Assembly: GCA_020051175.1 (NCBI GenBank)
Contig: JAGVJJ010000011.1
Location: 80,257 to 144,256 of the forward strand
DNA length: 64,000 bases
Direction of reading: 5' to 3'
Origin: Bacteroidia bacterium
GTDB lineage: Bacteria > Bacteroidota > Bacteroidia > 2-12-FULL-35-15
Shown: piece by piece, positions 1 through 64,000 of the stretch
How the letters are laid out: each line of letters starts with the position of its first letter
How positions within the stretch are numbered: position 1 is the first letter of the stretch
The notes under the pieces: generated by a model
The model's input: only the letters and a program-made list of their open reading frames with translations
The model's database searches: none
Told to the model about the DNA's origin: nothing
Position numbers and translations under genes: made by a program

Positions 1-704
1 AGCTTTACGCTAAAATTATTGAAGTTGGAAATTCAAAACTCTCAGAATATGTTATTCATAGAAAATTGGTGTTAGACCTTTTTGATAAATTATTAAAACG
101 AAAGGCAACGGAAAAAGCCGTTCATAGCTTAGTGTTTCCTCTCCAAAAGCTATCAGATGAAATTGGGTTTGAAGATCATAACTTATGGATGCTGGATGAA
201 AAACTTGCGTATCACAAATACTTAGCATCTGATATAACATTTAAGAAAATAAAGGCAACGGCTTCAAAATCAAAAGACAGACCTGACATCTTAATTTTCA
301 ACAAGCCTTTTGCTTTTACTAATGACGAAAAGCCTTATGAATCTGTTGTCCTTATTGAGTTTAAAAGGCCAATGAGGGATGATTACACGGACCAGGAAAA
401 TCCAATCTCGCAAATAAACAAATATGCAAGGGAAATTATTGACGGTGATGCCAAAGATAAGCACGGTCGGGAATTCGATTTCAGAAAAAATACTCCGATA
501 TACGCTTATATAATTTGCGATTTAACAAAGAAATTAAAGGCATTTGCAAAAGATGCTGGATATAAACTTTTACCAAGTGGGGATGGTTATTTTTCATTCA
601 ATGACAACTACAATATGTATATCGAGGTAATGAGCTTCGATAAAGTTATGAAAGATTCAAAGGAAAGGAATAGAGTGCTTTTTGAGAAACTTAACCTAAC
701 CTGA
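1..704 (+). CDS. PD-(D/E)xK nuclease-domain protein, C-terminal part only (5' end beyond the window edge)
   Basis: The frame is open from nt 3 to the stop at 702-704. The motif RPDILIF...VVLIEFKRP...NPISQINKYAREI gives the D..ExK..Q..Y restriction-endonuclease-like core. The next ATG follows after 2 nt. Confidence 0.55.
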   Translation, partial: LYAKIIEVGNSKLSEYVIHRKLVLDLFDKLLKRKATEKAVHSLVFPLQKLSDEIGFEDHNLWMLDEKLAYHKYLASDITFKKIKATASKSKDRPDILIFNKPFAFTNDEKPYESVVLIEFKRPMRDDYTDQENPISQINKYAREIIDGDAKDKHGREFDFRKNTPIYAYIICDLTKKLKAFAKDAGYKLLPSGDGYFSFNDNYNMYIEVMSFDKVMKDSKERNRVLFEKLNLT

Positions 705-706
705 GA

Positions 707-2239
707 ATGAATGAAATATTACGAATAAACGAAAAGGTACTAAAGCATCTCTTAAAATTACGTGAAGCTCACCCTGAGTTATATTTTGTCCCTCGTAAAA
801 TTAATAAGGCACAAAAGTTTGAGCAGGGTTATTGGTTCAGGGGTAATAAGGATTATCTGAATCTTTCCTTTTGGGATGGAGCAGATTGGAAAGAGCAAAT
901 ACACACTATTGGTTTCGTTGTACTAAGTGATAAAACATCGTCAATAGAGTTCTCTGCACAGGATTCTGAAGCGAAAGCACAATTCCTTTCATTGTTGGCA
1001 AATAAATTAGGAGGATTTAAAAAACTTGGGAAAAAGAACAGGTGGCAAAGACTTTATCAGGGGAAGGATTACCTTGCTAATCTTAATCATTTTATCAACA
1101 ATGTTAAACCAATTATTGACAAATTAATCCAAAGCCAAAAACCTGAAGGAATTGAATTGCTCAATGAAGAAATTTTCAAAGGTTATTTAGAAACGGTCAA
1201 TTCCTGGAGAAATCCCCACCTGGAAAATGGACGTGTCAATAAAATAGCGAGGATTTGTTGGAATACTAAAAACTGGAAGATCCCGTCCGGTCCTGAAGGA
1301 AAATCCACTTCAATAGGATCTTATGAATTTGAAAATGGCTTTGGACATGAAGAGTGGATATTTAACAAATCCCGGATAATTGATGGTTACCATTATTCCT
1401 TCTTTGAGCCACTACGCTTGAAATCGGAAAAGCATATCGGTAACTCATACAATATTTCATTGTTTACTATAAATAGCTTAAATAAGAAATATTACGTAGG
1501 GGAAATTAAAAATGCTGAGTGCATTTCCAAAAAGGAATCGGAAAGAATATTTGAAATATACAGGGCAAGTGGATGGATTGAGCAAATGAAAAAGGAAGTA
1601 AAATTAATTGGCGGGAAATGGGAATCTATCATTGCTACAAACCCTGATATTTTCTTTAATGTACGTTTCAAATTCAGTGATGCTTCGCCCGCAGATGAAC
1701 TTATTGAAATTTCGGATGAAGATATTAGTATCACTACACACCGGTTCAAATTACTACCAAAGAAAGCAGACTTTTCTTTCAACTCCCAGGATATAGAAGA
1801 AGATGATGAAAATGACGGTAATGAGAAAAGTACCGGTAAGCGTAAGAAAGTTTATAATGTTGACTGCGAATTTGATCCTTATCACGATATGATGCAAAAC
1901 GCTTTAGTAAAACTCCTTCGTGAATCAGGTGATTATAAGCGAGTGATTATTGAAAAAGGAAGGGTTGATGTAAAAGCTAAAACTAAAGACGATAAATGGC
2001 ATTACTTTGAACTTAAAACCGACAACCCTAAATTAAGCATACGCAAGGCTCTTGGACAAGTTATGGAATATGCTTATTTCCCTGACTTAGAAAAAGCAAC
2101 TGAACTTATTATTGTTTCGGATGCTGAACCTGATACAGATACAATAAAATATCTTGATTTTATTCGTATGAAATTTGATCTGCCGGTTAAATACAGGCAT
2201 TTTGATATTGAAAGAAATTATTTATCAAATGAATACTGA
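707..2239 (+). CDS. Putative reader-nuclease fusion (type IV restriction-like): central 'CWN..W..PSG / GFGHEEW / DGYHY' module plus a C-terminal PD-(D/E)xK domain
   Basis: 510-aa ORF. The C-terminus GRVDVKAK-x9-YFELKT...ALGQVMEYA gives a D-x13-ExK..Q core with an Mrr-cat-like layout. Assignment of the central motif as a DNA reader is from memory only. Confidence 0.5.
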   Translation: MNEILRINEKVLKHLLKLREAHPELYFVPRKINKAQKFEQGYWFRGNKDYLNLSFWDGADWKEQIHTIGFVVLSDKTSSIEFSAQDSEAKAQFLSLLANKLGGFKKLGKKNRWQRLYQGKDYLANLNHFINNVKPIIDKLIQSQKPEGIELLNEEIFKGYLETVNSWRNPHLENGRVNKIARICWNTKNWKIPSGPEGKSTSIGSYEFENGFGHEEWIFNKSRIIDGYHYSFFEPLRLKSEKHIGNSYNISLFTINSLNKKYYVGEIKNAECISKKESERIFEIYRASGWIEQMKKEVKLIGGKWESIIATNPDIFFNVRFKFSDASPADELIEISDEDISITTHRFKLLPKKADFSFNSQDIEEDDENDGNEKSTGKRKKVYNVDCEFDPYHDMMQNALVKLLRESGDYKRVIIEKGRVDVKAKTKDDKWHYFELKTDNPKLSIRKALGQVMEYAYFPDLEKATELIIVSDAEPDTDTIKYLDFIRMKFDLPVKYRHFDIERNYLSNEY

Positions 2240-3365
2240 AGGAATGCGTTTCTCTTACGAAGAATTATACTTTATGTATGGCCAGTACGATTCATTTGTA
2301 CAGCTTCATTTCTGCCATGACACAGAATCTTATAGGATGTTTGATGGTAATTACTTAATGGGTACGTTTAGATTTACCAATCCTGAAAGAATAGAACTTG
2401 AAAAGCTAAGAGGCACAGAGATCCCACGAACGGAAAAACGAATCACATTCATTCCCTCTCAACTGCACTCGTTTTCAGAAGAAATTAATACTTACTTGGA
2501 TCGTGATGGATTTTTGTGTTCTGATATCTGTTCCGTAAGCCAGGTTAACAGGGAAAGACAGAATCGTTACACTGCGAAAGGAGAAAAGGAAATTCCGGGA
2601 ACGCTTAAAATCAATTTTGATGGAGAAGGATTTTGTGCTGAAAAGGCTCATCTATGGCTTCTGTCGCAAAGAATCAAAAAAGGTTGGCCATTAATAGACT
2701 TTGAAATGAAAGATTACTATGGCTTGAAATTATTTTTCAGTCGGGAGGAAGTAATTGATGTCAAAGATATATATACAAATTTTGAAACACTTGGGCTTTT
2801 GCCGCAGGTAAACATTCGTTATTTAAAAACAAAGTTTTTTATTGATGAGTTGACGGAAGACGAAAATAAAACATTCCAAGAGCTGTTAAGTTTAATTGGC
2901 AAGGAACGTGTAGATACTTTGATGCTCGAATTTCAGAAGGCAACAGAATCAATGAAAGAACTGAAAAACTATGCTGATAAAGTTAAGCTCTTGTATTCTT
3001 GCCTCACAAAATTTGAAGATGAAACGTTAATTGCTGGTGAGTTTCCTGTTTGGTGGGATTTTGAGAGATTTTTGCATATATACATGCGGCATGTTAAAGA
3101 AACCCAGGTTGGTAGCAGAAATGAAGGAAGATCTGTTTTTCAATATGCGTTTCGGAATGTAATGCGTATTATTAAAATTGTACTCGAAAGTATTGAAAGT
3201 GAAATAGTGGAACACTTTAAAAACTCCGTGGACGTATTTGTAAGGAGAGGACGTAGAGCTGTATATTATGATGGACATTATTACCGAGTGGAAATAGAAT
3301 CCAACGGTAGATTGTTAACGTTTCATCCTTATAATGATGATAGAGAGAGAAATGCGGATAATTAA
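2229..3365 (+). CDS. Hypothetical protein (378 aa), third gene of the coupled module
   Basis: The ATG at 2229 (MNTEGMRF) overlaps the upstream stop by 11 nt. No motif recognised. Confidence 0.55.
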   Translation: MNTEGMRFSYEELYFMYGQYDSFVQLHFCHDTESYRMFDGNYLMGTFRFTNPERIELEKLRGTEIPRTEKRITFIPSQLHSFSEEINTYLDRDGFLCSDICSVSQVNRERQNRYTAKGEKEIPGTLKINFDGEGFCAEKAHLWLLSQRIKKGWPLIDFEMKDYYGLKLFFSREEVIDVKDIYTNFETLGLLPQVNIRYLKTKFFIDELTEDENKTFQELLSLIGKERVDTLMLEFQKATESMKELKNYADKVKLLYSCLTKFEDETLIAGEFPVWWDFERFLHIYMRHVKETQVGSRNEGRSVFQYAFRNVMRIIKIVLESIESEIVEHFKNSVDVFVRRGRRAVYYDGHYYRVEIESNGRLLTFHPYNDDRERNADN

Positions 3366-3368
3366 CTT

Positions 3369-3740
3369 TTACACTTCAATCCACTCACAATAATCTGCAA
3401 GGTCAGCTAAATGAATACGGCCATAGGGAACCGATGAGTAATATCCCTGCTGTGCAAAGCGATTTTTCCACATCTTAAAATACTCATCACGTTCTTTGAT
3501 GGAATTGAATGGCGGCACACCAATACGAATGCTGAAACCATCAGGAGAAATAACATCGTATTTTTTCTTTTTAGCAGTGGCTCCCTTCTTTGATGGTTCT
3601 TTCTTTTCAGGAAAAGAGTATTCAATTTTAAATCTACCTTTAACGGGTGTCATGGTAGCTTTCCCACCTCGGTCTTTAATTTTTTGCAAATGGATTTCAG
3701 CTACTTTTTTGCTGCTGTGTGTTTTTGTGTAAGTTTTCAT
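3369..3740 (-). CDS. Hypothetical basic protein (123 aa), last gene of the minus-strand operon
   Basis: ORF lies 18 nt downstream of the preceding gene. It has a K-rich linker and a C-terminal 'QGYYSSVPYGRIHLADL' segment. No family recognised. Confidence 0.5.
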   Translation of the reverse strand: MKTYTKTHSSKKVAEIHLQKIKDRGGKATMTPVKGRFKIEYSFPEKKEPSKKGATAKKKKYDVISPDGFSIRIGVPPFNSIKERDEYFKMWKNRFAQQGYYSSVPYGRIHLADLADYCEWIEV

Positions 3741-3758
3741 GGTATATGGTTTTTGTTT

Positions 3759-4670
3759 TTATGCTGCTTTTGCTGTGTTTAATTTTTCGGTAGCAATAGG
3801 ACTTTGATAATTTACTTCGTGATACCGGATAAGTTCACTAATGAGTTTTACAACCACTTCATTTCGGGTTTTATAGATCAGCTTACCGTAGAAATCCCGC
3901 TCCATCATCATTCTGCGGATCATTCCGTTTTCCTCTGTGTCTAAGTATTTTTTGCAGGCCCGTATATAGGCTTGCACACTGCATCCCCGGAGCTTCAGCT
4001 TACGCATGTTCACGTAAACAAAAAACCGGATGTTACCAATGAGATATTGTTCTTCAACAATGATCGTTGCAATACGGACCAGGAAGTAGTTTGGAATCCG
4101 GTTACGATACCGAGTAACATCATCCACCTGTTTGTGCAGGCGTAACCAGGTACAGTTCTGAAATTCGGTTGTAGTGATCTTCGCAATGGACTGGTGTGAG
4201 ATCATAATATCCAATCCATGATGACGGTTAGTGGTAAGCAATCCAACAATGGTTTGCCCTTTTGCACCTGTCATGTATTTGTCCAGGTCTTCCAGCACCA
4301 GCAGGCCATCAACAAACTGTTTCACCATGCGCTCTACCATATCTCGCTTTTCTTCAATGGACATGGTTTCACCACAGCGGGTGAGCGGACGTATTCTCCT
4401 TGCACGGATCTGCTTTAAATCACGGATGTATTCGGGATCAACGGTGATGTAACATTCGTAATCATCATCGTTCACATCGAAAATTAAAACCTTGCGGCCT
4501 TTCCTGCCAATGGCAGGCTGATCCCGCATGTAGTTTTCAATTTCTAAAACGTTACGAAAGGTTTTACCAACGCCAGTCTCTCCGCAAACCAGCATGAGCA
4601 TTGGCTGGCGCTCGTCCTGCTTTTGAACGAGAACGATCCCCTGAAATTTTGGCTGTTCTGTTGCTGACAT
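3759..4670 (-). CDS. P-loop NTPase, Zot-like
   Basis: Walker A is LVCGETGVGKTF and Walker B-like is LLVLEDLDKY. 'TTNRHHGLDIMISHQS' resembles the Zot-family RH.G.D motif (from memory). No TM segment seen. Confidence 0.6.
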   Translation of the reverse strand: MSATEQPKFQGIVLVQKQDERQPMLMLVCGETGVGKTFRNVLEIENYMRDQPAIGRKGRKVLIFDVNDDDYECYITVDPEYIRDLKQIRARRIRPLTRCGETMSIEEKRDMVERMVKQFVDGLLVLEDLDKYMTGAKGQTIVGLLTTNRHHGLDIMISHQSIAKITTTEFQNCTWLRLHKQVDDVTRYRNRIPNYFLVRIATIIVEEQYLIGNIRFFVYVNMRKLKLRGCSVQAYIRACKKYLDTEENGMIRRMMMERDFYGKLIYKTRNEVVVKLISELIRYHEVNYQSPIATEKLNTAKAA

Positions 4671-4696
4671 TCATTTTCAATGTTCCGGGTCAGTAA

Positions 4697-5602
4697 TTAT
4701 TCAAAGGTTTCCAGCGCAGAATCCGGTAAGCCTGTTTTAGAGCCTTCCTTCCTGGTGTGAACGGGTTCTTCATAAACTACTTCCGCTACTTCCTCTTTCT
4801 CATTCTCCGCTTTGCTTTCAGCAGTTTCTTCTTCCCGTTCATTTTCTTCTTCAGATTCGGAATCTTCCCTGGCGGCTCTAACTTCTTTTCGGATGATATC
4901 ACGGATGCGTTCAACCAGCATTTCATTTTCCGACCGGATCTCCATTACCACTTTGGCTTTCTTGATAATGATTGATAACGCAACCATTAGTAATTGCTTT
5001 TCAGGACTGAGCGCTGCCGCTTTTTTCCGAAGGATATGAACGAGCAGGGGACGAAGCAGCGCTTTGTCTTCATCGTCCAGCTTAATGCGCTTGATGTTTT
5101 TTACATTCTGTTCCTCGATCACCTGGATAACTTCTTCAAAGTCGTAGAAGTCTTTATGCTTACGAATGGTTACAAAATATCCTGCTCCAACTTCCAGTAC
5201 CGTGTTATTGATTGTTCCGATAATACTGTCGGCCATCAACCCGGCATGTTCCAATGGCATACTGAATTCTTCCTCCTTAATACCTGTTCCGGCATCACCT
5301 TTATTTTCTTCATCGGGATCGGCATTAATTTCTTGTTCAGGCGCATCCAAAGGTTTTTCTTTGGGTTTTTCCTTTGGTTGTTCTTTGCTTTCGTCTGGGG
5401 TCTTATTTTGACCATTATTTTCGGTTTTATCCGAACCGTTCTGACTTTCTGTTTTGGTATTGGTGGCATCCCCGGAAGGATTGTTTTTTTGAACTACCGG
5501 CTGCGCCAACGGACTATCGTTTTCATCCGGGATAGGTTCAAAGGAAATATCCTGCGGATCATTCTTCAAAACCTTTTCAATTAATTCTTTATTTTCTGAC
5601 AT
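4697..5602 (-). CDS. Hyper-acidic low-complexity protein (301 aa)
   Basis: E/D/K-rich N- and C-terminal tails flank a ~120-aa ordinary core. It lies in the operon with a 6-nt gap to the upstream gene. Confidence 0.55.
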   Translation of the reverse strand: MSENKELIEKVLKNDPQDISFEPIPDENDSPLAQPVVQKNNPSGDATNTKTESQNGSDKTENNGQNKTPDESKEQPKEKPKEKPLDAPEQEINADPDEENKGDAGTGIKEEEFSMPLEHAGLMADSIIGTINNTVLEVGAGYFVTIRKHKDFYDFEEVIQVIEEQNVKNIKRIKLDDEDKALLRPLLVHILRKKAAALSPEKQLLMVALSIIIKKAKVVMEIRSENEMLVERIRDIIRKEVRAAREDSESEEENEREEETAESKAENEKEEVAEVVYEEPVHTRKEGSKTGLPDSALETFE

Positions 5603-5608
5603 CTGTTC

Positions 5609-6058
5609 TTAATTTAATTTTCCAATAAATTCAACCAGTACTGATTCAACCTGCATGTATTTTGAAACAAACTTTGTGTTGCCTTTCGGCACGGCCAGAT
5701 ATTCGGCAGCTTTGCCATAACCATAGGCAACGGTGCGTTCGCTACACTGAAAGGATATCCCTATTTTGGGAAAGGTGTCTCCGGTGTACCTGCGTAATAA
5801 ATGAAAACAACATCTGCGGGCATCTTTGTATTCACGCACGTTGCTCACATAGAACAACTCCTCGTTAAGATCAAACACTTTGGTAGCCATGCTCACCAGG
5901 TATTGTGTAATCACCTTTATTTTATCGTGTTCGCTGGGCTGGATAGAAGTATTGGTGAGAAAACTGTCCAGCAGATGAATGGTTTTGGAAAGTCCGAGCT
6001 TTCCAATAACCTTATCAATGCTTGTTTGCAGCGTATTATAATCCGATGTGGTGTCCAT
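5609..6058 (-). CDS. Small HTH protein resembling DnaA domain IV
   Basis: ARRCCFHLLRRYTGDTFPKIGISFQCSERTVAYGYGKAAEYL parallels the DnaA C-terminal pattern R..a.yL.r.lt..s...IG..f..rdHsTV (from memory). Confidence 0.4.
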   Translation of the reverse strand: MDTTSDYNTLQTSIDKVIGKLGLSKTIHLLDSFLTNTSIQPSEHDKIKVITQYLVSMATKVFDLNEELFYVSNVREYKDARRCCFHLLRRYTGDTFPKIGISFQCSERTVAYGYGKAAEYLAVPKGNTKFVSKYMQVESVLVEFIGKLN

Positions 6059-6140
6059 TTTTTGCCTTGATTTGCTGTTTTTGTATTGCCGTATTAATTA
6101 CGGTTTATTGTATATTTTACGGTTTCAAAAGTAATTTTTT

Positions 6141-6890
6141 TTAGTCAGGTACAACAAAAATTTTATAACAAGTATCATATTTCCCCTTGTTCAGGCAGAA
6201 TTTTCCTACCAAAAGCCTTCTTGCCCCTAACTGGCCTTTAAATCCCCTTTTCGTTAGTTCTCCGGGCAGGATCGTGTCCTTTTTATCTGCCAGCAGCGCT
6301 TCCAGTATTTCTTCGTCTGAAGGCTCTATTTGAGGTTCCAGTTCTTGTACCGGCTCCGGTTCGGGGTCAGTTTGTTCTTCTGTTACCGGTTCTTCCGGCT
6401 GGTCCATATCGGCTATGGGCTGTTCTTCTGCTTTTTCCTCAGAAACCGGCTGCTCAGAAACAGGTTCTTCAATTGGTTTTTCTTTCTCTGCAACAGGCTG
6501 TTCTTCTACCTTTTCTTCAGTAACCGGTTGCTCAGATGCAGGCTCCTCAATGGGTTCTTCTACAACAAGTTCTTCGATCACCGGTTCCTCTTTTACTTCT
6601 TCGGGAGCGGGATCTGTAACCTGTTCCTGTACTTCAGGCTCCGGTTCTTCTTCCTCGTCATTGTTTTCCAGTTGCCCCTCGAAAAATTCTTCAAGATCTT
6701 CATCCAACTCATCCGACAGCGTTTCGAGTTTATTTAGCAGCTTTTCCCGGTCTTCATCAGTGGTATGTTCAAGATCTTCTTTAAGTTCTTCAAAACCTTT
6801 AATGCGTTTGTAAAGCATTTTCGGGAGGGTCTTATAATCAATGTTATTGTTCTCCAGGAATTTTTCGTGTGTGAATTGTTCTGTCTTCAT
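6141..6890 (-). CDS. Hyper-acidic P/E/Q-rich protein (249 aa) with an in-frame 26-aa tandem repeat
   Basis: A 78-bp direct duplication at 6418-6573 encodes PIEEP[AV]SEQPV[TS]EEK[VA]EEQP... twice. Confidence 0.55.
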   Translation of the reverse strand: MKTEQFTHEKFLENNNIDYKTLPKMLYKRIKGFEELKEDLEHTTDEDREKLLNKLETLSDELDEDLEEFFEGQLENNDEEEEPEPEVQEQVTDPAPEEVKEEPVIEELVVEEPIEEPASEQPVTEEKVEEQPVAEKEKPIEEPVSEQPVSEEKAEEQPIADMDQPEEPVTEEQTDPEPEPVQELEPQIEPSDEEILEALLADKKDTILPGELTKRGFKGQLGARRLLVGKFCLNKGKYDTCYKIFVVPD

Positions 6891-6918
6891 GTATATGATT
6901 TAATTATTGGTTTATGAA

Positions 6919-7152
6919 TTAGGCAGTTTGTCTTTTTTCTTCTTGCATCCTGGATTCAATCAATCCTGAAATACCTGCGGTGAGTATGGAGGTAACCATT
7001 ACCACACCTACGGTTTTCAAAAATTCTTTTGTAGGTGGTATTTTGTATGAAAACTTTCCACCAGCACTTTGTCCGAGATTATAATACAATAGGGCTTCGG
7101 CTATTCCAATAACCAGGCCCACGCTGGTAACTATGATGGCATTTTTATTCAT
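6919..7152 (-). CDS. Small membrane protein (77 aa, two hydrophobic helices)
   Basis: Hydrophobic stretches IIVTSVGLVIGIAEALLYY and VGVVMVTSILTAGISGLI; lies in the operon. Confidence 0.45.
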   Translation of the reverse strand: MNKNAIIVTSVGLVIGIAEALLYYNLGQSAGGKFSYKIPPTKEFLKTVGVVMVTSILTAGISGLIESRMQEEKRQTA

Positions 7153-7167
7153 GGCTTATGATTTTAA

Positions 7168-7782
7168 TTATACTGCTTCAGCATTTTCTTCCAGCTTTTT
7201 GAATTTTTCCTTGATCTCATCCTGAATTCCTTTTATTTTATTCAGTCCCCAAATAGATTTTAATTCATTCAGGAAATTGAGAACAGCCTTTTGTGTTTTC
7301 TGAATTACTGCTGTATCATCCTTCAGGCTCTTGGGAATAAGCGTGGCTGTTTTCACTAATTCCTGGCGCAGCTTAGTAACAAGCGTTTTCTTTTTAGGTG
7401 GTTGTATTTCTCCGCTTTCGATTTTACGCTGACGATCCTCTTTAAGCCGCTTTCGACAATGAGCTAAGTCGTCCAATACCTGTTCTGCTTTTTCAATTAC
7501 TTTTTTTGATTGAACTTTGCGTGTTTCTTTTTTGGTGTTTTCTTCAATCTCATCATGCGTTTCTTCTTTAATTCGCTCAATGTCTTCTTTCACCAGTTCC
7601 AGAGTTTCCTTTCCAATTTCTTCCGCTTCTTTTTTCAATTTCTTATCTCCGGGAAATTGTTCCAAATCAGCAAGTGTCTCATCGAAAATGGAAAGACCTT
7701 TTAATACTCTTTCGCTCAGGAGTTTCTTGGAAATTTTTTCCTTCTCCAAAAGATCGTATGGGTTGTTTTTTAATGTGGCCAT
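7168..7782 (-). CDS. K/E-rich coiled-coil protein (204 aa)
   Basis: Charged heptad-like composition throughout; lies in the operon with an 11-nt gap. Confidence 0.5.
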   Translation of the reverse strand: MATLKNNPYDLLEKEKISKKLLSERVLKGLSIFDETLADLEQFPGDKKLKKEAEEIGKETLELVKEDIERIKEETHDEIEENTKKETRKVQSKKVIEKAEQVLDDLAHCRKRLKEDRQRKIESGEIQPPKKKTLVTKLRQELVKTATLIPKSLKDDTAVIQKTQKAVLNFLNELKSIWGLNKIKGIQDEIKEKFKKLEENAEAV

Positions 7783-7793
7783 GTGTTTTGTTT

Positions 7794-8117
7794 TTAGTGG
7801 TTATATTCTTCTTCGATACCGAGGTTCTTCAGCAAACTGTCCCTGTCGGAAAGTGAAACACGAATGATAAATGTGTCGCCTTCAATCTTTGTGAGAATAC
7901 GGTCGGTGGCTTCCATTTTTTCAATTTCGGTTTCAAATTCAACGGTGTTATAGAACCTCGTATCAATGAGGTATTCTGAGGGTTTTAATGAAGGATGTTT
8001 TTGCTCTTTTTCAATCTGCTTCCAGTCTTCATACAACTGGAGCTTTACATTTGTGCATCCTTTTTCTTTTGCCTTACTCAGAAGGCTTACGAGGTTATCA
8101 ACAGTTGTCTTCACCAT
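7794..8117 (-). CDS. Hypothetical protein (107 aa)
   Basis: ORF starts 15 nt after the SNF2 stop; no motif recognised. Confidence 0.5.
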   Translation of the reverse strand: MVKTTVDNLVSLLSKAKEKGCTNVKLQLYEDWKQIEKEQKHPSLKPSEYLIDTRFYNTVEFETEIEKMEATDRILTKIEGDTFIIRVSLSDRDSLLKNLGIEEEYNH

Positions 8118-8132
8118 GTTAATTACTTTTTG

Positions 8133-11100
8133 TTATGCTGCTTTTCTTAATTCTTTGATTTGTTCCAGTCGTGATTTCATGCGCTTGAAAGAATTTCTTA
8201 ACTGAATAATTTTTGTCAAACGATCTGCGGTTCCCTCCAATATTGCACCTTTCTTTTTCTGTTCAGCTTGTTTTGCTTTTGCTTCTTCAGAATTGTCATA
8301 TACCATCAGTTCCGTCAATAATTTCGGATTAAGATTTGTAAACTCTTTTACACGTTCCGCAACTGTTTTAGGTTTATATCCTTTTTTGATTCGGTCTTTA
8401 AGGATGGTATCGCCTTTTTCCTGAACAGCTTTCTCACCGGTCTTTTCCTCCATGTATTTTTGCTTCTGCTCAATTTCTTTGTTCATTTGTCCGGTTACTT
8501 TCTTCAGGTCAAAACCAATATCCAATCCTCTCGGAGCGAGTATTTGTTCAATGCCTCGTTTAATAGCTGCATTGGCTTTGCGTATCTGGTCGAATACAGT
8601 TTGATCTTTGTAATTGTAAGCGGTGTCCTCGTCTTCGAGGTAATCTTTGTAGATTTTAAACAGGGTTTCAGTACTGCGGGCTTTTTCTCCACTCTTTTGC
8701 GGGCGGTACTTATCCGCTATCTTTTTGATGTGGTCAATATTTTTATTAAAGATCTCCCGCTGCTCCGCAATTTCTTCCAGCACCGTTTTTTGATTGGTAA
8801 TGCCCGTAATCTCGTCCTGCAAGCGTTCTCTTTCTTCCATGAGGATTAATTCAGCCAATGCAAAAGGATCTGTTATAAGTCCCATTTTAAGTTCAGATGG
8901 ATTAAATTCTTCCAGGTTAAGTGCATTTGTTTTTCCGGCACGATACCATATCTCGTTGATCCGGCTGGTTTTTTCTTCCAGCTTTTGAAAAATGAACGTA
9001 TCAATGCTGTCTTCCATCAATGGATTCACTATACGGATATTGGCGTACATATTGCCAAACCTCCAAATACGTCCCTCCAGTTGCTTCACATCGGTTGGGT
9101 TCCAATCCAGCCAACAATTGTATAAGACAGTTGAACGGTTCTGTAAATTGATCCCTTCTTTAATTGTTGCGCTGCCGATAATAATTTTCACATCCCCGGC
9201 AAGGAAGCGTTCTTTGATGCCCTCTTTTTTAGCGGCACTCAAACCGCTTTTGATAATTCCTACCTCATCATCTTTGTAACCGACCTTTTGTACCAGGTAC
9301 TCTTTTATCAAGGGGAAGAAATGTACTCCCGCGTTCATGTAGATCACCTGGCCGGACACTTCTTCATTACGATCTTCATGGAAACGTTTCACAGAGCGAA
9401 TACACTCAATGATATATTTCAGCTTCGGTGAGGATTCTATGTACTCGGTATAAGTTGGGTGCTTTTCAGGATTGCAGGCATAGAGGTAAGGACTAAGTGC
9501 AAGCTGACGTGCAAAGGACATCCCTCGCAGGATTCGTGCGCCTTCCTTTTCTTCCTCACTCATGTGTTTCTCATCAAGAATTTCACCTACATTTTCATCT
9601 TCGCCTTCTTCTGCATCTTCAAAACCTTTTGTATTCACGCAGAAATTAGTGAGACTTGTTTTCCCGGTAACATACATCTCTACATCATTCATGTATTCCT
9701 TTTGCTCTCTTGTCATTGGCAGGTTAGTGGAAATTTGTTTATCCGTTGGTAAAGGAACAATCTGATCGCCCTCTTTCGTATTGAGCATTGGCAATACAAT
9801 CTTATTCGGGCGCTGGATTTTTGCATCTTCTCCCGTCTTGTATGTAATGAATTTGAAAATGAGTTGTTGTAAAGCAATGAGGTTATTGAAGCCCAATACA
9901 ATTTCTCTGCGTTCAGGTTTTAGTTTTGCATTAATCACCAGTTCCATACTGGTTTTGATGAACGTATCGAAAAATTCTTTGATGTTTTTAATTCCCCATT
10001 TTTCCAACTGCTGATAACCGATCAGAGCGAGTATAGAATAAATCTCCAGTGGACTGTTTGTGAATGGCGTTGCAGTTAGCAATAGCACATTACGCATATT
10101 ATTATTACGCAAGATGTATTGGCTAACCATAAAACCACGAAGGGCTGTCATGGATGGCGATCCTGAACGAATTTGATAAGGAGATTTGGAACGGGTTGCA
10201 TTTTCTCCCTCTCCTTTTATTACGCCTTTTACCTGCGTAAAAGATTTTTTCATAGCGTGTGCTTCATCTACTACCATATAGTCAAAACCTAAATCCTCGA
10301 TGTTCACAGAACCACCTTTAATTCCTTTTCCCATCATCTCGTTGATTTTCTCTCCGAGCTTAACCATGTCCCGCTTTTCTTCAGTTCCCTGGTTCAGGAT
10401 GTCGTACAGTTCATTTCCAATGGTACTCCATGTTTCATCGTTGAAGCCAAGCCGGTTAAATCCTTCGTAAGTGAGAACAGAAATAGTATTCTCCGGTACT
10501 GGTTTTATTTTTCCTTTCTCATCACGTAGCTGGTCAACGAATTCTGTTCCCAGGTTATACAGATCTATCACCTGATATTGCGGTAATAATCCTGAAAGCA
10601 TTACTTTCCCCTGATCTACTACACCACGCAGCTCACTTAACCAGTTTTTGTAAGTTTGGTTAGGCACTACAATGAAAGGACGTTTGCATTGTCCGCTTTC
10701 CAATGCCTGTGCAAGGGATAAAATTGCGGTCATGGTTTTACCAAGGCCCACGTCATACGCTACACAACCGGAACCATGCACACTGATAAAGCCAATACCT
10801 TCCCGCTGTGCAGGACGAATGAAAAGCGGCTTGTTTTTAAAAGTGCTGGAACAGGTGAACGCAACGGGAACTTTAAAATAATTGATCTCTACATAGCCGT
10901 TGTATTTAGAGTTCCATTCCTGTTCAATGCGTACCTGATCTTCACGGATCAATGCTTCAGCAAGGAACCGCACAAAGAAATGATCGCCTTCCATTTTTGC
11001 ATTTTGTCTCAGGCGTAATTTTTCTTCTTTGTCGTAGTGGCGTGATGGTGTGCCTGCTTCGAGGTAATACTGAATAATATTCCAGTCGGTTGACTTTTTA

Positions 11101-12896
11101 AAATCATCTTTTGGTAAAGCTCTTAGCCATGTTTTAAAGGCTTCTACAAGTGACACAGTGCCTTCCACGTAATGTCCTTTGTCTTTGGAATAGCTGTTAA
11201 ACTTCGTTCCATCTGTTAATTCATTCACCGGAATTTCTTTTGCGAAACTCGAATCCGGTTTTATAAATAAACGGTTATGGGCGTTTGGATCTGTCAGCGT
11301 AAGTTTAGGCGGCTTAACATTATCAAGCCCTTCCCATTGGCGTTCGTATTGTTGCTTACTGTAGTTTTTAATGATGTATTCCTTTTCAGAAAGTAACTGG
11401 CTTTGCCGTTCATAGATATTCTCTGCGAAATACAATACACTTGGAATAAAACTGCCTTTGTAGTAACAAACGATTCCTGCTTTGAGCCAATGATTCAAAT
11501 GTTTTTCGCTGTCTCCCAATGGCACAACATATTTTGACCAGCCATTCTTTGCATTGAGAATGATCTTTTCATCATTGTAACCTTTGGTCTTACGCTTATA
11601 CCATATCCAGGCTTTTACTTCATCTTCTGAAATACCTTTGTTGTATTGCTGCATCACTTCATCAAAGCAGAGATATTCTTCCGGGCAGCCATCTTCATAC
11701 TTATCCCTTTCTCCGCTGAGCTTTTTCAAAGCCTTTTCAGCACGAACTTTTTTGGTTTCGTTGATAACACGCTCGATATTGTTTTTCTTTTCGGGATAAT
11801 TCATCAGCTGTTGTAATGGTTCTTTGATTTCGGTTTGGAGTGCTTCAGTCTGTTCTTTAGCATCATTAATCATTGGTACATTAATCCCCTGAATAATATT
11901 ATCTACGCTGCCTTTTACTTTTGTAACAGGCTTGTTGAAACGGTCGGTAGTTTGGTATTGCTCACCTAATATTTTTTCGGGATGTTGCTTAAACCACTCA
12001 TCACCGGTGAGCAGGTCAAATGTGCTTTTAGCGAAACCTTGTTTTTCAGGTGTTGTGTCCGGTTTCAGTTCCTTCAAATCAGGATAGCTTTCCAATATTT
12101 CTTCTGGTACTATTTTCCCTTGCTTTACGGCCCACTCAATAATTTTTTCATGCTCTCTGCGGTCTTTGGCATCCAGTATGTTTGGGCTTCCGGTTTTCTG
12201 AATGGCTTTTATTTGCTGGTATTCCAGCGGGGTCATTTCCCATGCGTATTTCGCATCGGTAATATCATTATCACCTATGTAGGATTTCTCCTCCATATCT
12301 TCCGATCCACTACTGGCAATCTTCACTACCGATACATTCGGAAGTTGATTCAGTTCCGATAATGATTTCTTTGAAAGGGATTGATTCAACTTTAAAAGAC
12401 TGAATACTTTGTCCTTTATTTTTTCGGGGTAATTCAGATCGTTTTCAGAAAAATAATTATTGTTTCCACCTGTGTAATCTTTCATGTGATTGATACTGCG
12501 GTACAGAATACCGGATTGCATTCCGTCCTTGTCCATAGAAATATAAATTCCGGCATCAGGTGTGAACATTCCCATCAGGCGGAGATCACCACTTACTGCC
12601 GGACCACCCGGATTAAAATCAACTTCATATTCTGTTAAACCAAGATATTCTGCGAGTTCTCTAAACGCTTTTTTTCCAAGCTTTTTAAAATCTTGTTTAG
12701 CGGCTCCATTTGCAACTTCACTATCTCCGTTATCTCCCATATAGCCGTCAATATGACTGTGCCTTGAAAGAAACGAAGCGAATTTTTTAAGATGATCTGT
12801 ACTTGTTTTCATGTTGTTTAAGTTTTGTTTCCACTCCTTCAACCTTCTGTTGGCTTCCTGGCCGATCTTGCGGAACATTTTATAACCTTGCGCCAT
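8133..12896 (-). CDS. SNF2-family helicase, giant 'polyvalent'-type protein (~1587 aa from the ATG; the ORF track extends to a TTG at 12935)
   Basis: Motif I is DVGLGKTMTAI (~10735-10760). Motif II is MVVDEAHAMKK (~10258-10285). LLLTATPFTNSPLEIYS is also present. The Helicase_C motif is QLEGRIWRFGN (~9055-9120). The ATG at 12896 lies 1 nt after the upstream stop. Confidence 0.9.
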   Translation of the reverse strand: MAQGYKMFRKIGQEANRRLKEWKQNLNNMKTSTDHLKKFASFLSRHSHIDGYMGDNGDSEVANGAAKQDFKKLGKKAFRELAEYLGLTEYEVDFNPGGPAVSGDLRLMGMFTPDAGIYISMDKDGMQSGILYRSINHMKDYTGGNNNYFSENDLNYPEKIKDKVFSLLKLNQSLSKKSLSELNQLPNVSVVKIASSGSEDMEEKSYIGDNDITDAKYAWEMTPLEYQQIKAIQKTGSPNILDAKDRREHEKIIEWAVKQGKIVPEEILESYPDLKELKPDTTPEKQGFAKSTFDLLTGDEWFKQHPEKILGEQYQTTDRFNKPVTKVKGSVDNIIQGINVPMINDAKEQTEALQTEIKEPLQQLMNYPEKKNNIERVINETKKVRAEKALKKLSGERDKYEDGCPEEYLCFDEVMQQYNKGISEDEVKAWIWYKRKTKGYNDEKIILNAKNGWSKYVVPLGDSEKHLNHWLKAGIVCYYKGSFIPSVLYFAENIYERQSQLLSEKEYIIKNYSKQQYERQWEGLDNVKPPKLTLTDPNAHNRLFIKPDSSFAKEIPVNELTDGTKFNSYSKDKGHYVEGTVSLVEAFKTWLRALPKDDFKKSTDWNIIQYYLEAGTPSRHYDKEEKLRLRQNAKMEGDHFFVRFLAEALIREDQVRIEQEWNSKYNGYVEINYFKVPVAFTCSSTFKNKPLFIRPAQREGIGFISVHGSGCVAYDVGLGKTMTAILSLAQALESGQCKRPFIVVPNQTYKNWLSELRGVVDQGKVMLSGLLPQYQVIDLYNLGTEFVDQLRDEKGKIKPVPENTISVLTYEGFNRLGFNDETWSTIGNELYDILNQGTEEKRDMVKLGEKINEMMGKGIKGGSVNIEDLGFDYMVVDEAHAMKKSFTQVKGVIKGEGENATRSKSPYQIRSGSPSMTALRGFMVSQYILRNNNMRNVLLLTATPFTNSPLEIYSILALIGYQQLEKWGIKNIKEFFDTFIKTSMELVINAKLKPERREIVLGFNNLIALQQLIFKFITYKTGEDAKIQRPNKIVLPMLNTKEGDQIVPLPTDKQISTNLPMTREQKEYMNDVEMYVTGKTSLTNFCVNTKGFEDAEEGEDENVGEILDEKHMSEEEKEGARILRGMSFARQLALSPYLYACNPEKHPTYTEYIESSPKLKYIIECIRSVKRFHEDRNEEVSGQVIYMNAGVHFFPLIKEYLVQKVGYKDDEVGIIKSGLSAAKKEGIKERFLAGDVKIIIGSATIKEGINLQNRSTVLYNCWLDWNPTDVKQLEGRIWRFGNMYANIRIVNPLMEDSIDTFIFQKLEEKTSRINEIWYRAGKTNALNLEEFNPSELKMGLITDPFALAELILMEERERLQDEITGITNQKTVLEEIAEQREIFNKNIDHIKKIADKYRPQKSGEKARSTETLFKIYKDYLEDEDTAYNYKDQTVFDQIRKANAAIKRGIEQILAPRGLDIGFDLKKVTGQMNKEIEQKQKYMEEKTGEKAVQEKGDTILKDRIKKGYKPKTVAERVKEFTNLNPKLLTELMVYDNSEEAKAKQAEQKKKGAILEGTADRLTKIIQLRNSFKRMKSRLEQIKELRKAA

Positions 12897-12897
12897 G

Positions 12898-13197
12898 TTA
12901 CAGGATGTGCGATAATTCCTGTTCAATAAGTGCAATGGCAGAACCGATGCCCATGCCGTCTTCTGCTATGTAGCGGATAATCATTTCTTCGAGTTTGATT
13001 TTTCCCTTGTCAGTGCTTTGCATCTCGCATACCTTTGGCCACAGGATGCGGCTGCATTCCTTCAGCTCATCATTAATGAGGGTTCTCAATTCATCAATCT
13101 GCTTGTTGTCATTTGCCATTGCTTGCATTTTAATTGGGTTCATTTCAGTTTTTTTGTTGTAAAGGATGCCGTTCCCCATCAGGTAATTTGAAATCAT
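12898..13197 (-). CDS. Hypothetical protein (99 aa) between the two giant genes
   Basis: ORF is tightly packed between the MTase stop (13216) and the helicase start. Confidence 0.45.
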   Translation of the reverse strand: MISNYLMGNGILYNKKTEMNPIKMQAMANDNKQIDELRTLINDELKECSRILWPKVCEMQSTDKGKIKLEEMIIRYIAEDGMGIGSAIALIEQELSHIL

Positions 13198-13215
13198 ATC
13201 TGCTTCGTGTTTTTA

Positions 13216-16200
13216 TCATTTGTTTTTTCTTAGTACAAGTACATCTGTACCTATGTCGGTGGTATCAAAAATTCTTGATGGTAATCGGTATAGATCAACC
13301 AGGTCAGCTTTAGCTGCAATCTTTTCTTTTGCCTTGTTAAACTTTGCCTGGTTGGTAACAAAGCTGCTTGGGATCAGGTAAATCAGCAGTCCTCCTTTTT
13401 TCAATAGATCAAGCCCCCGTAATATGAAATACTGATCGTATTCGGTTGCGCCTGTGTATTGCTTTTCACCCATACCGGCATACCGGCCTGTGAACTCTCC
13501 GTAAGGTGGGTTGCCAATAGCAAGGCTGTGTCCGGGATTTTGAAATTTGTCCTTCAGGTGAACATTACCAGCAAAGAATAAAGTCTCAAAGGCCTTTTCG
13601 TAAATGTGTGCATGAGGGTAAAGTATCTGAGCTATCCGTGCGGAATAATGATTGGTTTCGTATCCAAAAATGGTTGCATCCTTTGGAGCGTATTTTAAAA
13701 AATTACCTGTGCCTACGGATGGTTCCAGGATAGAGCCTCCATCATATCCGAAGTGTTTAGCCATGTCCCACATTTTCTGTACTACTATTTCGGGAGTATA
13801 GTATTCGTACAACACACCACGTCCGGCAGCGCCTTCTTTGATTAAGCCACCGGAACCTGTAAATTGTCGGATGTAGTTTTTTTCTTCTTCATTGAAAGGG
13901 CTTTCTTCTTTGTCTTTTTTATCAATGAAGTTTTCAATTTCCTTATTGAGATCGTACTGGCTTTGTTTTTTCACTTTTGATGTTGTTGGCTTTTCAATGT
14001 TTTGAGGAAGATCAACCAGTTTATGTTCACTGCTAAAAAGCAAATCAACCAACAATGTCATAACCGGGTTATTCGCCTTATCATCATTATCTATTATCAT
14101 ATCATCCACGTAACTGGCAATTAGCGTGGCTTTCCGTTTGTCTCCGGTTTTTCCAATTGTTACAAGACTTCTCTCGTAGGTAGCAAGTGGTCTTCTCTCC
14201 TTGAATTTCAGGGAAAGCTCCTTTACAATTTGCTGCAATGTGTCAATGGGTAGCTTTTCCAGCTTTGAACTGATAGCTTCACGCAAGCGTGCCTGATCAA
14301 ATTCCATCCCGTTGATAATGGCTTTATTAACTGGATGCTTATTGTCTTCTTTTGTCCAGTAAGTATTTTCCAAGCCTTTGATGATCGTAACTTTATCCTT
14401 TTTAGCAGTTGCAGACTTATTTTCAAGAGTGATATTATTTTCTTCAGCAAACTCTTTCAACGCATCGAGCGCCATATTTAGCTGTTTCTTTTTCTTTTCT
14501 TCATTGCCCAAGATGCTATCCTTGGCAGTTTCCAAAACTTCCAGTCTTAGTTCAAGAAATTTCAGCCCATACTTCAATGCTTCTTCTCTTGTGGAGTAGG
14601 ATTGTCCTTCCACACTTGCCGGAAACGCCAACCCTTCGTGATCTCCAAATTTTTTAGCAGCATGAAGTCCAACCACATAATTTCCATTGGAAGTTTTTAC
14701 AATAGAAACACTTGCCTCGAACTGCGCTCCTTTAGGCATCGGTATTTCTATTTCCTCAAAATTCTTACTGGCTGTTTTAGCGGTGTAAACCCCGTTTTCA
14801 TTGGCCAGCGGATCCGTTACGATAACTTCTTCTTTTTCTGTTCCGGCTTTAGGTGGATTGTCTAAATAATGCTGCAATACTTCTTTGCTTTCTTCCAGGT
14901 TCGTTATGGTGTGTTCTACATCCTTTACCTGCTGTTTGTATTCCAGCTTAGGTTTTCCGGTTTTAGGATTGAGATAGGTTTTCATTTCCCTTTTCTCTTT
15001 CTCAATTCTGTCTTTAATGATCTTCAATCCTTTTTTTATGTCTGCCACCGGGCGGGAGTGTTCAGCAATGGCCCACCATTCATCACCTTCTTTGTTGTTG
15101 TCGAACAACATCTCCTTTAAAGGCTCTACACTTTCATAACCGAGATACAGATTTACGTATGGGTAAATATCATCGGTAGGAAAACCAAGGGCTTTGAAAA
15201 TGTTTCGTCCACGCTTTTCCCATTCGTTAAGCAGGCTTATTCTGTCCACATCAATGCCATGTTCGCTTGGATGCCCGAACTGTATTAGCTCAAACATTTC
15301 GGTTGGAGAGGCTTTGCCAAGAGTTTCATTGGTGATCTTCAGAAGGTGAGGGAAGTTGTTTTTCAACACTTCCTTCATATCGTATATCTGAAAAATCTGC
15401 GAATAGAAAGGTTCTTTCGTACTGGCTGGCACAAGCACGTTAGGAACAAAAGTATCTCCATGCTTTAAGTCTTCAGTAATAGCCTTTGAGTTTAGTGTGG
15501 GAACTGATTTCATGTCTGTACTTTTTTCTTCTTTGTTGAAGTATTCATCAATCAGCTCATTCACCACCTCATTTACCGGTTGCGAGTGGTAACTTTCAAT
15601 GGCTCGATTATCAAGGACGTTGGTAACAACATAGTCCCTGAACCCGCTGATGTCTTCTTCGATTGTATTCGCATGGCCTTTTTCTTTTGCGAGAATAATG
15701 GCAAAAAGATCATCTTGAAAAATCAGGCTTTCATCCTGTATGAGTTTTTCGGCAAAATTCATTTCAGCTTCCAACTGCTCGATTTCATCTTTAAGGGCGT
15801 TTCGTTTAACGTGGGTTACTTTTCCTTGCAGATCCTTCAAATCCTTACGCAACTTTTTGATTTTTTCTTTGCGAGGATTTTCGATGTGATCCCTGAAATA
15901 CTCCATTGCATCCACATAACGGAATGCAAGATCAATCACCGGAAGTTTTTTGTCGAACGCTTCCTGTGCGCTGAATGATCTTTTAAATCCCTGCGCTAAA
16001 AATTGCTCAATAATTTTTGCTTCTTCTTCCGGGGTGTGCAGGCGTTCAAAACCATAATTTACTATTGAAGCAACTTCGGACAAATGAATTTGATGTCCTA
16101 AAGGCAAAATGTCGTCTAACCATTCTGTTAAACCTCTTGTCATTTCTTCGCTTATGTCTCCATCACGATCATCAATTTCATCTTCCGTTTCATTACGGTC

Positions 16201-18192
16201 ATATTTATCCACATAATAAAAACTCAGCCATTCAGCGGTAACGCGAGCTTGCTTTTTTTTTGGTTCAAATACAATGTCTGATTCTAATTGGTTTTCGTCA
16301 TCAACAAACTCATTCAGCCAAACGGAATAGGATGCGTCATCCCTTAAGGAAACCACGTAGGTTATTATTCTTTTTTTATCGCCCTTCTGAATGGTAAGTT
16401 TCCCTTCATACTTTTCTTTATTGAGAGTTGTAAGTAAATCAGGAATAAGTTGGCCCAACTTTTTGTAGGCTTCTCGGAAATAATTTACTTCTGATTCATC
16501 GGATTCGCTTTTTTCTTTGCTTAAATCAATCTTATGTCCTTGATGTAAAATATTAGTGAGCCACTGATTCAGGAATTGATTTAAATCCTTTTTTAATTTT
16601 GGATAAACATATTCCTTACCATCTCCTTTGTCCGGGTAAACTTCCTGGTATTTGAACTGATCCTGAAAGGTCATTGCTTCCGCAGCTTCCAATTCAGGAA
16701 GGATGCGTATCTGCATATCGGGATCTGCGACCATATCTCCGTTCTGTTCAAAGTAGTGAGATAGCGCAATGATGTAATTCCCTTTTTTATCCTGCCCGAT
16801 GTAATCATAGTTCAGGTTCATCAAACCGCCTTTAGGATCTTTCTCCGATTTACCGTGATGCTTCCCGTCCTGGATGTGTTTGAGTAAATCAGGAATAACC
16901 TGCATCAGCTTTTTGTAAATGGAACTGTAAGGCTGCATGAGTGCCTTGCCGGTAGAACGTTTATTAAAACGCTTGAATGACTTTAAAATCCGATTATGAC
17001 TTTCCCAAATGCTCTCGATATTTTTTTCAGTAAGCTCAGGGTAGTTGTCTTTAAACCATTTTTCAAAGTCTTCTTTTGTTATACTGTCGGGCTTGTTGGA
17101 TAGATCTTCCTGTTGAGTTGCCCATTTATAGAATTTGTCCAGCGCCAAGCGTTCTGTTTCACGTTGCGTATCAGCAGGTGTATCATTATTGGAAGAAGTG
17201 ATTGCATTTGTTTCCTCTAATTGATAATGTTCCAAAATTCTACGAGCTTTCTCAATGGCTTTCCTGGAATAGATTTCATTGGGCTGTGTTTTAGACAGAT
17301 TGGTGAAATAGGTATTAACATGACCGGACAAAATATTTTCCTTGCGGGTATAAAAATCAGCCGGTTCTAAATCAACGGAACCTTCAATGGTTTCGTCATC
17401 GTTCCAAATGATTTTGTAATACACATCGGAAAACTTACCGATCAATCCTTTCACAAACAGATCCGCACCGCTCCATGCACTGTAAGCCTTTCCTTCTTTA
17501 TAAAGAGGCCGAAGGTTATCATCCTTCGTAGTGAGTAGAATCTCCCTCAAAGGGGTTTTTCCTTCCGCTTTATCAGAAATTCGTTCTTCCTGAATAACAG
17601 TTTCGGTTTTTACCAAACCCTTGATAGAACTTTTTTTGTAATGCGGTACGTTCTGGCCTTCAGGAAAAATAATTTTTCCTTCATCAAACAAAATTCTTGC
17701 TTCTTTCACATGCAGACGTGGTTTGGCTGCAAGCGCAAGAAACTGATCTCCGAATTCCTTTCGCGCGAAACTGTTAGCAATAACTTCTGCTTTTGGTTTG
17801 GACGGTTCAAAAACAACGTAGTTCTTGACCTGTCCATCTCTAAGCGTTATCATCACATAACTGAATTCCTTTTTCTCGATGTTAGTTTTAACCGCATCGA
17901 ACGTAGGAGACAGAATTAGATCAGGTCCTTCCTGTGATGTGGAGATAATGGCTTCTACCTGCTTTGCAAATTCAATTGCCTGGCTGGTGTTTTCGCCATA
18001 CCACATAACCTGTGATTTACTATGCCTAAATCCCATTGCCCTCAACTTGGGCTGGAGTTCGGGAGATGGCTCGGCATTAAATCGCAGCTCTATCCCTCCT
18101 TGTTTGGAATTAGCGGAAATAGTAAGCTCATCCGCCCATTTGTGGACAGACGATTTTTTCACAGAGTTGGGTTTGTCCTGCTTCTTGCTCAT
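13216..18192 (-). CDS. N6-adenine DNA methyltransferase domain at the C-terminus of a 1658-aa 'polyvalent'-type protein
   Basis: Motif I is ILEPSVGTGNF (~13700-13731). Motif IV is IGNPPYGEF (~13490-13515). The ~1400 aa N-terminal to these include an internal tandem domain duplication (16075-16926). Confidence 0.9.
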   Translation of the reverse strand: MSKKQDKPNSVKKSSVHKWADELTISANSKQGGIELRFNAEPSPELQPKLRAMGFRHSKSQVMWYGENTSQAIEFAKQVEAIISTSQEGPDLILSPTFDAVKTNIEKKEFSYVMITLRDGQVKNYVVFEPSKPKAEVIANSFARKEFGDQFLALAAKPRLHVKEARILFDEGKIIFPEGQNVPHYKKSSIKGLVKTETVIQEERISDKAEGKTPLREILLTTKDDNLRPLYKEGKAYSAWSGADLFVKGLIGKFSDVYYKIIWNDDETIEGSVDLEPADFYTRKENILSGHVNTYFTNLSKTQPNEIYSRKAIEKARRILEHYQLEETNAITSSNNDTPADTQRETERLALDKFYKWATQQEDLSNKPDSITKEDFEKWFKDNYPELTEKNIESIWESHNRILKSFKRFNKRSTGKALMQPYSSIYKKLMQVIPDLLKHIQDGKHHGKSEKDPKGGLMNLNYDYIGQDKKGNYIIALSHYFEQNGDMVADPDMQIRILPELEAAEAMTFQDQFKYQEVYPDKGDGKEYVYPKLKKDLNQFLNQWLTNILHQGHKIDLSKEKSESDESEVNYFREAYKKLGQLIPDLLTTLNKEKYEGKLTIQKGDKKRIITYVVSLRDDASYSVWLNEFVDDENQLESDIVFEPKKKQARVTAEWLSFYYVDKYDRNETEDEIDDRDGDISEEMTRGLTEWLDDILPLGHQIHLSEVASIVNYGFERLHTPEEEAKIIEQFLAQGFKRSFSAQEAFDKKLPVIDLAFRYVDAMEYFRDHIENPRKEKIKKLRKDLKDLQGKVTHVKRNALKDEIEQLEAEMNFAEKLIQDESLIFQDDLFAIILAKEKGHANTIEEDISGFRDYVVTNVLDNRAIESYHSQPVNEVVNELIDEYFNKEEKSTDMKSVPTLNSKAITEDLKHGDTFVPNVLVPASTKEPFYSQIFQIYDMKEVLKNNFPHLLKITNETLGKASPTEMFELIQFGHPSEHGIDVDRISLLNEWEKRGRNIFKALGFPTDDIYPYVNLYLGYESVEPLKEMLFDNNKEGDEWWAIAEHSRPVADIKKGLKIIKDRIEKEKREMKTYLNPKTGKPKLEYKQQVKDVEHTITNLEESKEVLQHYLDNPPKAGTEKEEVIVTDPLANENGVYTAKTASKNFEEIEIPMPKGAQFEASVSIVKTSNGNYVVGLHAAKKFGDHEGLAFPASVEGQSYSTREEALKYGLKFLELRLEVLETAKDSILGNEEKKKKQLNMALDALKEFAEENNITLENKSATAKKDKVTIIKGLENTYWTKEDNKHPVNKAIINGMEFDQARLREAISSKLEKLPIDTLQQIVKELSLKFKERRPLATYERSLVTIGKTGDKRKATLIASYVDDMIIDNDDKANNPVMTLLVDLLFSSEHKLVDLPQNIEKPTTSKVKKQSQYDLNKEIENFIDKKDKEESPFNEEEKNYIRQFTGSGGLIKEGAAGRGVLYEYYTPEIVVQKMWDMAKHFGYDGGSILEPSVGTGNFLKYAPKDATIFGYETNHYSARIAQILYPHAHIYEKAFETLFFAGNVHLKDKFQNPGHSLAIGNPPYGEFTGRYAGMGEKQYTGATEYDQYFILRGLDLLKKGGLLIYLIPSSFVTNQAKFNKAKEKIAAKADLVDLYRLPSRIFDTTDIGTDVLVLRKNK

Positions 18193-18204
18193 CGGAAACG
18201 AATG

Positions 18205-18509
18205 TTCTTATAGGGCATTTAAAAAAATGCTTCTATAAGGGCTTTTGTTTTTAGCTCTTAATAAATGTTTGTTTTCACCGGCTCTTAAGGACTTGAAAAA
18301 AAATTCCTCTTTAAAGGCTTTTAAATTCCGCTCTTATAGGGCTTCATTTTTACCGGCTCTTAAGGCACGAAAAAAAAATCTCTTTAAAGACTTTTTATTT
18401 GCGGCTTTTATAGGGCTTTATTTTTTGCTCTTATAGGAGCTTTAAAACTTTTCTTGTATAGGACATTCAAAACTTTTGTCCTAAAGGATTTTAAAACTTT
18501 TATAAGAAC
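18205..18509. repeat. Iteron-like array: 13 degenerate units of a CTCTTAWAGGRC-type core spaced 23-27 bp, with A-tracts between units
   Basis: Cores start at 18205, 18230, 18254, 18281, 18307, 18331, 18356, 18380, 18404, 18427, 18451, 18478 and 18497. Units 4-6 and 7-9 form a 75-bp higher-order duplication. Confidence 0.7.
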
Positions 18510-18679
18510 TTCAGGCGATAAAAATATTAGTAGTAGAGGAGGTATTCAAGGTGCTAATTGGTGAGTAGCTACAACTTTTACAAAAGTGAGAAAGGAGGAA
18601 ATGGTTAATCCTCTGCAATATCAATACATTGCAGAGTGTAATTATTTTAAAGAACTATAATGAAAAGCCACCAATTTTT

Positions 18680-18862
18680 TTAGTGAGAATGGTTTTGTTT
18701 TTGGCAACCAAGGTTAACAACAAATAACATCATTTGGTAACTAAGCCTTATTGACGAAAATATATCGCTACTTTTATTTATCAGTTGTTCTATTAAAATC
18801 AATGGCAGTAATACGATAAAGATCACCATCATTATTAGTTTTAGAATTGTTTTCTTTTTCAT
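18680..18862 (-). CDS. Possible small membrane protein (60 aa)
   Basis: N-terminus MKKKTILKLIMMVIFIVLLPLILI is hydrophobic. There is no other support. Confidence 0.25.
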   Translation of the reverse strand: MKKKTILKLIMMVIFIVLLPLILIEQLINKSSDIFSSIRLSYQMMLFVVNLGCQKQNHSH

Positions 18863-18897
18863 CTTTTGGATTTTTAGTTAAGTATAAGCGCAATTGA

Positions 18898-19227
18898 TTA
18901 GTATTTTAATTTTCGTAATTTCTGCTCTCTTTTCAGCTTCCTGTAAATTTCATCACGTAAATCGTTTAGGGGTTCGACACGATCTTCGGATAAAAAATCA
19001 ATACTCATTACTTTTTCCGACCAGTTTAAAAATTCCTCAAACAGCTTTTCTTCTTCATCGCTGCTGCCGAATCCCATCAAACGAAATATAGTTTCACTTA
19101 TATACAAGTCGAAGTTGAGTGTATCGAGGCCAGCCTTTAAAAGCCCCTGCACAAGGCGGTAACTTACCAGGTGATCCCGGAGCAGGGACATTATTAAATC
19201 CTCAGTTGGAATGGTGATTGCTTTCAT
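18898..19227 (-). CDS. Hypothetical protein (109 aa from MKAITIP)
   Basis: An internal ATG at 19227 was chosen because the upstream ORF-track extension is an AT-rich, low-complexity translation. The gene is divergent from the XRE gene. Confidence 0.45.
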   Translation of the reverse strand: MKAITIPTEDLIMSLLRDHLVSYRLVQGLLKAGLDTLNFDLYISETIFRLMGFGSSDEEEKLFEEFLNWSEKVMSIDFLSEDRVEPLNDLRDEIYRKLKREQKLRKLKY

Positions 19228-19378
19228 AGCGAAATTATTTTTGTATTTATAGTAATTTATTTTGTTTAAAACGAAATTCGCTATAAATATAAAATATTTT
19301 ATTAATACCATAAATAATTTTGTTTGTTTCAAAATAAATTACGGTTGTAACGCCATTATCGATGGATAAGGTTTATGT

Positions 19379-19386
19379 TATATTTG
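19379..19386 (+). promoter_or_regulatory. Candidate Bacteroidota -7 promoter box (TATATTTG)
   Basis: Matches TAnnTTTG, 34 nt upstream of the XRE ATG. Confidence 0.3.
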
Positions 19387-19419
19387 TGCTATTCCATTAA
19401 AAAAACAGGATTAATCGGC

Positions 19420-19644
19420 ATGAAAAAGGCTAAAAAAGCACTTAACAGGATAAAAATAGTATTGGCTCAAAAGGAAAAGAGTAATAAATGGCTGGCTGAA
19501 AAATTGAAAGTGAACGGCCCTACCGTTTCTCAATGGTGTACAAATAAAGCGCAACCGTCTTTAGAGACTTTTTATCAGATCGCTGAAGTGCTTGATGTCG
19601 AAGTTCGGAAATTAATCCAGCCTACTAAGGAAATAGACACTTAG
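19420..19644 (+). CDS. XRE-family helix-turn-helix transcriptional regulator
   Basis: KWLAEKLKVNGPTVSQWCTNKAQPSLETFYQIAEVLDV matches the HTH_3 pattern. Confidence 0.75.
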   Translation: MKKAKKALNRIKIVLAQKEKSNKWLAEKLKVNGPTVSQWCTNKAQPSLETFYQIAEVLDVEVRKLIQPTKEIDT

Positions 19645-20069
19645 TTGTAGAATAGCTCTTTTTTTAAGCCTTCGATTATTTTTTTTGTAACCGCTTTTGT
19701 GCCGGAGATGTCTGCTGAGATCTTATCTAAAACACGGCCAACCCAAATGTTATTTTTTGCAAGCTCTACCATTTTTTTGTGACCCTCTACTGCTTCTTGC
19801 CAGGTACAGTATCTATTCATTGATTCCGTTTCATCGCCATTAAAAATCATGCTTTCAAATAAAACGGGTTTGCTCTTTGGCGAATGGCTATGGTCAAGAA
19901 CAAGAAAAACGGTCGATATGGTTAATGCAACACCGTAATCTTCAATAAAAATTTTGTCCAGTGCAACCCGCCTGGCATCAGTATCAGATAATAGGCGATT
20001 CGCCTGTGCTGCATCTTTTGCAGGAACAGAATTTTTGTCTTTATCGAGTATGTACCACAACGGTCGCAC
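19641..20069 (-). CDS. Hypothetical protein (142 aa)
   Basis: ORF is convergent with the XRE gene and overlaps it by 4 nt. It is the last gene of a 3-gene minus-strand unit. Confidence 0.5.
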   Translation of the reverse strand: MRPLWYILDKDKNSVPAKDAAQANRLLSDTDARRVALDKIFIEDYGVALTISTVFLVLDHSHSPKSKPVLFESMIFNGDETESMNRYCTWQEAVEGHKKMVELAKNNIWVGRVLDKISADISGTKAVTKKIIEGLKKELFYN

Positions 20070-20087
20070 TGTACAAAAATAATTAAT

Positions 20088-21257
20088 CTAAATGAATATG
20101 CTTTTTAGGCGCTGAATAGCTTTGGGCGTGTAGCTGAAGTTTTCCCAGGCTATTTTGTGTGCGTAATTACCAATGTCTTTTCTGAGCTGAGCATTTGTTA
20201 TCAGTTGCTCACACTTGCTTATCCATTCTTCATCATTAGAAGCTATAAGCCCATTTTCCCCATCCTTAATAATTTTTGTGTAAGGCAAAATAGCGGCAAC
20301 AACTACCGGGATCATATTAGCAGAGAAATCAAGGAGCCTGTTGAGCGCTTTTCCTGATCCGTTGAAACTATTGTTGACGAAAGGAAGTAAGCCAATATCA
20401 AACGCAAGGCTGTTTAAACGGTTATGATAGTCCTGGAAAGGAACCGGTTTCTCATAAGTAATTTTCAGATCCTTCAGTACATCGTGTTGCTCTGCAACTT
20501 TTTTTGACCAGCCAAAAAGAATGATCTCAATTTTATCTTTGTGTTTTTCCAAAAGTGCTGCAAGTGGTTTTTCTATTGTTCTGAGATCATTAACCTGGCT
20601 TGCATCTAATATTAATCCTATCCGTATTTTCTCTGTTGAATTACGTTCTATTTGTGCGATTTCTTCAAACGTGTAATTGGAAAGAAGATTAGGATAACGC
20701 TCGAAGTAAATCAGAAATTCTTCATCATGCTGTTGCACCAGGTCGTTATAGTAATTCAATATCTGCGTATTGGGAGCGCAAAGGAGATCTACCTTTGCCA
20801 GGTTCATTATCAACGTGTCTTTTAGCTCCGGCTTCAGCTTTTTAAAGTCCGGGTGATAGTCGGGAAGCTCATGGTAATTTACTTCCATATCCATCACAAA
20901 CTCGATATCGTCATTAATTTCTCTCATGCTTTTAATGATATAGGAAGCATCTGTGAACATGACAGGGATCACGACATAATCTGCCCACTCTACCAAGCGG
21001 AAATCAATAGGTGTGTCGTAATCGTCAAAGAGTTTATTAAAATCCCACTTATGAATGTGACCAATGATGGCTGAATGTGTATCGGTTCTGTTAAGCTCCA
21101 ACGCAGGTAAGATCATTCGGTAATAACCCGTTTCATTCATGAAAGGTGAAAGAAACAGCACATGGATTTTATTATCGTCCATTTCAAATTGGGGGTACTT
21201 TTCTTTGAAATTCTTTACCGTATTTAAACGGATGTTGAGTTCTTTTACTGTTTTCAT
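20088..21257 (-). CDS. Glycosyltransferase, GT-B (GT1-like) fold
   Basis: The C-terminal half (IPVVVAAILPYTKIIKDGENGLIASNDEEW) fits the GT-B nucleotide-sugar-binding motif (G.PvV....e.i.dg.nG.l). Confidence 0.5.
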   Translation of the reverse strand: MKTVKELNIRLNTVKNFKEKYPQFEMDDNKIHVLFLSPFMNETGYYRMILPALELNRTDTHSAIIGHIHKWDFNKLFDDYDTPIDFRLVEWADYVVIPVMFTDASYIIKSMREINDDIEFVMDMEVNYHELPDYHPDFKKLKPELKDTLIMNLAKVDLLCAPNTQILNYYNDLVQQHDEEFLIYFERYPNLLSNYTFEEIAQIERNSTEKIRIGLILDASQVNDLRTIEKPLAALLEKHKDKIEIILFGWSKKVAEQHDVLKDLKITYEKPVPFQDYHNRLNSLAFDIGLLPFVNNSFNGSGKALNRLLDFSANMIPVVVAAILPYTKIIKDGENGLIASNDEEWISKCEQLITNAQLRKDIGNYAHKIAWENFSYTPKAIQRLKSIFI

Positions 21258-21261
21258 AATG

Positions 21262-21507
21262 TTAAATTTTAATTCCTTGTTCGTATCGCTCCAGCTCTAA
21301 GCCGGTTTCATTGTCATAAATAATAGCTGTGTTCGACAACGGTCCCCATTTTTGAATTAGAGAACGAAGTCGGGTTAGTCCCAGCTCCCTATCCTTGTAC
21401 CGAGAATATTTGTGTCTCCAGTCCAGGGAGTGAAATGTTCGTGCGTTTCCGTCAGCGAAGTACGCTACACATTTTGTGAGCGAATCTTGTTTTAATGTCC
21501 ATGCCAT
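21262..21507 (-). CDS. Hypothetical protein (81 aa)
   Basis: ORF ends 4 nt upstream of the glycosyltransferase start. Confidence 0.5.
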   Translation of the reverse strand: MAWTLKQDSLTKCVAYFADGNARTFHSLDWRHKYSRYKDRELGLTRLRSLIQKWGPLSNTAIIYDNETGLELERYEQGIKI

Positions 21508-21626
21508 GATTAAAAGTTTTATATTTGTGGTTAGTATTAAGTTGTTCTTTCAGTTTAAACAATTATAAATCAACGCCTTAACGGGATGTTAGGCGCATTT
21601 TTTACTAAATAAAATTTTTTCGATTT

Positions 21627-22097
21627 TTAGGAGGAATGGTTCGACTTCGTTCCCGTTAGGGGTACTTTAGCGGAAAAGCTGTCAGAAATGGCAGCTTTTT
21701 CTTTTTCACCCCATCCAAAACCCTTATTATTTCTGGTCAAAACATCCAATACCTCATTCACCTCAGCGGTTCGACAACCATTATTTCCAAAAACCAGCTT
21801 TTTGGGGAATAATGAACCAGCCAATATTCTTTTCCCTTCATAATCGCTTTCCAAAAACAATTTATCAAGATTCGCTAAAAGCTCTAAACCATCTCTAACA
21901 TATCCTTTAATTGAATCTGATTTACAACTAAGCACCTCAATTTCATTATTCAATTTCATAAGGTCGGTGTTAAGACGGTTCACCATGCTACTGAAATGCT
22001 CTGAACTTATCTTTTTACTTAGCAACATATCCTCAGCCTCAACAATACTCTCTTTTATCGTTTTTTGCTTATTTAAAGCACTTTCAAGTTTCTTTGA
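21627..22097 (-). pseudogene. Serine-recombinase gene fragment (C-terminal ~155 codons only; the catalytic N-terminus is missing)
   Basis: The coiled-coil and C-terminal region (...QSKKLESALNKQKTIKESIVEAEDMLLSKKISSEHF...GYVRDGLELLANLDKLFLESDYEGKRILAGSLFPKKLVF..CRT) resembles the tails of Bacteroidota large serine recombinases (from memory). No resolvase domain lies upstream. Confidence 0.5.
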
Positions 22098-22340
22098 TTG
22101 ATTACTGGTAGTTGTTATAATCTGGATGAACGATTAATTCAACACAAAAACAAGGTATTTACGGGGTTTACTTCAAATCACAGTGATTGGGAATTATATT
22201 ACTCTGTTAATGATTTGGAATATAAACAAGCAAGAAGTATAGAAGCTCACATCAAAAAAATGAAGAGCAGAAAATACCTACAAAACCTCATTCTATTTCC
22301 TGATATTACGAATAAATTAATTCTAAAATACAAAGCATAA
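22098..22340 (+). pseudogene. GIY-YIG nuclease-family gene, 5'-truncated (lacks the 'GIY' strand)
   Basis: ITGSCYNLDERLIQHKNK...ARSIEAHIKKMKSRKY fits YIG-x-T-x-[DN]L-x2-RL-x2-H ... E..iKk.sr.k. An in-frame TGA at 22095-22097 directly precedes the ORF. Confidence 0.55.
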
Positions 22341-22402
22341 ATGCAGGTTCGTCCCGATAGCTATCGGGACAAGGGGGCTTCCACCTCTGAAAGTTAATTT
22401 AA

Positions 22403-22440
22403 CCCTCATTTTCGTAAGAAAATGGGGGTTTTGTTTTTTT
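22403..22440 (+). terminator. Rho-independent terminator
   Basis: Stem ccctcatttt / aaaatggggg with loop cgtaag, followed by ttttgttttttt. Confidence 0.6.
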
Positions 22441-22494
22441 ATTAACTTTATACATGCGACCAATAAAAACTGGCAAACGCAACCCAATCAAAAA

Positions 22495-23082
22495 ATGACA
22501 AGTGCATTAAAAGAAAATATCAAAAAAGTTCTTCAACACCAGGTGGATGAAAAGCAATTTAGTTCATTTATGGCACTTATGGAAGAGAAAAACTTTGAAA
22601 AGAAAGCTTTGCTGTGCGAGGAAGGCGTTGTTTGTAAATATATCTATTTCATTGATAAAGGGTCGTGTTACTCTTACCTCACTGAGCCCGATGGAGAAAA
22701 ACAAGTTGTACAGTTTGCTATTGAAGGCAACTGGATATCTGACCTGTTCAGCTTTTTTTCAGAAAAAAAAGCGATTTATTGTGTTGAGGCACTTGAGCCG
22801 GTAAATGTGCTCGCATTAAACAAAAAAAACTTTCAGATTGCCTGTGATACCATTCCATGGGTTGACCGTTTTTTCAGGGTTTTAATTCAAAATGCTTATG
22901 TTGCACTTCAATACCGCATTGCAAAAACCAACAGTGAAGAAGCGGATGCAAGATATAAGGAATTTTCGAAACTTCATCCGCAGTTTATACAGCGCATACC
23001 CCAGTATTTAATTGCATCGTATTTAGGCATTAAACCTCAGTCGTTAAGCCGCATCCGTAAGGAAAGCATACATAAGGCCTGA
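22495..23082 (+). CDS. Crp/Fnr-family transcriptional regulator
   Basis: Has a cNMP-binding-like N-terminal domain and the C-terminal HTH RIPQYLIASYLGIKPQSLSRIRK. Confidence 0.8.
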   Translation: MTSALKENIKKVLQHQVDEKQFSSFMALMEEKNFEKKALLCEEGVVCKYIYFIDKGSCYSYLTEPDGEKQVVQFAIEGNWISDLFSFFSEKKAIYCVEALEPVNVLALNKKNFQIACDTIPWVDRFFRVLIQNAYVALQYRIAKTNSEEADARYKEFSKLHPQFIQRIPQYLIASYLGIKPQSLSRIRKESIHKA

Positions 23083-23363
23083 GACCTCCTGCTTTTTTAT
23101 CCGGATATTGAGCAATACCCTTTTCGCTAACATCAACCTTTTTAGTAATTGCTTTATCAATAATCAGCGGCCCAATGTATGAGGCACATTGTTTTTTTAA
23201 GCATCATTTCTTAACATATGTGAACGAAATCCGGACATGATTAACCGAACTTTGTACAAAGGATTACAATTAAACACGAATAAAAACAAGCCATAAAATT
23301 CAAAAAAAATAGTGAATATGGGATTCAACCAAAGTTATTGCAAGAACATATAACTCAAACAAA

Positions 23364-24254
23364 ATGAATCGAAAACAATTTTTAAAAACAATGGCATTAT
23401 TGCCAATATCAGCAGCAGCTATGAAACTTAACGCATTAGATACTATGGCGAAATCTTTCGTCAATACAGAAAAAATGCCTGTCTTGTTTTTAGGACACGG
23501 CAGTCCGATGAATGCAATTGAAGAAAATGAATTTGTGACCGGATTCAGAAATATCGGAAAGGATGTACCAAAACCGAAAGCGATACTCGTAATCTCTGCC
23601 CATTGGGAAACAAAAGGTACCTTTGTAACAGCGATGGAAAACCCGAAAACAATTCACGACTTCGGAGGCTTTCCAAAAGCGCTCTTTGACGTGCAGTATC
23701 CGGCTCCCGGAAGTCCCTGGCTTGCCAATGAAACAAAAGGGCTAATTAAAAAAACAAATGTAGGTCTGGATGAGCAATGGGGCCTGGACCATGGTGCATG
23801 GTCCGTAGTAAAACATTTGTATCCGAATGCAGATGTTCCTGTTATACAGATGAGCATTGATTATACGCAAAACGCTCAATACCATTATGACCTTGCCAAA
23901 GAACTTGCTGCATTGAGAGACAAAGGCGTTTTGATTATAGGCAGCGGAAATATGGTTCATAACCTGGGAGTGTTGGCCTGGGACAAACTGAATACCGACA
24001 ATTTCGGTTACGACTGGGCAATAGAAGCAAGTACGAAAATGAAACAGTTTATTTTATCCGGAGATCATAAGCCACTGATCAATTTTCAATCGCAGGGAAA
24101 AGCATTTGATATGGCCATTCCGAGCCCGGAGCACTATTTGCCAATGATATATACTCTGGCTTTAAAAGATGAAAAAGAGAAAATAACCCTGTTTAATGAT
24201 AAGGCCGTTGCAGGCTCGCTTACAATGACCTCAATAAAAATAGATAAAGCATAA
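23364..24254 (+). CDS. Class III extradiol dioxygenase (4,5-DOPA dioxygenase/YgiD-like) with an N-terminal signal
   Basis: Motifs LGHGSPMNA, ISAHWET, IHDFGGFP and WGLDHGAW. The N-terminus is MNRKQFLKTMALLPISAAAM. Confidence 0.8.
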   Translation: MNRKQFLKTMALLPISAAAMKLNALDTMAKSFVNTEKMPVLFLGHGSPMNAIEENEFVTGFRNIGKDVPKPKAILVISAHWETKGTFVTAMENPKTIHDFGGFPKALFDVQYPAPGSPWLANETKGLIKKTNVGLDEQWGLDHGAWSVVKHLYPNADVPVIQMSIDYTQNAQYHYDLAKELAALRDKGVLIIGSGNMVHNLGVLAWDKLNTDNFGYDWAIEASTKMKQFILSGDHKPLINFQSQGKAFDMAIPSPEHYLPMIYTLALKDEKEKITLFNDKAVAGSLTMTSIKIDKA

Positions 24255-24258
24255 AAAA

Positions 24259-25302
24259 ATGGAATTTGGTTTATATACATTCGCTGACCTGCGCCTTGAT
24301 GAAGTTTCGGGCAAACCTTTAAATACTCATCAACGGCTGGCAGATTTACTTGAAGAGATCAAACTTGCTGATGAGCTGGGGCTTGATGTATTTGGCGTAG
24401 GGGAGCATCATAGACCAGACTATGCTGTTTCTGCCCCAACAACCGTTCTCGCGGCAGCTGCCGTGCTAACGAAGAAAATTAAATTAAGTAGTGCCGTTAC
24501 GGTATTAAGCTCCGAAGATCCCGTGAGAGTATTTCAGCAGTTTGCCACCATAGATCAGCTCTCGGCAGGAAGGGCGGAAATAATGGTGGGACGGGGCTCT
24601 TTTATTGAGTCATTTCCACTATTCGGTTATGACCTGAAGGATTATGATGCTTTGTTCGAAGAAAAACTGAATATGCTCTTAAAGATAAACAGCTCTGAGT
24701 CCGTTTCCTGGAAAGGGAACTTTACCCAAACAATAACAGAAGCCAGAATTTTCCCACGTCCGTTCGGTGAGCATCTTGCCATATGGCAGGCAGTAGGTGG
24801 AACACCAGACTCCGCAATACGTGCTGGCAAACTAGGACTGCCACTTGCATTGGCCATCATTGGAGGAATGCCGGAGCAGTTTGTTCCATTCATTAATCTT
24901 TACAAAGATACATGGAGGAAATATCAGTCAGGTGAAAAGCAATTGCAGCTCGGCATCAACTCGCACGTTTACATAGCCGATGATTCTCAGATAGCTGCGG
25001 ACGAATTTTTTCCATCATATTCAGCTGTTATGAGCCGGATTGGCAAAGAACGCGGATGGCAGCCAATGAGCAGGATGCAATTTGATTATATGCGATCGCC
25101 CAAAGGTGCACTACTGGTGGGAAGCCCACAGCAGGTAACTGACAAAATCCTGTACGAACATGAATTATTTGGGAATACACGATTTCTTGCACAGATGAGT
25201 TTGGGCGACATGCCGCATAAGAAAATAATGAAGTCGATGGAGTTGTATGGTACCCAGGTTGTACCCGCTGTAAAAAAGGCACTTAAGCTAAAAGACGCAT
25301 GA
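24259..25302 (+). CDS. LLM-class (luciferase-like) flavin-dependent oxidoreductase
   Basis: The 347-aa length and the MEFGLYTFADL... start plus overall pattern are typical of the family (from memory). Confidence 0.7.
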   Translation: MEFGLYTFADLRLDEVSGKPLNTHQRLADLLEEIKLADELGLDVFGVGEHHRPDYAVSAPTTVLAAAAVLTKKIKLSSAVTVLSSEDPVRVFQQFATIDQLSAGRAEIMVGRGSFIESFPLFGYDLKDYDALFEEKLNMLLKINSSESVSWKGNFTQTITEARIFPRPFGEHLAIWQAVGGTPDSAIRAGKLGLPLALAIIGGMPEQFVPFINLYKDTWRKYQSGEKQLQLGINSHVYIADDSQIAADEFFPSYSAVMSRIGKERGWQPMSRMQFDYMRSPKGALLVGSPQQVTDKILYEHELFGNTRFLAQMSLGDMPHKKIMKSMELYGTQVVPAVKKALKLKDA

Positions 25303-26003
25303 AACAGATACTAACATTGCTACTACTTTTTTGTATGAACATGAAAACTGATACAGCAGCGGCAGGTGCTTTGGAGTACCTGGTAAGGCAGCCCAAAGTT
25401 AAAACAACTAAACCACCGGTTATAATTTTACTGCACGGGGTTGGAAGCAATGAAAAGGATCTGTTTTCATTCGCAAATCAATTACCGGATAGTTATCTTG
25501 TTATTTCAGCACGTGCTCCCTTTACACTGGGGCCGGAAAGCTTTGCCTGGTACCATGTTGGCTTCTCTGCGAGCAAACCCATTATTAACAAAGAAGAGGA
25601 AGAAAAAAGCAGGAATACGATTATTCAATTCATTACTGACCTAAAAAAAGACTTTGTATTTGATGAAGGACAGGTTTTTCTAGCGGGTTTTAGCCAGGGC
25701 GCAATAATGGCATATAGCGTAGGCTTAACACGCCCCGATCTGGTACGCGGGGTTATTGCAATGAGCGGAAGACTTCTGGATGAAGTAAAACCATCCATTG
25801 CATCTCAGGAAAAAGTATGTAAATTGAAAGTATTTATTTCTCACGGAACCAACGATCCCGTTTTAGGAATCCAGTATGCCCGCGAAAGTTTGGCTTTTCT
25901 TCAAACATTAAAGATAAATGCCACTTATAAAGAATACCCGGAAGGGCACACTATAAGCAGCACCATGCTAAGCAACATGGTGCAATGGTTACAGGAAATC
26001 TGA
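25299..26003 (+). CDS. Alpha/beta hydrolase (phospholipase/carboxylesterase family)
   Basis: Nucleophile elbow is LAGFSQGA. The gene has a 4-nt ATGA overlap with the upstream gene. Confidence 0.75.
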   Translation: MKQILTLLLLFCMNMKTDTAAAGALEYLVRQPKVKTTKPPVIILLHGVGSNEKDLFSFANQLPDSYLVISARAPFTLGPESFAWYHVGFSASKPIINKEEEEKSRNTIIQFITDLKKDFVFDEGQVFLAGFSQGAIMAYSVGLTRPDLVRGVIAMSGRLLDEVKPSIASQEKVCKLKVFISHGTNDPVLGIQYARESLAFLQTLKINATYKEYPEGHTISSTMLSNMVQWLQEI

Positions 26004-26055
26004 TACGGGCCTAACAATCTCTTTCAATGCTTTTTGCAAGTTAATATGCTCGTGG

Positions 26056-27423
26056 CTAGCCATGTTTAGGTGTTTCAATCCCAGTTACTTTCCTGTATAA
26101 CTCAGTCGCAAACGGATCAGTCATCCCACTCACAAAATCCAGTACAGAAAGTACCCGCTCGTAGGCTGAAGCTTTACCATCAGGAATAAACTGTTGCGGA
26201 ATCAGCAACAATACCTTTTCGTCTTTTTTCGAAGGCTTTGCTTTGAGAATAGGAGGAACGAACAAGGATAAAAGTTCCGACATTACATTGTACCCTGCGA
26301 TTTCAATCTCCACAACAGTGCGGTGATTGTAGATTCTTGTTACAGAAGTCCGTGCAATTTTTTTCAGAGCTGGAGAGCTGCTTTCAAGCTCATCTACCAA
26401 TGAATTGTTATACGTTCCGGAAAGAATGGAAGATGCATTTTTGTGAAAAATATCTGCAGCCTCAAGCGTTAAATTATTAATGCATTTTGCCCTTAAATAC
26501 GATATCCTTTCATTTTGATCTTCTATAGAGTTCAATGTTTTATGTAAGCGATCCATTTTCTCGTCCGGTCTGCCAATATTTTCAATCAATGCAATGAAAT
26601 CAGTTTCAATTTCTGATGATGAGAGTATGTTCAAACGGTGCGCATCTTCATAATCAATAACGCGGTAACAAATATCATCAGCGGCTTCAGTAAGGTAAAC
26701 AAAGGGATGGCGCTTATACACAAGAGGTGCAGTACTCTCTTCGATCATATTTAATTCTTTGCAAATGTCCAATGCCGTTTCTTTTTCCGCCTGAAAGAAA
26801 CCATATTTACTCCGGTGCTTGGCACCTTTAACAGAAGCTCCCGATTCACAAGGATATTTTAGTAAAGCTGCAAGTGTTGTATAGGTCAGCCTTAGGCCAC
26901 CTGTAGATTTTCCTTTGAACTTAGTTGTCAGGATTCTAAATGCATTGGCATTGCCTTCAAAATTTGTCAAATCATTCCATTCGCCTTGTGAAAAATAGTC
27001 CTGCAGTTTTTTACCTTCGATTGTTTCTTCTGCATTTTCAATAAAATAATTGGATATCGCTTTTTCACCGGAATGCCCGAATGCCGGATTTCCAATATCA
27101 TGAGCAAGACAGGCGGATGCAATTACAGCAGAAAGTTCATAATTATAAAAATCTCCTATATCACCATCCATGCCCGCAGCAATTTTCCGACCGGCAATAG
27201 TTCCAATAGAACGTCCAACACTGGCTACTTCCAGGGAATGTGTTAACCGGTTATGTACAAATGTAGAACCCGGTAAAGGAAATACCTGCGTTTTGTTCTG
27301 CAGTCTCCTGAAGCCGGAGGAAAATATAAGGCGGTCAAAATCCCGTTGGTATTCTGTCCTGACTCCGGCACTTGTTTTTGCTACGCCCGTACGAGAAGTA
27401 GAAACGATATTACTCCATTCCAT
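26056..27423 (-). CDS. dgt: dGTP triphosphohydrolase-like HD-domain protein
   Basis: Motifs HNRLTHSLEV and AHDIGNPAFGH. The start was taken at MEWSNIV. Confidence 0.85.
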   Translation of the reverse strand: MEWSNIVSTSRTGVAKTSAGVRTEYQRDFDRLIFSSGFRRLQNKTQVFPLPGSTFVHNRLTHSLEVASVGRSIGTIAGRKIAAGMDGDIGDFYNYELSAVIASACLAHDIGNPAFGHSGEKAISNYFIENAEETIEGKKLQDYFSQGEWNDLTNFEGNANAFRILTTKFKGKSTGGLRLTYTTLAALLKYPCESGASVKGAKHRSKYGFFQAEKETALDICKELNMIEESTAPLVYKRHPFVYLTEAADDICYRVIDYEDAHRLNILSSSEIETDFIALIENIGRPDEKMDRLHKTLNSIEDQNERISYLRAKCINNLTLEAADIFHKNASSILSGTYNNSLVDELESSSPALKKIARTSVTRIYNHRTVVEIEIAGYNVMSELLSLFVPPILKAKPSKKDEKVLLLIPQQFIPDGKASAYERVLSVLDFVSGMTDPFATELYRKVTGIETPKHG

Positions 27424-27530
27424 AAAATTGTTTTTTATAAAAATATGCATTTTCTACTTATAATTTAAATTTGAGAATAGCAATTGTACTTACAAATTAT
27501 TTAGCTATTTTTCCTTATAAATCATTCTCT

Positions 27531-28802
27531 ATGACAAAAAGAATTATTCCTTTGGCAATTTTTATTGCAGTACTGATAGCATCCTGCATTTCCGATAAGC
27601 CCTTTAAAAAAGCCAGTTACGGAGAAAAGACCCTCGAACTAATTGATATAGTTGAAAAAAACCCGAACATTAAATCCCTTCTGATTATCTCCATCGCCCA
27701 GGCAAAAAAAATAAATCCCGATAAGCTTTCTAATCCTGCTCAAACATTGGAAGAATACTATGACTTCATAGCTTATGCTGAAAAAGCAATGCCCTGGGGA
27801 CTGCTTCCTGATATGAAATATTCAGAGCTATATACTAAACTGGATCAGGGTTTGTGTTATTATTACTTTATCAATGACCAACCTCTTAAAGCGCTTGAAG
27901 ACAAAGGATTTTATAACAATTCATTACAGTATGTAAAACCCTACAGCACATGGCTGACAAGCTTTAATCAAGGTTGGGGCAGCTTTTTAGCCACAACTGC
28001 CTCATGGAACGAGGAATATTATCAAATGGCTTTAGCGGATAACAGGTTTGGATTAAAAAATGATTGGTATGAAGATCCCTCCAACTGGAAAACGTTCAAT
28101 CAGTTTTTTTCCAGACATCTTAAATCAAAAGACAAACGCCCCATAGCAGAACCTGCCGACAATTCCGTTGTTACATCACCCGCAGATGCCCAGCCACAGG
28201 GCGTCTGGGAAATTGATAAAAATTCAAACATTGTCCAAAAGCAGGGCGTGCCTATCAAATCAGGAACGCTTAATTCAATTGAAAAACTAATTGGTGAAGA
28301 CAGCGCGTATGAAAAACAATTTGCAAATGGTTCCTTCACGCATACGTACCTGGATGTAAACGATTATCACAGGTATCATTTCCCAATTAGCGGAACAGTA
28401 AAAGAAGTGCGAATAATTCCGGGACAAAATGCTGCAGGCTGTATTTTAACATGGGATTCCATAAATAAACGGTATGCTTATGATGCTTCTGTTCCGGGCT
28501 GGCAATCGGTTGAAGCACGCGGCTGCATTATTGTTGAAAACGAAGAGTTTGGACTGGTTGCCTTACTTCCGATAGGAATGTCGCAGGTGTGTTCCGTAAA
28601 CTTTGAAAAAAATATTCAACCCGGCACCAAAGTTAAGAAAGGCGACATGTTAGGTTATTTTCTGTTCGGAGGTTCTGATTTTATGATGATATTCCAGGAT
28701 AAAGCAGGTTTTGAAATTAAATCACCAGCAGATAAAACGGACAAACCTCATTATAAAAAGTTACTGATGGGTGAAACGTATGGAAAACTCGTTGGAAAAT
28801 AG
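27531..28802 (+). CDS. Phosphatidylserine-decarboxylase-family (pyruvoyl) protein, long form, with a lipoprotein signal
   Basis: Motifs DYHRYHFPISGTV and FLFGGSDF (G-S self-cleavage site). The N-terminus is MTKRIIPLAIFIAVLIAS|C. Confidence 0.65.
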   Translation: MTKRIIPLAIFIAVLIASCISDKPFKKASYGEKTLELIDIVEKNPNIKSLLIISIAQAKKINPDKLSNPAQTLEEYYDFIAYAEKAMPWGLLPDMKYSELYTKLDQGLCYYYFINDQPLKALEDKGFYNNSLQYVKPYSTWLTSFNQGWGSFLATTASWNEEYYQMALADNRFGLKNDWYEDPSNWKTFNQFFSRHLKSKDKRPIAEPADNSVVTSPADAQPQGVWEIDKNSNIVQKQGVPIKSGTLNSIEKLIGEDSAYEKQFANGSFTHTYLDVNDYHRYHFPISGTVKEVRIIPGQNAAGCILTWDSINKRYAYDASVPGWQSVEARGCIIVENEEFGLVALLPIGMSQVCSVNFEKNIQPGTKVKKGDMLGYFLFGGSDFMMIFQDKAGFEIKSPADKTDKPHYKKLLMGETYGKLVGK

Positions 28803-28838
28803 TTGCGTCAGACAACTTCCTAGTTTCAGGTTTAACAG

Positions 28839-29648
28839 CTAGCACCCTCCTCCCTTGCCAAACGGAATTCTGAATTCCTGCTTTACCTTTATCCCACTTG
28901 TATTTTGTGCCGGTTTCCACGGTGGCATTTGTTTTACCGCCTCCGTTATAAGCTTATCAATATTGGCATTCCCCGAAGGCCTTGCCATTGCCACATTTAT
29001 TATCAGCCCTTGCTCATTTACAGTAAATTTAACAACAGATTGCTGAAGTTGCTGATAGGACTTTTTACTGCTAATCATATTCATCACATTATCATTTAAA
29101 TATTTTGAAAGCCTTTCTACTCCACCCGGAAACTCAGCCTCCTTTTCTGGTACAACCGTAACAGCTAGCTGCCCCATTATAGTGTCACTTATCTGGGACT
29201 TATGATCCACCCCTCGTTTTTTATACGTAAATTTTACAGATATTACAATGTCCATACCGGTCACAACAGAGCTAAGGCTGGCTCTTTGGAGAGCCGTCAG
29301 GTTATCATAAATGTTTTTTGTAGATAATAGCTTACTACCACCGGGCAGAGAGACCTCTGCAGACACATACTCAACCAAACGCTCATAATTATATCCCTGA
29401 GGATAATAAACGTAGCAACCTTGCTCAGAATCCATTTTCCTACGATGTTCCAGCTCATCGCGCTCTTTAGGCATTAAAAACATCTTTTGCCAGAGTTCGG
29501 AAGTAATTTCACTTATTGACTGGATATGATTCAGTTTTTCCCTTTTTACTGTAGGATTATATCCTCCTGTATATTCAAACTTATAAGCCTGTGCGGAACA
29601 CACAGCTGCATAAATAAAAATGAGCGCGGTAAAAATTATTTTTTTCAT
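28839..29648 (-). CDS. TonB C-terminal-domain protein (secreted)
   Basis: Signal peptide is MKKIIFTALIFIYAAVCSAQ; the TonB_C hallmark AEFPGGVERLSKYL is present. Confidence 0.6.
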   Translation of the reverse strand: MKKIIFTALIFIYAAVCSAQAYKFEYTGGYNPTVKREKLNHIQSISEITSELWQKMFLMPKERDELEHRRKMDSEQGCYVYYPQGYNYERLVEYVSAEVSLPGGSKLLSTKNIYDNLTALQRASLSSVVTGMDIVISVKFTYKKRGVDHKSQISDTIMGQLAVTVVPEKEAEFPGGVERLSKYLNDNVMNMISSKKSYQQLQQSVVKFTVNEQGLIINVAMARPSGNANIDKLITEAVKQMPPWKPAQNTSGIKVKQEFRIPFGKGGGC

Positions 29649-29680
29649 AATTTGTAGATTTAATAATTATAAAAATTTCA

Positions 29681-30091
29681 TTATTGAGGTTGTGTAGCTT
29701 TTATTGAAAGTACGTATTTGTAAACAGCATCCTTTTGAACATCTGATATTCCAGCTCTGTAAGCCATATCGTCAATAATAGTCTTCCATGCAGCTTCATT
29801 ATACATGTAAATATTATACACACCATGGCAACCCGTACAAGCCCCCTCATTGTAAACAAAATAACCCTCTTTTAACCTCTGCAGTGTTACATCCGGGAAC
29901 TTACCCTTCACGGCAACGAGTTCGGCCTCCGCAGGTATAAGTGAGCAACTTACTGGTTTTAATAATAAAGGAGAAGCTGTGGCTTCGGTTGCCGGTGGCT
30001 GAGGCGGTGTTGCAACTGCAACAGGTTTACGGCTCTTACAGCCACAAACGATTATCGCAACTACTAATAAACAAATACATGCACTTTTCAT
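29681..30091 (-). CDS. c-type cytochrome lipoprotein
   Basis: Heme motif is CTGCH. The lipobox-like N-terminus is MKSACICLLVVAIIVCGC. Confidence 0.65.
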   Translation of the reverse strand: MKSACICLLVVAIIVCGCKSRKPVAVATPPQPPATEATASPLLLKPVSCSLIPAEAELVAVKGKFPDVTLQRLKEGYFVYNEGACTGCHGVYNIYMYNEAAWKTIIDDMAYRAGISDVQKDAVYKYVLSIKATQPQ

Positions 30092-30210
30092 ATTGTATCT
30101 TTAAAGTGATAAAACAAAAGTAAGCACGCGTTCCATTCATTGTTGTTATCGAGAAGTTATCGGGTTGTTAATGACTTGTTAATGCCGATTTTACAAGAGC
30201 ATAAAATGGT

Positions 30211-30218
30211 TAATTTTG
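30211..30218 (+). promoter_or_regulatory. Candidate -7 promoter box (TAATTTTG), only 7 nt before the histidine-kinase ATG
   Basis: Matches TAnnTTTG; the spacing implies a leaderless or near-leaderless mRNA. Confidence 0.3.
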
Positions 30219-30224
30219 AAGTAA

Positions 30225-31463
30225 ATGAAATTCAACCGGAACAATATATTGATTATAATTTCATCGCTTGCATTATTGGTAGTACTACTAATCCAGGTAA
30301 ACTGGCTTTTTAAGACAGCTCAGATAAAAGAAGAGCTGTTCAATGAAAAGGCAAACATGGTACTCGCAAAAACTACGCAGGCAATTTATGCAGATGAGGT
30401 AACCTGCAAAAAGCTGGAAATATCGGCCGAAGAGAATGAGCTTCATAAAATAGATTCCCTGCTTCATTATTATATGCAATTCTACAACCTGCATATCAAC
30501 TACTCTTTTGAAGTGTTACACCCTGAAGCTATACCTGTAAATGCTGGAACCGACTGGGAACAGCTTCTTTCTCCAGTGCAACCGGCATGCAATAGAAAAA
30601 GTCTGGAAGAAGTGGTGAGTAAAAAAGGCTGGGAACTAAAACTCCATTTCCCTCAAAAAAAACAATTTATTATGGCCGAAATGAGCACCTTGTTTGTTAC
30701 TTCAGTGCTGCTTATACTTATAGTACTGATATTGTTCTGGAAAACAACACGGTCCCTATTAAAGGAAAAAGCAATTTCAGAGCATACATCCGATTTTTTA
30801 AATAACATGACGCATGAATTTAAAACACCATTAACCAATATTTCACTTGCCGGAAAAATGCTTATAAAAGATGTAAACAATAACCAGGAAAGCAAAACAA
30901 AGTATTATTCAGGAATAATACTTGATGAGAATGAAAAATTACGCCTGCAGGTGGAACAGGTACTAAGTATGACTGCTCTTGAAAGAGGCGAAATCCCTTT
31001 GAATAAAATCAAATTGGACTTTAACAGTATTATTCATGATTGTATGAAATCATTTGAACTACAACTGGCACACACACACGGAAAGATAGAACTAAGACCG
31101 AAAGCTCAAAATACCATTATATATGGTGATAAAACCCAGCTTACAAACGCATTGCGCAATCTGCTTGACAATTCTATTAAATATTCATTAAAAAAACCAG
31201 AGCTTCTCATTCAAACCTTTAACCTGGATAACAATATTGCAATAAGTGTTAATGATAAAGGAGTAGGTATAAAAAAAGAACATCAAAAAAAAGTGTTTGA
31301 TAAATTTTACAGGGTACCGACTGGTGATGTACACAACGTAAAAGGATTCGGACTGGGGCTTGCATACGTAAAAAAAATTATTGAATTGCACCAGGGTACA
31401 ATAGGTCTGGAAAGCGAAAAGGGAAAAGGAACTACATTCACCATTACATTACCAAATGCATAA
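30225..31463 (+). CDS. Sensor histidine kinase
   Basis: H-box is MTHEFKTPLTNI and G2 box is GFGLGLAYVKKIIELHQG. There is an N-terminal TM helix. Confidence 0.85.
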   Translation: MKFNRNNILIIISSLALLVVLLIQVNWLFKTAQIKEELFNEKANMVLAKTTQAIYADEVTCKKLEISAEENELHKIDSLLHYYMQFYNLHINYSFEVLHPEAIPVNAGTDWEQLLSPVQPACNRKSLEEVVSKKGWELKLHFPQKKQFIMAEMSTLFVTSVLLILIVLILFWKTTRSLLKEKAISEHTSDFLNNMTHEFKTPLTNISLAGKMLIKDVNNNQESKTKYYSGIILDENEKLRLQVEQVLSMTALERGEIPLNKIKLDFNSIIHDCMKSFELQLAHTHGKIELRPKAQNTIIYGDKTQLTNALRNLLDNSIKYSLKKPELLIQTFNLDNNIAISVNDKGVGIKKEHQKKVFDKFYRVPTGDVHNVKGFGLGLAYVKKIIELHQGTIGLESEKGKGTTFTITLPNA

Positions 31464-32163
31464 GGAGAAGCTCCACATTTTACTTGCAGAGGACGATCTC
31501 AACCTTGGAATTCTGCTGGTTGATTACCTGGAAACGGAGGGTTACCATGTAAAATTATACAGAAACGGTGAGTTGGCAGCAAAAGCCTTCCAGGACGCAC
31601 ATTTTGATTTATGCCTGCTGGATGTAATGATGCCTCTGAAGGATGGTTTTTCGGTAGCTAAAGAAATAAGAATAAAGGATAAAGACGTGCCCATTATTTT
31701 TATTTCTGCAAAATCATTAAAAGAAGATAAGCTTAAAGGTTACGGTGCAGGAGCAGATGACTACATTACCAAGCCATTTGACGAAGAAGAACTACTCTGG
31801 AAAATAAAAGCAGTTACACGCAGAAAGCCCCTTGCAAAAAGCGATAACCAAACAGTAAGTATTTCTTTTGGCAAGTATTTTTTTGTTCATGGTAACCAGT
31901 CGCTTACAGTTAATGGTAAAACCAAACGAATCACCGAGAAGGAAAGTGAAATTTTAAAGTACTTATCGGAACACCGCAATAAGGTTATAAAGCGGGAAGA
32001 CATGTTAAAAGCTCTGTGGGGAGAAAACGACTACTTTTTAGGCCGCAGCCTGGATGTATTTATCACGAAAATTCGTAAATATTTGAAAGAAGATCCTGCA
32101 CTCACTATTGAGAATGTTTTTGGAGTAGGCTTTATTTTTAATGTGCCTGAAACAGGCAATTAG
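31456..32163 (+). CDS. OmpR-family response regulator
   Basis: Receiver motifs ILLAEDD and DLCLLDVMMP, with a winged-helix C-terminus. The gene overlaps the kinase by 8 nt. Confidence 0.9.
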   Translation: MHKEKLHILLAEDDLNLGILLVDYLETEGYHVKLYRNGELAAKAFQDAHFDLCLLDVMMPLKDGFSVAKEIRIKDKDVPIIFISAKSLKEDKLKGYGAGADDYITKPFDEEELLWKIKAVTRRKPLAKSDNQTVSISFGKYFFVHGNQSLTVNGKTKRITEKESEILKYLSEHRNKVIKREDMLKALWGENDYFLGRSLDVFITKIRKYLKEDPALTIENVFGVGFIFNVPETGN

Positions 32164-32181
32164 ATGCCCTCACATCCGATT

Positions 32182-32211
32182 AACAACTCCGGCAAGCCCG
32201 GAGTTGTTTTT
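32182..32211 (+). terminator. Rho-independent terminator
   Basis: An 11-bp stem (aacaactccgg / ccggagttgtt) with loop caagc, followed by a T-run. Confidence 0.7.
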
Positions 32212-32241
32212 AGTCCATTACAAACATTTCTATACTGCTTT

Positions 32242-32607
32242 CTATTTAGCAACTCCCTCCTCAAGAAACATTGTTCTGTTACGCAGGAACATACCAATCC
32301 ATAAAATAGTTAGAAAAATTGCCGCGACTGGTGGTTCACCTGCTGCAAGCTCAATAGATAAAGCACCGCCCAGGTAACAACATAAAAGAAGAAAACCCAT
32401 ACGGCTTGTTTTAGGATAAGCCATTAATCCTACCAAGACAAGTTCAATAATACCTAAAAAAGTGATGTACTTGCCTAATCCCATTTTTCCCAAACCTTCT
32501 ACAATCTGCTGCGAGCCGGCAAGTTTCATTATACCGCTCATTACAACCATAAGCGCAGGGGTACCCATTAATACTACCGACATAATTTGTGTTGCTTTTT
32601 TTGTCAT
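32242..32607 (-). CDS. DoxX-family membrane protein
   Basis: A 121-aa, 4-TM pattern typical of DoxX, paired divergently with an HxlR regulator. Confidence 0.7.
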   Translation of the reverse strand: MTKKATQIMSVVLMGTPALMVVMSGIMKLAGSQQIVEGLGKMGLGKYITFLGIIELVLVGLMAYPKTSRMGFLLLCCYLGGALSIELAAGEPPVAAIFLTILWIGMFLRNRTMFLEEGVAK

Positions 32608-32747
32608 GATCTTAATTTTTTAAATTTTTACACGACAAAACTAGATCAATTCGATATCCATTTTATACTAGTTTCCTAATGTATACCGATATACAAATGT
32701 ATACCACCATGAAAAAGAAACAGTTATCTATATTATCTTTGTATAGT

Positions 32748-33146
32748 ATGGAACCTAAAGAACCAATTATACACGATAAAAGAAAATGTCCAACACATCT
32801 TTCATCAGGCGAATGTACCAAAGCATTGCTTCCGGTGCAGGATGCGCTGGACATACTTCATGGTAAATGGAAGCTACAAATAATCCTTTCACTTACATTC
32901 GGTAAAAAAAGATTCAAACAAATTCTCAGGGAAATACCGGGTCTGACTCCAAAAATGCTTTCAAAAGAACTGAAAGAACTAGAAATAAATGAGCTGGCAG
33001 TCCGGAACGTATTTGATACCCTACCCGTAACCGTAGAATATGAACTCACTGCTTACGGAAAAACACTGCAACCCCTTATACATGAACTTCATAAGTGGGG
33101 AACAAAACACAGAAAAAAAATCATCGGAAACCAAAAAAATAAATAA
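32748..33146 (+). CDS. HxlR-family winged-helix transcriptional regulator
   Basis: CP...LDILHGKWKLQIILSL...RFKQILREIPGLTPKMLSKELKELE. The start at MEPKEP was chosen by typical family length. Confidence 0.7.
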   Translation: MEPKEPIIHDKRKCPTHLSSGECTKALLPVQDALDILHGKWKLQIILSLTFGKKRFKQILREIPGLTPKMLSKELKELEINELAVRNVFDTLPVTVEYELTAYGKTLQPLIHELHKWGTKHRKKIIGNQKNK

Positions 33147-33180
33147 TTCTCATACATTGGCATATCATTTTTATCCTTTA

Positions 33181-33966
33181 ATGAAACATTTAAATCAAAA
33201 CTCAATGAAACGTATTTCCGCTTTATACTTTTTCTGCATTCTTACAGCGTTTGCATTTGCGCAACGTCCTGCTGCCGATGAAATAAAAACATCCAAAGGT
33301 TCTCTGACAATACAACCTGTGTTACACGCAGCGATGGTGCTTACCTGGGATAAGAAAACAATTTACGTAGATCCTTATGATAACGAAAAAGCATTCGCAG
33401 GTCTTGCTGCTCCTGACTATATTTTAATTACAGACATCCATCCTGATCACCTGGACCTTAAAACGTTGAATAAGCTTGAAACCGCTAAAGCCAAACTGAT
33501 TGTTCCGGTGGCAGTTGCTGAAAAACTACCGGATGAACTGAAAACAAAATCATTAGTGCTTACCAACGGACAATCATTCACAGAGAACGGCATTACATTT
33601 ACTGCCATTGCAATGTACAATCTCCCTGAAGAAAAAGATGCAATGCACGTTAAGGGCCGCGGCAATGGATATGTATTAAATATGGGAGGAAAAAATATAT
33701 ACATCTCAGGAGATACAGAAGACATTACTGAAATGCGTTTACTTAAAAATATTGACCTAGCTTTTGTTTGCATGAACCTTCCTTATACAATGGATATACA
33801 TCAGGCCTCGAGTGCGGTACTTGAATTTAAACCTGCCATTGTTTATCCCTATCACTATCGCGGAAAAGATGGAATGAGCGATACGGAAGCATTCAAAAAA
33901 CTGGTAAATGCCGGTAATAAAGATATTGACGTGAGGTTGAGAAACTGGTATCCTGAATACAAATAG
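33181..33966 (+). CDS. MBL-fold metallo-hydrolase (secreted)
   Basis: Motif ITDIHPDHLD and signal MKRISALYFFCILTAFAFA. An alternative ATG exists at 33205. Confidence 0.65.
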   Translation: MKHLNQNSMKRISALYFFCILTAFAFAQRPAADEIKTSKGSLTIQPVLHAAMVLTWDKKTIYVDPYDNEKAFAGLAAPDYILITDIHPDHLDLKTLNKLETAKAKLIVPVAVAEKLPDELKTKSLVLTNGQSFTENGITFTAIAMYNLPEEKDAMHVKGRGNGYVLNMGGKNIYISGDTEDITEMRLLKNIDLAFVCMNLPYTMDIHQASSAVLEFKPAIVYPYHYRGKDGMSDTEAFKKLVNAGNKDIDVRLRNWYPEYK

Positions 33967-33976
33967 TCAAATACTG

Positions 33977-34624
33977 CTATACTTTTATTACGTTTCCGTT
34001 TGCGATTACGTAATATTCAGAACCACGCTCCTGTTCTAAAATACTTAGTCCGGTGAGTTCACCAAAGGCAGGCAAAATAAACTCTCTACCATTAAAGTAA
34101 AAGCAGGGCAATTTAACAGATTGCCTTGCCATACCTACCAACTGAAGTCCTGGATGGAGATGACCGCAAAAATTAATTCCCGTTTGTTGATTCAGTGGAT
34201 GGTGCGAAAAAATAAAGTGTCCTTCATCAATAACTTCTGTCTTGAACAGATTGGGAATATTATAGTCATGAGCCTGCAATATATCATGGTTTCCTTCCAC
34301 AAGTACAAACTTCACATTCTGATGTTCCATCAGCAACGATTTAAATATAAGCCATTCCCGATTATAAGTGCTGTGAAATAAATCACCCAGAAATAACACA
34401 GAATTGGGCTTCCACCTGTGTACTAAAGAATTCAGTTTTTCAAAATCTTTCTGATAGCTGTTTACCGGCAATGCAATTCCCTGCTTCCTGAAATGCGAAG
34501 TTTTACCCAAATGTAAATCACTCAGAATTAGTTGGCGCAAAGCAGGTCTGTATACGGCCTTCTGGGGTAGTAGATAAAAATCTTCCCCTGCTAATTGTAT
34601 AACAGCATACTGATAGTCTTTCAT
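33977..34624 (-). CDS. pdeM: Ligase-associated DNA-damage-response metallophosphoesterase
   Basis: Motifs ILSDLHLGK, LGDLFHS and VEGNHD. The gene overlaps the Lhr stop by 4 nt. Confidence 0.8.
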   Translation of the reverse strand: MKDYQYAVIQLAGEDFYLLPQKAVYRPALRQLILSDLHLGKTSHFRKQGIALPVNSYQKDFEKLNSLVHRWKPNSVLFLGDLFHSTYNREWLIFKSLLMEHQNVKFVLVEGNHDILQAHDYNIPNLFKTEVIDEGHFIFSHHPLNQQTGINFCGHLHPGLQLVGMARQSVKLPCFYFNGREFILPAFGELTGLSILEQERGSEYYVIANGNVIKV

Positions 34625-37056
34625 TTTTGCACCGTATGTAATATTTTGTCAATCCGGGTTTGTATATCCTCATTGCTGAATTTTTCCCTTAACGTATCCA
34701 CTAAAATAGGAAAAGAAAACGGTGTAGGCTTTTCAGGACGCGTCACTACTATTCTTTGTTTACTTATGCGTTCAAATGCATTTCGCATGCGGTTTATTTC
34801 CAATTGAAAATCCAGGATTTCATCATAAGATTGCCTCAGCAATAAATTATCCTTTTCCACATCCTCAAACACCCGGAAAAACAATTTTGTAGAAGCTTGT
34901 ATATGTCTTGTTTTCTGCTGCTTTCCGGGATACCCTGTAAATACCAGTCCGGCTATTGTTGCAATATCTCTGAACTTACGGCTTGCGAGTTCAATCGCAT
35001 TCATACTCTTCATTACATCATCGTATAAATATTCGGGTGTAAAAAGGTTATTATCTATGATGCTTTCCACATCAATTTCTTTATCGCTGAGGAGTTCAAA
35101 GCCATAATCATTCATTGCAATAGAAAATGTGAAAGGCTGCAGCAACCCGATTCTATAAGCAAGGATAGCCGCCATTCCTTCATGTACAAAACGGCCTTCA
35201 AACGGATATACAAACAAATGATACCCATAACGGGTTTTATATTGCTCTATCAGCAGTTCATCTATTTCAGGCACATAAGATACCTGGTCCTGCAAAGCCA
35301 GTAATGGTGCCAGCCTCCGTAGCTCTTCATGATGTAAATCATTGCGCTTATAGCTGTCCAGCTCCTGGCGGATACTGCTTGCCAGCTGATACGACAAAGG
35401 CAAACGCCCACCCAGCCAGGAAGGCACTGCACCACCTCCCTTTTTGCTGGAACGTACGCGCGCTTCCATATCTTTGACCATTACCAGTTCCAGGTTCTTG
35501 CCTCCAAACCAGAATACATCTCCCGGCTTTAGCCTTGAAATGAATGCTTCTTCCACAACACCAAGTCGTTTACCACCCATAAATTTAACCTGCATCATAC
35601 TATCACTTACAATAGTTCCGATGCTCAACCGGTGCCGCATGGCAATCGTTCGGTTGGTCACTTTATACACGCCATCCACAAAGACCACTTTATGATACTC
35701 ATCATATACTTTAAGCGCATTGCCGCCATTTACAATAAAATCAAGGCACCAGTCAAACTCTTCACGACTGATACTTCTGAAGCAGTGCGTGCTTTTCACT
35801 TCTGCAAACAGTTGATCTGCTGTAAAACCATCTGAAACGGCAAGTGTTACCATGTATTGTATCAGCACATCAAAGGAACGAACGTAGGGAATACGGTTCT
35901 CTAAAAAGCCATGTTGTATGGCATAGCGGATAGCGCTGCCTTCAATGATCTCAAGTGAGTTGGTAGGAAGAAAATAAATTTTGCTCAATGCACCCGGATG
36001 ATGCCCGCTCCTGCCTGCGCGCTGCATAAACCGTGCTATTCCCTTGGGTGAACCTACCTGTATGACAGTATCCACTGTGTGAAAATCAACGCCTAAATCA
36101 AGGCTGGAAGTACATATCACCGCTTTCAGACGGCCGGTATGCAGATTGTCCTCCACCCACTTTCTTGTTTGGTCACTCAGCGAGCCATGATGCAAAGCGA
36201 TAATACCGGCCAGGTGAGGCGCAGCTTCCAGCAATTTCTGATACCATATTTCTGCCTGTGAGCGCACATTCACAAATACCAGGGTAGTATTACTCTTATC
36301 AATAATTGGAATAATTTTCGGTAACAGCTTAACTCCAAGATGTCCTACCCATGAATACTTTTCCACTACATCGGGATATATCGTCTCAATAAAAATCTGT
36401 TTTTCAATATCCGCTTTAATAGTAACTGCTTCTGCTGTTCGTTCACCCAATAAAATTTCTTTGGCTTCATCCAGGTTACCAATAGTGGCAGAAATGGCCC
36501 ATATCTTAAGATCGGGGTTAATTGCCTTTAAACGGGATATCGCAAGCTCCACCTGTACACCACGTTTACTTCCCATCAGCTCGTGCCATTCGTCAACAAT
36601 AATAAATTCAAGGCCTCTGAAAAATTTTTCGTAGTCTTTTGAAGCCAGCAACAGATGGATGCTCTCCGGTGTGGTTATAAGTGCTTGTGGTGATTTTTTC
36701 CTTTGCCTGGTACGCTCAGCGGTGGTGGTATCGCCCGTGCGCAACGCTATTTTATAATCCAGGTTTAAATCGGTCGACACCTGTTGAGTTGCCAGTAATA
36801 TTTCTTTGGATAACGCACGCAGGGGAGTAATCCAAAGACAATGTAAACCAGAATTAAGCTTCTGCTTTTTTACTCCATGCTTTTTGTAATACTGCTCCAG
36901 TATCCCAAACCATAAGGCAAACGTTTTACCACTTCCTGTGGGCGAATTCAGCAAGCCGCTTTTTCCTTCAGCAATGGCCTTCCAGGTCTCCTTCTGAAAA
37001 GGAAATGGCCTCCATTTCTTTTGTTTGAACCATGTTGCAGCGAGCTTATTACTCAT
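34621..37056 (-). CDS. lhr: Ligase-associated DEXH-box helicase (Lhr-core type)
   Basis: Motifs NSPTGSGKT and IIVDEWHEL; 811 aa. Confidence 0.9.
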   Translation of the reverse strand: MSNKLAATWFKQKKWRPFPFQKETWKAIAEGKSGLLNSPTGSGKTFALWFGILEQYYKKHGVKKQKLNSGLHCLWITPLRALSKEILLATQQVSTDLNLDYKIALRTGDTTTAERTRQRKKSPQALITTPESIHLLLASKDYEKFFRGLEFIIVDEWHELMGSKRGVQVELAISRLKAINPDLKIWAISATIGNLDEAKEILLGERTAEAVTIKADIEKQIFIETIYPDVVEKYSWVGHLGVKLLPKIIPIIDKSNTTLVFVNVRSQAEIWYQKLLEAAPHLAGIIALHHGSLSDQTRKWVEDNLHTGRLKAVICTSSLDLGVDFHTVDTVIQVGSPKGIARFMQRAGRSGHHPGALSKIYFLPTNSLEIIEGSAIRYAIQHGFLENRIPYVRSFDVLIQYMVTLAVSDGFTADQLFAEVKSTHCFRSISREEFDWCLDFIVNGGNALKVYDEYHKVVFVDGVYKVTNRTIAMRHRLSIGTIVSDSMMQVKFMGGKRLGVVEEAFISRLKPGDVFWFGGKNLELVMVKDMEARVRSSKKGGGAVPSWLGGRLPLSYQLASSIRQELDSYKRNDLHHEELRRLAPLLALQDQVSYVPEIDELLIEQYKTRYGYHLFVYPFEGRFVHEGMAAILAYRIGLLQPFTFSIAMNDYGFELLSDKEIDVESIIDNNLFTPEYLYDDVMKSMNAIELASRKFRDIATIAGLVFTGYPGKQQKTRHIQASTKLFFRVFEDVEKDNLLLRQSYDEILDFQLEINRMRNAFERISKQRIVVTRPEKPTPFSFPILVDTLREKFSNEDIQTRIDKILHTVQK

Positions 37057-37133
37057 AAATAAATTATCGTTTGAATGAACCGGGCCTTATCATTTCGAGC
37101 CTGCCGGGAAACGTGCGTAATGAAAACATCAAT

Positions 37134-38723
37134 TCAACTCACTGAATTCAGCAATTGCAACAAATCCTCCTTCGTATTTATCTCCTCTTTATTCTTGTCT
37201 TTCCTCCAGCGCGCAATGCGCGGGAAACGCAGCGCAATGCCGCTCTTATGACGTGGAGAAGCATTGATGCCCTCAAAGGCAATTTCGAATACCAGTTCTG
37301 CCTTTACACTTCGTACAGGACCAAATTTTTCAATGGTATTCTTTTTAATCCATGCATCAACTTCCACCAGCTCTTTATCGGTTAAACCGCTGTAGGCTTT
37401 GGTAAATGGCACCAATTCTCCTTTATCCCAGATTGCAAATGTATAATCCGTATAAAGATTTGCTCTGCGCCCATGCCCTGCCTGTGCATATATCAGCACA
37501 GCATCAACGGTATAAGGGTCCACTTTCCATTTCCACCATTTACCACGTCTGCGGCCGGTTTCATAAATGCTCTCCTTATGCTTCAACATCAACCCTTCAC
37601 AGCCCAGCGTTTTCGATTCATTGCGTAAAACATCCAGCATTTCCCAACTATAGCAATCCAGAACAGGCGATAATTTAAGAACTGAAGTATCGGCTGAATT
37701 TATTACTGTTTCAAGCAGTTTTCTACGTTCGTATAGCGGCATCTGACGGATGTCTTCGCCATTGTGCTCCAGCAAATCATAGCACATCATGCACAAAGGC
37801 ACATCTGCCAGTGTTTTTTTCGATATGTTTTTTCTCCCGATACGTTTTTGCATTTCATTGAACGACAGGATCCTGTTATCCTTAAATGGCAATATTTCAC
37901 CATCAAGCACTGTTCCGTTCGGTAATAAACTCTTCAAAATGTCAAATTCAATGAATTTATCTGTCATCAGCTCTTCTCCCCTGCTCCATACGTGCACCTG
38001 GTTGTTCCGCACAATAATTTGCCCCCGTATGCCATCGTACTTAAGTTCTATCTGCCAATACTGAATATCGTCCAGTTCGCTGAAAGGAATATCCAGCTGG
38101 TATGCCAGATAAAAGGGATAAGGTTTTGACGCATCAAATGAAGCCGTTTCACCCAGCAAGAGCTCCTTCAAATCAAGATTTTGAGAACTTATATCTCCCA
38201 TCAGCTTATGCGCCACCACTCTTTCATCCACATCATATGTTTTGGAAAGTGCCTTAAAAACCAGCTGTTGGGATACGCCCACACGAAAACTCCCCGTAAT
38301 CAGTTTATTAAAAACAAACAATTCCTCCCGTGAAAAGTTATTCCAGAAATTGAACAGCCATTGCTTTTTTTCTTCATCCGGTTTCAGCTGAATTGCAATA
38401 ATCTCATTCATCACCTCAGTCAGGGACTTGTGTGTATTGCTTTCCTGCAAAGGAATAAGCAGGCTGATTGTTTCGGCCAAATCACCAACAACACTGTACG
38501 ACTCCTCAAACAACCAGTAAGGAACCTGTGCAAGCTCTGTGGCCCATAGCTTGAGATCACTTGTACGTACCGGGCGTTTGGGCCTCCTCCCGGTAAGCAA
38601 CGCAAACGCCCAGAAAGCATCCGCAGCGTGGGTATGTGTGAAATACGTTACCATTGCACTTACCTTATCATTGGTCTTAGTGCTTTGATCCAGCTGGCTA
38701 TATAATTCTGTAAACGCTTTCAT
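37134..38723 (-). CDS. ATP-dependent DNA ligase
   Basis: Adenylation motif is ELKYDGIRGQ; 529 aa. Confidence 0.9.
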   Translation of the reverse strand: MKAFTELYSQLDQSTKTNDKVSAMVTYFTHTHAADAFWAFALLTGRRPKRPVRTSDLKLWATELAQVPYWLFEESYSVVGDLAETISLLIPLQESNTHKSLTEVMNEIIAIQLKPDEEKKQWLFNFWNNFSREELFVFNKLITGSFRVGVSQQLVFKALSKTYDVDERVVAHKLMGDISSQNLDLKELLLGETASFDASKPYPFYLAYQLDIPFSELDDIQYWQIELKYDGIRGQIIVRNNQVHVWSRGEELMTDKFIEFDILKSLLPNGTVLDGEILPFKDNRILSFNEMQKRIGRKNISKKTLADVPLCMMCYDLLEHNGEDIRQMPLYERRKLLETVINSADTSVLKLSPVLDCYSWEMLDVLRNESKTLGCEGLMLKHKESIYETGRRRGKWWKWKVDPYTVDAVLIYAQAGHGRRANLYTDYTFAIWDKGELVPFTKAYSGLTDKELVEVDAWIKKNTIEKFGPVRSVKAELVFEIAFEGINASPRHKSGIALRFPRIARWRKDKNKEEINTKEDLLQLLNSVS

Positions 38724-39730
38724 TGTTGTGGAGCCTCCGGTTCCGGTGATTCATTTTCCACACCTTCTCCTTCAAACAAGGTTTCTACTTCTACTGCATT
38801 TATTTTATACCGCTCGCGTAACCAGGCAGCAAATACCGACTTATATCCATGTGTTACATATACATTTTCTGCTCCGGTAGCTTCCACGGCTTCATTCAGT
38901 CCCTTCCAGTCTGCATGGTCACTCATTACAAAACCCTTGTCGGCATTACGTCTTCTGCGCGCACCCCGCAGCTGCATCCAGCCGCTGCAAAAAGCCAGCC
39001 GGTATGGTTCAAACCGTTTAAGCCAGGGGGAACCTACGGCTGTACCGGTAGCAACAACAACACCCGGATTCAGCTGTTCTTTTTTAAATTCCTGTGTAAA
39101 CTTTATGTACCTCGAATTATCAAATCCAAGTGCAGCATTTGTATTATAAATAGTGGAATGTAACAGTATGGGCAAGTCTGTTTCCAGTGCATTCAATATA
39201 CGCTGCGCTTTCCCCAATGCATAACCGATGATAACAGAATTTAATCCCCTTTCGGCATTCTCTTTTACCCAGTCGTTCAGCCGGATTTTTAGTTCATCAC
39301 TTTCCGGAAAATTGTAAATCGGTAAGCCAAACGTTGATTCCGTCACAAAATGCTGGCATTTCAGAGGTTCAAAAGGAATGGTCAATCCGTCTTTTTTTAC
39401 TTTATAATCCCCGGATATGACCCAGACTTCTCCCTGGTATTCCAGGCGTACCTGGGCTGAACCAATTACATGTCCCGCAGGATGCAGGCTGATTCGAACA
39501 CCATTCATCACCACCGTTTCATTGTAAGGCAGGGTTTGTAATGATATCTCGCCCAGGCGGTACCGGAGGATCGATTCTGAATCTGTGTGCGACAAATAGC
39601 TACTGTTGCCAATACGCGCATGGTCAGAATGAGCATGCGTAATAATCGCTTTGCTTACCGGTTTCCAGGGATCAATGTATACATCCGCCTGAGGACAATA
39701 AATACCACGATTTGTAAATTGTATAAGCAT
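38720..39730 (-). CDS. Ligase-associated MBL/beta-CASP exonuclease
   Basis: Motif ITHAHSDH. The gene overlaps the ligase start by 4 nt. Confidence 0.85.
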   Translation of the reverse strand: MLIQFTNRGIYCPQADVYIDPWKPVSKAIITHAHSDHARIGNSSYLSHTDSESILRYRLGEISLQTLPYNETVVMNGVRISLHPAGHVIGSAQVRLEYQGEVWVISGDYKVKKDGLTIPFEPLKCQHFVTESTFGLPIYNFPESDELKIRLNDWVKENAERGLNSVIIGYALGKAQRILNALETDLPILLHSTIYNTNAALGFDNSRYIKFTQEFKKEQLNPGVVVATGTAVGSPWLKRFEPYRLAFCSGWMQLRGARRRRNADKGFVMSDHADWKGLNEAVEATGAENVYVTHGYKSVFAAWLRERYKINAVEVETLFEGEGVENESPEPEAPQQ

Positions 39731-39787
39731 AAACCTCCTGTTCGGATATTTGTTAAAAATGTTTTGCCAAAAGCCTTCTCCCTAGCC

Positions 39788-39803
39788 GTGGAATATATTC
39801 CAC
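39788..39803. promoter_or_regulatory. Perfect 16-bp palindrome GTGGAATATATTCCAC (candidate operator)
   Basis: Read directly from the sequence. It lies in the divergent region between the ligase cluster and the pyrimidine operon. Confidence 0.35.
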
Positions 39804-39920
39804 AACAACTATTCCAGCAACAAACGTCAGCTATTCAAAATCAGGTTAATCTACTATTTTTATATACAAAGAACCCGATTCTACAGACTAACCCTTATTT
39901 GTTACTCACGAATTTAATTA

Positions 39921-39928
39921 TATATTTG
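39921..39928 (+). promoter_or_regulatory. Candidate -7 promoter box (TATATTTG) for the pyrimidine operon
   Basis: Matches TAnnTTTG, 39 nt upstream of the mmsA ATG. Confidence 0.3.
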
Positions 39929-39966
39929 TTAAACAGTCGTATTTAACACATTAAACCAATTTTAAA

Positions 39967-41433
39967 ATGAACTCAGTAGCTCAGTTTCCGGAAGTTAAAA
40001 ATTACATCAATGGCTCATTCGAAAAAAATGGCAATAGCCATATAGATGTATTGTCTCCTTTGGATGGTAAATCTATTTCCAAAGTTCCTATGTCGACATA
40101 CAGTGATTTGGATAAAGCTGTTGCTGCAGCAAAAAAAGCATTTCCTGCATGGTCTGCATTGACACTGAAAGAACGTGTTCAAATATTTTTCAGATACCGT
40201 CAGCTGTTAGAAAAAAACAGGCAGGAATTGGCTGAACTGGTACACATTGAAAATGGAAAAACAATTGAGGAAGCATATGCTGAAGTAGATAAGAGTATTG
40301 AACTGTGTGAGTTTGCAGTTTCCTTGCCTCAGATTGTAAGCAATGAAGTACAGGAAGTAAGCCGTGGAGTTGAATGCAGGATAGAGAAAAAGCCTTTGGG
40401 AGTGGTTGCATCCATCGCACCTTTCAATTTCCCGAACATGGTGCCGCACTGGACCATGCCTAATGCCATCGCTTTAGGAAACACCATGATTTTAAAACCA
40501 TCTGAAATAGTGCCATTAAGTGCAGTACGTATGGCTGAGCTGCTAAAAGAAGCCGGTTTGCCGGATGGCGTGTTTAACGTTGTGAATGGCGGAAAAGAAA
40601 TTGTAGAAGCTATTTGCGATCATCCGGGCATAGAAGCTGTATCGTTTGTAGGTTCTACCAAAGTAGCTAAACTGGTTTATCAGCGTGCTACTCATAACTT
40701 AAAACGATGCGTTGCCCTGGGTGGCGCCAAAAATCACCTGATTGTATTACCGGATGCTCATCTGGAAATGACTGCCTCTAACGTGGTTGCATCCATGAGC
40801 GGTTGTGCCGGACAACGTTGCATGGCCGCAGCAGTAATGGTTGGCGTTGACAAGGTTCAGCACATCATTGATAAAATGTGTGAAGAAGCACGTAAAATTG
40901 TTCCGGGGAAAAACCTCGGTTCCGTCATCAGCAAAGAAGCTAAAGAACGTATTGAACGCTACATCACCGAAGCGGAACAAGCTGGTGCTAAAGTCCTTGT
41001 AGACGGACGAGGAGCTGTTGTTCCTGGCCATGAAAATGGTTTTTACGTTGGGCCTACAGTAATTGACTTTGTAACACCAGATATGAAAATCGCTAAGGAA
41101 GAAGTATTCGGACCGGTTATATCCATTGTAAGGGCCAAAGACCTCAACGAAGCTATTGAAATCGAAAACAGCTCAGCGTATGGCAATGCTGCTGCGGTAT
41201 TTACCCAAAGCGGTGGTTTGGCAAAACAAGTGATAGAGCGCGCAAGTGCTGGAATGATTGGTGTTAATGTTGGCGTACCTGTTCCTCGTGAGCCATTCTC
41301 TTTCGGTGGCTGGAACGAGTCTAAATTTGGCACTTGTGATATTACAGGAAAAAGCTCTATCGAATTTTTTACACAGAATAAAAAAACAACTGTGAAGTGG
41401 AATGCGGAGGCGAAAACGAATTGGATGAGTTAA
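39967..41433 (+). CDS. mmsA: CoA-acylating methylmalonate/malonate-semialdehyde dehydrogenase
   Basis: A 488-aa ALDH with the catalytic-Cys context GCAGQRCMAA. Confidence 0.85.
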   Translation: MNSVAQFPEVKNYINGSFEKNGNSHIDVLSPLDGKSISKVPMSTYSDLDKAVAAAKKAFPAWSALTLKERVQIFFRYRQLLEKNRQELAELVHIENGKTIEEAYAEVDKSIELCEFAVSLPQIVSNEVQEVSRGVECRIEKKPLGVVASIAPFNFPNMVPHWTMPNAIALGNTMILKPSEIVPLSAVRMAELLKEAGLPDGVFNVVNGGKEIVEAICDHPGIEAVSFVGSTKVAKLVYQRATHNLKRCVALGGAKNHLIVLPDAHLEMTASNVVASMSGCAGQRCMAAAVMVGVDKVQHIIDKMCEEARKIVPGKNLGSVISKEAKERIERYITEAEQAGAKVLVDGRGAVVPGHENGFYVGPTVIDFVTPDMKIAKEEVFGPVISIVRAKDLNEAIEIENSSAYGNAAAVFTQSGGLAKQVIERASAGMIGVNVGVPVPREPFSFGGWNESKFGTCDITGKSSIEFFTQNKKTTVKWNAEAKTNWMS

Positions 41434-41474
41434 TTAGTTATTGGTTATCTGTTATTAGTTATCTGTTATTAGTT
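41434..41474. repeat. GTTAT-type heptad array (left arm of a hairpin enclosing the four-helix-bundle gene)
   Basis: Sequence ttagttattggttatctgttattagttatctgttattagtt starts directly after the mmsA stop. Confidence 0.8.
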
Positions 41475-41480
41475 TTATGA

Positions 41481-41918
41481 ATGAGCAGTATAAAATCCTT
41501 TGAAGATTTGGAGTGTTGGAAGGCAGCAAGAGATGTCCGAATTTTTATTTCGAAAATTATAGCAAAACTTCCTCTTCAGGAAAAATACGATTTGATTGAT
41601 AATATGCGAAGAGCATCCCGCTCCTGCACTAGAAATATTGCCGAAGGATTCGGAAGATTCCATTATCAGGAAAACATTCAATTTTGCCGTATTTCAAGGG
41701 GTTCGATGACAGAACTGATTGATGATTTGATAACTTGCACCGATGAAAAATACATTTCCACAGAACAACTTTTAACTGGCAGACAGACGATTCAGAAGGC
41801 GATGGCACTATTAAATGGTTATATTACATATTTAGATAAGGCTAAATCAAGTTATCCTAAAAGTGTTTCAGAACCTGAAACGGACTATAATAGTTCTACT
41901 GACCAAAATAACAGATAA
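41481..41918 (+). CDS. Four-helix-bundle protein (23S rRNA intervening-sequence protein / Avd family)
   Basis: Family hallmarks FEDLECWKAARDV...RSCTRNIAEGFGR...SRGSMTEL are present; 145 aa. Confidence 0.85.
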   Translation: MSSIKSFEDLECWKAARDVRIFISKIIAKLPLQEKYDLIDNMRRASRSCTRNIAEGFGRFHYQENIQFCRISRGSMTELIDDLITCTDEKYISTEQLLTGRQTIQKAMALLNGYITYLDKAKSSYPKSVSEPETDYNSSTDQNNR

Positions 41919-41978
41919 CGGATAACAGATAACAGATAACGGATAACAGATAACGGATAACAGATAACAAATAACGGA
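41907..41978. repeat. ATAAC-type heptad array (right arm), ~10 units of RGATAAC
   Basis: Sequence aaataacagataacggataacagataacagataacggataac... contains the 4HB stop codon and ends 5 nt before the transaminase ATG. Confidence 0.8.
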
Positions 41979-41983
41979 TATAC

Positions 41984-43336
41984 ATGGAAACCAAAATATC
42001 AACTGCAGAACGCGAAGAAATAATTAAAAACAATTTAGAATACACATTGTTCTCCTGGAGCAAACAGGCAGGTTTAAGCCCAATAGCGGTAGAGCGTGCG
42101 GAAGGTGTATATGTTTATGACTATGATGGAAAGCGTTATATTGATTTTTCTTCCCAGTTAATGAATGTAAACATCGGCCATGGTGATAAACGTGTGCGCG
42201 ATGCGGTTGCAAAACAAATGGATGAAGTGAGTTATGTGTATCCGGGTATGGTTACAAAAGCACGTGGGGAGCTCGGAAAAAAATTAGCAGAAATAACACC
42301 GGGCATGAAAAAGGCATTCTTTACGCTTGGTGGTGCTGAAGCTATTGAAAATGCCATTAAAGCTGCCAGAGTTTTTACGGGGCGACACAAAATCATTACG
42401 CAATACCAATCATTTCACGGTGCTTCATATGGGGCATTCTCTGCCGGTGGTGACCCGCGCAGGCATTTGGTAGACGGACAAGCTGCACCGAATTTCATTC
42501 ATGTTGAAAATCCTTATTTCTACCGCTGCCCTTGGAATTCAAAAACATGGGAAGAATGCGCAGACAATTGTGCTGCACACGTAGAACGCGTTATAAAATA
42601 TGAAAACCCGGAAAGCATTGCCGCTATTATATTTGAAGGTGAGTCAGGTTCTTCAGGATGTATAAAATATCCTCCTACTTACTGGAAAAAAATACGCGCC
42701 ATCTGCGATAAGTATGGTATCCTGCTTGTTGCAGATGAAGTAATGAGCGGCTTTGGACGCACCGGAAAAATGTTTGCTTATGAGCATCACGGTGTTCAGG
42801 TGGATATGGTGACTATGGCAAAAGGTTTAACTGCCGGATACCTGCCTTTGGGCGCACTGATGGTATCCGAAAAAATTGCAAAATTCTTTGATGAAAAGCC
42901 ATTACCACTGGGCCTCACCTACTCTGCACATGCAGTAGCCTGTGCTTCCGCACTGGCTGTACTTGACATTTACAAAACTGACAAGTTGGTTGAAAACGCA
43001 GCGGCAATGGGTAAATACATTGACGCACGTGTGGAAGAACTGAAGAAGAAACATCCGTCTATTGGTGATTTCCGAAATACCGGGTTATTAGGCTGTATTG
43101 AGCTTGTAAAAAACCGAGCTACTAAAGAGCCTATGGCACCATGGAACGCAAAACCAGCCGAAATGGAGATAATGAACAAGGTTGCTGCCAAAGTAAAAGA
43201 GCTTGGTATGTTCACTTTCATCCGCTGGAACTGGATCTTCATCGCTCCACCTCTAAACATTACAAAAGCGCAGGTAGATGAGGGCTTGGAAATTATTTCA
43301 AAAGCAATCACCATTGCGGATGAGTATGTTAGTTAG
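41984..43336 (+). CDS. Class-III (omega) aminotransferase, probable beta-alanine/beta-aminoisobutyrate:pyruvate transaminase
   Basis: Motifs VADEVMSGFGRTG and MAKGLTAGYLPLG (PLP-binding Lys). Substrate assignment is from operon context. Confidence 0.8.
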   Translation: METKISTAEREEIIKNNLEYTLFSWSKQAGLSPIAVERAEGVYVYDYDGKRYIDFSSQLMNVNIGHGDKRVRDAVAKQMDEVSYVYPGMVTKARGELGKKLAEITPGMKKAFFTLGGAEAIENAIKAARVFTGRHKIITQYQSFHGASYGAFSAGGDPRRHLVDGQAAPNFIHVENPYFYRCPWNSKTWEECADNCAAHVERVIKYENPESIAAIIFEGESGSSGCIKYPPTYWKKIRAICDKYGILLVADEVMSGFGRTGKMFAYEHHGVQVDMVTMAKGLTAGYLPLGALMVSEKIAKFFDEKPLPLGLTYSAHAVACASALAVLDIYKTDKLVENAAAMGKYIDARVEELKKKHPSIGDFRNTGLLGCIELVKNRATKEPMAPWNAKPAEMEIMNKVAAKVKELGMFTFIRWNWIFIAPPLNITKAQVDEGLEIISKAITIADEYVS

Positions 43337-43484
43337 TTATTAAATTATTCGTTATCTGCTATTTGTTACCAATTAATATCGAATAAATCCAATAGGTAAT
43401 AGACAACAAATAGCTGACAGCGAATAACATTTAACCTGCAATTCAACAATTGAAACAGATAACCGATAACAGATAACGAATAAC
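43328..43484. repeat. Spacer hairpin: GTTAT arm (43328-43370) plus ATAAC arm (43421-43484)
   Basis: A perfect 14-nt complement pairs ttattcgttatctg (43345-43358) with cagataacgaataa (43470-43483). Confidence 0.75.
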
Positions 43485-44942
43485 TTGTCAATAGATAACA
43501 ACATAAAATCCTCCTCCCTTTACAGCGAAGACCTTGCCCCAATTGAGCAATCCAAGCGCAGCTGGAACACGTGGAATTATGCTGCTTTGTGGATAAGCAT
43601 GAGCTTGTGCATTCCAACCTACATGCTTGCCAGCTCATTAATTGATGGCGGTATGAACTGGTGGCAGGCGATACTTACCATATTCCTCGGAAATACTGTT
43701 GTGCTTGTACCCATGATTTTGAACGGACATGCTGGAGCGAAATATGGTATTCCATTTCCGGTATTTGCAAGAGCAAGCTTTGGGGTGAAAGGCGCCAACT
43801 TACCTGCAGTGCTTAGGGCCATTGTTGCTTGTGGTTGGTTTGGTATTCAAACCTGGATAGGAGGTTATGCATTATATCAGCTTTTCAAAGTATGGTATCC
43901 CGCGATAGAAAGTATCCCGGATATATTTCCTGCTTCGTGGGAACTAAAAACCGGGCCGGCAATCACCTTTATTTTGTTCTGGTTGCTCAATATGTACATT
44001 GTTTATCTGGGAGTCGACAGCATAAAAAAATTATTGGTCTTCAAAGCGTTTTTTCTTCCTTTAGCAGCTTTGGCTTTGTTGTTTTGGGCTATCTCAGCTA
44101 GCGATGGCGGTTTGGGCACTATTCTGGCTCAACCCTCAAAATTTGCTACCAACGCAGATTTCTGGGCCTACTTCTTTCCCGGGCTCACAGGTATGGTTGG
44201 CTTTTGGGCAACACTCTCCCTTAATATTCCAGACTTTACACGATATGCCGTAAGCCAGCGCGCACAGGTACTTGGGCAAACCATTGCATTGCCTCCTTCC
44301 ATGACTTTATTCGCATTTATAGGTGTGGTTGTAACTTCAGCTACCACCATAATCTTTGGAACCACTATTTGGGATCCTTTGGTACTGGCCGGAAAGTTCG
44401 ATAGCAAAGTATTGGTTTCCATTGCTATGATTGCTGTTGCAATCTCAACCCTGGCAACCAATATTGCCGCTAATATCGTAAGTCCCGCCAACGACTTTGC
44501 AAATCTCGCTCCTTCAAAAATAAGCTTTAAAACAGGAGGCTATATAACAGGAATAATCGGTGTTCTTATTTTTCCATGGAAGCTGATTGCTGATCCAACA
44601 GGTTATATTTTCACGTGGCTGATAGCCTATTCGGGCCTTCTGGGCCCAGTAGGAGGAATCATGATTGCCGACTACTTCTTTATACGCTCCAAAGAGCTTA
44701 AGCTTGAACATCTCTATAAAGAAAAAGGAGAATATACTTATACCAATGGATTCAATTCCGCTGCAATCATTGCGTTGGTACTTGGTATTTTACCCAATAT
44801 CCCTGGCTTCCTGACAACTACAAACGTCATTGATAAAACAACTGTGTGGTCGTGGTTATCTCATTTATATAACTATGCCTGGTTCGTTGGGTTTATTGTT
44901 TCCGGGTTGGTTTATTGGTTCTTAATGAAAACTAAAAAATAA
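43485..44942 (+). CDS. NCS1-family nucleobase:cation symporter
   Basis: A 12-TM pattern with the N-terminal RSWNTWNYAALWISM. The TTG start is taken from the ORF track. Confidence 0.8.
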   Translation: MSIDNNIKSSSLYSEDLAPIEQSKRSWNTWNYAALWISMSLCIPTYMLASSLIDGGMNWWQAILTIFLGNTVVLVPMILNGHAGAKYGIPFPVFARASFGVKGANLPAVLRAIVACGWFGIQTWIGGYALYQLFKVWYPAIESIPDIFPASWELKTGPAITFILFWLLNMYIVYLGVDSIKKLLVFKAFFLPLAALALLFWAISASDGGLGTILAQPSKFATNADFWAYFFPGLTGMVGFWATLSLNIPDFTRYAVSQRAQVLGQTIALPPSMTLFAFIGVVVTSATTIIFGTTIWDPLVLAGKFDSKVLVSIAMIAVAISTLATNIAANIVSPANDFANLAPSKISFKTGGYITGIIGVLIFPWKLIADPTGYIFTWLIAYSGLLGPVGGIMIADYFFIRSKELKLEHLYKEKGEYTYTNGFNSAAIIALVLGILPNIPGFLTTTNVIDKTTVWSWLSHLYNYAWFVGFIVSGLVYWFLMKTKK

Positions 44943-44951
44943 AAATCAATT

Positions 44952-46331
44952 ATGTCGATACTTATTAAAAACGGACACATTGTTACTGCTTCCGAAGATT
45001 TCAAGGCAGATATTTATGTAGAAGGTGAAAAAATTGTTGCCATAGGTAAGGACCTGAAATACGATGCACAAAAAGTGATTGATGCATCCGGAAAGCTTGT
45101 TTTTCCCGGAGGTATTGACCCTCATGTTCACCTGGATATGCCATTCATGGGAACATCCTCCAGCGATGATTATGAAACGGGAACACGCGCGGCTTTACAC
45201 GGTGGCACCACAATGGTAATTGACTTTATTCTACAAACACAAGGTGATACTTTATACAACGCGTTGCGTGCCTGGCAAAAACGCTCGGAGAAAGCAATTG
45301 GTGACTATTCCTACCACATGGCTGTTACTGACTTTAATGACAACACTGCCAAAGAAGTAGTTGAACTGATAGAAAAAGAAGGCATCACGTCCTTTAAAAC
45401 ATTTATGGCGTACAAAGGTGCATTGATGATTGACGATGGACAAATGGTCCAGTTGATGCGTACTCTGAAGAAGCATGGTGGACTTATCACTGTTCACGCT
45501 ACCAATGGTGATATGATCGACTCACTTATTTCAATGCACAGGAAAGAAGGAAAATTATCACCATTATACCACTATTTGTCACAACCCGAAATAACGGAAG
45601 CTGAAGCATCTGAACGCTTTTCAGATATGCTGTATTACACAGGCTGTCCCGGCTACATTGTACACATGACCTGTGAAGGTGCGCTAAATGCGGTTCGCAG
45701 GGCATCTACCCGCAATCAGAAAGTGTTTGTTGAAACCTGTTCGCAATACTTAATGCTGGATGCATCTTTATATGAAAAAGGATTCGAGGGTGCAAAATGG
45801 GTAATGAGCCCTCCCTTACGCGAAAAGAAAGACCAAACGGCCTTGTGGAGTGGTATCAACCAGGGATTGGTTCAGGTGGTTGGAACCGACCATTGTCCGT
45901 TTATGTGGGAGCAAAAGAAAATGGGTGAAAACGATTTTTCAAAAATTCCTAACGGACACCCAGCCATCGAACACCGCATGGAATTTGTGTTTTCAGAAGG
46001 TGTTGCAAAAGGAAAAATTTCACTTTCAAAATTTGTTGAGGTTACATCCACCAACGCTGCAAAAATATTCGGTATGTATCCGCGTAAAGGTACTTTGTCT
46101 ATTGGAGCTGATGCCGACATTGTAGTATTTGACCCAAATAAAAAACATATTATATCCGTTAAAACACACCACATGAATGTGGACTACTCGGCCTACGAAG
46201 GTTGGGAAGTAACAGGTAAATGTGAAACCGTACTGCTACGCGGACAAGTTGCAATTGAAAATGAAAAATGCCTGCTCACAAAGGGCAACGGAAAATTCAT
46301 TCCAAGAAATAAAATATCTGGCATTATTTGA
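44952..46331 (+). CDS. Dihydropyrimidinase (D-hydantoinase)
   Basis: Metal-binding motif GGIDPHVHLDMPF; 459 aa. Confidence 0.9.
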   Translation: MSILIKNGHIVTASEDFKADIYVEGEKIVAIGKDLKYDAQKVIDASGKLVFPGGIDPHVHLDMPFMGTSSSDDYETGTRAALHGGTTMVIDFILQTQGDTLYNALRAWQKRSEKAIGDYSYHMAVTDFNDNTAKEVVELIEKEGITSFKTFMAYKGALMIDDGQMVQLMRTLKKHGGLITVHATNGDMIDSLISMHRKEGKLSPLYHYLSQPEITEAEASERFSDMLYYTGCPGYIVHMTCEGALNAVRRASTRNQKVFVETCSQYLMLDASLYEKGFEGAKWVMSPPLREKKDQTALWSGINQGLVQVVGTDHCPFMWEQKKMGENDFSKIPNGHPAIEHRMEFVFSEGVAKGKISLSKFVEVTSTNAAKIFGMYPRKGTLSIGADADIVVFDPNKKHIISVKTHHMNVDYSAYEGWEVTGKCETVLLRGQVAIENEKCLLTKGNGKFIPRNKISGII

Positions 46332-46426
46332 AATAACCTGGAGCATACACAGCACGAATAACAGATAAACAATAACCTAATAACCAATAACTGTTAACTA
46401 TTAACTATTAACTAATAACTATTAAA
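46332..46426. repeat. ATAAC/TTAAC heptad array, single orientation
   Basis: Sequence aaataacc...cgaataacagataaacaataacctaataaccaataactgttaactattaactattaactaataactatt fills the whole spacer. Confidence 0.7.
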
Positions 46427-46428
46427 CC

Positions 46429-47295
46429 ATGCCAAGAATCATTAAATCAGGACTAATCCAAATGAGCCTTCCGAAAACAGAAGGAGAAGGAACTATACAG
46501 GAAATATGCGATGCAATGGTGCAAAAGCACATTCCATTCATTGAAGAAGCAGGAAAAAAAGGCGTTCAGATACTTTGTTTACAGGAAATTTTCAATACCC
46601 CATATTTCTGCCCGGGACAGGACAAAAAATGGTACGCCTCCGCAGAATCAGTTCCAGGGCCTACTACAGACCTGATGGCTACTTATGCAAAAAAATACAA
46701 TATGGTAATTATTGTTCCTATTTATGAAAAAGAACAATCAGGTGTTTTATACAATACAGCTGCAGTAATTGATGCAGACGGGACCTACCTTGGAAAATAC
46801 CGCAAAAATCACATCCCTCACACTTCAGGTTTCTGGGAAAAATTCTTTTTCAAACCAGGCAATTTAGGTTACCCGGTTTTCCAGACAAAATACGCAAAAG
46901 TAGGAGTTTACATTTGTTATGATCGCCACTTCCCCGATGGAGCGAGAGCTTTAGGACTTAATGGTGCAGAGATTGTTTACAACCCATCGGCAACCGTTGC
47001 TGGCTTATCGCAATATTTATGGAAGCTGGAACAACCTGCACACGCTGCAGCTAACGGAAATTTCTGGGGATGCATCAACCGTGTAGGTGAAGAAAAACCG
47101 TGGAACTTAGGTAAGTTTTATGGTAACTCCTATTTTGTTGATCCTCGCGGACAAATTTTTGCATGTGCATCCGAAGATAAAGATGAGTTGTTAATTGCTG
47201 AATTCGATCTGGACATGATCGATGAAGTAAGAAGCACCTGGCAGTTTTTCCGCGACCGCAGACCGGAAACGTATGGTGTGCTTACGGAGTTGTAG
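46429..47295 (+). CDS. Carbon-nitrogen hydrolase (nitrilase superfamily), probable beta-ureidopropionase
   Basis: Catalytic-Cys context is VYICYDRHFPDGAR. Function is assigned from operon context. Confidence 0.75.
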   Translation: MPRIIKSGLIQMSLPKTEGEGTIQEICDAMVQKHIPFIEEAGKKGVQILCLQEIFNTPYFCPGQDKKWYASAESVPGPTTDLMATYAKKYNMVIIVPIYEKEQSGVLYNTAAVIDADGTYLGKYRKNHIPHTSGFWEKFFFKPGNLGYPVFQTKYAKVGVYICYDRHFPDGARALGLNGAEIVYNPSATVAGLSQYLWKLEQPAHAAANGNFWGCINRVGEEKPWNLGKFYGNSYFVDPRGQIFACASEDKDELLIAEFDLDMIDEVRSTWQFFRDRRPETYGVLTEL

Positions 47296-47301
47296 AGATG
47301 T

Positions 47302-47448
47302 TGGTAGTTATCGGTTATTTGTTATAGGTTATTTGTTATTTCTGTAATTCATTGTCAATTAACCCATAACTGATAACAATAACTGATAACTGTTAACCAA
47401 TAACTGATAACCATTAATAAATAACCCAATAACAGATAACTAAATAAA
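47302..47448. repeat. Spacer hairpin: GTTAT arm (47302-47343) plus ATAAC arm (47363-47448)
   Basis: tagttatcggttatt (47305-47319) pairs with aataacagataacta (47428-47442) at 14 of 15 positions. Confidence 0.75.
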
Positions 47449-47450
47449 CA

Positions 47451-48770
47451 ATGGCCGAATACAAAAGACCCTCTTCCGAACTGGAATTTGAAGCAAATTT
47501 CGCTCAGAAGAAACCCTTGATGAACAGCACTGAAGCGTATTACGAAAGCTCACGCTGTTTATTTTGCTACGATGCGCCCTGCATGAATGCTTGTCCTACA
47601 CATATTGATATTCCGTTATTTATCAAACAAATTCATACAGGAAATGTGGAAGGCGCTGCAAAAACCATTTACGATTCCAACTGGATGGGAAATGCATGTG
47701 CAAAGGTTTGCCCTACGGGAGTTTTATGTGAAGGAGCCTGCGTGTATAACAACCAGCATGTGAAACCGATTGAAATTGGGCGTTTGCAGAACTACGCTAC
47801 ATTGGCAGCCATCAAACAAAATAAAAAAATTGCGGAACCAGGTGTTCCCAATGGTAAAAAAGTAGCTATTATCGGTGCCGGACCAGCGGGCTTATCTGCG
47901 GCCTGTGAACTGCGAACATTGGGATATATGGTAGATGTTTTTGAAGCAAAAGCCAAACCAACCGGACTTACGGTATACGGTGTAGCGCCTTACAAAATCA
48001 ATAATGAAGAGGCATTGCAGGAAGAAGAATATTTACAAAAACAATTGGGTTATAATGTATTTTATAACAAGCCAATTAATACATCTGAGCAGCTAAAAGA
48101 AATAGAATCGTCATACGATGCTGTATTCTTAGGCGTTGGTCTTGGAACTACCGCTTCGCTTGGGATTCCGGGCGAAGATGGAAGCAATGTTATCGGGGCA
48201 GTGGAGTTCATTGAGGATTTGCGTATGAAACATCATACGATAAAAATTCCTTCAAGAGTTGTAGTTATCGGAGGTGGAAATACCGCCATGGATGCAGCTT
48301 CTGAAAGTGCAAGAATGGGTGCAGAAAAAGTAACTCTTGCATACAGACGTGATAAAGCAGGAATGGGTGCCTACAAATTTGAATACGACCTTGCCCTGAG
48401 TGCAGGAGTTACAAGCCTTTTCAACGCCTCACCAGTTGAAATAACTGCGCAGGGAGTAAAATTTATCAGAACACAGGAAGTGAACGGCAAGCTTGAAAAC
48501 ATTGCAGGCAGTGAGTTTACACTTGAATGCGACCTTGTTATAAAAGCAACCGGACAAGCTAAAATGGGTTCACTGTTAAAACAAATTAGTGGAGTACAGT
48601 TGGACAAAAGCAACCGCATTGTTGTAAATATGGAAACCTATCAGACCGGCAATCCAAAATATTTTGCAGGAGGCGATGCCGTAAATGGCGGAGCTGAAGT
48701 GGTAAACGGAGCCTATGAAGGAAAAATGGCTGCGAAAGGAATAGATAAATGGCTGAAGACTGGTAAATAG
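47451..48770 (+). CDS. preT: NAD-dependent dihydropyrimidine dehydrogenase, PreT-like subunit
   Basis: Fe-S motif CLFCYDAPCMNACP and dinucleotide fold VAIIGAGPAGLSAA. Confidence 0.85.
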   Translation: MAEYKRPSSELEFEANFAQKKPLMNSTEAYYESSRCLFCYDAPCMNACPTHIDIPLFIKQIHTGNVEGAAKTIYDSNWMGNACAKVCPTGVLCEGACVYNNQHVKPIEIGRLQNYATLAAIKQNKKIAEPGVPNGKKVAIIGAGPAGLSAACELRTLGYMVDVFEAKAKPTGLTVYGVAPYKINNEEALQEEEYLQKQLGYNVFYNKPINTSEQLKEIESSYDAVFLGVGLGTTASLGIPGEDGSNVIGAVEFIEDLRMKHHTIKIPSRVVVIGGGNTAMDAASESARMGAEKVTLAYRRDKAGMGAYKFEYDLALSAGVTSLFNASPVEITAQGVKFIRTQEVNGKLENIAGSEFTLECDLVIKATGQAKMGSLLKQISGVQLDKSNRIVVNMETYQTGNPKYFAGGDAVNGGAEVVNGAYEGKMAAKGIDKWLKTGK

Positions 48771-48960
48771 TTATTGAGTTATCAGTTATCAGTTATTCGT
48801 TATTGAGGGATAGCTAAAGAATAAATAAATTCAATAACCCACCAAATAACTAATAACCCAATAACAGATAACCAATAACCAATAACAGATAACCATTAAC
48901 CCATTAACCCATTAACCCAATAACCAATAACCGATAACCTAATAACTCAATAACGAATAA
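48768..48960. repeat. Spacer hairpin: GTTAT arm (48768-48814) plus long ATAAC/TTAAC arm (48831-48960)
   Basis: A perfect 15-nt complement pairs ttattcgttattgag (48793-48807) with ctcaataacgaataa (48946-48960). Confidence 0.75.
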
Positions 48961-48964
48961 GAAA

Positions 48965-50305
48965 ATGGACTTATCAATAAATTTCGCAGGAATAAAATCT
49001 CCAAACCCTTTCTGGCTGGCTTCCGCACCTCCAACCAATTCAGGCTACCAGATCATGAAAGCCTTTGATGCTGGCTGGGGCGGTGCTGTATGGAAAACAT
49101 TGGGTGTTCCTGTAGTGAATGTTTCCAGCCGTTACGGTTCTGTTAATTACCGGAACACACGTATGGCAGGCTTTAATAACATTGAGCTGATCACCGATCG
49201 TCCTTTAGCCGATAACCTAAGGGAAATAGAAGAAGTAAAAAAATATTTTCCCAATCATGCCGTAATCGCCTCACTCATGGTGGAAACCAAAGAGCAGTGG
49301 CATGCAATTATAAAAGATGTGCAAAATGCAGGAGCCGATGGTATTGAATTAAATTTCGGCTGTCCGCACGGAATGTGCGAAAGAGGCATGGGTTCAGCCG
49401 TAGGCCAGGAGCCGGAAGTATTGCAAACCATTGTAGGCTGGGTAATGGAAGCAGCTAAAATACCTGTAATTACAAAGCTCTCACCTAACATTTCACACAT
49501 TACCGACCCTGGGCTGGCTGCGGTTAAAGGTGGTACAGATGCAATCTCCTTGATCAATACGATTAAAAGTATTGTTGGAATCGACTTGGATACCTATGCT
49601 CCCTATCCTGTAGTAGACGGCAAAGGTAGCAATGGCGGGTATTGCGGACCAGCAGTAAAACCAATTGCGCTGCAAATGCTGCGCGAACTGGCATGCGATA
49701 AAGAAATTAACAAAGTGCCTATCAGCGGTATAGGTGGAATTGAAACATGGAGAGATGTAGTGGAGTTCATTTTGCTTGGCGCAACATCCGTGCAGGTATG
49801 TACAGCTGCCATGCACTATGGCTTTGGAATTGTAAGGGAAATGGAAGCTGGACTTATTCAGTTTATGAAGGATAAAGGCTATACTACTATCTATGATTTT
49901 GCTGGTAAGGCATTGCCAAATGTAACTGAATGGAAACATCTGAACCTGAAGCATAAAGTAGTTGCAAATATAAACCCCGACAAATGTGTTGGTTGTGAGC
50001 TATGTTACATAGCCTGCGATGATGGCGCTCACCAGGCAATCGGCCTCACAGAGGGTAGCAGAGTACCGCATATAATAGAAGAGAATTGTGTGGGCTGTAA
50101 CCTCTGCTCGCTGGTTTGTCCGGTAGAAGGTTGTATTACCATGCAAAAGCGCGATGATGGCACACAACATTTAACCTGGGATGAAAGAACAAAAGCCAAC
50201 AATATTCCTGTAACCTTTAACGATGAACTTGCCGGTGGCCGCCATCACTGGGTTCCGGCACCTGTCGATGCGCTTAAGAACAAGAGGAAGGATATGAGAA
50301 GGTAA
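48965..50305 (+). CDS. preA: NAD-dependent dihydropyrimidine dehydrogenase, PreA-like subunit
   Basis: DHOD-like core ELNFGCPHGM plus two C-terminal 4Fe-4S motifs, CVGCELCYIACDD and CVGCNLCSLVCP. Confidence 0.9.
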   Translation: MDLSINFAGIKSPNPFWLASAPPTNSGYQIMKAFDAGWGGAVWKTLGVPVVNVSSRYGSVNYRNTRMAGFNNIELITDRPLADNLREIEEVKKYFPNHAVIASLMVETKEQWHAIIKDVQNAGADGIELNFGCPHGMCERGMGSAVGQEPEVLQTIVGWVMEAAKIPVITKLSPNISHITDPGLAAVKGGTDAISLINTIKSIVGIDLDTYAPYPVVDGKGSNGGYCGPAVKPIALQMLRELACDKEINKVPISGIGGIETWRDVVEFILLGATSVQVCTAAMHYGFGIVREMEAGLIQFMKDKGYTTIYDFAGKALPNVTEWKHLNLKHKVVANINPDKCVGCELCYIACDDGAHQAIGLTEGSRVPHIIEENCVGCNLCSLVCPVEGCITMQKRDDGTQHLTWDERTKANNIPVTFNDELAGGRHHWVPAPVDALKNKRKDMRR

Positions 50306-50312
50306 TTGCTTA

Positions 50313-50345
50313 AGTTATTGAGTTATCAGTTATTAGTTATTAGAT
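50313..50345. repeat. Terminal GTTAT-type heptad array (no partner arm downstream)
   Basis: Sequence agttattgagttatcagttattagttattagat lies directly after the preA stop. Confidence 0.65.
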
Positions 50346-50393
50346 AATAGGTAAAGAAAATTTATTCATAATTTTTGTAATCTTTTACACCCA

Positions 50394-50446
50394 TTCTCGA
50401 CAAGCCCGAAATACACCGCGCGCTGTCATTTCGAGCTTGTCGAGAA
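50394..50446. repeat. Small palindromic element (12-bp perfect inverted repeat ttctcgacaagc / gcttgtcgagaa) containing 'TCATTTCGAGC'
   Basis: The inverted repeat was read directly. A partial second copy, ttatcatttcgagcctgccgggaaac, lies at 37087-37113. Confidence 0.45.
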
Positions 50447-50600
50447 ACAGGCGGTGGCTAAACCACCTTCCTTTACAAGATTTCAAATATTGATAAGGAT
50501 TGGTGGATAGGAAGTAACATATAATCCTCTATTCTCTTTTTTTTACCCAAAAACCTTAAAAAATCAAATTAATTAAATAATTTTGCATCCCTAACGTATT

Positions 50601-50682
50601 GCCCTCGTGCTGAAACTGGCAGACAGGCTAGACTCAGGATCTAGTGTCGTAAGACGTGGGGGTTCGAATCCCCCCGAGGGCA
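50601..50682 (+). tRNA. tRNA-Leu (anticodon CAG), long variable arm, CCA not encoded
   Basis: Acceptor stem is GCCCTCG/CGAGGGC. The anticodon loop is CT-CAG-GA on stem CTAGA/TCTAG. The T-arm is GGGGG-TTCGAAT-CCCCC and the discriminator is A. Confidence 0.9.
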
Positions 50683-50688
50683 CAACAA

Positions 50689-50721
50689 AAACACCATTGA
50701 CAATTCAGTGGTGTTTTTTAT
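50689..50721 (+). terminator. Rho-independent terminator after tRNA-Leu
   Basis: Stem aacaccattga / tcagtggtgtt (10/11) followed by tttttta. Confidence 0.6.
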
Positions 50722-50766
50722 TTTAACATTAGTATCTTAGCTATTGAATTATTATCAGTCAGGTGA

Positions 50767-51888
50767 ATGGAAAATAAAAGTTACGATGTAATTATAGTTG
50801 GTGCCGGAGGCGCAGGCCTTATGCTTGCCAGGGAACTAGGGTTAAAAAAACGTAAGGTGTTACTGCTGGAGCGTAAAATGGATTTGCTTAATCTTTCCTT
50901 TAAAACACTTGGCAGTTTTATGAATATTAAGGAATTCAATCTGTCACCGGAGGTAGTGGCTGCTGACATAAACACCATGACACTTTACTCCAAAAACATC
51001 AAGTGTTCAGCGGTAACCAAAGCCTGTATACTGGACAAGGAATATCTGCATAAGCATCTCATTGATATTATTGATAAAAACTACGTTGATATACAAACGG
51101 GGATAAGTATCAAATCCTATAGTGCGGATGCAAACGGGAATTTAACGGATATAATTGATGACAATGGTAATAAATACCGTGCTACCTGCTATGTTGATGC
51201 GACAGGCCTTTCCGGAGTTTTAAGCAAACAGAAGGGCTTACAGGACAAAAAGCCGGATGTGGCCGTTGGTGTAGAATACAATGTGAAATACAAAGGCAGA
51301 ACGGATGAAGCGCACTTGTATCTGGGGAATCATTATGAAGGAGGATATGGATGGCTGTTTCCTCTAAAAAACAACAGGGCGATACTGGGCTTTGGCTCTT
51401 TTGATAATCTTGTGATAAATGAGCTGAAGCTGCGGTTAAATAAAATGCTAGCCATTCCTCACATTGCAGCCATTGTGGAAAAAGACAATGATACTGCCGA
51501 GGGCGGAATACTTCCTATTACTGATGTAAAAACAAAGGTTGTCCAAAACAATCTGATATGTGTAGGTGATTCCGTTTCTCAGGTAAACCCTGTTGTAGGC
51601 GAAGGATATAAATTTATTTTCAGGGCGGCTGTTATGGCAGCAAATGCCATTGAAAAAGCCTTATCTCAAAATAACATTGCCCTTCTTACTGAATATGAAC
51701 AGCAATGGAACAAGCAATATTATAATTATTACAGGAAAGCGAAGCGTATGCAGCAGGCACTTATGGACTACAGCAAAAGTGATAGCAAAGTGGACTTCGG
51801 CATGCTGTTCCTGAAAACAAAGCGCGACAAGACAATAACAAAAATTATATCAGGGGAGTTTACTAAAAGGGAAGCGTACCTACCCTAA
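50767..51888 (+). CDS. FAD-dependent oxidoreductase (geranylgeranyl-reductase-like)
   Basis: N-terminal dinucleotide fold is VIIVGAGGAGLMLA; 373 aa. Confidence 0.7.
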   Translation: MENKSYDVIIVGAGGAGLMLARELGLKKRKVLLLERKMDLLNLSFKTLGSFMNIKEFNLSPEVVAADINTMTLYSKNIKCSAVTKACILDKEYLHKHLIDIIDKNYVDIQTGISIKSYSADANGNLTDIIDDNGNKYRATCYVDATGLSGVLSKQKGLQDKKPDVAVGVEYNVKYKGRTDEAHLYLGNHYEGGYGWLFPLKNNRAILGFGSFDNLVINELKLRLNKMLAIPHIAAIVEKDNDTAEGGILPITDVKTKVVQNNLICVGDSVSQVNPVVGEGYKFIFRAAVMAANAIEKALSQNNIALLTEYEQQWNKQYYNYYRKAKRMQQALMDYSKSDSKVDFGMLFLKTKRDKTITKIISGEFTKREAYLP

Positions 51889-51917
51889 TATACAAGGTGT
51901 TATAACTTTATCATAAA

Positions 51918-52253
51918 ATGGCGAAGAGTAACAAAAACTTTAAGATGGCTAAGCAGAAGACTCTTATGCAAAAAAAATATAAAAACTTTATTCTATACTC
52001 ATGGCTTTTTCTAGTGCTGGGTGTTCTGTTATTTGGACTTGGAATAGTTAAATATGCTTTTGGGCAACCAGAGGTAGGAGTTAATTTAAGCAAACTTCAA
52101 CCAACAATATCGAACGGTTCAATACTATTAATTTTAGGGTTAGGCTTCTTTTTTATAGGGCTGTACCGGCTGCTAACTAGTGCGAAATCCTTTAATACGC
52201 TTTTAGAAATTGAAAAAATAGAGCAAATAAAAAAAAGCAAATTCAAAAATTAG
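51918..52253 (+). CDS. Small membrane protein (111 aa)
   Basis: Two hydrophobic helices follow a K-rich N-terminus. Confidence 0.4.
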   Translation: MAKSNKNFKMAKQKTLMQKKYKNFILYSWLFLVLGVLLFGLGIVKYAFGQPEVGVNLSKLQPTISNGSILLILGLGFFFIGLYRLLTSAKSFNTLLEIEKIEQIKKSKFKN

Positions 52254-52316
52254 CGAGAAAAAGGACTTAGTGAAATAAATTTTTGTAAAGTTTACTTATC
52301 AACACACAGTAAAACA

Positions 52317-52350
52317 AAGACCAGCCCTAACAATTAGCTGGTCTTCTTTT
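52317..52350 (+). terminator. Hairpin terminator between convergent genes
   Basis: Stem aagaccagc / gctggtctt followed by cttttc. Confidence 0.5.
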
Positions 52351-52397
52351 CACCACAACATAATATTAAAAAAAAAGTCCTGGCACCAACAAGTTTT

Positions 52398-53051
52398 TTA
52401 ACTCACAATTTTAATATTAAATGCCCCATTCTTAGTAGCCCCATAAATACGCAGCCACAAAGTCAAATACATCTCCGTACCTCTTGCAGCAGTGATATCA
52501 CCCAAATCAAGAATATTCTTTTCCTGCCAGCCAAACGTTTTCAGCAGGTCTTTTACTTGTGCTTTTGCACCCTCGTCATTACCACAAATAAACGTACTGT
52601 GATCACCGCCATTAACCATTCCCGGATTTACCATAAGCCCGCACCACATGGTATTCAATGCTTTTACCACTTTTGCAGCCGGAAAAGCTTTCTGAATTTC
52701 TTCAGCCAGCGATGTAGTATTTACTACAGAGAGTGTTGGCGGCATGCCTTTTGAAAAATCAAGTGAGTTAGCAAGATCAATAATTACTTTGCCTTTCAAA
52801 TTATCTTCTCCTGCCAGCTTCAATGCCTCCAAAGAGCCACCACCGGCTGTGCAATTAAAAATAAGTTCACCAAAAGCGGTTGCATCGGCAAACGTTCCTG
52901 CGCTTGCCTTCCCGTTGTGTTTGCCTGTAAAAGCTTTTGCTTTTTCATTGTCCGCTGTTCTTGAACCCATCATTACTGAATGCCCAAGTTCTACTAATTT
53001 TGAACCAATGGTATCGCCCACCGATCCCGTTCCTAATACTGCTATTTTCAT
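52398..53051 (-). CDS. NAD(P)-binding oxidoreductase (NADPH-dependent F420-reductase-like fold)
   Basis: Rossmann N-terminus is MKIAVLGTGSVGDTIG; 217 aa. Confidence 0.65.
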   Translation of the reverse strand: MKIAVLGTGSVGDTIGSKLVELGHSVMMGSRTADNEKAKAFTGKHNGKASAGTFADATAFGELIFNCTAGGGSLEALKLAGEDNLKGKVIIDLANSLDFSKGMPPTLSVVNTTSLAEEIQKAFPAAKVVKALNTMWCGLMVNPGMVNGGDHSTFICGNDEGAKAQVKDLLKTFGWQEKNILDLGDITAARGTEMYLTLWLRIYGATKNGAFNIKIVS

Positions 53052-53139
53052 GTGTCTATTATGTTTTAGAATAATTTAAGGTTGGTATTATCAAATATAA
53101 GAAAAGCTGTGAAAATTAAATTTATTCTTCTGCAAAATA

Positions 53140-53184
53140 GTAATAAAACAAAAATCCCCCCTTCTCATTACAAGAAGAGGGGAT
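53140..53184 (-). terminator. Rho-independent terminator of ahcY
   Basis: On the minus strand, an imperfect ~10-bp GC-rich stem (one mismatch) is followed by tttttgtttt. Confidence 0.55.
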
Positions 53185-53206
53185 TGCCGATGTAGATTAT
53201 TAACTA

Positions 53207-54529
53207 TTAATATCTGTAAGCATCCGATTTGAATGGACCATTTACAGTCACACCAATGTAATCAGCCTGCTCTTTAGTAAGAACATCCAATTCACAGTTA
53301 ATTTTTGCAAGGTGCAAACGTGCAACTTTTTCATCCAGATGTTTAGGCAAAGTATAAACTTTGTTCTCATAAGCTGCAGTGTTTGTCCATAACTCCAATT
53401 GAGCCAATGTTTGATTAGTGAAAGAGTTACTCATTACAAATGATGGGTGACCAGTAGCACAACCTAAGTTTACCAAACGGCCTTCAGCCAATACAATGAT
53501 ATCTTTTCCATCAACAGTATATTTATCCACCTGTGGTTTGATAACATCTTTAGTAGTACCATAATTTTTGTTCAACCACGCCATATCAATTTCGTTATCG
53601 AAGTGACCAATGTTACAAACAATAGCATTGTTTTTCATTGCTTTGAAATGACGGTCAGTAATGATGTTTTTGTTACCGGTAGCAGTTACAACGATATCCG
53701 CTTCTTTCACAGCGTTATCCATTTTCATTACCTGGTAGCCATCCATTGCAGCCTGTAAAGCACAGATTGGGTCAATTTCAGTAACAATAACACGTACGCC
53801 CTGAGAGCTCAATGACTCTGCAGAACCTTTTCCTACATCGCCATAACCAGCTACAACTGCTACCTTACCAGCAAGCATGATATCTGTAGCTCTGCGGATG
53901 GCATCTACCAATGACTCACGGCAACCGTATTTGTTATCGAATTTAGATTTAGTAACCGAGTCGTTCACGTTGATTGCAGGGATGTGCAATGTTCCGTTTT
54001 TCATACGCTCGTATAAACGGTGAACTCCTGTAGTAGTTTCTTCAGATAGTCCTTTGATACCTTTAATTAATTCAGGGTATTTGTCAAACACCATGTTAGT
54101 CAAGTCACCACCATCATCCAAAATCATGTTTAATGGTTTGCGCTCTTCACCAAAGAACAATGTTTGCTCAATACACCAGTCAAATTCCTGCTCATTCATA
54201 CCTTTCCAGGCATAAACAGAAATACCAGCAGCAGCAATAGCAGCAGCAGCATGATCCTGTGTAGAGAAGATATTACAAGAAGACCAGGTAACTTCAGCAC
54301 CCAGTTCAACCAATGTTTCAATCAAAACAGCTGTTTGGATGGTCATGTGAAGACATCCTGCGATTCTTGCATTTTTTAATGGTTTGGTAGCACCAAATTC
54401 AGCACGTAGAGCCATTAAACCCGGCATTTCAGCTTCAGCCAATTTAATTTCTTTGCGTCCCCACTCTGCAAGAGACATGTCTTTTACTTTATATTTCACA
54501 AATTTTTCCACGGTTGTGTTGTTTCCCAT
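53207..54529 (-). CDS. ahcY: Adenosylhomocysteinase
   Basis: Full-length family pattern over 440 aa, with NAD-binding site [13 protein letters not shown]. Confidence 0.95.
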
Positions 54530-54626
54530 TTTTTTAAAGTTTTTAATTTAGGTTAATTTGAAGTGCAAAATTAGGCTAAATTCTGATAATAAGCAAATTA
54601 GACTTTTCAACGCACTGTTGAAAACA

Positions 54627-55673
54627 CTACTTTATAGGGGCTTCCGACCAGATTATTTTACCTGTTTTATCTATATAGGCATGTACTCCATCATAGCTTA
54701 CATAGGCCAGACCATCAACAAAATCAGCAGCATGATCGGCTTTACGACTGATTACTACTTTACCTGATTTATCAATATATTGCCATTTAGCATCCTTAAA
54801 GCTGCCGATAACCCAGGGAGATGTACTGATACAGGCCAGGCCTTCATTAAAGAAAAAAGCACCTGTATATATTGGGTTTATCACCATTTTTCCCTTTTTA
54901 TCAATATACCCGTATTTCCCATCCTTATAATCCCCTATTCGCACGCATGCCAAACCATCTGAAAAAGTAAACACCTTATCAAACTGGCATTCAATAGCAG
55001 GTTTTCCCTCCTTGTTGATATACCCCCATTTACCGTTTTTATGGTCGCCAATCCTCACATTGGTAAGGCCTTCTTTCGAAAATTCAAAGGTTTCATCGTA
55101 TTTAAAAGGAACAATTACCTGCCCGTTTTTATCAATAAACCCCCATTTTCCACCCTGCTTTACACGAGCCAGTCCTTCTTTAAAGTCCCACGCACCTTCG
55201 TATTCCGGTTTTACCACTACAGCTCCGGTTTTATCAATATATCCGAATTTAATTCCTATCTGTAGCCGTGCCATGCCTTCCGAAAATTTATAAGCATGCT
55301 CGCATTTAGGCTCTAGCACTACTTTTCCGGATTTGTCAATATAATAGTATTTGGTTCCCTTTCTCACACAAGCCAGTCCGTCAGAAAAATAACTATCTGT
55401 TTTATGCTCGTATTGTGGCTGTATGACAAATTTGCCGGTAGCATCAATAAAACCATATTTTCCATCTTTTTTAACAACGGCCAACTCCTCATGAAAACGG
55501 TCGGCAAAATCAAACTGGGCGGGAATGACCTCTTTACCTGATTTATTGATATAACCGTATTTTCCCTTTACACTAAATGGATATAAGGTTTCCTGCGATT
55601 TCAAAGCAGATTGAAACAGCAGGCCAATTAAAAGCAATACAGCTGCTTTATTTACGAAGAATACAGATTTCAT
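54627..55673 (-). CDS. WG-repeat (KWG) containing secreted protein
   Basis: About 10 repeats of K[YW]G[YF]I[DN]K.GK.VI. The start was set at MKSVFFVNKAAVLLLIG (signal peptide). Confidence 0.8.
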   Translation of the reverse strand: MKSVFFVNKAAVLLLIGLLFQSALKSQETLYPFSVKGKYGYINKSGKEVIPAQFDFADRFHEELAVVKKDGKYGFIDATGKFVIQPQYEHKTDSYFSDGLACVRKGTKYYYIDKSGKVVLEPKCEHAYKFSEGMARLQIGIKFGYIDKTGAVVVKPEYEGAWDFKEGLARVKQGGKWGFIDKNGQVIVPFKYDETFEFSKEGLTNVRIGDHKNGKWGYINKEGKPAIECQFDKVFTFSDGLACVRIGDYKDGKYGYIDKKGKMVINPIYTGAFFFNEGLACISTSPWVIGSFKDAKWQYIDKSGKVVISRKADHAADFVDGLAYVSYDGVHAYIDKTGKIIWSEAPIK

Positions 55674-55747
55674 AACCCTGTTATATTTCCTGTAAATATC
55701 GGAAAAAAATAGCACTTTTAAAAGTAAGCTTAACCTGAGTGTAACTT

Positions 55748-55834
55748 CGTGGTCTTAGTGCCTTAGTGGTAAATCTTCCTGGGCTTCTTAAAAGTATCAC
55801 CACTAAGACACTAAGGGCACTGAGAATCACTAAG
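55748..55834. repeat. Heptad hairpin (CTTAGTG)n / (CACTAAG)n
   Basis: cttagtgccttagtggt (55754-55770) pairs with accactaagacactaag (55799-55815) at 16 of 17 positions. Confidence 0.75.
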
Positions 55835-55879
55835 AAAAAATAATTGTAATGGCTGTTTTTGTTTAATATTGCAGTGCTT

Positions 55880-56500
55880 ATGGGTATATCTGAAGTTTTA
55901 GAATCAATACAAAATGCCATCCAGCAAACCAGTATTACAGAATGGTTGATTTTTATCACCGCACTAGTGTACGTATTGCTGGCAGCAATTGAAAATGTCT
56001 GGTGCTGGCTATTTGGAATAGCATCAAGTGCTTTATCTGTTTATCTCTGCTATACAGGACAATTATTCCTGGAAAGCGGGCTCAATATTTTTTATGTAAT
56101 CATAGGAATTTATGGCTGGTACCAATGGTTGTATGGCTCCAAAGAAAAAGCAGAGCTTGAAATTATATCTTTTTCACTCCCCAAAAATGCACAGCTTTTG
56201 CTGATTGGTGGTGTCATCTGGCTTCCGCTAGGCTTTATTTCCGGTAAATATTCTATCCAGGTGATGCCTTACCTGGATGCATTCATAACAGCATTCAGCA
56301 TTGTTGCTACATGGATGGCAGCGAAAAAAATTCTTGAAAACTGGCTGTATTGGGTGGCAATTGACGCATTAGCAGTTGTATTGTACGCTTCACGCGGATA
56401 TCACCTTCTTGCTTTATTATATTTTATTTATACATTACTTGCAGTTGCAGGATATATAAAATGGCGCAACAAACTAAAAACATCATCCGCATTGCACTAA
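55880..56500 (+). CDS. pnuC: Nicotinamide riboside transporter PnuC
   Basis: A 7-TM pattern containing IIGIYGWYQW. The ATG at 55880 is preferred to the ORF-track TTG. Confidence 0.75.
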   Translation: MGISEVLESIQNAIQQTSITEWLIFITALVYVLLAAIENVWCWLFGIASSALSVYLCYTGQLFLESGLNIFYVIIGIYGWYQWLYGSKEKAELEIISFSLPKNAQLLLIGGVIWLPLGFISGKYSIQVMPYLDAFITAFSIVATWMAAKKILENWLYWVAIDALAVVLYASRGYHLLALLYFIYTLLAVAGYIKWRNKLKTSSALH

Positions 56501-56991
56501 TAGGCCCGGAGAGCACAGCAAAATCAACACTTTCAGAAAAGCTGGCTAAACACTACGATACAGTGTGGGTGCAGGAGCATTCACGTGAATACCTTGCAAA
56601 TATTAACCGGCCATATTCACTTGAAGATGTACTGGCCATTGCGCAGGAACAACTAAAAAGAGAGCAGCAGCTAATGGAAAAGGCCGATAAATTCATTTTT
56701 GCGGACACAGAACTAATCCTCTCAAAAGTGTGGTGCGAAGATGTGTTTAAAACCTGCCCGGAATGGATTTCGGAAAGCATTCTTTCTTACAAATACGATT
56801 TGTATTTGCTCACCAGCCCTGATATTCCATGGGAAAAAGACCCCGTAAGAGAAAACCCGCACAGAAGGGAATTTTTCTTTGACTGGTACGAAAGGGAATT
56901 AAAAGCAATTCAGGCTGATTATGTTGTTATAAAAGGAGAAGGAGAAGAGCGTTTACAAAATTGTATAAAAGCCATTGAAAATAGATTTTAA
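56461..56991 (+). CDS. AAA-type ATPase, NadR-like ribosylnicotinamide kinase domain
   Basis: P-loop is IALIGPESTAKSTL. The gene overlaps pnuC by 40 nt. Confidence 0.65.
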   Translation: MAQQTKNIIRIALIGPESTAKSTLSEKLAKHYDTVWVQEHSREYLANINRPYSLEDVLAIAQEQLKREQQLMEKADKFIFADTELILSKVWCEDVFKTCPEWISESILSYKYDLYLLTSPDIPWEKDPVRENPHRREFFFDWYERELKAIQADYVVIKGEGEERLQNCIKAIENRF

Positions 56992-57033
56992 AAAGAAAGG
57001 AAAATACATTTTCCGCTCCACGTCAACATCTCC

Positions 57034-57984
57034 CTACAACATTTTCGTACGCTTTACGAGGTACGGCATCAGCACCTGCTCAAAGCCCTGATTGATGTCC
57101 GCCTCAATAAAATCAATACGGTATTGAGCGCATTTCAGCATCAGCTGCTTTTTATAATCGGCCATGGAAGCCTGGTAAGTATCTTTTATTTCATTTGGAT
57201 GAAGTTTTACTTCTTCTCCGGTTTCCATATCAATAAAGCGATATGGACGGTTATCAAAATCAAACTCCAGCTCTTTTTGCTTGTCCGTTACATGAAAAAG
57301 AATCACTTCATGCTTCTTGTGTTTTAAGTGTTGCAATGCTGAAAACAGCTCTTCTGAATCTGTTGCAGAATCCATCATATCACTGAAAATAATTACCAGC
57401 GAACGTTTATGAATGGTTTCCGCTATTTGATGCAAAGCCTCCGTAGCTGATGTTTTTTTATGGGTATTTACATCGTGTTTCTGCAAAAGCTTTTCAAGCT
57501 CATGGTACAGCATCTTGTGATGCAAAGAACTCGATTTTGCCGGTGCAAAAAAATCCACTTTATCGGAAAATAAGCTCATGCCTACCGCATCCCGCTGGCG
57601 TTTTAGCAGTTCTATTAATGCTGCAGCGCAATAAGTTGAAAAGGTAATTTTATTGGCCTCACCCCGGCCCTCTCCAAAGGAGAGGGAGGTATTTTCCTTC
57701 ACCGGAAAATACATGGAGGAAGAATTGTCAATCACCAACTGACAACGCAGGTTAGTTTCTTCTTCATAACGCTTGATAAACAGCTTATCCGTGCGCCCGT
57801 AAAGTTTCCAGTCTATATGCTTGGTAGATTCCCCTTTGTTATATAAACGGTGTTCTGCAAACTCCACACTAAATCCATGAAACGGGCTTTTGTGAAGGCC
57901 GGTTATAAAGCCTTCCACCACCTGTTTTGCGATTAACTCAAGATGAGTAAACTGCTGTATGGATTGTCTGTTAATGGTTTCCAT
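57034..57984 (-). CDS. DUF58 (vWA-like) protein
   Basis: Motifs SPFHGFSVEFAEHRLY and VIDNSSSM. The start was reset to METINRQ because the ORF-track N-terminus is encoded by the heptad hairpin. Confidence 0.8.
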   Translation of the reverse strand: METINRQSIQQFTHLELIAKQVVEGFITGLHKSPFHGFSVEFAEHRLYNKGESTKHIDWKLYGRTDKLFIKRYEEETNLRCQLVIDNSSSMYFPVKENTSLSFGEGRGEANKITFSTYCAAALIELLKRQRDAVGMSLFSDKVDFFAPAKSSSLHHKMLYHELEKLLQKHDVNTHKKTSATEALHQIAETIHKRSLVIIFSDMMDSATDSEELFSALQHLKHKKHEVILFHVTDKQKELEFDFDNRPYRFIDMETGEEVKLHPNEIKDTYQASMADYKKQLMLKCAQYRIDFIEADINQGFEQVLMPYLVKRTKML

Positions 57985-57998
57985 TCGATAAGTTAAAT

Positions 57999-58060
57999 GA
58001 AGAGTCAAAGAGTCAAAAGTCAAAAGAATACAATAAGCACCTTTTGACTTTTGACTTTAT
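57999..58060. repeat. Heptad hairpin (AGTCAAA)n / (TTTGACT)n
   Basis: A perfect 16-bp stem pairs agtcaaaagtcaaaag (58011-58026) with cttttgacttttgact (58041-58056), with a 14-nt loop. Confidence 0.8.
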
Positions 58061-58075
58061 ACCCTTAAGCACTTC

Positions 58076-58393
58076 CTAAAGTAATGCTTTCAATTTAGCA
58101 TCCAATACCGATTTAGGTACTGCGCCTACTTGTTTATCCACTACTTCTCCGCCTTTGAAGAAAAGGATTGTAGGGATATTACGGATTCCGAACATTGCAG
58201 AAACGTTTGCGTTGTTGTCAACATTTACTTTGCCCACAACAGCTTTGCCATCATAATCTTTTGACAATTCTTCTACAACTGGTCCAACCATGCGACAAGG
58301 TCCACACCACTCTGCCCAAAAGTCAAGTAATACGGGTTTGTCTGAATTTTTTACTAACTCATCAAAGTTAGCGTCTGTGATTTCTAGTGCCAT
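58076..58393 (-). CDS. trxA: Thioredoxin
   Basis: Active site is WAEWCGPCR; 105 aa. Confidence 0.95.
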   Translation of the reverse strand: MALEITDANFDELVKNSDKPVLLDFWAEWCGPCRMVGPVVEELSKDYDGKAVVGKVNVDNNANVSAMFGIRNIPTILFFKGGEVVDKQVGAVPKSVLDAKLKALL

Positions 58394-58534
58394 AACTTTT
58401 AGTTTTATTTAGGATTTATAATTTTCTTAATTTATTTACTATATAAAGATACGAATGAGCTTTTGCATAGGCAAATCCTTTGCCAATTTGTTTTTTATGA
58501 CTGAATGGCATCTCACCCCTCCTCCCCCCAACAG

Positions 58535-61500
58535 TTAATTCAACTTATACTCCAGCCTGTTTAAATCCAACAATTCCAACAGCTCATTATTCGGGTTTAC
58601 CTTTATCTTCTTAGAAGGCAGCAATACAGCAATATTCTCCTCGCTATCCACTACTTTGAACTTTAATGTACAGTTACGTGGTTGCGCTTTATCATTGGTA
58701 GTAAGGATTTCATTGAATTTATTAATAAAATCATCCGATAAATCCTTTAATGGCAGGCTAACAGTGATACTTCTTGCCAATTTGTCGCGTAATTCAGATA
58801 AAAGTTGGATTGTGGTCACCTTAAACTCAAAATTGCCAGAATTTCTGAATCTTTCAGATATTTTCCCTCTCACATACAAAAACAGTCCCTGAACCATATA
58901 CGGCTTGAATTTCACATAATCCTCACCAAAAAAGGCCAAATCAACCGATTCACGGTAATCTTCAATAACTATTTTACCCCAAGGGTTGCCTGTTTTGGTA
59001 ACACCATGATGCACCCCGGTAACAATACCGCCAAAAACCAGGTCTTTGTTCTTGTTTTCTTCAATTTTCTTGGTATCACTTACAGAATGAATGCAGAAAT
59101 TGTCGATTTCCAGTTTATATGTATCCAGCGGATGACCTGAAATAAAGAACCCTACCACATCTTTTTCATATTTCAGCTGCTCCAGGTTACTCCAGGGCTC
59201 GCACACTGGGATTTTAGGCTCTGGCATCTCCACTTCGCTGGATTCACCAAACAGGGAAACCTGGGCTGAGCTCGCTCCTTCCTGGTGCGAGTTTCCGTAA
59301 CGGATTGTCTTTTCCAGGAAATTACCGCTATCATTGCCTTCCGTAAAGAAATAAGTCGCGCGGTGTATGTTCAGGGAATCGAAACCTCCAGCATAAGCAA
59401 GGCTTTCAAATGTTTTTTTATTGGCAGCACGCAGGTTAATTCTTCGCACAAGGTCGAAAATGCTCTTGTAAGGGCCATTTGCAGTACGTTCTTCAACAAT
59501 GGAATGAACAGCGTTTTCCCCCACTCCTTTCACAGCGCCCATTCCAAAACGTATCTGGCCTGCTTTATTTACCGCAAACTGGTATTCACTCTCATTCACA
59601 TCAGGCCCTAAAACAGGTACACCAATGCGTTTGCACTCATCCATAAAGAAAGTGATTTTCTCAATATTGCTTAAGTTATGTGTAAGTACAGATGCCATGT
59701 ATTCAGCCGGGTAATGGGCTTTCAGGTAGGCTGTCTGGTAAGCAACGAATGCGTAACACGTAGAGTGTGATTTATTGAAAGCGTACTGCGCGAATTTCTC
59801 CCAGTCGGTCCACACTTTTTCAAGTTTATCGGCCTTAAGCCCTTTTGCAGTAGCGCCATCCATGAACTTGCTCTTCATCTTATCCAGGGTAGCTTTATCC
59901 TTCTTACCCATCGCTTTACGCAGCACGTCCGCATCTCCTTTAGAGAAACCTGCCAGCTTCTGCGACAGCAACATCACCTGCTCCTGATAGACTGTGATAC
60001 CATAGGTATCCGACAAATATTCTTCCATTTCAGGAAGATCGTATTCAATGGTTTCGCGACCGTGCTTACGCGCAATGAAATTAGGGATATACTCAATAGG
60101 ACCCGGGCGGTACAAGGCATTCATGGCAATCAAATCCGCGAATTTATCGGGTTTGAGGTTAATCAAATGCTTTTGCATTCCGGCACTTTCAAACTGGAAG
60201 GTCCCGTTGGTATCGCCACGCTGGTATAGTTCAAATGTTTTTAAATCATCCAGAGGAACATCATCTATAACAATATCAATACCGTGATTTTGTTTAATAA
60301 GCTTTAACGCATCACGAATGATACTCAGCGTTTTCAAGCCAAGGAAGTCCATCTTGATTACCCCTGCATCCTCAATCACTTTACCATCGTACTGGGTAAT
60401 CAGTAAGTTTGTTTCTTTAGATGTTGAAACAGGTACAATGTCCGTAATGTCTTTAGGAGCAATGATGATACCAGCAGCGTGAATACCTGTACCCCGCACA
60501 GAACCTTCCAACACCAGGGCTTCTTTCAGGACTTTCGCCTGTAGGTCGTCACCGGCAAGCACTGCACGCAGTTTCTTTACTTCTTCTAAATCTTCTTTTG
60601 TAAGTCCTTCTTTTTCTTCCAGGCTTCCTGCACCTGTCATAGGAGCAGTCAACACTCGTTTCAACACAATACCCGGTTTTTCAGGCACCATCTTGGCAAG
60701 CATGTTGGACTCCTGCAATGGTAAATCCATTACACGGGCAACGTCCTTAATGCTCATCTTCGCAGCCATAGTACCATAGGTGACAATCTGTGCCACCTGG
60801 TTTTTGCCGTATTTATCCACTACATAATCAATTACCTTCTGACGGCCTTCATCGTCAAAGTCCGTATCAATATCGGGCATCGACTTACGGTCCGGATTCA
60901 GGAAACGCTCAAATAGTAAGTTGTACTTAATCGGGTCAATATTGGTTATCCCTATACAGTATGCAACCACAGAGCCTGCAGCAGAACCACGTCCCGGCCC
61001 TACAAATACTCCGATATCACGTCCTGCTTTGATAAAATCAGATACAATCAAAAAGTATCCGGCAAAACCCATGATTTTAATGGTGTTCAGCTCAAAGTTC
61101 AATCGTTCTTCTATTTCCGGTGTAAGCTCTTTATAGCGGTCCTTAGCTCCTGTATAGGTTAAGTGATTCAAATAATCATCCTGTGTGGCAAAACCTACAG
61201 GCATCTGAAAGTTTGGGAGCATGATGTCCTGCTTCAGTTTCAGTGGAGTTATCTTATCAACTATATCGTTGGTATTATCTATCGCCTCAGGTAAATCGCT
61301 GAACAGCTGGCTCATTTCAGCTGTTGTTTTAAAATAAAACTGGTCGTTGTAAAAAGCAAAACGCTTGCCTTTGGTAGATGCTGAATCATCGTCACCAAAA
61401 TCTTTCATGATAGGCGTGCTCTGCTTTTCACCTGTATTGATACACAGCAAAATATCGTGCGCATTGGAATCTGCCTGGTCCACGTAGTGGGAATCATTGG

Positions 61501-62131
61501 AAGCAATGATTTTCACATTGTATTTTTTTGCAAATTTCAGTAACACTTCATTCACCTTATTCTGGTCAGGAATATCGTGTCTTTGCAGCTCTACGTAATA
61601 GTCCTCTCCAAAAATGTCCAGCCACCATTTGAATTCCTTTTCTCCTTCTTCTTCACCTTTTTTTAAGATAGTTCTGGGCACAGATGCGCCCAGACAGCAG
61701 GTTGTAGCAATCAGGCCTTTGTGATATTTCAAAACCAGTTCCTTATCAATACGGGGATATTTACCATACAAACCTTCTGTATAGCCTAAAGAGCAAAGCT
61801 TTAAAAGATTTTTATATCCTTCCGCATCTTTAGCAAGGAACAACTGGTGATAACGTATATCTTTATCTTCCTTTGTAAACTGAAGCTTATTGCGGTTTTC
61901 CACCAGATAAAATTCACAACCAACAATCGGCTTGATTTTATTCGGATTATCAGGCGTATTGTGCTTTGCAGCTTCAGCCACAAATTTAAATACTCCAAAC
62001 ATATTACCATGGTCGGTAATGGCAAGCGCACGCATATTGTCATTCACAGCCTTTTTATATAGTGCCGAAATATCTGCAGCGCCATCCAACAGGGAAAACT
62101 GGGTATGAACGTGTAAGTGGGAAAAATTCAT
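58535..62131 (-). CDS. dnaE: DNA polymerase III alpha subunit
   Basis: PHP N-terminus is FSHLHVHTQFSLLDGA. The 1198-aa protein shows the full family pattern. Confidence 0.95.
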   Translation of the reverse strand: MNFSHLHVHTQFSLLDGAADISALYKKAVNDNMRALAITDHGNMFGVFKFVAEAAKHNTPDNPNKIKPIVGCEFYLVENRNKLQFTKEDKDIRYHQLFLAKDAEGYKNLLKLCSLGYTEGLYGKYPRIDKELVLKYHKGLIATTCCLGASVPRTILKKGEEEGEKEFKWWLDIFGEDYYVELQRHDIPDQNKVNEVLLKFAKKYNVKIIASNDSHYVDQADSNAHDILLCINTGEKQSTPIMKDFGDDDSASTKGKRFAFYNDQFYFKTTAEMSQLFSDLPEAIDNTNDIVDKITPLKLKQDIMLPNFQMPVGFATQDDYLNHLTYTGAKDRYKELTPEIEERLNFELNTIKIMGFAGYFLIVSDFIKAGRDIGVFVGPGRGSAAGSVVAYCIGITNIDPIKYNLLFERFLNPDRKSMPDIDTDFDDEGRQKVIDYVVDKYGKNQVAQIVTYGTMAAKMSIKDVARVMDLPLQESNMLAKMVPEKPGIVLKRVLTAPMTGAGSLEEKEGLTKEDLEEVKKLRAVLAGDDLQAKVLKEALVLEGSVRGTGIHAAGIIIAPKDITDIVPVSTSKETNLLITQYDGKVIEDAGVIKMDFLGLKTLSIIRDALKLIKQNHGIDIVIDDVPLDDLKTFELYQRGDTNGTFQFESAGMQKHLINLKPDKFADLIAMNALYRPGPIEYIPNFIARKHGRETIEYDLPEMEEYLSDTYGITVYQEQVMLLSQKLAGFSKGDADVLRKAMGKKDKATLDKMKSKFMDGATAKGLKADKLEKVWTDWEKFAQYAFNKSHSTCYAFVAYQTAYLKAHYPAEYMASVLTHNLSNIEKITFFMDECKRIGVPVLGPDVNESEYQFAVNKAGQIRFGMGAVKGVGENAVHSIVEERTANGPYKSIFDLVRRINLRAANKKTFESLAYAGGFDSLNIHRATYFFTEGNDSGNFLEKTIRYGNSHQEGASSAQVSLFGESSEVEMPEPKIPVCEPWSNLEQLKYEKDVVGFFISGHPLDTYKLEIDNFCIHSVSDTKKIEENKNKDLVFGGIVTGVHHGVTKTGNPWGKIVIEDYRESVDLAFFGEDYVKFKPYMVQGLFLYVRGKISERFRNSGNFEFKVTTIQLLSELRDKLARSITVSLPLKDLSDDFINKFNEILTTNDKAQPRNCTLKFKVVDSEENIAVLLPSKKIKVNPNNELLELLDLNRLEYKLN

Positions 62132-62132
62132 G

Positions 62133-62268
62133 GGTTACGGATAACGAATGGTTACGAATTTACGAATCTGTGTATCTACTAATTACTAATCTTTACTAAT
62201 CTACCAATTTTGCAAATTACCTACTGTTAAATTGTTTTGCCAACTGCTAACTGCCAATTGCCAACTGA
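62133..62268. repeat. Three consecutive tandem heptad tracts upstream of dnaE: TTACGAA-like, TACTAAT and CTGCCAA-like
   Basis: Tract 1 (62133-62168) is gttacggataacgaatggttacgaatttacgaatc. Tract 2 (62176-62205) is ctactaattactaatctttactaatctacc. Tract 3 (62237-62268) is ttgccaactgctaactgccaattgccaactg. Confidence 0.7.
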
Positions 62269-62423
62269 TTACATTACGTAAATTTACCGAATAAATACGT
62301 TTGTTTTAGGGCTGTTGAAAAGATGTGAAAAAAGAAAATTAAGCATCACTGGGCATCTCTTTGTTTATACAATTCAAAATATTGTTAATTTGGCAAAAGT
62401 AAATTTTGTGAAATTATCTGAGT

Positions 62424-63935
62424 GTGAGTTTTTTAAATATTGATACTGACAAATTAGTTCAGCAGCTTACTTATAATCCAAAAGACCCATTATTGTTTAA
62501 CAGCGGGTTCTTCCTCTTTTTTTTCTGTATATTCTTATTGGGTTACCAGTTTTTATACAAAAAAAAGCTTGGCAGGGTTATCTACTTCACCATTTTTTCA
62601 CTTTATTTCTTCTATAAAGCCTGTGGTTTCTATTTCCTGTTTATACTGCTATCAGCCGTTATTGACTTTAATCTTGCCAACTGGATATATGCCGCTAAAA
62701 CAAAGCGATTGAAGAACGGAATGCTTATTTTTAGTATTGCTATCAATTTAGGATTGCTCTTTTACTTCAAATACACAAACTTTTTTATTGAAATCATCAA
62801 TGACTTCAAACTTGGGAATATTCAGCCTTTGAACCTCATCTTACCTATAGGAATTTCCTTCTATACCTTTGAGAACCTGAGTTATACAATAGATGTATAC
62901 CGTAACAAATTTAAGCCGGTACAGAGCTTTTTGGACTATTGTTTTTTCCTTTCCTTCTTTCCAAAACTGGTGATGGGTCCCATTGTAAGAGCTTCCGACT
63001 TTATTCCCCAAATCCGCAAGGACATTTTTGTTACAAGCGAAGATATATCAAAAGGCTTGTACCTGATAGTGGGCGGACTTTTCAAGAAAGTGGTTATATC
63101 TGACTTTATTTATGTCAATTATGTACAATATATTTTCGATGATCCCTCACGCCATTCCGGAATTGAGTGTTTATTAGGCGTTTACGGATACGCCATGGTG
63201 ATTTACTGCGATTTTTCAGGTTATTCCGACATGGCAATCGGGATGGCACGCTGGATGGGCTTTACGCTAAATGAAAATTTTGATTCCCCTTACCAATCCA
63301 GCAGCATTACCGAATTTTGGCGCAGGTGGCACATTTCATTGTCGTCCTGGCTGAAGGACTACCTGTACATTTCATTGGGTGGCAACAGGGCTGGCAAATT
63401 TCGCCAATACATTAACTTAATGATTACTATGCTTTTAGGAGGCTTGTGGCATGGTGCTTCGTTCAACTTTATTGTATGGGGTGGTATGCACGGGCTTGCA
63501 CTGGCCTTTGACAAGCTGCGTATGTCAGTAGTTGCGCGCTACAACTCCTTTCATGAAGAAACTTTTGGCAGAGCTATTAGTTCCAAAATTGTACAATCCT
63601 TAGGAGTCCTGATTACCTTCCACTTCGTTTGTTTCTGCTGGATTTTCTTCAAAGCATCTACCTTTGAAGATGCAGGGATCATTATCAGCCAGATATTTAC
63701 CAATTTTAATATAGAAGCCTTAGGCGCTCTTATTTCAGCTTACGGAACTGTATTCGCTGTGATGTCATTGGGGTATGCACTGCATTTTATGCCTAAATCC
63801 TATGAGCTTTTCTCTGAGAAAATACTTTCCAAAGCAACCCTTATTGGCAGGGTTGCCATTCTTTTGGTCTTTATCTGGCTGGTAATACAGGTAAAACAGG
63901 CCGATCAGGTGATGCCTATTTATTTGCAGTTTTAG
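62424..63935 (+). CDS. MBOAT-family membrane O-acyltransferase (AlgI/DltB-like)
   Basis: Conserved His region is WRRWHISLSSWLKDYLYI. The protein is multi-TM with a GTG start. Confidence 0.85.
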   Translation: MSFLNIDTDKLVQQLTYNPKDPLLFNSGFFLFFFCIFLLGYQFLYKKKLGRVIYFTIFSLYFFYKACGFYFLFILLSAVIDFNLANWIYAAKTKRLKNGMLIFSIAINLGLLFYFKYTNFFIEIINDFKLGNIQPLNLILPIGISFYTFENLSYTIDVYRNKFKPVQSFLDYCFFLSFFPKLVMGPIVRASDFIPQIRKDIFVTSEDISKGLYLIVGGLFKKVVISDFIYVNYVQYIFDDPSRHSGIECLLGVYGYAMVIYCDFSGYSDMAIGMARWMGFTLNENFDSPYQSSSITEFWRRWHISLSSWLKDYLYISLGGNRAGKFRQYINLMITMLLGGLWHGASFNFIVWGGMHGLALAFDKLRMSVVARYNSFHEETFGRAISSKIVQSLGVLITFHFVCFCWIFFKASTFEDAGIIISQIFTNFNIEALGALISAYGTVFAVMSLGYALHFMPKSYELFSEKILSKATLIGRVAILLVFIWLVIQVKQADQVMPIYLQF

Positions 63936-64000
63936 ATTATCCTTTCATTCTTATATATCACATTGCCCAATTTTTTTAAATTAAACTAAGATCCGATCCT

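Follow-up and report, generated by a model that had tools for sequence, protein, structure and literature searches.

The three coupled genes at the start of the window (a 64,000-nt stretch of a Bacteroidia bacterium contig, JAGVJJ010000011.1, positions 80,257 to 144,256) most probably belong to a defence hotspot in which independent modules (AbiE, ORF1, ORF2 and ORF3) are stacked, and do not form one three-part system. Recombination would have joined these autonomous modules in the slot, and they would not be subunits of one machine. We put the probability of this reading at about 75%, because the genes rarely occur together and the corresponding slots of sister elements hold other combinations. 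Judged by sequence comparison, the array consists of one gene of a known kind (ORF1) and two unnamed genes (ORF2 and ORF3) behind an AbiE pair, and any novelty rests with the latter two. Gene order, domain homologies, the independence of the genes and the variability of the slot are observed, whereas the biochemical activities and protection against phages are predicted.

Layout of the array and its flanks

Once the contig sequence upstream of the window is added, five genes follow each other in one direction: AbiEi, AbiEii, ORF1, ORF2 and ORF3. They are spaced, in this order, by gaps of 20, 23 and 2 nt and then by either an 11-nt overlap or a 4-nt gap. Re-reading of the coordinates confirmed the junctions given by the first-pass annotation. 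ORF1 is open at the window edge, its C-terminal 233 codons occupying positions 3..704 of the plus strand, and its TGA (702-704) stands 2 nt before the ORF2 ATG at 707. The ORF2 TGA (2237-2239) overlaps one ORF3 ATG, at 2229, by 11 nt. Since the first residue of nearly every ORF3 homologue aligns with M6 of ORF3 (ATG 2244), the real start may lie there, 4 nt past the ORF2 stop; the coupling of ORF2 and ORF3 is tight with either start. ORF3 (2229..3365, plus strand) thus has 378 aa, or 373 aa if ATG 2244 is used.

The right edge of the cargo slot is a stop-to-stop junction (3363..3371), in which the ORF3 TAA (3363-3365) and the opposite-strand TAA of a convergent 123-aa gene (3369-3371) are 3 nt apart. 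No terminator-like hairpin was found between these stops, again in accordance with the earlier reading. Directly upstream of ORF1, beyond the window, PADLOC detects AbiEi (1.6e-80) and AbiEii (2e-135); this pair at the head of the array lay outside the stretch available to the first-pass annotation. A perfect palindrome with 18-bp arms immediately precedes the likely start of AbiEi, and one AbiEi-controlled promoter probably transcribes the whole five-gene array.

Domain composition of ORF1, ORF2 and ORF3

The full ORF1 encodes 656 aa from an ATG located 1266 nt upstream of window base 1 (L001 8734). It had been suspected that its decisive part lies upstream and is of GHKL/MORC type; indeed, the retrieved 1.27 kb codes for an N-terminal GHKL ATPase. 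The residues of the proposed tail motif, D..ExK..Q..Y, are all present. Among 41 relatives (33-55% identity), D518 (codon 285-287) and E542-x-K544 (codons 357-359 and 363-365) are invariant, E489, Q560 and Y564 are nearly so, and the GHKL motifs are conserved alongside these E-D-ExK residues. Pfam recognizes the ATPase of the relatives with either of two models (HATPase_c in 26/41, HATPase_c_3 in 17/41) and yields weak matches to HSDR_N, VRR_NUC and SduA_C in them. SduA_C/DUF4263 did not match ORF1 itself and gave nothing at useful E-values in the relatives, PADLOC Shedu models matched none of the 41 relatives, and profile searches of the tail against the PDB found nothing.

ORF1 agrees with the description published by Iyer, Abhiman & Aravind (2008, PMC2292703) for the paraMORC3 family, another name of which is GHKL-type Shedu type I-D (Gu et al. 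2023, bioRxiv 10.1101/2023.08.10.552793). This description, the invariant motifs and the weak matches of the relatives together support a PD-(D/E)xK signature in the ORF1 tail. In a search set of one representative per 50%-identity cluster, ORF1 matches 2898 clusters (E up to 0.001), the best 150 of the 2898 aligning over the full length. One Vibrio homologue is 33% identical over the full length. In VcSduA of Vibrio cholerae, E27A and K557A each abolish defence, for which a single gene suffices (PMC12137116, Adams et al. 2025). The catalytic positions are nearly equal in ORF1 (E25/K544), the Vibrio homologue (E27/K556) and VcSduA (E27/K557), the likeness to VcSduA resting on the published residues. 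We infer that ORF1 has the paraMORC3/GHKL-Shedu (VcSduA-type) architecture. By analogy, it falls into a named, experimentally validated class of single-gene defence, so that the earlier statement that the genes match no named defence system fails for ORF1. By extension from the VcSduA family, a dimeric ATPase clamp of ORF1 would gate its own nuclease, which would cut phage DNA.

ORF2 is a 510-aa protein of three modules, all encoded on the plus strand. Its N-terminal domain (residues 1-173, 707..1225) matches positions 1-225 of the PADLOC PtuA1 profile (E 3.7e-31). McrB-type AAA_5 GTPases begin with this module too, and so does a PtuA-like ABC ATPase (architectures of L024, L025 and L026), McrC lying downstream of the McrB-type genes in L025 and L026. 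In hhalign, residues 9-173 align to the L026 protein with 97% probability (E 2.8e-11), and the match stops where the EVE domain of that protein starts.

The central Trp-rich domain of ORF2 (residues 178-350, 1238..1756) retains W185, W190, P193, G195, G213, E215, E216, W217, Y230, H243 and W290 in all 41 relatives. It is 38% identical (E 7e-39) to residues 3-171 of a V. gigantis 'HNH endonuclease', whose HNH domain matches that of the EVE-HNH enzyme VcaM4I (6yex, 2e-21). The earlier link of ORF2 to N-terminal modules of McrB/HNH-type enzymes is thereby supported on both sides: an HNH endonuclease carries the centre at its N-terminus, and McrB proteins carry the N-domain as their head. The centre itself has no Pfam match and no similarity to the EVE profile or any Pfam reader, and none of the Foldseek hits listed is a separate match to it. 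We regard it as a candidate DNA or modification sensor.

The C-terminal domain of ORF2 (residues 390-510, 1874..2236) carries the motif D-x13-ExK..Q as proposed, E416, D421 (1967-1969), E435-x-K437 (2009-2011 and 2015-2017), Q451 and E454 being invariant in 41 relatives. Its AF2 model (pLDDT 87.7) has an alpha-beta-beta-beta-alpha-beta core, and its top Foldseek matches in the PDB are all PD-(D/E)xK folds (YaeQ, XisH, Card1/Cdn1, NucS, LmuA). PF08011 (PDDEXK_9) is found in 9/41 relatives. The predicted structure and these Pfam matches support a PD-(D/E)xK nuclease here, and the proposed PD-(D/E)xK signatures of the ORF1 and ORF2 tails are upheld, each by its own kind of evidence. Homologues of the ORF2 core also reside within type I R-M operons (HsdR-HsdS-[x]-HsdM and similar) at four loci. 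We take ORF2 as a probable restriction nuclease of type IV-like kind: its front two domains would recognize foreign DNA by some feature, probably a modified base, and its tail would then cleave the recognized DNA.

ORF3 has 140 homologues and belongs to no family in Pfam, NCBIfam or PADLOC. Its AF2 model is confident (pLDDT 90.8, pTM 0.85) and has no significant match in the PDB or BFVD. A conserved cluster of His, Arg and Tyr residues in the C-terminal alpha/beta domain (R280, H283, R287, H288, Q305, Y306, R339, R343, Y352 and H366) suggests, speculatively, a metal-independent nuclease or a phosphotransferase-type effector, possibly an RNase. Elsewhere, the neighbours of ORF3 include AbiE, PDC-S27 and, on an ICE, pAgo together with a DpnII-MboI-like gene. 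Such context is the sole functional clue, and ORF3 could also act outside defence, for example in counter-defence or element maintenance.

A variable cargo slot and the independence of its genes

The host of the array is a phage-like element of Bacteroidota of about 40 kb, which is uncatalogued. Its cargo slot is bounded by a conserved 289-aa gene on one side and, on the other, by the 123-aa gene and a 303-aa Zot/AAA-like ATPase (Zot match, E 1.8e-4), which together occupy 3369..4670 of the minus strand. These right-flank genes are 79-99% identical in 16 other loci and always adjoin a variable slot, of 2.9-9.3 kb. The right junction of the slot measures 12 nt in L014 and 18 nt in L056, and in L015 and L057 it is a 4-nt overlap with a 179-aa gene. 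Sister slots contain AbiE, ORF1 (98% identical) and a caspase-like gene; ATPase_2, a 139-aa gene and ORF3; ATPase_2, ORF2 and ORF3; or AbiE and ORF3. Cargo of the 16 further loci comprises PDC-S27, PDC-S01, other AbiE pairs, a type IIG R-M system (2e-250), TmtA (Tiamat; 1e-152), IetA with a Peptidase_S8 protein, DO-GTPase/GAP1/GASH and SEFIR. The genes are thus, as first thought, mobile element cargo in a defence context; the proposed check of neighbourhood conservation found the element flanks conserved and the three-gene set not.

Among 400 Bacteroidota genomes, ORF1-like genes are present in 11, ORF2-like in 14 and ORF3-like in 3 others. The sole co-localisation is an ORF1-like gene within 5 kb of an ORF2-tail-like gene in one genome. 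It is very unlikely that ORF1, ORF2 and ORF3, with or without AbiE, constitute one system of new architecture (GHKL ATPase-nuclease, reader-nuclease and accessory protein), as the first-pass annotation proposed. The tight junctions, the lack of any internal terminator found in ORF1-ORF2-ORF3 and the origin of all three genes from unnamed or poorly annotated families speak for it. However, the genes almost never co-occur in the 400 genomes or in about 30 inspected loci, and in annotated contexts elsewhere each appears without the other two. Moreover, in sister elements ORF1 is followed by the caspase-like gene and ORF3 directly follows AbiE or ATPase_2, relatives of ORF1 often stand alone amid housekeeping genes, and a VcSduA-type protein acts as a single gene.

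ORF2 and ORF3 might instead travel in this element lineage as a two-gene unit of a nuclease and its partner, toxin or regulator. The pair recurs in L056 with a 2-nt gap behind a different upstream gene, and ORF3, where present, closes the slot in every case. L056 is, however, a close relative (86% identity), and the pair may have been inherited as a single block; ORF3 is found in the absence of ORF2 in L015, L057, L011, L013 and L037-L039, ORF2 without ORF3 in L002-L007 and L028, and their genome sets among the 400 do not overlap. We consider such a unit unlikely, although the L056 pair and the tight coupling leave room for functional cooperation within the element lineage.

A further explanation is that the genes serve the element itself, for example through counter-defence, superinfection exclusion or the breakdown of DNA of the host or of competitors, or, for ORF3, through element maintenance. 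The virus-like element does carry DarB-like anti-restriction polyvalent genes beside them, a cultured Riemerella phage bears an ORF1 homologue, and ORF3 is without functional assignment. Yet classical defence systems fill the same slot in sister elements, homologues of all three genes are also found outside viruses, in R-M operons, in the cargo regions of ICEs and in defence islands of chromosomes, and 50,697 phage records contain neither ORF2 nor ORF3, which makes this explanation quite improbable; in practice, prophage-borne defence and superinfection exclusion are largely equivalent.

Comparison with known defence systems

ORF1 is like paraMORC3/VcSduA proteins in its length (about 660 aa), in its N-terminal GHKL ATPase, whose motifs are intact, and in its E-D-ExK tail of restriction-endonuclease type at the C-terminus. 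It also shares with them a sporadic distribution as a stand-alone gene in defence islands and mobile elements of Bacteroidota and Proteobacteria. It differs in escaping the SduA_C/DUF4263 and PADLOC Shedu models at useful E-values, as do its relatives, and in its position in an operon behind AbiE on a provirus.

ORF2 resembles modification-dependent reader-nuclease fusions such as the EVE-HNH enzymes VcaM4I and TspA15I, the PUA-PD-(D/E)xK enzyme YenY4I and the DUF3427-PD-(D/E)xK enzyme McaZI (Lutz et al. 2019, PMC6765204; PMC7897488). Like them, it would join N-terminal sensor-type domains with an aromatic-rich conserved core to a C-terminal nuclease, here PD-(D/E)xK, in a single chain; its centre is elsewhere joined to an HNH nuclease, for which the VcaM4I HNH domain is the nearest relative of solved structure, and, like the McaZI group, it occurs in defence islands and beside methyltransferases. 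In contrast to them, its sensor is not recognisably PUA, EVE, SRA, YTH or DUF3427, and it has an additional N-domain otherwise found on McrB and PtuA. The location of core homologues inside type I R-M operons is unusual compared with PUA-type MDREs. Two kinds of N-terminus are homologous to residues 1-173: those of McrB-like AAA_5 proteins that have McrC downstream, one of which continues into an EVE domain, and that of a PtuA-like AAA_21/AAA_15 ATPase. With McrBC and Septu (PtuA), ORF2 has only this head domain in common, being devoid of an NTPase domain and of a McrC or PtuB partner.

The slot parallels prophage and satellite hotspots (e.g. P2/P4), where a fixed site between conserved element genes holds a different defence system in each relative; here the element is uncatalogued, and several cargo genes (ORF2, ORF3) fall outside current defence catalogues. 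Finally, the upstream pair strongly matches AbiEi (DUF6577) and AbiEii of the type IV toxin-antitoxin abortive-infection system AbiE, and the palindrome is placed as expected of an autoregulated AbiE promoter, but here the pair leads a longer array of unrelated defence genes.

A five-gene array in a variable cargo slot

The three genes that the first-pass annotation combined into one candidate defence module lie on the plus strand. ORF1 runs in from beyond the window edge and ends with a TGA at 702-704, ORF2 runs from the ATG at 707 to a TGA at 2237-2239, and ORF3 extends from an in-frame ATG at 2229 to a TAA at 3363-3365. They converge with a minus-strand gene of 123 aa, whose stop codon was read at 3369-3371. 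Listing the ORFs and reading their junctions directly gave the coordinates that had first been assigned to them, and no terminator-like hairpin was found between the stops of ORF3 and the 123-aa gene, as also first described. Since the first residue of nearly all ORF3 family members (alignment of 43) falls on M6 of ORF3, the homologous N-terminus MNFSYEE aligning with this residue (window 2229-2246), translation of ORF3 may in fact start at ATG 2244, 4 nt past the ORF2 stop, rather than at ATG 2229, which gives an 11-nt overlap with ORF2.

The window is C26:80257-144256 in a genome of 117 contigs. Reading of the 10 kb preceding it (L001, in which 10000 is added to the window coordinate), a check already proposed with the first description, supplied the whole of ORF1 (656 aa, plus strand, ATG at L001 8734) and, in front of it on the same strand, genes for AbiEi (PADLOC AbiEi, 1.6e-80; Pfam DUF6577, 3.7e-74) and AbiEii (PADLOC AbiEii, 2.1e-135; Pfam PF08843, 3.4e-20). 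These two genes constitute an AbiE pair, composed of an AbiEi antitoxin/regulator and an AbiEii nucleotidyltransferase. The PADLOC search suggested earlier was productive for this upstream pair; it assigned ORF3 to no family and gave a partial PtuA1 match for ORF2. The five genes are spaced by 20, 23 and 2 nt and then by the 11-nt overlap or 4-nt gap, and minus-strand genes of a phage-like element border the array to its left and right.

A perfect palindrome (ACAAAATATTGTCAATAT / ATATTGACAATATTTTGT, arms of 18 bp) occupies L001 6844-6897 (window -3156 to -3103). It is followed by a TATATTTG box directly ahead of the likely true start of AbiEi, M44 of the 286-aa ORF. This site is a candidate AbiEi operator and a plausible autoregulated promoter of all five genes. 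Another inverted repeat, ATAATTGGCCGTAA ... TTACGGCCAATTAT, lies at the left slot edge (L001 ~6719-6765, window ~-3281 to -3235) and could either terminate transcription of the minus-strand genes upstream or mark a boundary of recombination.

Next, we compared the content of this slot, located between the 289-aa gene and the 123-aa/Zot-like genes, in sister elements. The window carries AbiE-ORF1-ORF2-ORF3. At the same place, L014 contains AbiE, an ORF1 98% identical to ours and a caspase-like gene, L015 an ATPase_2 gene, a 139-aa gene and ORF3, L056 ATPase_2-ORF2-ORF3, and L057 AbiE-ORF3. Sixteen further loci share the Zot-like flank (79-99% identity) and have slots of 2.9-9.3 kb, in which PADLOC detected PDC-S27, PDC-S01, other AbiE pairs, type IIG R-M (2e-250), TmtA (1e-152), IetA and caspase, and Pfam detected DO-GTPase1/2, GAP1-N1, GASH, SEFIR and Peptidase_S8. 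The proposal that the genes are defence cargo of a mobile element is supported by these neighbours.

That the three genes make up one module of unrecognised architecture, as first proposed, is not supported. Among 400 Bacteroidota genomes, ORF1-like genes were present in 11 other genomes, ORF2-like genes in 14 and ORF3-like genes in three, and these sets overlap in one genome only, where the ORF1-like gene lies 5 kb from a protein sharing just the ORF2-like nuclease tail. Among the three genes, only ORF2 and ORF3 were seen adjacent again, a single time and in a close relative. Such variability across sister elements and further loci is characteristic of a defence hotspot with shuffled modules, and we read ORF1, ORF2 and ORF3 as modules independent of each other. 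That genes in the cargo slot of a mobile element are tightly coupled in translation does not imply a single system, and the initial interpretation over-read this coupling.

Several other features of the slot deserve mention. Between the 123-aa and 289-aa genes of the sister loci (L014, L015, L040-L048, L053, L056, L057) there are also several unannotated genes, and one type of cargo joins IetA with a Peptidase_S8 protein. A gene of 178-179 aa (MKPPL..DFQTPP..), with a motif suggestive of a methyltransferase, lies at the right slot edge in some sister elements, namely L015 (9119-9658), L057 (6135-6674) and L046 (11306-11842); it has a 4-nt overlap with the stop of ORF3 and is absent from the window. 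The contig L040 (JAUXSJ010000295.1) is filed as a Parachlamydiaceae MAG; its element genes are 98-99% identical to those of the Bacteroidota element, AbiE included, and it is probably mis-binned. Its differing cargo consists of a 682-aa protein with a GHKL N-box-like motif, followed by genes of 344, 885 and 344 aa.

Among IMG/VR viral contigs, no relative of the element's Zot-like gene was found. The hotspot resides in a family of virus-like elements of Bacteroidota absent from virus catalogues. About 20 slot versions carry known systems (AbiE, type IIG R-M, Tiamat, IetA, PDC-S27), and the slot can therefore serve to find new defence genes by guilt by association, in a phylum whose defence against phages has received little study.

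ORF1, a GHKL ATPase with a nuclease-like tail

It had been suspected from the ORF1 tail that a GHKL-type ATPase might be encoded upstream of the window, and the full 656-aa gene indeed contains GHKL motifs I-III. Conservation was scored in 41 relatives with 33-55% identity. Every relative retains N29, D75xGxG79 and G101xG103, and almost every one E25 and G98. In the tail, the former is true of D518 and E542xK544, while E489 and Q560 are nearly invariant. ORF1 itself matches Pfam HATPase_c weakly, below the Pfam cut-off (E 5.6e-4), while 26 of the 41 relatives match HATPase_c and 17 match HATPase_c_3. A few relatives give weak matches to the PD-(D/E)xK families HSDR_N, VRR_NUC and SduA_C. Together with the E-D-ExK motifs, these matches favour, at motif level, the nuclease-like tail proposed for ORF1. 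The tail motifs originally quoted for both ORF1 and ORF2 are present, and divergent relatives keep them without exception or almost so.

The family is large. An exhaustive search at E<=0.001 yielded 2,898 representative clusters, one representative being taken per 50%-identity cluster, and the best 150 of them align across essentially the full length. ORF1-like genes occur in 12 of 401 Bacteroidota genomes, and homologues were found on 59 plasmids, chiefly from Proteobacteria and Actinobacteria. Relatives are situated in an island with type I R-M, GmrSD, PIN_12 and AbiGi, in another island, or alone amid housekeeping genes, and no consistent neighbour was found in the loci inspected. The possibility that ORF1 forms a two-gene system with a variable downstream effector was rejected, as the downstream position is taken by PIN_12, caspase-like or unknown genes or by ORF2, and many relatives lack any same-strand neighbour. 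Tiamat was considered as well, on the basis of two weak TmtA matches among the 41 relatives (PADLOC), and was dismissed because ORF1 does not possess the long DUF3684 core.

Two homologues may be singled out. One, on the V. fluvialis IncC plasmid NZ_AP028130.1 (L062, 333355-347355), is similar to ORF1 over its full length (33% identity, E 7e-119). In this region, a type I R-M operon that includes an extra AAA ATPase precedes a gene annotated as 'Shedu immune nuclease family protein', after which comes the overlapping ORF1 homologue, whose NCBI label is 'ATP-binding protein' only. Given this arrangement, L062 may contain two Shedu-type genes in tandem. The other, again full-length (30% identity, E 2e-64), is encoded by the cultured Bacteroidota phage vB_RanS_PJN03 (ON245412.1, 40034-42049), where it sits under a feature named 'N-acetylmuramoyl-L-alanine amidase', probably a mis-annotation.

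ORF2 and ORF3 as separate families

ORF2 has at least 359 family members of ~510 aa, all annotated as hypothetical and devoid of Pfam domains. Its AF2 model is confident (pLDDT 87.7), and three modules can be distinguished. The first is shared with several larger proteins: residues 1-173 match positions 1-225 of the 584-position PADLOC PtuA1 profile (E 3.7e-31), and homologous domains head a PtuA-like AAA_21/AAA_15 ATPase (L024), a McrB-like AAA_5 protein with McrC downstream (L025) and another McrB-like protein in which an EVE domain follows the head (L026). The hhalign comparison (97% probability) covers residues 9-173 and ends where the EVE domain starts. Neither Septu nor McrBC accounts for ORF2: it has no P-loop domain, its PtuA1 match stops at position 225 and no PtuB-like gene is adjacent, while with McrBC it has just the head domain in common, there being no AAA_5 domain and no McrC at the locus.

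The second module, residues 178-350, is a Trp-rich domain with the signature 'CWNxxxWxxPSG...GHEEW'. It has no Pfam match in ORF2 or in 41 relatives, its profile shows no similarity to one made from 29 EVE sequences (hhalign probability 0.1), and at sequence level it is not recognisable as any of the known sensors (PUA superfamily with EVE, SRA, YTH and ASCH; DUF3427; winged helix; NEco). The same domain forms the N-terminal 171 residues of the V. gigantis plasmid 'HNH endonuclease' WP_102392639.1 (38% identity, E 7e-39), whose HNH domain is nearest to that of the solved EVE-HNH modification-dependent enzyme VcaM4I (6yex, 2e-21). The central domain therefore sits where a reader would be in two independent kinds of nuclease architecture, in line with the reader module that the first-pass annotation had proposed for the ORF2 centre.

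The third module is the nuclease. Residues 390-510 follow the canonical alpha-beta-beta-beta-alpha-beta order of secondary structures, and E416, D421, E435xK437 and Q451 are invariant among the aligned relatives. The top Foldseek matches in the PDB are all PD-(D/E)xK proteins (YaeQ, XisH, Card1/Cdn1, NucS, LmuA), the top 18 having probabilities of 0.93-1.0 and E values of 4e-3 to 7e-2, and nine of 41 relatives match PDDEXK_9. Model, structural matches and PDDEXK_9 thus uphold the nuclease tail predicted for ORF2, and candidate reader and nuclease share one chain.

The modules are mobile, the central domain being found with HNH and the N-domain on McrB-like and PtuA-like proteins. The core of central domain and nuclease also occurs alone (~350 aa) or with other N-termini, and in four loci it is placed inside type I R-M operons, e.g. 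HsdR-HsdS-[x]-HsdM. Full-length homologues are solitary in mobile-element cargo, beside GmrSD, NYN and FRG on a relaxase element, beside IS21 and an integrase, or in an Omnitrophota island; none was found in INPHARED phages. A seemingly new architecture, the 618-aa protein P0002 of L056 (1690-3546), was discarded: the gene call fuses an ORF2 homologue to a ~100-aa PDC-S27-associated protein, likely through an annotation artefact or read-through. This small protein also follows a PDC-S27-type ATPase_2 gene in L044 and has a homologue in the L047 slot.

The ORF3 family comprises 140 homologues of ~375 aa, all hypothetical and mainly from Bacteroidota. No family match was obtained in Pfam (including a scan of 43 members), NCBIfam or PADLOC, and NCBIfam likewise returned nothing for ORF1 and ORF2. 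AF2 models ORF3 with very high confidence (pLDDT 90.8, pTM 0.85): a small alpha/beta domain at the N-terminus is followed by a long helical middle part and by a second alpha/beta domain at the C-terminus, in which R280, H283, R287, H288, Q305, Y306, R339, R343, Y352 and H366 are conserved. Foldseek found nothing significant, neither in the PDB (best E 1.7) nor in BFVD (best E 0.011, probability 0.21). A BECR-fold RNase toxin of the colicin D/RelE type was considered for the C-domain and rejected for want of significant fold or profile similarity; colicin D itself appeared with insignificant scores (PDB, E 3.6, probability 0.03; BFVD, E 0.94, probability 0.06). Single-sequence and profile searches of PDB sequences gave nothing useful for ORF1, the ORF1 tail, ORF2, ORF3 or the ORF3 C-domain, and hhalign detected no relationship among the two tails and this C-domain.

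No homologue of ORF3 turned up in INPHARED phages or PLSDB plasmids. Homologues were seen as ICE cargo by pAgo and a DpnII-MboI-like gene, at the end of a conjugative transposon and, in sister elements, behind AbiE or behind an ATPase_2 (PDC-S27-type) gene; no conserved partner was found across the inspected loci. One homologue (G087:C129:11551-12672) contains a single in-frame TAA and is a possible pseudogene. Judging from the model, ORF3 is an orphan with a possibly new fold, and from the His/Arg cluster one might guess at a nuclease or RNase-type effector. What makes the family attractive is a confidently predicted fold without structural relatives in the PDB or BFVD, encoded repeatedly beside pAgo, AbiE and PDC-S27.

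Taken to its end, this reading would make ORF2 and ORF3 two uncatalogued single-gene anti-phage families, the former defining a new sensor domain for foreign or modified DNA and the latter being an effector with a fold absent from PDB and BFVD. We regard it as tentative, with a chance of roughly 0.3. If true, the Trp-rich module of ORF2 would be able to swap with EVE in enzymes of the HNH and McrB types and would have been recruited into type I R-M operons. ORF2 offers a candidate new sensor module for restriction enzymes and, should the module read base modification, a possible epigenetic reagent.

Relation to known systems

ORF2 resembles the single-chain type IV enzymes in which a reader is joined to a nuclease (Lutz et al. 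2019, PMC6765204), but its sensor is an unnamed one. Most likely, it is a single-chain type IV (reader-nuclease) restriction nuclease, a variation on the reader-nuclease theme with a new sensor, whose activity we infer from its domains.

The architecture of ORF1 is that of paraMORC3, at the level of motifs as far as the C-terminal tail is concerned. These proteins, combining GHKL and S5 with a C-terminal RE-fold domain bearing E-D-ExK, are prevalent in Proteobacteria and Bacteroidetes and often stand alone (Iyer et al. 2008, PMC2292703); later they were assigned to Shedu type I-D (bioRxiv 10.1101/2023.08.10.552793). The stand-alone, sporadic and laterally mobile distribution expected of paraMORC3/GHKL-Shedu is also seen for ORF1. 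ORF1 does not match SduA_C (PF14082, DUF4263) in a search of the window's own genome at E<=10; one of its 41 relatives does (E 0.036), and the PADLOC Shedu models match none of the 41. Current Shedu models hence miss a large family, ~2,900 clusters at 50% identity.

VcSduA is an experimentally validated single-gene system, whose protection is lost in the E27A and K557A mutants (PMC12137116). The V. fluvialis homologue of ORF1 has E27 and K556 at the equivalent residues, and for this reason, as judged through the residues of this homologue, ORF1 is very probably a member of the family that includes VcSduA. ORF1 would then take the validated VcSduA-type class into proviruses of Bacteroidota.

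Follow-up and report, generated by a model that had tools for sequence, protein, structure and literature searches.

A divided methyltransferase-SNF2 protein pair on a mobile, possibly viral, element of Bacteroidota

What kind of element carries a pair of proteins of some 1600 residues each, one ending in an N6-adenine methyltransferase (MTase) and the other built on a SWI2/SNF2 motor, and what does the pair do for it? The question is raised by a 64,000-nucleotide stretch of a Bacteroidia contig (hereafter the window; Table 1). A sequence-only reading had described eleven closely spaced minus-strand ORFs at 3369-18192 as one operon built around the giant pair, on a 22-kb element with no virion genes in sight. 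The layout is borne out by the ORF listing, which gives exactly eleven minus-strand ORFs (123, 303, 301, 149, 249, 77, 204, 107, 1600, 99 and 1658 aa from 3369 to 18192) with gaps of 6-28 nt and a single exception of 82 nt at 6059-6140. The motifs named for the first gene (ILEPSVGTGNF, NPPYG) and for the third (GLGKT, DEAH, TATP, QLEGRIWRFGN) are all present in the alignments, and the translations show two acidic proteins as well as two hydrophobic segments in the 77-aa protein. The interpretation of the gene string is only partly supported: it is a composite of an accessory module (genes 1-4, counted from giant 1) and a conserved core (genes 5-11). The explanation that we favour, at somewhat better than even odds, is that positions 1-21665 are the right half of a virus-like element of Bacteroidota, about 40.6 kb long, integrated and recently mobile, with the giants as a counter-restriction dyad; the carrier is probably a non-tailed, membrane-containing provirus.

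Table 1. Features of the element within the window (positions in the window; strand relative to the contig).
Feature	Position	Strand	Remark
Cargo hotspot, first half	1-3368	+	opposite to the operon; full hotspot 6.8 kb
c1, 123-aa ORF	3369-3740	-	last gene before the hotspot; 70-91% identity in relatives
c2, 303-aa P-loop ATPase	3759-4670	-	predicted B204/A32 type, FtsK-HerA superfamily
c0, 301-aa protein	4697-5602	-	acidic low-complexity termini, conserved centre; 42% to Aquimarina
c3, 149-aa DNA-binding protein	5609-6058	-	DnaA-domain-IV-like HTH (family profile against PDB)
c4, acidic protein	6141-6890	-	from translation
c9, 77 aa	6919-7152	-	two hydrophobic segments (translation)
c8, coiled-coil protein	7168-7782	-	first gene of the conserved core
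c10, 107-aa ORF	7794-8117	-	only alongside giants; absent from L023
Giant 2, 1587 aa from ATG 12896	8133-12896	-	SWI2/SNF2 core at aa ~700-1350
c7, 99-aa ORF	12898-13197	-	between the giants in every locus; 46-94% identity
Giant 1, 1658 aa	13216-18192	-	gamma-class N6-adenine MTase at aa 1440-1658
Iteron-like repeat array	18204-18501	-	AT-rich leader (GC 0.31) upstream of giant 1
c17, 60 aa	18680-18862	-	in L001, L003, L005
c16, about 108-144 aa	18898-19332	-	in L001, L003, L005; no Pfam match
c15, Cro/cI-type HTH protein	19375-19644	+	orthologues with PF01381 HTH_3, 70-92% identity
c19, 142-aa ORF	19641-20069	-	64-73% identity in L003, L005; no Pfam match
c14, 389-aa protein	20088-21257	-	GT1-type glycosyltransferase C-terminal half (profile matches)
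c21, 81-aa ORF	21262-21507	-	first element gene in this variant; no Pfam match
Right terminus and leader of first gene	21508-21665	-	sharp boundary at 21665

Contigs from four unrelated metagenomes are 99-100% identical to the window up to 21665 and then run into four different continuations. Locus L001 departs from the window at the same base, and a 141-kb contig, X9, has no similarity of at least 80% to window positions 21666-34000. In X9 the element continues for about 19 kb past the left edge of the window, and ends beyond the gene for an M23 peptidase, at the point where L027 and X9 part; the total is thus about 40.6 kb instead of 22 kb. The X9 copy matches the window without a mismatch over the 12 kb compared and with two mismatches across the following 9.7 kb, and its flank is unrelated. 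The same sequence with different flanks across metagenomes upholds the earlier claim that the carrier is mobile. The element is also mosaic: metagenomes whose neighbouring core is only 85-93% identical match the segment between about 5.6-6.4 kb and 21.67 kb at 99.5% identity or more, and contig X5 is wholly divergent left of 3368. The near-identical X9 copy with its unrelated flank, together with this recent module exchange, argues for ongoing horizontal movement. Sequencing depth is 1:1 with neighbouring DNA in X1 and the X9 element lies within one contig, so that neither of these two readable runs gives a sign of active replication. Searches of IMG/VR, INPHARED and PLSDB did not return the element, and no virome run containing it was found.

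In the cultured Aquimarina agarivorans (locus L023), c8-c9-c4-c3-c0-ATPase is followed directly by the structural module, and the giants are absent. Since genes 5-11 exist there without the giants, the string is not one operon around the pair. Homologues of the giants number 54, against more than 356 clusters for a jelly-roll-like protein (c13) and 414 clusters for the ATPase. Genes 1-4 are therefore best described as an accessory module that can be exchanged and that lies immediately upstream of the packaging genes.

The best-conserved gene of the element is the ATPase c2, with 90-99% amino acid identity over 16 GTDB species loci; conservation of the ATPase and c13 amounts to 86-100%. The AF2 model of c2 (pLDDT 90) finds STIV/STIV2 B204 in all of its best 15 Foldseek matches against PDB (E 6.7e-8, TM 0.65), with Zot 2r2a behind as second-best fold family (E 1.1e-5). 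Profile searches against PDB return HerA (0.007) and, across the full length, B204 (0.026), and family members match DUF87/HerA (14/34), Zot (13/34) and Pox_A32 (2/34). On the strength of the model, c2 is a predicted genome-packaging ATPase of B204/A32 type. The earlier label of a Zot-like P-loop ATPase thus holds for the P-loop ATPase and fails for Zot: a role as Zot assembly protein was rejected, B204 being the closer fold and the Pfam Zot match marginal (E 1.8e-4, 21.4 bits against a cut-off of 20.3). Like the ATPases of the PRD1-adenovirus lineage (STIV B204, PRD1 P9, poxvirus A32), c2 is small, soluble and encoded beside membrane-protein genes, and its model superposes best on B204. It differs from B204 in about 100 additional C-terminal residues and in a sequence similarity that is marginal, and no double jelly-roll capsid gene of that lineage was found next to it. 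With the Zot/pI proteins of Inoviridae it shares a P-loop domain, but it has neither a transmembrane segment nor a C-terminal periplasmic domain, and the element has no inovirus coat or replication genes. Inoviruses, moreover, are several-fold smaller than an element of about 40 kb. Among the other core genes, the proposed DnaA-domain-IV likeness of c3 is confirmed by its family profile against PDB (M. tuberculosis DnaA domain IV, 3pvp, E 7.4e-5; B. subtilis DnaA, E 4e-3), and weak Bac_DnaA_C Pfam matches recur in its orthologues; c0 gave no family match in Pfam or PHROG.

That no virion genes were in sight is correct for the window only, because the window ends 3.4 kb before the structural module, as X9 shows. 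There, 6800 nt separate c1 from the next conserved module. In the window the intervening hotspot carries a PtuA-like Septu ATPase (707-2239; PADLOC PtuA E 3.7e-31) between ORFs of 212 and 396 aa; at this position other loci hold no homologues of the window cargo and instead have other opposite-strand genes, among them, in relatives, the AbiEii-like c47. The structural module comprises c13, many tail-anchored membrane proteins, an HExxH protein, a YVTN beta-propeller, an amidase, fibre proteins of T4 gp34/gp12 type (E 2.7e-29 and 2e-13 to gp34 and gp12, respectively) and an M23 peptidase. A crude script picked out single, mostly C-terminal transmembrane segments in seven small proteins, to which inspection by eye adds c18, and the hydrolase matches are Amidase_2 and M23 in this module and CHAP in L023. 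Its capsid candidate is not securely identified: c13 may be a weak single jelly-roll, its model (pLDDT 57) matching generic jelly-rolls in Foldseek at E 1e-3 to 1e-2 and its profile finding nothing in PDB. Integrase, portal, terminase and T4SS genes were not found in the element, an integrase being absent at both ends.

These features recall the non-tailed viruses of bacteria and archaea that contain a membrane, namely Tectiviridae, Corticoviridae, Autolykiviridae and Sphaerolipoviridae/Simuloviridae (Yutin et al. 2018, PMC5894146), with which the element shares its A32/B204-type ATPase, its series of small membrane proteins, a hydrolase of peptidoglycan, proteins resembling vertex fibres, and integration in the manner of a temperate virus. 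The element is larger, at about 40.6 kb, than the sizes given in the literature searched for Simuloviridae (16-19 kb), Sphaerolipoviridae (about 30 kb) and the FLiP group (up to 17 kb), and differs also in having a weak single jelly-roll as its only capsid candidate. T4-type fibre repeats, a hotspot for defence cargo and giants of polyvalent type set it further apart; that literature describes none of them for these families.

Giant 1 has three conserved blocks (aa 20-190, 360-560 and 720-1400 in a conservation profile of 54 homologues), of which the second is DUF6908/DUF1249-like, and variable inserts at aa 200-330 and 560-720; Pfam places N6_Mtase/Eco57I at aa 1463-1658, its extreme C-terminus. 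Giant 2 consists of about 700 aa of family-specific N-terminal blocks, SNF2-rel (722-902) and Helicase_C (1191-1294) domains by Pfam, with INO80 and Sso Rad54-like matches in PDB, and a basic C-terminal tail. Its most likely start, judged from alignments, is the ATG at 12896, one base past the stop of the 99-aa ORF, where every homologue begins; the TTG at 12935 is less likely. The trio of giant, ~99-aa ORF and giant recurs in each homologous locus, including one distant locus, so the split is no assembly artefact. The 99-aa ORF itself has no match in Pfam or PHROG. All catalytic motifs of the giants are intact, and more than 50 relatives have retained open frames of about 1600 codons. The sole hint of transcription is eight short contigs in one RNA-Seq run; short exact contigs fall within the giants.

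The suggestion that the pair is a split polyvalent protein is supported by P0056, a single-chain Ruminococcus polyvalent protein of 2655 aa with an LPD25 domain, whose dyad is homologous to the window modules and has the same order: the MTases share 32% identity (E 2e-29), and the helicases align in order (E 5e-28). Plasmid and phage matches of the giant 1 MTase are SNF2-fused or DarB-like MTases only; the majority of the plasmid matches fall in SNF2-related proteins, and the phage matches include proteins annotated as DarB-like or "defense against restriction" (PEp14, VvAW1, Lalka, D6; 26-35% identity). The non-catalytic domains are family-specific and shuffled between relatives, and in P0338 the N-terminal blocks of giant 2 are fused in one chain to giant 1 blocks and a different MTase. 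By name, no LPD or other polyvalent-associated domain was detected by Pfam or NCBIfam in the ~2,000 unassigned residues of the giants, a result which, as far as Pfam names go, the sequence-only reading had itself listed as counting against its view; the shuffling of blocks is nevertheless polyvalent-like. Like the polyvalent "DNA methylase-helicase dyad" (Iyer, Burroughs, Anand, de Souza and Aravind 2017, PMC5512222), the giants join a gamma-class N6-adenine MTase to a following SWI2/SNF2 ATPase, are very large, and are found on a mobile element beside packaging genes. They differ in being spread over two ORFs with a conserved ORF between, in that DUF6908/DUF1249 is all that is detected where catalogued polyvalent proteins have LPD, MuF, zincin, ART or ArdC domains, and in a carrier that appears to belong with neither the tailed phages nor the conjugative elements. 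DarB of phage P1 is a virion-packaged MTase-helicase that shields incoming DNA from type I restriction. It has the same two enzymatic activities, and the window genes are co-oriented with late morphogenesis genes; however, DarB is one polypeptide in a tailed myovirus and the window pair is two, and of the P1 helpers DarA, Hdf, DdrA and DdrB no counterparts are detectable in the element.

Upstream of the giants, c15 is the only conserved opposite-strand gene and hence a likely regulator. The glycosyltransferase-like c14 is kept in every locus extending to its region; its Pfam Glycos_transf_1 match (E 3.4e-5) lies under the curated cut-off, and it has an NCBIfam GT4 match (6e-7) and an orthologue in L005 with a PHROG glycosyltransferase match (6e-9). 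The small c21 is kept in L001, L003, L005 and L002 at 45-94% identity. The array before giant 1 is made up of the box GCCCTATAAGAGC / YCYWWWAAGAG in a super-repeat of 74 nt (TRF: period 74 x 2.7, plus sub-repeats of 23-25 nt). CTCTTWWARGR has 4 matches in the window, all inside 18307-18438, where 0.86 are expected per 64 kb; 4 matches are reached in 0/100 shuffles. The motif clusters at the equivalent place in L001, L003/4, L005/6 and L002.

Could the giants instead protect the host, as a defence system of BREX or DISARM kind expressed in the lysogen to exclude other phages? An SNF2-type helicase acts together with an adenine MTase in both DISARM (DrmD with DrmMI) and BREX (BrxHI/HII with PglX), and the C-terminal helicase region of giant 2 does match DrmD, BrxH and a PLD-helicase anti-phage protein (PADLOC E 1e-13; NCBIfam E 3e-19). 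The element also gathers defence genes (PtuA, and AbiEii-like in relatives), has a Cro/cI-type regulator just upstream and yields the short exact RNA-Seq contigs. The match, however, is to the generic Helicase_C lobe only, at scores far under the cut-offs (52 against 610 bits for DrmD; 69 against 1100); signature partners (DrmA/B/C/E, PglZ, BrxC/L, PglX), of the DISARM/BREX type that the sequence-only reading had named as contrary evidence, were looked for and are absent from every locus examined; the MTase belongs to the DarB/polyvalent clade; and the giants are co-directional with the morphogenesis genes, 11-15 nt away, with known defence cargo confined to the separate opposite-strand hotspot. 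We consider host defence unlikely. The same holds for a domesticated or defective particle system, GTA-like or bacteriocin-like, with the giants as retained cargo. Such a state would fit the failure to recognise an integrase or Rep in this variant, the missing upstream early module of relatives, the extreme conservation of the ATPase and c13, and the X1 and X9 observations on depth and contig; the near-identical X9 copy with its unrelated flank, the recent module exchange and the fast turnover of hotspot cargo speak against it.

A replication or maintenance unit, in which the array serves as origin or centromere and is recognised by an N-terminal block of giant 1 or by the HTH proteins, and in which motor and MTase serve replication, partition or strand discrimination, seems improbable, even though the array lies directly upstream of giant 1 in every locus, the distant L002 included, its leader is AT-rich, the giant module moves as a single unit between elements, and this variant has no recognisable Rep. 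Giant-less Aquimarina has the same core and must replicate without the giant module, and L003 and L005 have giants plus a separate weak Rep-like gene, in an additional upstream module that the window lacks. SNF2 ATPases are translocases and not replicative helicases (Iyer et al. 2017, PMC5512222), Pfam and NCBIfam detected no primase, polymerase or Rep fold in the giants, and the array is equally explicable as an operator for the adjacent HTH protein. Least plausible, and very improbable, is a conjugative or mobilisable element (ICE/IME) with the giants as polyvalent proteins delivered by conjugation, a reading for which the sequence-only account had left room, for all that polyvalent MTase-SNF2 proteins are commonest on conjugative elements (PMC5512222). 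The plasmid matches of the MTase, mostly SNF2-related proteins, point the same way. CHAP and M23 hydrolases, too, occur in Gram-positive conjugation systems. Nevertheless, the Pfam-searched genes and the Pfam marks of related loci include no relaxase, VirB4/TraG, coupling protein or Bacteroidota Tra protein, the sole ATPase is the B204-like c2, T4-type fibre proteins are present, and PLSDB has no matches to the ATPase or c13.

Under the preferred reading of a provirus with a counter-restriction dyad, the giants would be a DarB-type MTase-SWI2/SNF2 dyad after fission, produced alongside the packaging and morphogenesis genes, perhaps carried in the virion and delivered with the DNA, and acting on the element's own genome around entry. 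The SNF2 motor would translocate on the duplex and the MTase would modify it at the same time, which would let the DNA escape host restriction; the family-specific N-terminal blocks may provide targeting, incorporation or additional counter-defence. Genes 5-11 would not be partners of this pair; recognising the genome and pumping it into a procapsid may fall to the DnaA-IV-like protein and the ATPase. Standard virus catalogues miss this element of uncultured Bacteroidota.

Exactly eleven ORFs, of 123, 303, 301, 149, 249, 77, 204, 107, 1600, 99 and 1658 aa, are found on the minus strand of positions 3369-18192, separated by 6-28 nt except for a single larger gap of 82 nt (6059-6140), and the motifs quoted for them in the sequence-only reading were all recovered in pairwise alignments. 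That reading had described the string as one operon built around a split polyvalent pair, i.e. a methyltransferase protein (giant 1) and an SNF2 protein (giant 2) on either side of the 99-aa ORF. The split pair is borne out by conserved gene order, which in the neighbourhoods of five giant-1 relatives runs giant, ~99 aa, giant, ~107 aa, ~204 aa, ~77 aa, acidic protein, DnaA_C-like protein, acidic protein, ATPase and ~122 aa, and which came out again when the window and loci L001-L022, 23 sources in all, were clustered all against all. The single unit did not stand: cultured Aquimarina agarivorans (L023) has the coiled-coil, 81-aa membrane, acidic, DnaA_C-like, acidic and ATPase genes in synteny without the giants, with three unrelated genes ahead of the core. 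Genes 5-11 of the conserved order are therefore the core, and genes 1-4 an accessory module of one sub-lineage. Amino-acid identity of the giants among relatives is only about 55-77%; that of the ATPase is 90-99% in most of 16 GTDB species representatives and 79-89% in five more distant ones.

In giant 1, Pfam places N6_Mtase/Eco57I at the extreme C-terminus (aa 1463-1658) and DUF6908/DUF1249 at aa 445-553, and all 53 relatives besides the window protein have this architecture of DUF6908 and methyltransferase. The relatives that bear a name are all from uncultured Bacteroidota, on contigs of a few kb to 3.8 Mb. Giant 2 has SNF2-rel_dom at aa 722-902 and Helicase_C at aa 1191-1294; since every homologue aligns from the ATG at 12896, one base past the stop of the 99-aa ORF, it is most likely a protein of 1587 aa. 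Both catalytic parts are matched, in the same N-to-C order, by a single 2655-aa "LPD25 domain-containing protein" of Ruminococcus callidus (P0056), in which residues 1057-1272 align with the methyltransferase of giant 1 (1433-1656; 32% identity, E 2e-29) and residues 1780-2382 with the SNF2 part of giant 2 (701-1349; E 5e-28). In plasmid and phage searches the methyltransferase domain alone gave matches, nearly always within SNF2-related proteins or proteins annotated as DarB-like. Judged by these alignments, the giants appear to be the "methylase-helicase dyad" described by Iyer et al. 2017 (PMC5512222), of the DarB clade, divided over two ORFs. Stop-codon recoding or frameshifting behind the split was considered and rejected: giant 1 has a complete methyltransferase and a TGA-TAA double stop, and the three-ORF layout is kept in all relatives.

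Like the polyvalent proteins of Iyer et al. 2017, the giants are large multidomain proteins (1658 aa, with four conserved blocks or more, for giant 1, and 1587 aa for giant 2) on a mobile carrier; unlike them, they have the dyad on two ORFs and yielded none of the catalogued associated domains. DarB of P1, which protects incoming DNA from type I restriction in cis, is a single methyltransferase-helicase protein that enters the capsid together with Dar helpers; here there are two polypeptides, and no Dar helper protein was recognisable by Pfam or PHROG among the neighbours. The conserved blocks of giant 1 (aa 20-190, 360-560 and 720-1400) alternate with variable inserts, and apart from DUF6908/DUF1249 and the methyltransferase they have no Pfam, NCBIfam or PDB-profile match. 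No LPD, MuF, zincin/MPTase, ART, ArdC or ParB domain was found in the giants by Pfam (LPD families included), NCBIfam or PDB profile, PDB sequence and profile searches with giant 1 and its N-terminal block returned nothing usable, and self-BLAST revealed no internal repeats. A search with the first 687 residues of giant 2 retrieved a 1172-aa protein on a 101-kb contig (P0338) which combines, in one chain and in changed order, blocks 22-189, 722-885 and 1126-1256 of giant 1 with blocks 46-194 and 220-293 of giant 2, and which has a different (NPPF) methyltransferase at its C-terminal end. This relative displays the combinatorial behaviour that defines polyvalent proteins, made from a private domain set, and would be useful for setting domain boundaries in the unassigned regions of the giants. 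Thus the polyvalent interpretation was supported as to the dyad (P0056 alignments) and block shuffling (P0338), but not as to the associated domains catalogued in Pfam and NCBIfam.

An AT-rich leader of 487 nt separates a 60-aa ORF from giant 1 and contains a repeat array with a 74-nt period (2.7 copies), sub-repeats of 23-25 nt and boxes such as GCCCTATAAGAGC. In the whole window the degenerate box CTCTTWWARGR has four occurrences against 0.86 expected, a number reached in 0 of 100 shuffles, and all four fall within 18307-18438. Box clusters lie at the same place in L001, L003/4, L005/6 and L002, which are all the related loci reaching this region. The array could be an operator for the adjacent Cro/cI-type HTH protein, an origin, or a packaging site. 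A scan for sigma-70 promoters, which does not cover Bacteroidota promoters, and for terminators remained at background level, and Rfam, used with both gathering and E-value thresholds, gave only a distant tRNA-Leu and noise below threshold. RNA-Seq yielded eight short contigs only, from one run. Three runs marked "RNA?" (X26-X28) have unaligned read ends devoid of C or of G throughout, and are probably bisulfite or EM-seq DNA libraries, unfit as expression evidence.

Near-identical copies of the region 13216-22400 are present in at least 20 public sequencing runs, which come from 11 studies covering drinking water, groundwater, sludge and sediment. At the right end, contigs from four runs follow the window to 21665 and then leave it, each with a different continuation; locus L001 departs at the same base, and in run X1 position 21665 is joined through AACT to 22370. 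The other side of the element is seen in a 141,565-nt contig of run X9, which has window 1-12100 without mismatch and 12000-21665 with two, and which shares nothing with window 21666-34000, even at 80% identity. On the left side of this contig 6,800 nt are inserted after the 123-aa gene, followed by the c12-c43 module of L009 and then by the amidase-to-fibre-to-M23 module of L027, similarity to which stops precisely where the M23 gene ends; beyond this gene L027 has a two-component system. The element, previously taken to be of 22 kb, extends in the X9 contig from 81,026 to ~121,670, i.e. over ~40.6 kb, of which the window covers the right 21.7 kb. Its depth equals that of neighbouring DNA in X1, and in X9 it lies inside a single contig; the element is integrated and quiescent in these two runs. 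No integrase was seen at either end. The terminal sequence 21560-21668, sought as att site or terminal repeat in the window and the loci, matched only the orthologous end of L001, and 30-nt loose ends had no match in the upstream modules of relatives. IMG/VR gave no relatives when scanned with the ATPase as a single protein and with an alignment of the jelly-roll-like protein c13 (see below), tblastn with both against INPHARED and PLSDB gave no match, and none of the runs listed is labelled as a virome.

Some further observations concern the flank and the carriers. The 704-nt segment 21666-22369, replaced by AACT in X1, features a 133-aa ORF reading 39 nt into the element end and an 80-aa ORF (22098-22340) which we take to resemble an N-terminally truncated GIY-YIG nuclease, and a perfect 20-nt palindrome, GTCCCGATAGCTATCGGGAC (22350-22369), closes the segment. 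The adjoining terminator-like hairpin unit (22371-22437) is present at both ends of a 1785-nt contig of X1 (67 letters, 1701 between), which suggests a small circular or repeat-flanked sequence sharing this unit. Locus L007 (JAUXSJ010000295.1), with an ATPase 99% identical to that of the window and clustering core genes, is binned as a Parachlamydiaceae MAG; as the other carriers are all Bacteroidota, this is probably a mis-binned mobile element.

The core ATPase (c2) had been regarded as Zot-like, an assignment that we revise. Its Pfam Zot match is marginal (E 1.8e-4), and family members (414 representative clusters) match DUF87/HerA in 14/34, Zot in 13/34 and Pox_A32 in 2/34 cases. Against the PDB, the family profile matches HerA (E 0.007) and, over its full length, the packaging NTPase B204 of STIV (E 0.026). 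The AF2 model (pLDDT 90) finds STIV/STIV2 B204 at all of Foldseek PDB ranks 1-15 (E 6.7e-8, TM up to 0.66 on target), followed by Zot 2r2a (E 1.1e-5) and then HerA, RadA and FtsK; the Walker A motif is GETGVGKT. From the profile alignments and the best PDB matches of the model we call it a putative B204/A32-type packaging ATPase of the FtsK-HerA superfamily. A Zot/pI protein of Inoviridae was rejected, given the marginal Pfam match, no TM segment by a crude hydrophobic-stretch script, and no inovirus context. The 149-aa protein lies two genes upstream of the ATPase, and a profile of its family matches DnaA domain IV in the PDB (3pvp, E 7.4e-5).

The 123-aa gene is followed in every locus by 0-9 kb of unrelated genes, mostly on the opposite strand. 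In the window this cargo hotspot contains a PtuA-like Septu ATPase (PADLOC, E 3.7e-31), and in L012, L014 and L026 AbiEii-like genes; a site of this kind, occupied by PtuA here and by AbiE-like genes or different cargo in relatives, is well suited to a search for new defence systems. Both ORFs flanking PtuA are without strong family matches; the 212-aa one has a weak HSDR_N nuclease-like match, and the 396-aa one could be a candidate non-canonical PtuB partner. Upstream of the giants, L003 and L004, two assemblies with the same protein (P0020), differ in a cluster of heavy-metal efflux and P-type ATPase genes, inserted in one between the GT-like and 142-aa genes and present in a longer version in the other, and this looks like a second cargo site inside the element.

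Features of the element, with positions in the window unless otherwise indicated
Feature	Position	Size	Composition	Match or conservation
Cargo hotspot, first half	1-3368	6.8 kb in all	ORFs 66-704, 707-2239, 2175-3365	content differs per locus
ATPase (c2)	3759-4670, minus	303 aa		
Giant 2	8133-12896, minus		SNF2 protein	
Giant 1	13216-18192, minus	1658 aa	MTase protein	
Repeat array	18204-18501			
Jelly-roll-like protein (c13)	second module	290 aa	acidic N-tail, beta-sandwich core, Arg/Lys-rich C-tail	86-100% conserved
Genes after c13	second module		five tail-anchored membrane proteins, 75-aa beta protein	
c42	L009:18212-19009 and orthologues	265 aa	invariant HExxH	no family match
YVTN beta-propeller	second module	600-800 aa		1l0q, E 1e-35
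Genes after propeller	second module		Amidase_2, about eight small proteins	
Fibre protein(s), one or two	second module		T4 gp34/gp12-type repeats	E 2.7e-29 and 2e-13
Module end	second module		coiled-coil protein, M23 peptidase	

A second conserved module, which opens with a 57-aa membrane protein, follows the hotspot. The absence of transfer and virion genes stated in the sequence-only reading was upheld for transfer, no relaxase, VirB4/TraG-type ATPase, coupling protein or T4SS being found in the Pfam-searched genes or the Pfam marks of related loci, but not for virion genes, as this structural module starts 3.4 kb beyond the left edge of the window. The only tail-related homology in the element is that of the fibre repeats, and the largest ORFs of the module are the beta-propeller and the fibres. 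Fibres of 567 and ~400 aa, or of 721 aa in L030, were seen outside the window (c104; L025, L027, L030), and both the length and the number of the fibres differ from locus to locus, as would suit host-range determinants. Aquimarina adds a CHAP domain. From its HExxH motif, c42 is a candidate virion-associated or maturation metallopeptidase; PDB sequence and profile searches gave nothing usable for it or for c13. The c13 family comprises more than 356 clusters, cultured Flavobacteriia and Cytophagia among them. Its model is mediocre (pLDDT 57 overall, 70-84 in the nine-strand beta-sandwich core), and Foldseek returned generic jelly-rolls only, at about E 4e-4 to 1e-2, too weak to settle capsid identity: luteovirus, cucumovirus and STMV coats, PRD1 P5, nucleoplasmin, C1q and CBM.

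Comparison between runs points to exchange within the element. Run X5 matches the window over 5646-21665 at 99.5% identity or more; identity falls to 93% in the adjoining ATPase region (3368-5586), which has the same depth, and everything left of 3368 is unrelated. The dominant strain of run X6 is 100% identical over 6376-21665 and only 85-90% over 4258-6405. These contrasts indicate that a block of regulatory genes, giants and first core genes has, by sequence, recently been exchanged between elements with diverged packaging cores. An extra early module lies upstream in loci L003, L005 and L002, made up of a cI-like HTH protein, two further HTH proteins and one of 404-441 aa whose matches to replication initiators are weak; it is found nowhere in the window, and no Rep was recognised in the window variant.

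The best-supported reading is that the fissioned DarB-type counter-restriction pair is an exchangeable cassette of a ~40-kb non-tailed, probably membrane-containing provirus. The pair has the same orientation as the morphogenesis genes, 11-15 nt away, and the recognisable defence genes sit in the separate opposite-strand hotspot. This arrangement fits late production for delivery: the pair would be made late in the cycle and delivered with the DNA, as P1 DarB, and methylation and restriction evasion would be its function. A prophage-borne defence system of the BREX/DISARM kind might be read from the PADLOC and NCBIfam matches of giant 2 to DrmD, BrxH and PLD-helicase, but these concern the generic Helicase_C lobe only, far under the cut-offs (52 bits against 610 for DrmD), and no DrmA/B/C or PglZ/BrxC/PglX partner was found by PADLOC or in the related loci. 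Nor do the giants fit well as a replication or maintenance unit using iterons, since giant-less relatives exist.

As for the carrier, a tailed-phage (Caudoviricetes) prophage was rejected, Pfam and PHROG having identified no family of terminase (TerL), portal, HK97 capsid, or tail tube or sheath among the genes searched. A conjugative element would be expected to have transfer genes, which were not found among the genes searched with Pfam or the Pfam marks of related loci, and against a domesticated particle system stand the near-identical copies in unrelated flanks, which argue for ongoing mobility. For a provirus the weakest link is the capsid, with its weak single jelly-roll candidate, together with the lack of a recognised integrase or Rep in this variant.

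The dyad itself is already known; there is a substantial chance that its carrier is a new virus family. It is tempting to speculate, as a possibility still on the doubtful side, that an undescribed and widespread family of ~40-kb non-tailed, membrane-containing temperate Bacteroidota viruses is involved, with a B204-type motor, T4-like fibres, a defence hotspot and a capsid without recognisable relatives, one sub-lineage of which would have acquired, and be actively exchanging, the split methyltransferase/SNF2 pair preceded by the iteron array. The jelly-roll-like protein has more than 350 clusters and the ATPase more than 400, with cultured Aquimarina agarivorans and a Fulvivirgaceae isolate among the carriers. 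In limited literature searches, the split with a conserved intervening ORF, the private shuffled domains, the iteron-like leader and above all the carrier were found described nowhere, and nothing was found on DUF6908 or comparable non-tailed Bacteroidota proviruses, which does not prove the element to be undescribed.

A common Bacteroidota element, present in groundwater, drinking water, sludge and sediment and in marine isolates, is missing from the IMG/VR, INPHARED and PLSDB collections searched, so that surveys of prophages and defence islands may file it as plain chromosome. As it has cultured hosts, it is directly open to induction, microscopy and particle proteomics. If the reading is true, the giants would be the first of their counter-defence kind from a carrier that is neither a tailed phage nor a conjugative element, and the DarB/polyvalent strategy would reach beyond both. 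The methyltransferase-helicase strategy can then be carried out by two separate polypeptides, encoded in a 15-kb cassette that passes between related elements, and the ~2,000 residues to which no domain name is attached would offer a stock of candidate domains for counter-defence or delivery.

Follow-up and report, generated by a model that had tools for sequence, protein, structure and literature searches.

Four-helix-bundle (4HB) proteins of the S23p family share a Pfam clan with Avd of DGR systems, which has a four-helix-bundle fold and is associated with nucleic acids. The cyanobacterial STRR, reportedly described by Mazel et al. in 1990, are tandem 7-nt intergenic repeats within operons, and some of them are said to form hairpins, e.g. 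in the hupS-hupL spacer. The REP/REPIN-RAYT systems reportedly treated by Bertels and Rainey in 2011 combine RAYTs, which are HUH Y1 transposases, with REPs, which are unit palindromes. The 23S rRNA intervening sequence (IVS) of Coxiella has a 28-bp terminal stem that is cut by RNase III, and tandem heptamers (GACAGAT, two to three copies, variable in number between strains) lie directly upstream of its S23p ORF, which was reported to be decaying and untranslated (PMC4990558). TAACTGA heptamer repeats were reported from Beggiatoaceae, Cyanobacteria and five Bacteroidetes and were treated as direct repeats without secondary structure, with isolated reverse-oriented sets after stop codons (MacGregor 2015, PMC4679880).

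In the window (the whole 64-kb stretch of DNA analysed), a 4HB gene was identified in one intercistronic spacer of an operon for reductive pyrimidine catabolism. The features of the locus were:

39921..39928, + strand: TATATTTG, a Bacteroidota-type -7 promoter-like box about 40 nt 5' of the first operon gene (pattern search, consensus match only)
39967..41433, + strand: aldehyde dehydrogenase (mmsA-like), the upstream host gene (PF00171 Aldedh, E 1e-139; stop codon 41431-41433)
41437..41479, + strand: left (5') arm of about six GTTATNN heptads (TRF and motif scan; pairs with 41933-41975 in the MFE and centroid structures)
41481..41918, + strand: 4HB gene (S23p / 23S_rRNA_IVP / TIGR02436) of 145 aa in the hairpin loop (Pfam and NCBIfam profiles)
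41907..41980, + strand: right (3') arm of 10 NNATAAC heptads (TRF, motif scan and fold)
41984..43336, + strand: class-III aminotransferase, the downstream host gene (PF00202 Aminotran_3, E 3e-94)

The layout of left array, 145-aa ORF and right array agreed with the earlier note in all its elements, except that the left array, placed there at 41434-41474, properly starts at 41437 and is separated from the mmsA stop by a 3-nt linker (41434-41436). A gap of 1 nt remains between the left arm and the 4HB ATG, and 3 nt separate the right arm, which is the longer of the two, from the ATG of the aminotransferase. TRF gave a period of 14 (two heptads) with 95% matches for 41437-41474 and a period of 7 with 10.4 copies for 41908-41980, and the motif scan counted five to six GTTAT/GTTAW units on the left and 10 ATAAC units on the right. 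The reverse complementarity claimed for the arms is present in the sequence: the quoted pair of 15-mers matches at 14 of 15 positions, and complementarity between 41437-41479 and 41933-41975 is 84% across 43 nt, with several alternative registers. The 4HB stop codon, TAA at 41916-41918, was correctly placed inside a repeat unit, AACAGATAAC, so that the first right-arm units provide it; by arithmetic, a TAA per 7 nt gives the right arm stops in all three frames. RNAfold of 41425-41990 gave -130 kcal/mol compared with -107.7 ± 5.9 kcal/mol for dinucleotide shuffles (z -3.77). None of 100 shuffles was as good, as the proposal of a stable stem had implied, and both arms were paired in the MFE and in the centroid structure.

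A motif scan of the 64-kb window showed that GTTAW/WTAAC-type arrays were confined to the 4HB-containing operon (41.4-50.35 kb). The Rfam scan of 39-52 kb found no rRNA, which places the cassette outside any 23S rRNA gene, and the hairpins matched no Rfam family, producing sub-threshold miRNA-precursor look-alikes only. The terminator scan of the + strand showed no terminator-like site within the spacers. The sigma-70 promoter scan was uninformative for Bacteroidota, and the box at 39921..39928 is a match to the Bacteroidota promoter consensus.

The 4HB protein scored 91.7 bits against PF05635 23S_rRNA_IVP (cut-off 33.8) and 80.7 bits against TIGR02436 (cut-off 24), and the AF2 model of the monomer (pLDDT 82.5) showed four helices at residues 7-27, 32-56, 62-88 and 94-124, which confirmed the 23S-IVS/four-helix-bundle identity first assigned from the letters. 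Disorder was predicted for the C-terminal 18 residues. PF05635 was the sole match in the domain search, and no transposase or recombinase domain was found in the protein; one search for PF05635/TIGR02436 relatives returned more than 5,000. The family motif is GxxRxxxSxxxNxxE (PMC3936711); R44, S48, N52 and E55 were invariant in the protein alignment, and the window protein has N41 in place of the leading G. The dN/dS was 0.06-0.12 against orthologues with dS above 1 (synonymous saturation), which shows purifying selection on the protein. Foldseek matched 2GSC (Xcc0516) with TMt 0.85-0.89 and 2RLD (BT_0352) with TMt 0.82-0.88, phmmer against 2GSC gave E 2e-8, and the match with bAvd 4DWL was weak (E 0.06, TM 0.5-0.7). 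The kinship with Avd suggested at the outset was retained for fold and clan and not for closeness: in structure the protein resembles 2GSC and 2RLD, which are stand-alone S23p proteins, more than it resembles the Avd of DGRs. Membership of a DGR/Avd system was rejected, since besides the weak match to bAvd no reverse transcriptase is adjacent. No template/variable repeats occur near the window gene either, and the neighbours in the window operon and at loci L001-L003 are all metabolic or transport genes.

The rest of the operon contained further heptad arrays:

43337..43486, + strand: ORF-less heptad hairpin in the aminotransferase-to-permease spacer (fold z -4.85)
46357..46425, + strand: right-arm-only ATAAC/TTAAC array 5' of the CN-hydrolase ATG at 46429 (no hairpin, fold z 0.04)
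47307..47447, + strand: ORF-less heptad hairpin in the CN-hydrolase-to-PreT-like spacer (fold z -4.69)
48770..48960, + strand: ORF-less heptad hairpin in the PreT-like-to-PreA-like spacer (five left units, about 15 right units; fold z -7.73)
50313..50343, + strand: left-arm-only GTTAT array with no partner, after the stop (50305) of the last operon gene (fold z -1.2)

The suggestion that neighbouring spacers hold hairpins of this repeat type without an ORF proved right for three of them (z -4.7 to -7.7), in each of which the stem base lies at the stop and start codons. The hairpin at 43337..43486 has GTTAT-like left units after the stop and ATAAC right units (43454-43484) before the start, and that at 47307..47447 contains ATAACTG in 6.7 copies (47366-47411), which is the TAACTGA repeat. 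The ATAAC arrays end 3-9 nt 5' of the ATGs at 41984, 46429, 47451 and 48965.

As in the 23S IVSs of Coxiella, Leptospira and Xanthomonas, a stem made by terminal inverted repeats has an S23p-family ORF in its loop, and the whole is embedded co-directionally in the host transcript; as in Coxiella, tandem heptamers stand beside the ORF. The IVS analogy of the earlier note is supported by the Coxiella element, with its heptamers upstream of the S23p ORF and its RNase III-cut stem (PMC4990558). Unlike the IVSs, the host here is a protein-coding operon and not an rRNA, the arms are entire heptad arrays touching the stop and start codons, and the window ORF is under purifying selection whereas the Coxiella ORF is decaying; RNase III excision is a feature of the IVSs and, for the window hairpin, an assumption. 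The right arms of the window belong to the class of TAACTGA repeats by their forward orientation, their position a few nt before starts and their stops in all frames. However, the description of that class names neither a partner arm nor a 4HB/S23p gene ('four helix', 'S23' and '23S' had 0 matches in its text). The view that the arrangement was undescribed therefore stands for the partner arm and the gene and falls for the right-arm repeats alone, which were already known (PMC4679880). Cyanobacterial plasmid 4HB genes carry flanking inverted heptads of the STRR kind, from which the window differs in phylum and motifs, and no tie of STRR to any gene family was found in the literature searched. 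REP/RAYT systems are alike in having a single small gene between inverted hairpin-forming repeats and ORF-less copies in other intergenic spacers, and unlike in that the 4HB protein has no HUH Y1 domain and the arms are tandem heptad arrays.

The best reading of the cassette form is (GTTAW-NN)n ... 4HB gene ... (NN-WTAAC)m, inserted co-directionally in an intercistronic spacer. The probability that the locus is a copy of a widespread IVS-like RNA hairpin cassette, embedded in mRNA with the 4HB gene in the loop, was put at about 0.55. This reading draws on the anatomy, the predicted hairpin stability, the recurrence, the arm complementarity beyond the core, the co-orientation and the purifying selection; pairing at the RNA level, RNase III cleavage and an effect on neighbour expression are parts of the model that we infer. 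Both arrays would pair in the polycistronic transcript to form a long, imperfectly matched stem. With the 4HB cistron looped out, this stem would place the stop codon of mmsA beside the aminotransferase leader, a topology as in 23S rRNA intervening sequences, where the S23p ORF lies in a stem-loop excised by RNase III. On the strength of this shared topology, the stem is proposed to act as an insulator or processing site, by which the inserted gene would be tolerated in the operon without breaking it. The longer right arm would leave an A/C-rich leader unpaired ahead of the following start codon, the TAA that recurs in it each 7 nt would halt translation in three frames while doubling as the 4HB stop, and the neighbouring ORF-less hairpins may be the same element minus its cargo.

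The co-directional neighbours and the terminator-free spacers count for the IVS-like mRNA reading, as they indicate dependence on operon transcription. Counted against it are the A/U-rich stem with an interruption every 5 bp, for which RNase III susceptibility is assumed, the two single-armed window spacers (one right-only, one left-only) and the approximately 30% of 4HB genes without clear GTTAW/WTAAC arrays. In addition, arm pairing by itself leaves both the constant period of 7 and the cross-phylum conservation of the GTTAW core unexplained. Duplex energies of the 4HB flanks did not differ between sense and antisense (p 0.37) and G-U pairs were not enriched on the sense strand; RNA is therefore not favoured over DNA as the selected form.

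The stem with an ORF in its loop that the earlier note had seen in this mRNA operon recurs, across many phyla, around most of the gene's relatives. In a set of 64 complete 4HB genes that spans at least eight phyla, GTTAW upstream together with WTAAC downstream was found at 70%, compared with 1% of 334 control genes, an enrichment at 4HB genes elsewhere that had been anticipated, and reversed polarity was found at none of the 64. After collapse to distinct genomic contexts, both arrays were present in 24 of 43. The flank duplex z, quantified across the family with mononucleotide shuffles, had a median of -2.46 for 4HB genes and -0.06 for controls (MWU p 7e-16). The median distance from the upstream stop to the left array is 6 nt, and that from the right array to the downstream start is 9 nt. 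The right array exceeds the left in length at 35 loci and falls short of it at eight, and in 40 of 82 genes the TAA of a repeat unit serves as the 4HB stop. Of the upstream neighbours, 75 of 75 were on the same strand as the 4HB gene, and of the downstream neighbours 73 of 76. The arms are complementary outside the conserved core as well: 46% of left heptads had an exact reverse complement within their own locus compared with 21.5 ± 3.3% when permuted across loci (0 of 2000 permutations reached 46%), and distant 4HB genes (cyanobacterial, Riemerella) have inverted heptads of unrelated sequence, namely GGGTGTR/YACACCC, GTCAGGA/TCCTGAC, GGAGATA/TATCTCC and AGGTTYA/TRAACCT.

The heptad hairpins could also be ordinary slippage-made structures that stabilise or insulate mRNA, in whose loops small promoterless genes survive best after landing, with no tie between protein and repeat. 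ORF-less heptad hairpins with other motifs do occur in orthologous spacers of genomes that have no 4HB gene (L090, L093, L112, L118 and L119), a 2-kb SprB/PKD gene of L001 also lies within such a hairpin loop, and the copy number of heptanucleotides is known to vary by slippage among Coxiella strains (PMC4990558). Such chance colonisation is nevertheless very improbable in view of the frequency of arrays at 4HB genes against controls, the 117 of 135 GTTAW/WTAAC arrays in 4HB-selected loci that directly adjoin the 4HB gene, and the GTTAW motif, which stays with the gene in high-GC hosts of other phyla. GxxExxY genes, used as a control from similar intercistronic spacers, had no flanking heptads and carried a different flanking inverted box of their own; heptads are therefore not general to intercistronic hitch-hiker genes.

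Mobility of the cassette is supported indirectly by its patchy presence, cross-phylum similarity and low GC. Comparison of orthologous mmsA-transaminase spacers showed that the cassette was absent at 37 more distant Aldedh-to-aminotransferase junctions, and the DHP-to-CN-hydrolase spacer, which has the right-arm-only array (46357..46425) in the window, holds in relatives a 4HB gene (L003, L052), a GxxExxY gene (L001, L143) or none. Proteins 50-72% identical and with GTTAW arms occur in Bacteroidota, Ignavibacteriota, Desulfobacterota, Verrucomicrobiota, Nitrospirota and Planctomycetota, and the host operons include pyrimidine catabolism, sdhA-sdhB, RND efflux and CRISPR-cas. Cultured candidate carriers of the sdhA-4HB-sdhB form are Flavobacterium pectinovorum, F. 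quisquiliarum, Zunongwangia pacifica, Olivibacter domesticus DSM 18733 and Roseivirga thermotolerans (loci L035, L038, L051, L064 and L066). The GC content was 34.1% in 4HB ORFs and 42.7% in the flanking genes (p 7e-13). ORF-less GTTAW/WTAAC arrays were about ten times commoner near 4HB genes (18 per 531 kb) than in loci that lack such genes (1 per 298 kb). These results are consistent with a small mobile element, non-autonomous or unconventional, that has the inverted heptad arrays as its terminal inverted repeats, with the 4HB gene as cargo or accessory factor and the ORF-less hairpins as MITE/REPIN-like derivatives, in formal analogy to RAYT genes between inverted REPs. The separate inverted box of GxxExxY, the other common intercistronic hitch-hiker, and the sense/antisense symmetry would also fit a DNA-level feature. 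However, PF05635 alone was matched in the protein, a target-site duplication was not seen, and the window copy has been kept at one site under purifying selection through synonymous saturation. With 0 of 75 genes opposed to their upstream neighbour, random insertion would further need strong post-insertion filtering. A mobile element at the DNA level is thus somewhat unlikely as the primary explanation, and it is compatible with the RNA-hairpin reading. IMG/VR viral contigs contained no relatives of the 4HB or GxxExxY families, which also counts against mobility of this kind and leaves a phage origin of the cassette unsupported.

The period of 7 and the conserved core may instead reflect protein binding, whereby a 4HB ring pentamer would bind 7-nt-spaced GUUAW or WUAAC in RNA or single-stranded DNA, like TRAP on spaced GAG triplets. 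The pentamer would compete with the stem, resulting in autoregulation and tuned translation of operon genes with the same repeats before their starts. A conserved 5-nt core with a variable 2-nt spacer is the pattern expected for a multimeric binder, relatives of Avd bind nucleic acid, and the purifying selection concerns the 4HB protein itself. The S23p family is described as homopentameric toroids (2GSC; Lin 2006, as cited in PMC4990558), and a possibly mobile TAACTGA-binding protein was suggested by MacGregor 2015, its identity not given (PMC4679880). The motif partly follows the protein subfamily: at 51% identity, the second 4HB gene of L003 and that of Riemerella have AACCTTR heptads in common, and two paralogues of one operon or genome have differing heptads. 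Strict co-variation of protein and motif thus holds for the AACCTTR subfamily and for within-genome paralogues but fails for several close homologues, as proteins 56-68% identical to the window protein have other heptads (L010 AATAA-type, L062 TGATT, L033 CAACG and L070 GAGGAAA). Recognition by the protein of its own heptad was therefore kept as a rival and not as the main claim, and binding to one strand would also not need both complementary arrays, which are conserved; overall, binding sites are an unlikely account of the arrays. A wider form of it, equally doubtful, is that S23p-type 4HB proteins are trans-acting partners of bacterial heptanucleotide arrays (STRR, TAACTGA and 23S IVS heptamers), each subfamily binding, maintaining or spreading its own 7-nt-periodic hairpins. 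Gene and arrays would then be a self-propagating intercistronic element that modulates translation of the host operon, by analogy with REP/RAYT or TRAP, its ring protein being non-enzymatic.

A literature search that covered few subscription-journal papers found no publication that connects 4HB genes with inverted heptad arrays. PF05635/TIGR02436 is a very large family of enigmatic function that, outside DGR Avd, is known only from 23S rRNA intervening sequences, and heptanucleotide repeats, including STRR (1990) and TAACTGA (2015), are a decades-old puzzle in several phyla. The recurring unit of gene and inverted heptads joins these two puzzles, and the gene-in-hairpin unit accounts for the appearance of 4HB genes as seeming 'members' of unrelated operons, e.g. 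cas loci.

The spacer between the mmsA-like Aldedh gene and the aminotransferase gene contained a gene for a four-helix-bundle (4HB) protein, with a heptad array on each side, in the following arrangement:

up to 41433, + strand: mmsA-like Aldedh ORF, read from the sequence, the stop codon ending at 41433
41481-41918, + strand: 145-aa 4HB ORF with clear membership in PF05635/TIGR02436
41907-41980, + strand: right array of ten NNATAAC units, read from the sequence
41984, + strand: start codon (ATG) of the aminotransferase, read from the sequence

The left array followed the Aldedh stop codon after a 3-nt linker and read GTTATTG, GTTATCT, GTTATTA, GTTATCT, GTTATTA and GTTTTAT. Both arrays were recovered by TRF, motif scan and repeat finder alike, forming an arm pair of 43 nt with 84% complementarity in several alternative registers, and the earlier note's description of the ORF and the arrays from the sequence was borne out. 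AF2 modelled the protein as a four-helix bundle whose C-terminal tail is disordered; its top structural matches were the stand-alone S23p proteins 2GSC and 2RLD, and Avd, the accessory protein of diversity-generating retroelements (4DWL), resembled it weakly. The 566-nt region folded 3.8 sd better than dinucleotide shuffles, and the two arrays were paired in the predicted MFE and centroid structures alike. In the prediction, the mmsA stop codon is part of the stem base, and about 15 nt stay unpaired ahead of the next ATG.

Seven same-strand genes (39967-50305) made up a reductive pyrimidine-catabolism operon encoding Aldedh, Aminotran_3, a cytosine/uracil-type permease, a dihydropyrimidinase-like (DHP) amidohydrolase, CN-hydrolase and the PreT-like and PreA-like subunits, with a Bacteroidota-type TATATTTG box upstream of the first gene. 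A scan of the whole 64-kb window showed that heptad arrays were confined to this operon. Three further spacers were ORF-less versions of the same hairpin, as had been suggested, running from stop codon through GTTAT array, short loop and ATAAC array to start codon, with fold z-scores of -4.85, -4.69 and -7.73. Another spacer had the right array only, and the operon end had the left array only. No Rfam family matched the operon hairpins and no terminator-like sites were found in the operon spacers on the + strand. A tRNA gene (Rfam 52.5 bits) was located at 50601-50682, approximately 300 nt past the last operon gene, and the same tRNA-like sequence also followed the orthologous operon in L002 (L numbers denote comparison loci from other genomes). 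Elsewhere in the window, 18221-18501 held tandem repeats with a period of 74 nt (2.7 copies, 77-83% matches) followed by 23-25-nt repeats, all unrelated to the heptads.

The scan for relatives used one genome per GTDB species and yielded at least 594, of which the best 80 loci were kept; these came from Bacteroidota, Ignavibacteriota, Chlorobiota, Desulfobacterota, Verrucomicrobiota, Nitrospirota, Planctomycetota, Calditrichia and one Limnohabitans. Direct inspection of the flanks showed GTTAW heptads (W is A or T) 5' and WTAAC heptads 3' of the gene in most kept loci. At least two GTTAW upstream together with at least two WTAAC downstream were present at 70% of 64 4HB genes compared to 1% of 334 controls, while the reverse polarity (WTAAC upstream, GTTAW downstream) was present at 0% and 2%, respectively. 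The median flank duplex z-score was -2.46 for 4HB genes and -0.06 for controls (MWU p 7e-16), and 24 of the 43 distinct genomic contexts of 4HB genes had both arrays. For the 82 4HB ORFs detected in the kept loci, neighbours were on the same strand upstream (75/75) and downstream (73/76), and the 4HB stop codon was the TAA of a repeat unit in 40/82. Median distances at 4HB loci were 6 nt from the upstream stop codon to the left array and 9 nt from the right array to the downstream start codon. Of the two arrays, the right was the longer one in 35 loci and the left in 8. Within a locus, 46% of left heptads had an exact reverse-complement partner among the right heptads, variable positions included, compared to 21.5 ± 3.3% between loci, and none of 2000 permutations was as high as observed. 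Overall, the arrangement described in the earlier note is real and its pattern highly non-random. The note's structural interpretation, a stem with an ORF in its loop inside an mRNA operon, was right. Two outcomes that the note had named as refuting it, a lack of enrichment and a stem no more stable than shuffled controls, did not occur.

The other small gene family in these spacers, GxxExxY/PDDEXK_3, was likewise a co-directional hitch-hiker. Among the spacer-resident genes examined, heptads were absent around its members, which had a conserved AGAACGCTGATnACGCAGAT box upstream and, in many cases, the reverse complement of that box on the downstream side. Since these genes have their own box and no heptads, the heptad arrays are tied to 4HB genes and not to inserted genes at large. 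Orthologous loci without 4HB genes contained 1 GTTAW/WTAAC array in 298 kb. In 4HB-selected loci, 117/135 arrays immediately flanked a 4HB gene and the remaining 18 included same-motif ORF-less hairpins in adjacent spacers, also in Desulfobacterota and Verrucomicrobiota. GxxExxY genes were located at L001 14806-15313 and L143 1979-2453, and also in L144, L148 and L150, with insertion sites at DHP-CN-hydrolase, nuoJ-nuoK, His-kinase-LytTR regulator and DeoC-Aldedh. An ORF-less copy of the AGAACGCTGATnACGCAGAT box pair was found in the Aldedh-aminotransferase spacer of L091 (3398-3500).

The window protein had an identical counterpart in the annotation of a 'Bacteroidia bacterium' MAG. The aminotransferase was 92-96% identical to that of the window in L001-L003, and L004 had the same genomic context. 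The 4HB gene was kept at the same junction in all four, with heptad arms that had drifted in sequence. The 4HB protein evolved 3-5 times faster than the operon enzymes and was under purifying selection (dN/dS 0.06-0.12; 0.064 in the sole pair with unsaturated dS). At 37 orthologous junctions that are more distant (aminotransferase identity 60-83%), the gene was absent; spacers there were 10-150 nt and a few had ORF-less heptad hairpins of other motifs. This distribution indicates that the cassette at this junction is an insertion limited to a single clade, where it has been kept since. In L001, the hairpin loop also held a 661-aa SprB/PKD/Por-secretion-tail gene (7680-10000), placed between the left arm and the 4HB gene; with the left arm still at the Aldedh stop codon, the arms were more than 2 kb apart. 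The other spacers of the operon showed rapid turnover among relatives. The DHP-CN-hydrolase spacer (window 46332-46428) was a recurrent insertion hot spot, holding by lineage the right array only (window and L002), a second-type 4HB gene (L003, 14786-15295), a window-type 4HB gene (L052, about 3833-4416) or a GxxExxY gene (L001 and L143).

The biggest single context was sdhA-4HB-sdhB, with 24 loci in Flavobacteriia, Cytophagia and Chitinophagia that include several cultured type strains (L021, L023, L035, L036, L038, L039, L041, L043, L044, L047, L051, L053, L055, L056, L065, L067, L069, L076, L078, L079, L081 and others). The cassette there lay between sdhA (succinate dehydrogenase/fumarate reductase, ending ...RSYK*) and sdhB (beginning MKLTLKIWRQ...), with the 4HB match at about 4001-4380. 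On plasmids of cyanobacteria and Riemerella, distant relatives (26-40% identical) were co-directional inside operons, e.g. cas6-cas4 and cas10-cmr3, and had flanking inverted heptads of other sequence. Examples were Pseudanabaena pPg_01 (L137, cas6-4HB-cas4, more than 15 AAAGCTA units) and Picosynechococcus (L142, cas10-4HB-cmr3, inverted heptads). As these look like the same intercistronic cassette, the presence of 4HB genes in cas loci, already noted for 23S_rRNA_IVP genes by Zhang et al. 2014 (PMC3936711) and previously taken as a sign of possible cas association, may reflect insertion rather than CRISPR function. Three Desulfobacterota loci (L070, L073, L080) had a more complex architecture, with long GAGGAAA/GAGAATA-type purine heptad arrays in direct orientation on both sides of the 4HB gene and an inverted (TTTCCTC-type) arm only about 60 nt further downstream.

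Protein similarity did not follow taxonomy, with proteins of Ignavibacteria, Desulfobacterota and another Bacteroidia MAG being 72%, 62% and 62% identical to the window protein, respectively. The GC content of 4HB ORFs was 34.1% compared to 42.7% for neighbours (p 7e-13) and correlated with host GC (r 0.77). No 4HB or GxxExxY family members were found in IMG/VR viral contigs.

An IVS-like RNA hairpin cassette, after the intervening sequences (IVS) of 23S rRNA, was the model with most support, and we infer its steps as follows. The arms would pair in the operon transcript, looping out the 4HB cistron and juxtaposing the upstream stop codon with the downstream leader, and the stem would probably be a site of double-strand-specific processing or of insulation. 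The right arm, being the longer one, would provide stops in all frames and an unstructured A/C-rich leader, which would help in Bacteroidota, where initiation is mostly not Shine-Dalgarno-based. Pairing alone does not account for the invariant 7-nt period, the cross-phylum GTTAW core and the purifying selection, so either of two readings compatible with the hairpin may hold as well: a REP/RAYT-like unit mobile at the DNA level, and a putative TRAP-like ring protein that binds its own repeats. A strand-asymmetry test of RNA versus DNA level gave no signal.

The IVS of Coxiella 23S rRNA has a 28-bp terminal inverted-repeat stem cleaved by RNase III and an S23p ORF in its loop, with two or three tandem GACAGAT heptamers, in strain-dependent copy number, just 5' of the ORF (Warrier et al. 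2016, PMC4990558). In Beggiatoaceae, Cyanobacteria and five Bacteroidetes, direct repeats of the heptamer TAACTGA occur close 5' of start codons and place stops in every frame; a repeat-binding protein, not identified and possibly mobile, was suggested (MacGregor 2015, PMC4679880). Unlike the present arrangement, that account includes no partner arm, hairpins or S23p. In the literature covered, which was partial, no paper was found that connects 4HB genes with inverted heptad arrays on their flanks. The arrangement is a variant of 23S IVS elements and of TAACTGA/STRR heptamer repeats, and it unifies the two via a gene family of unknown function.
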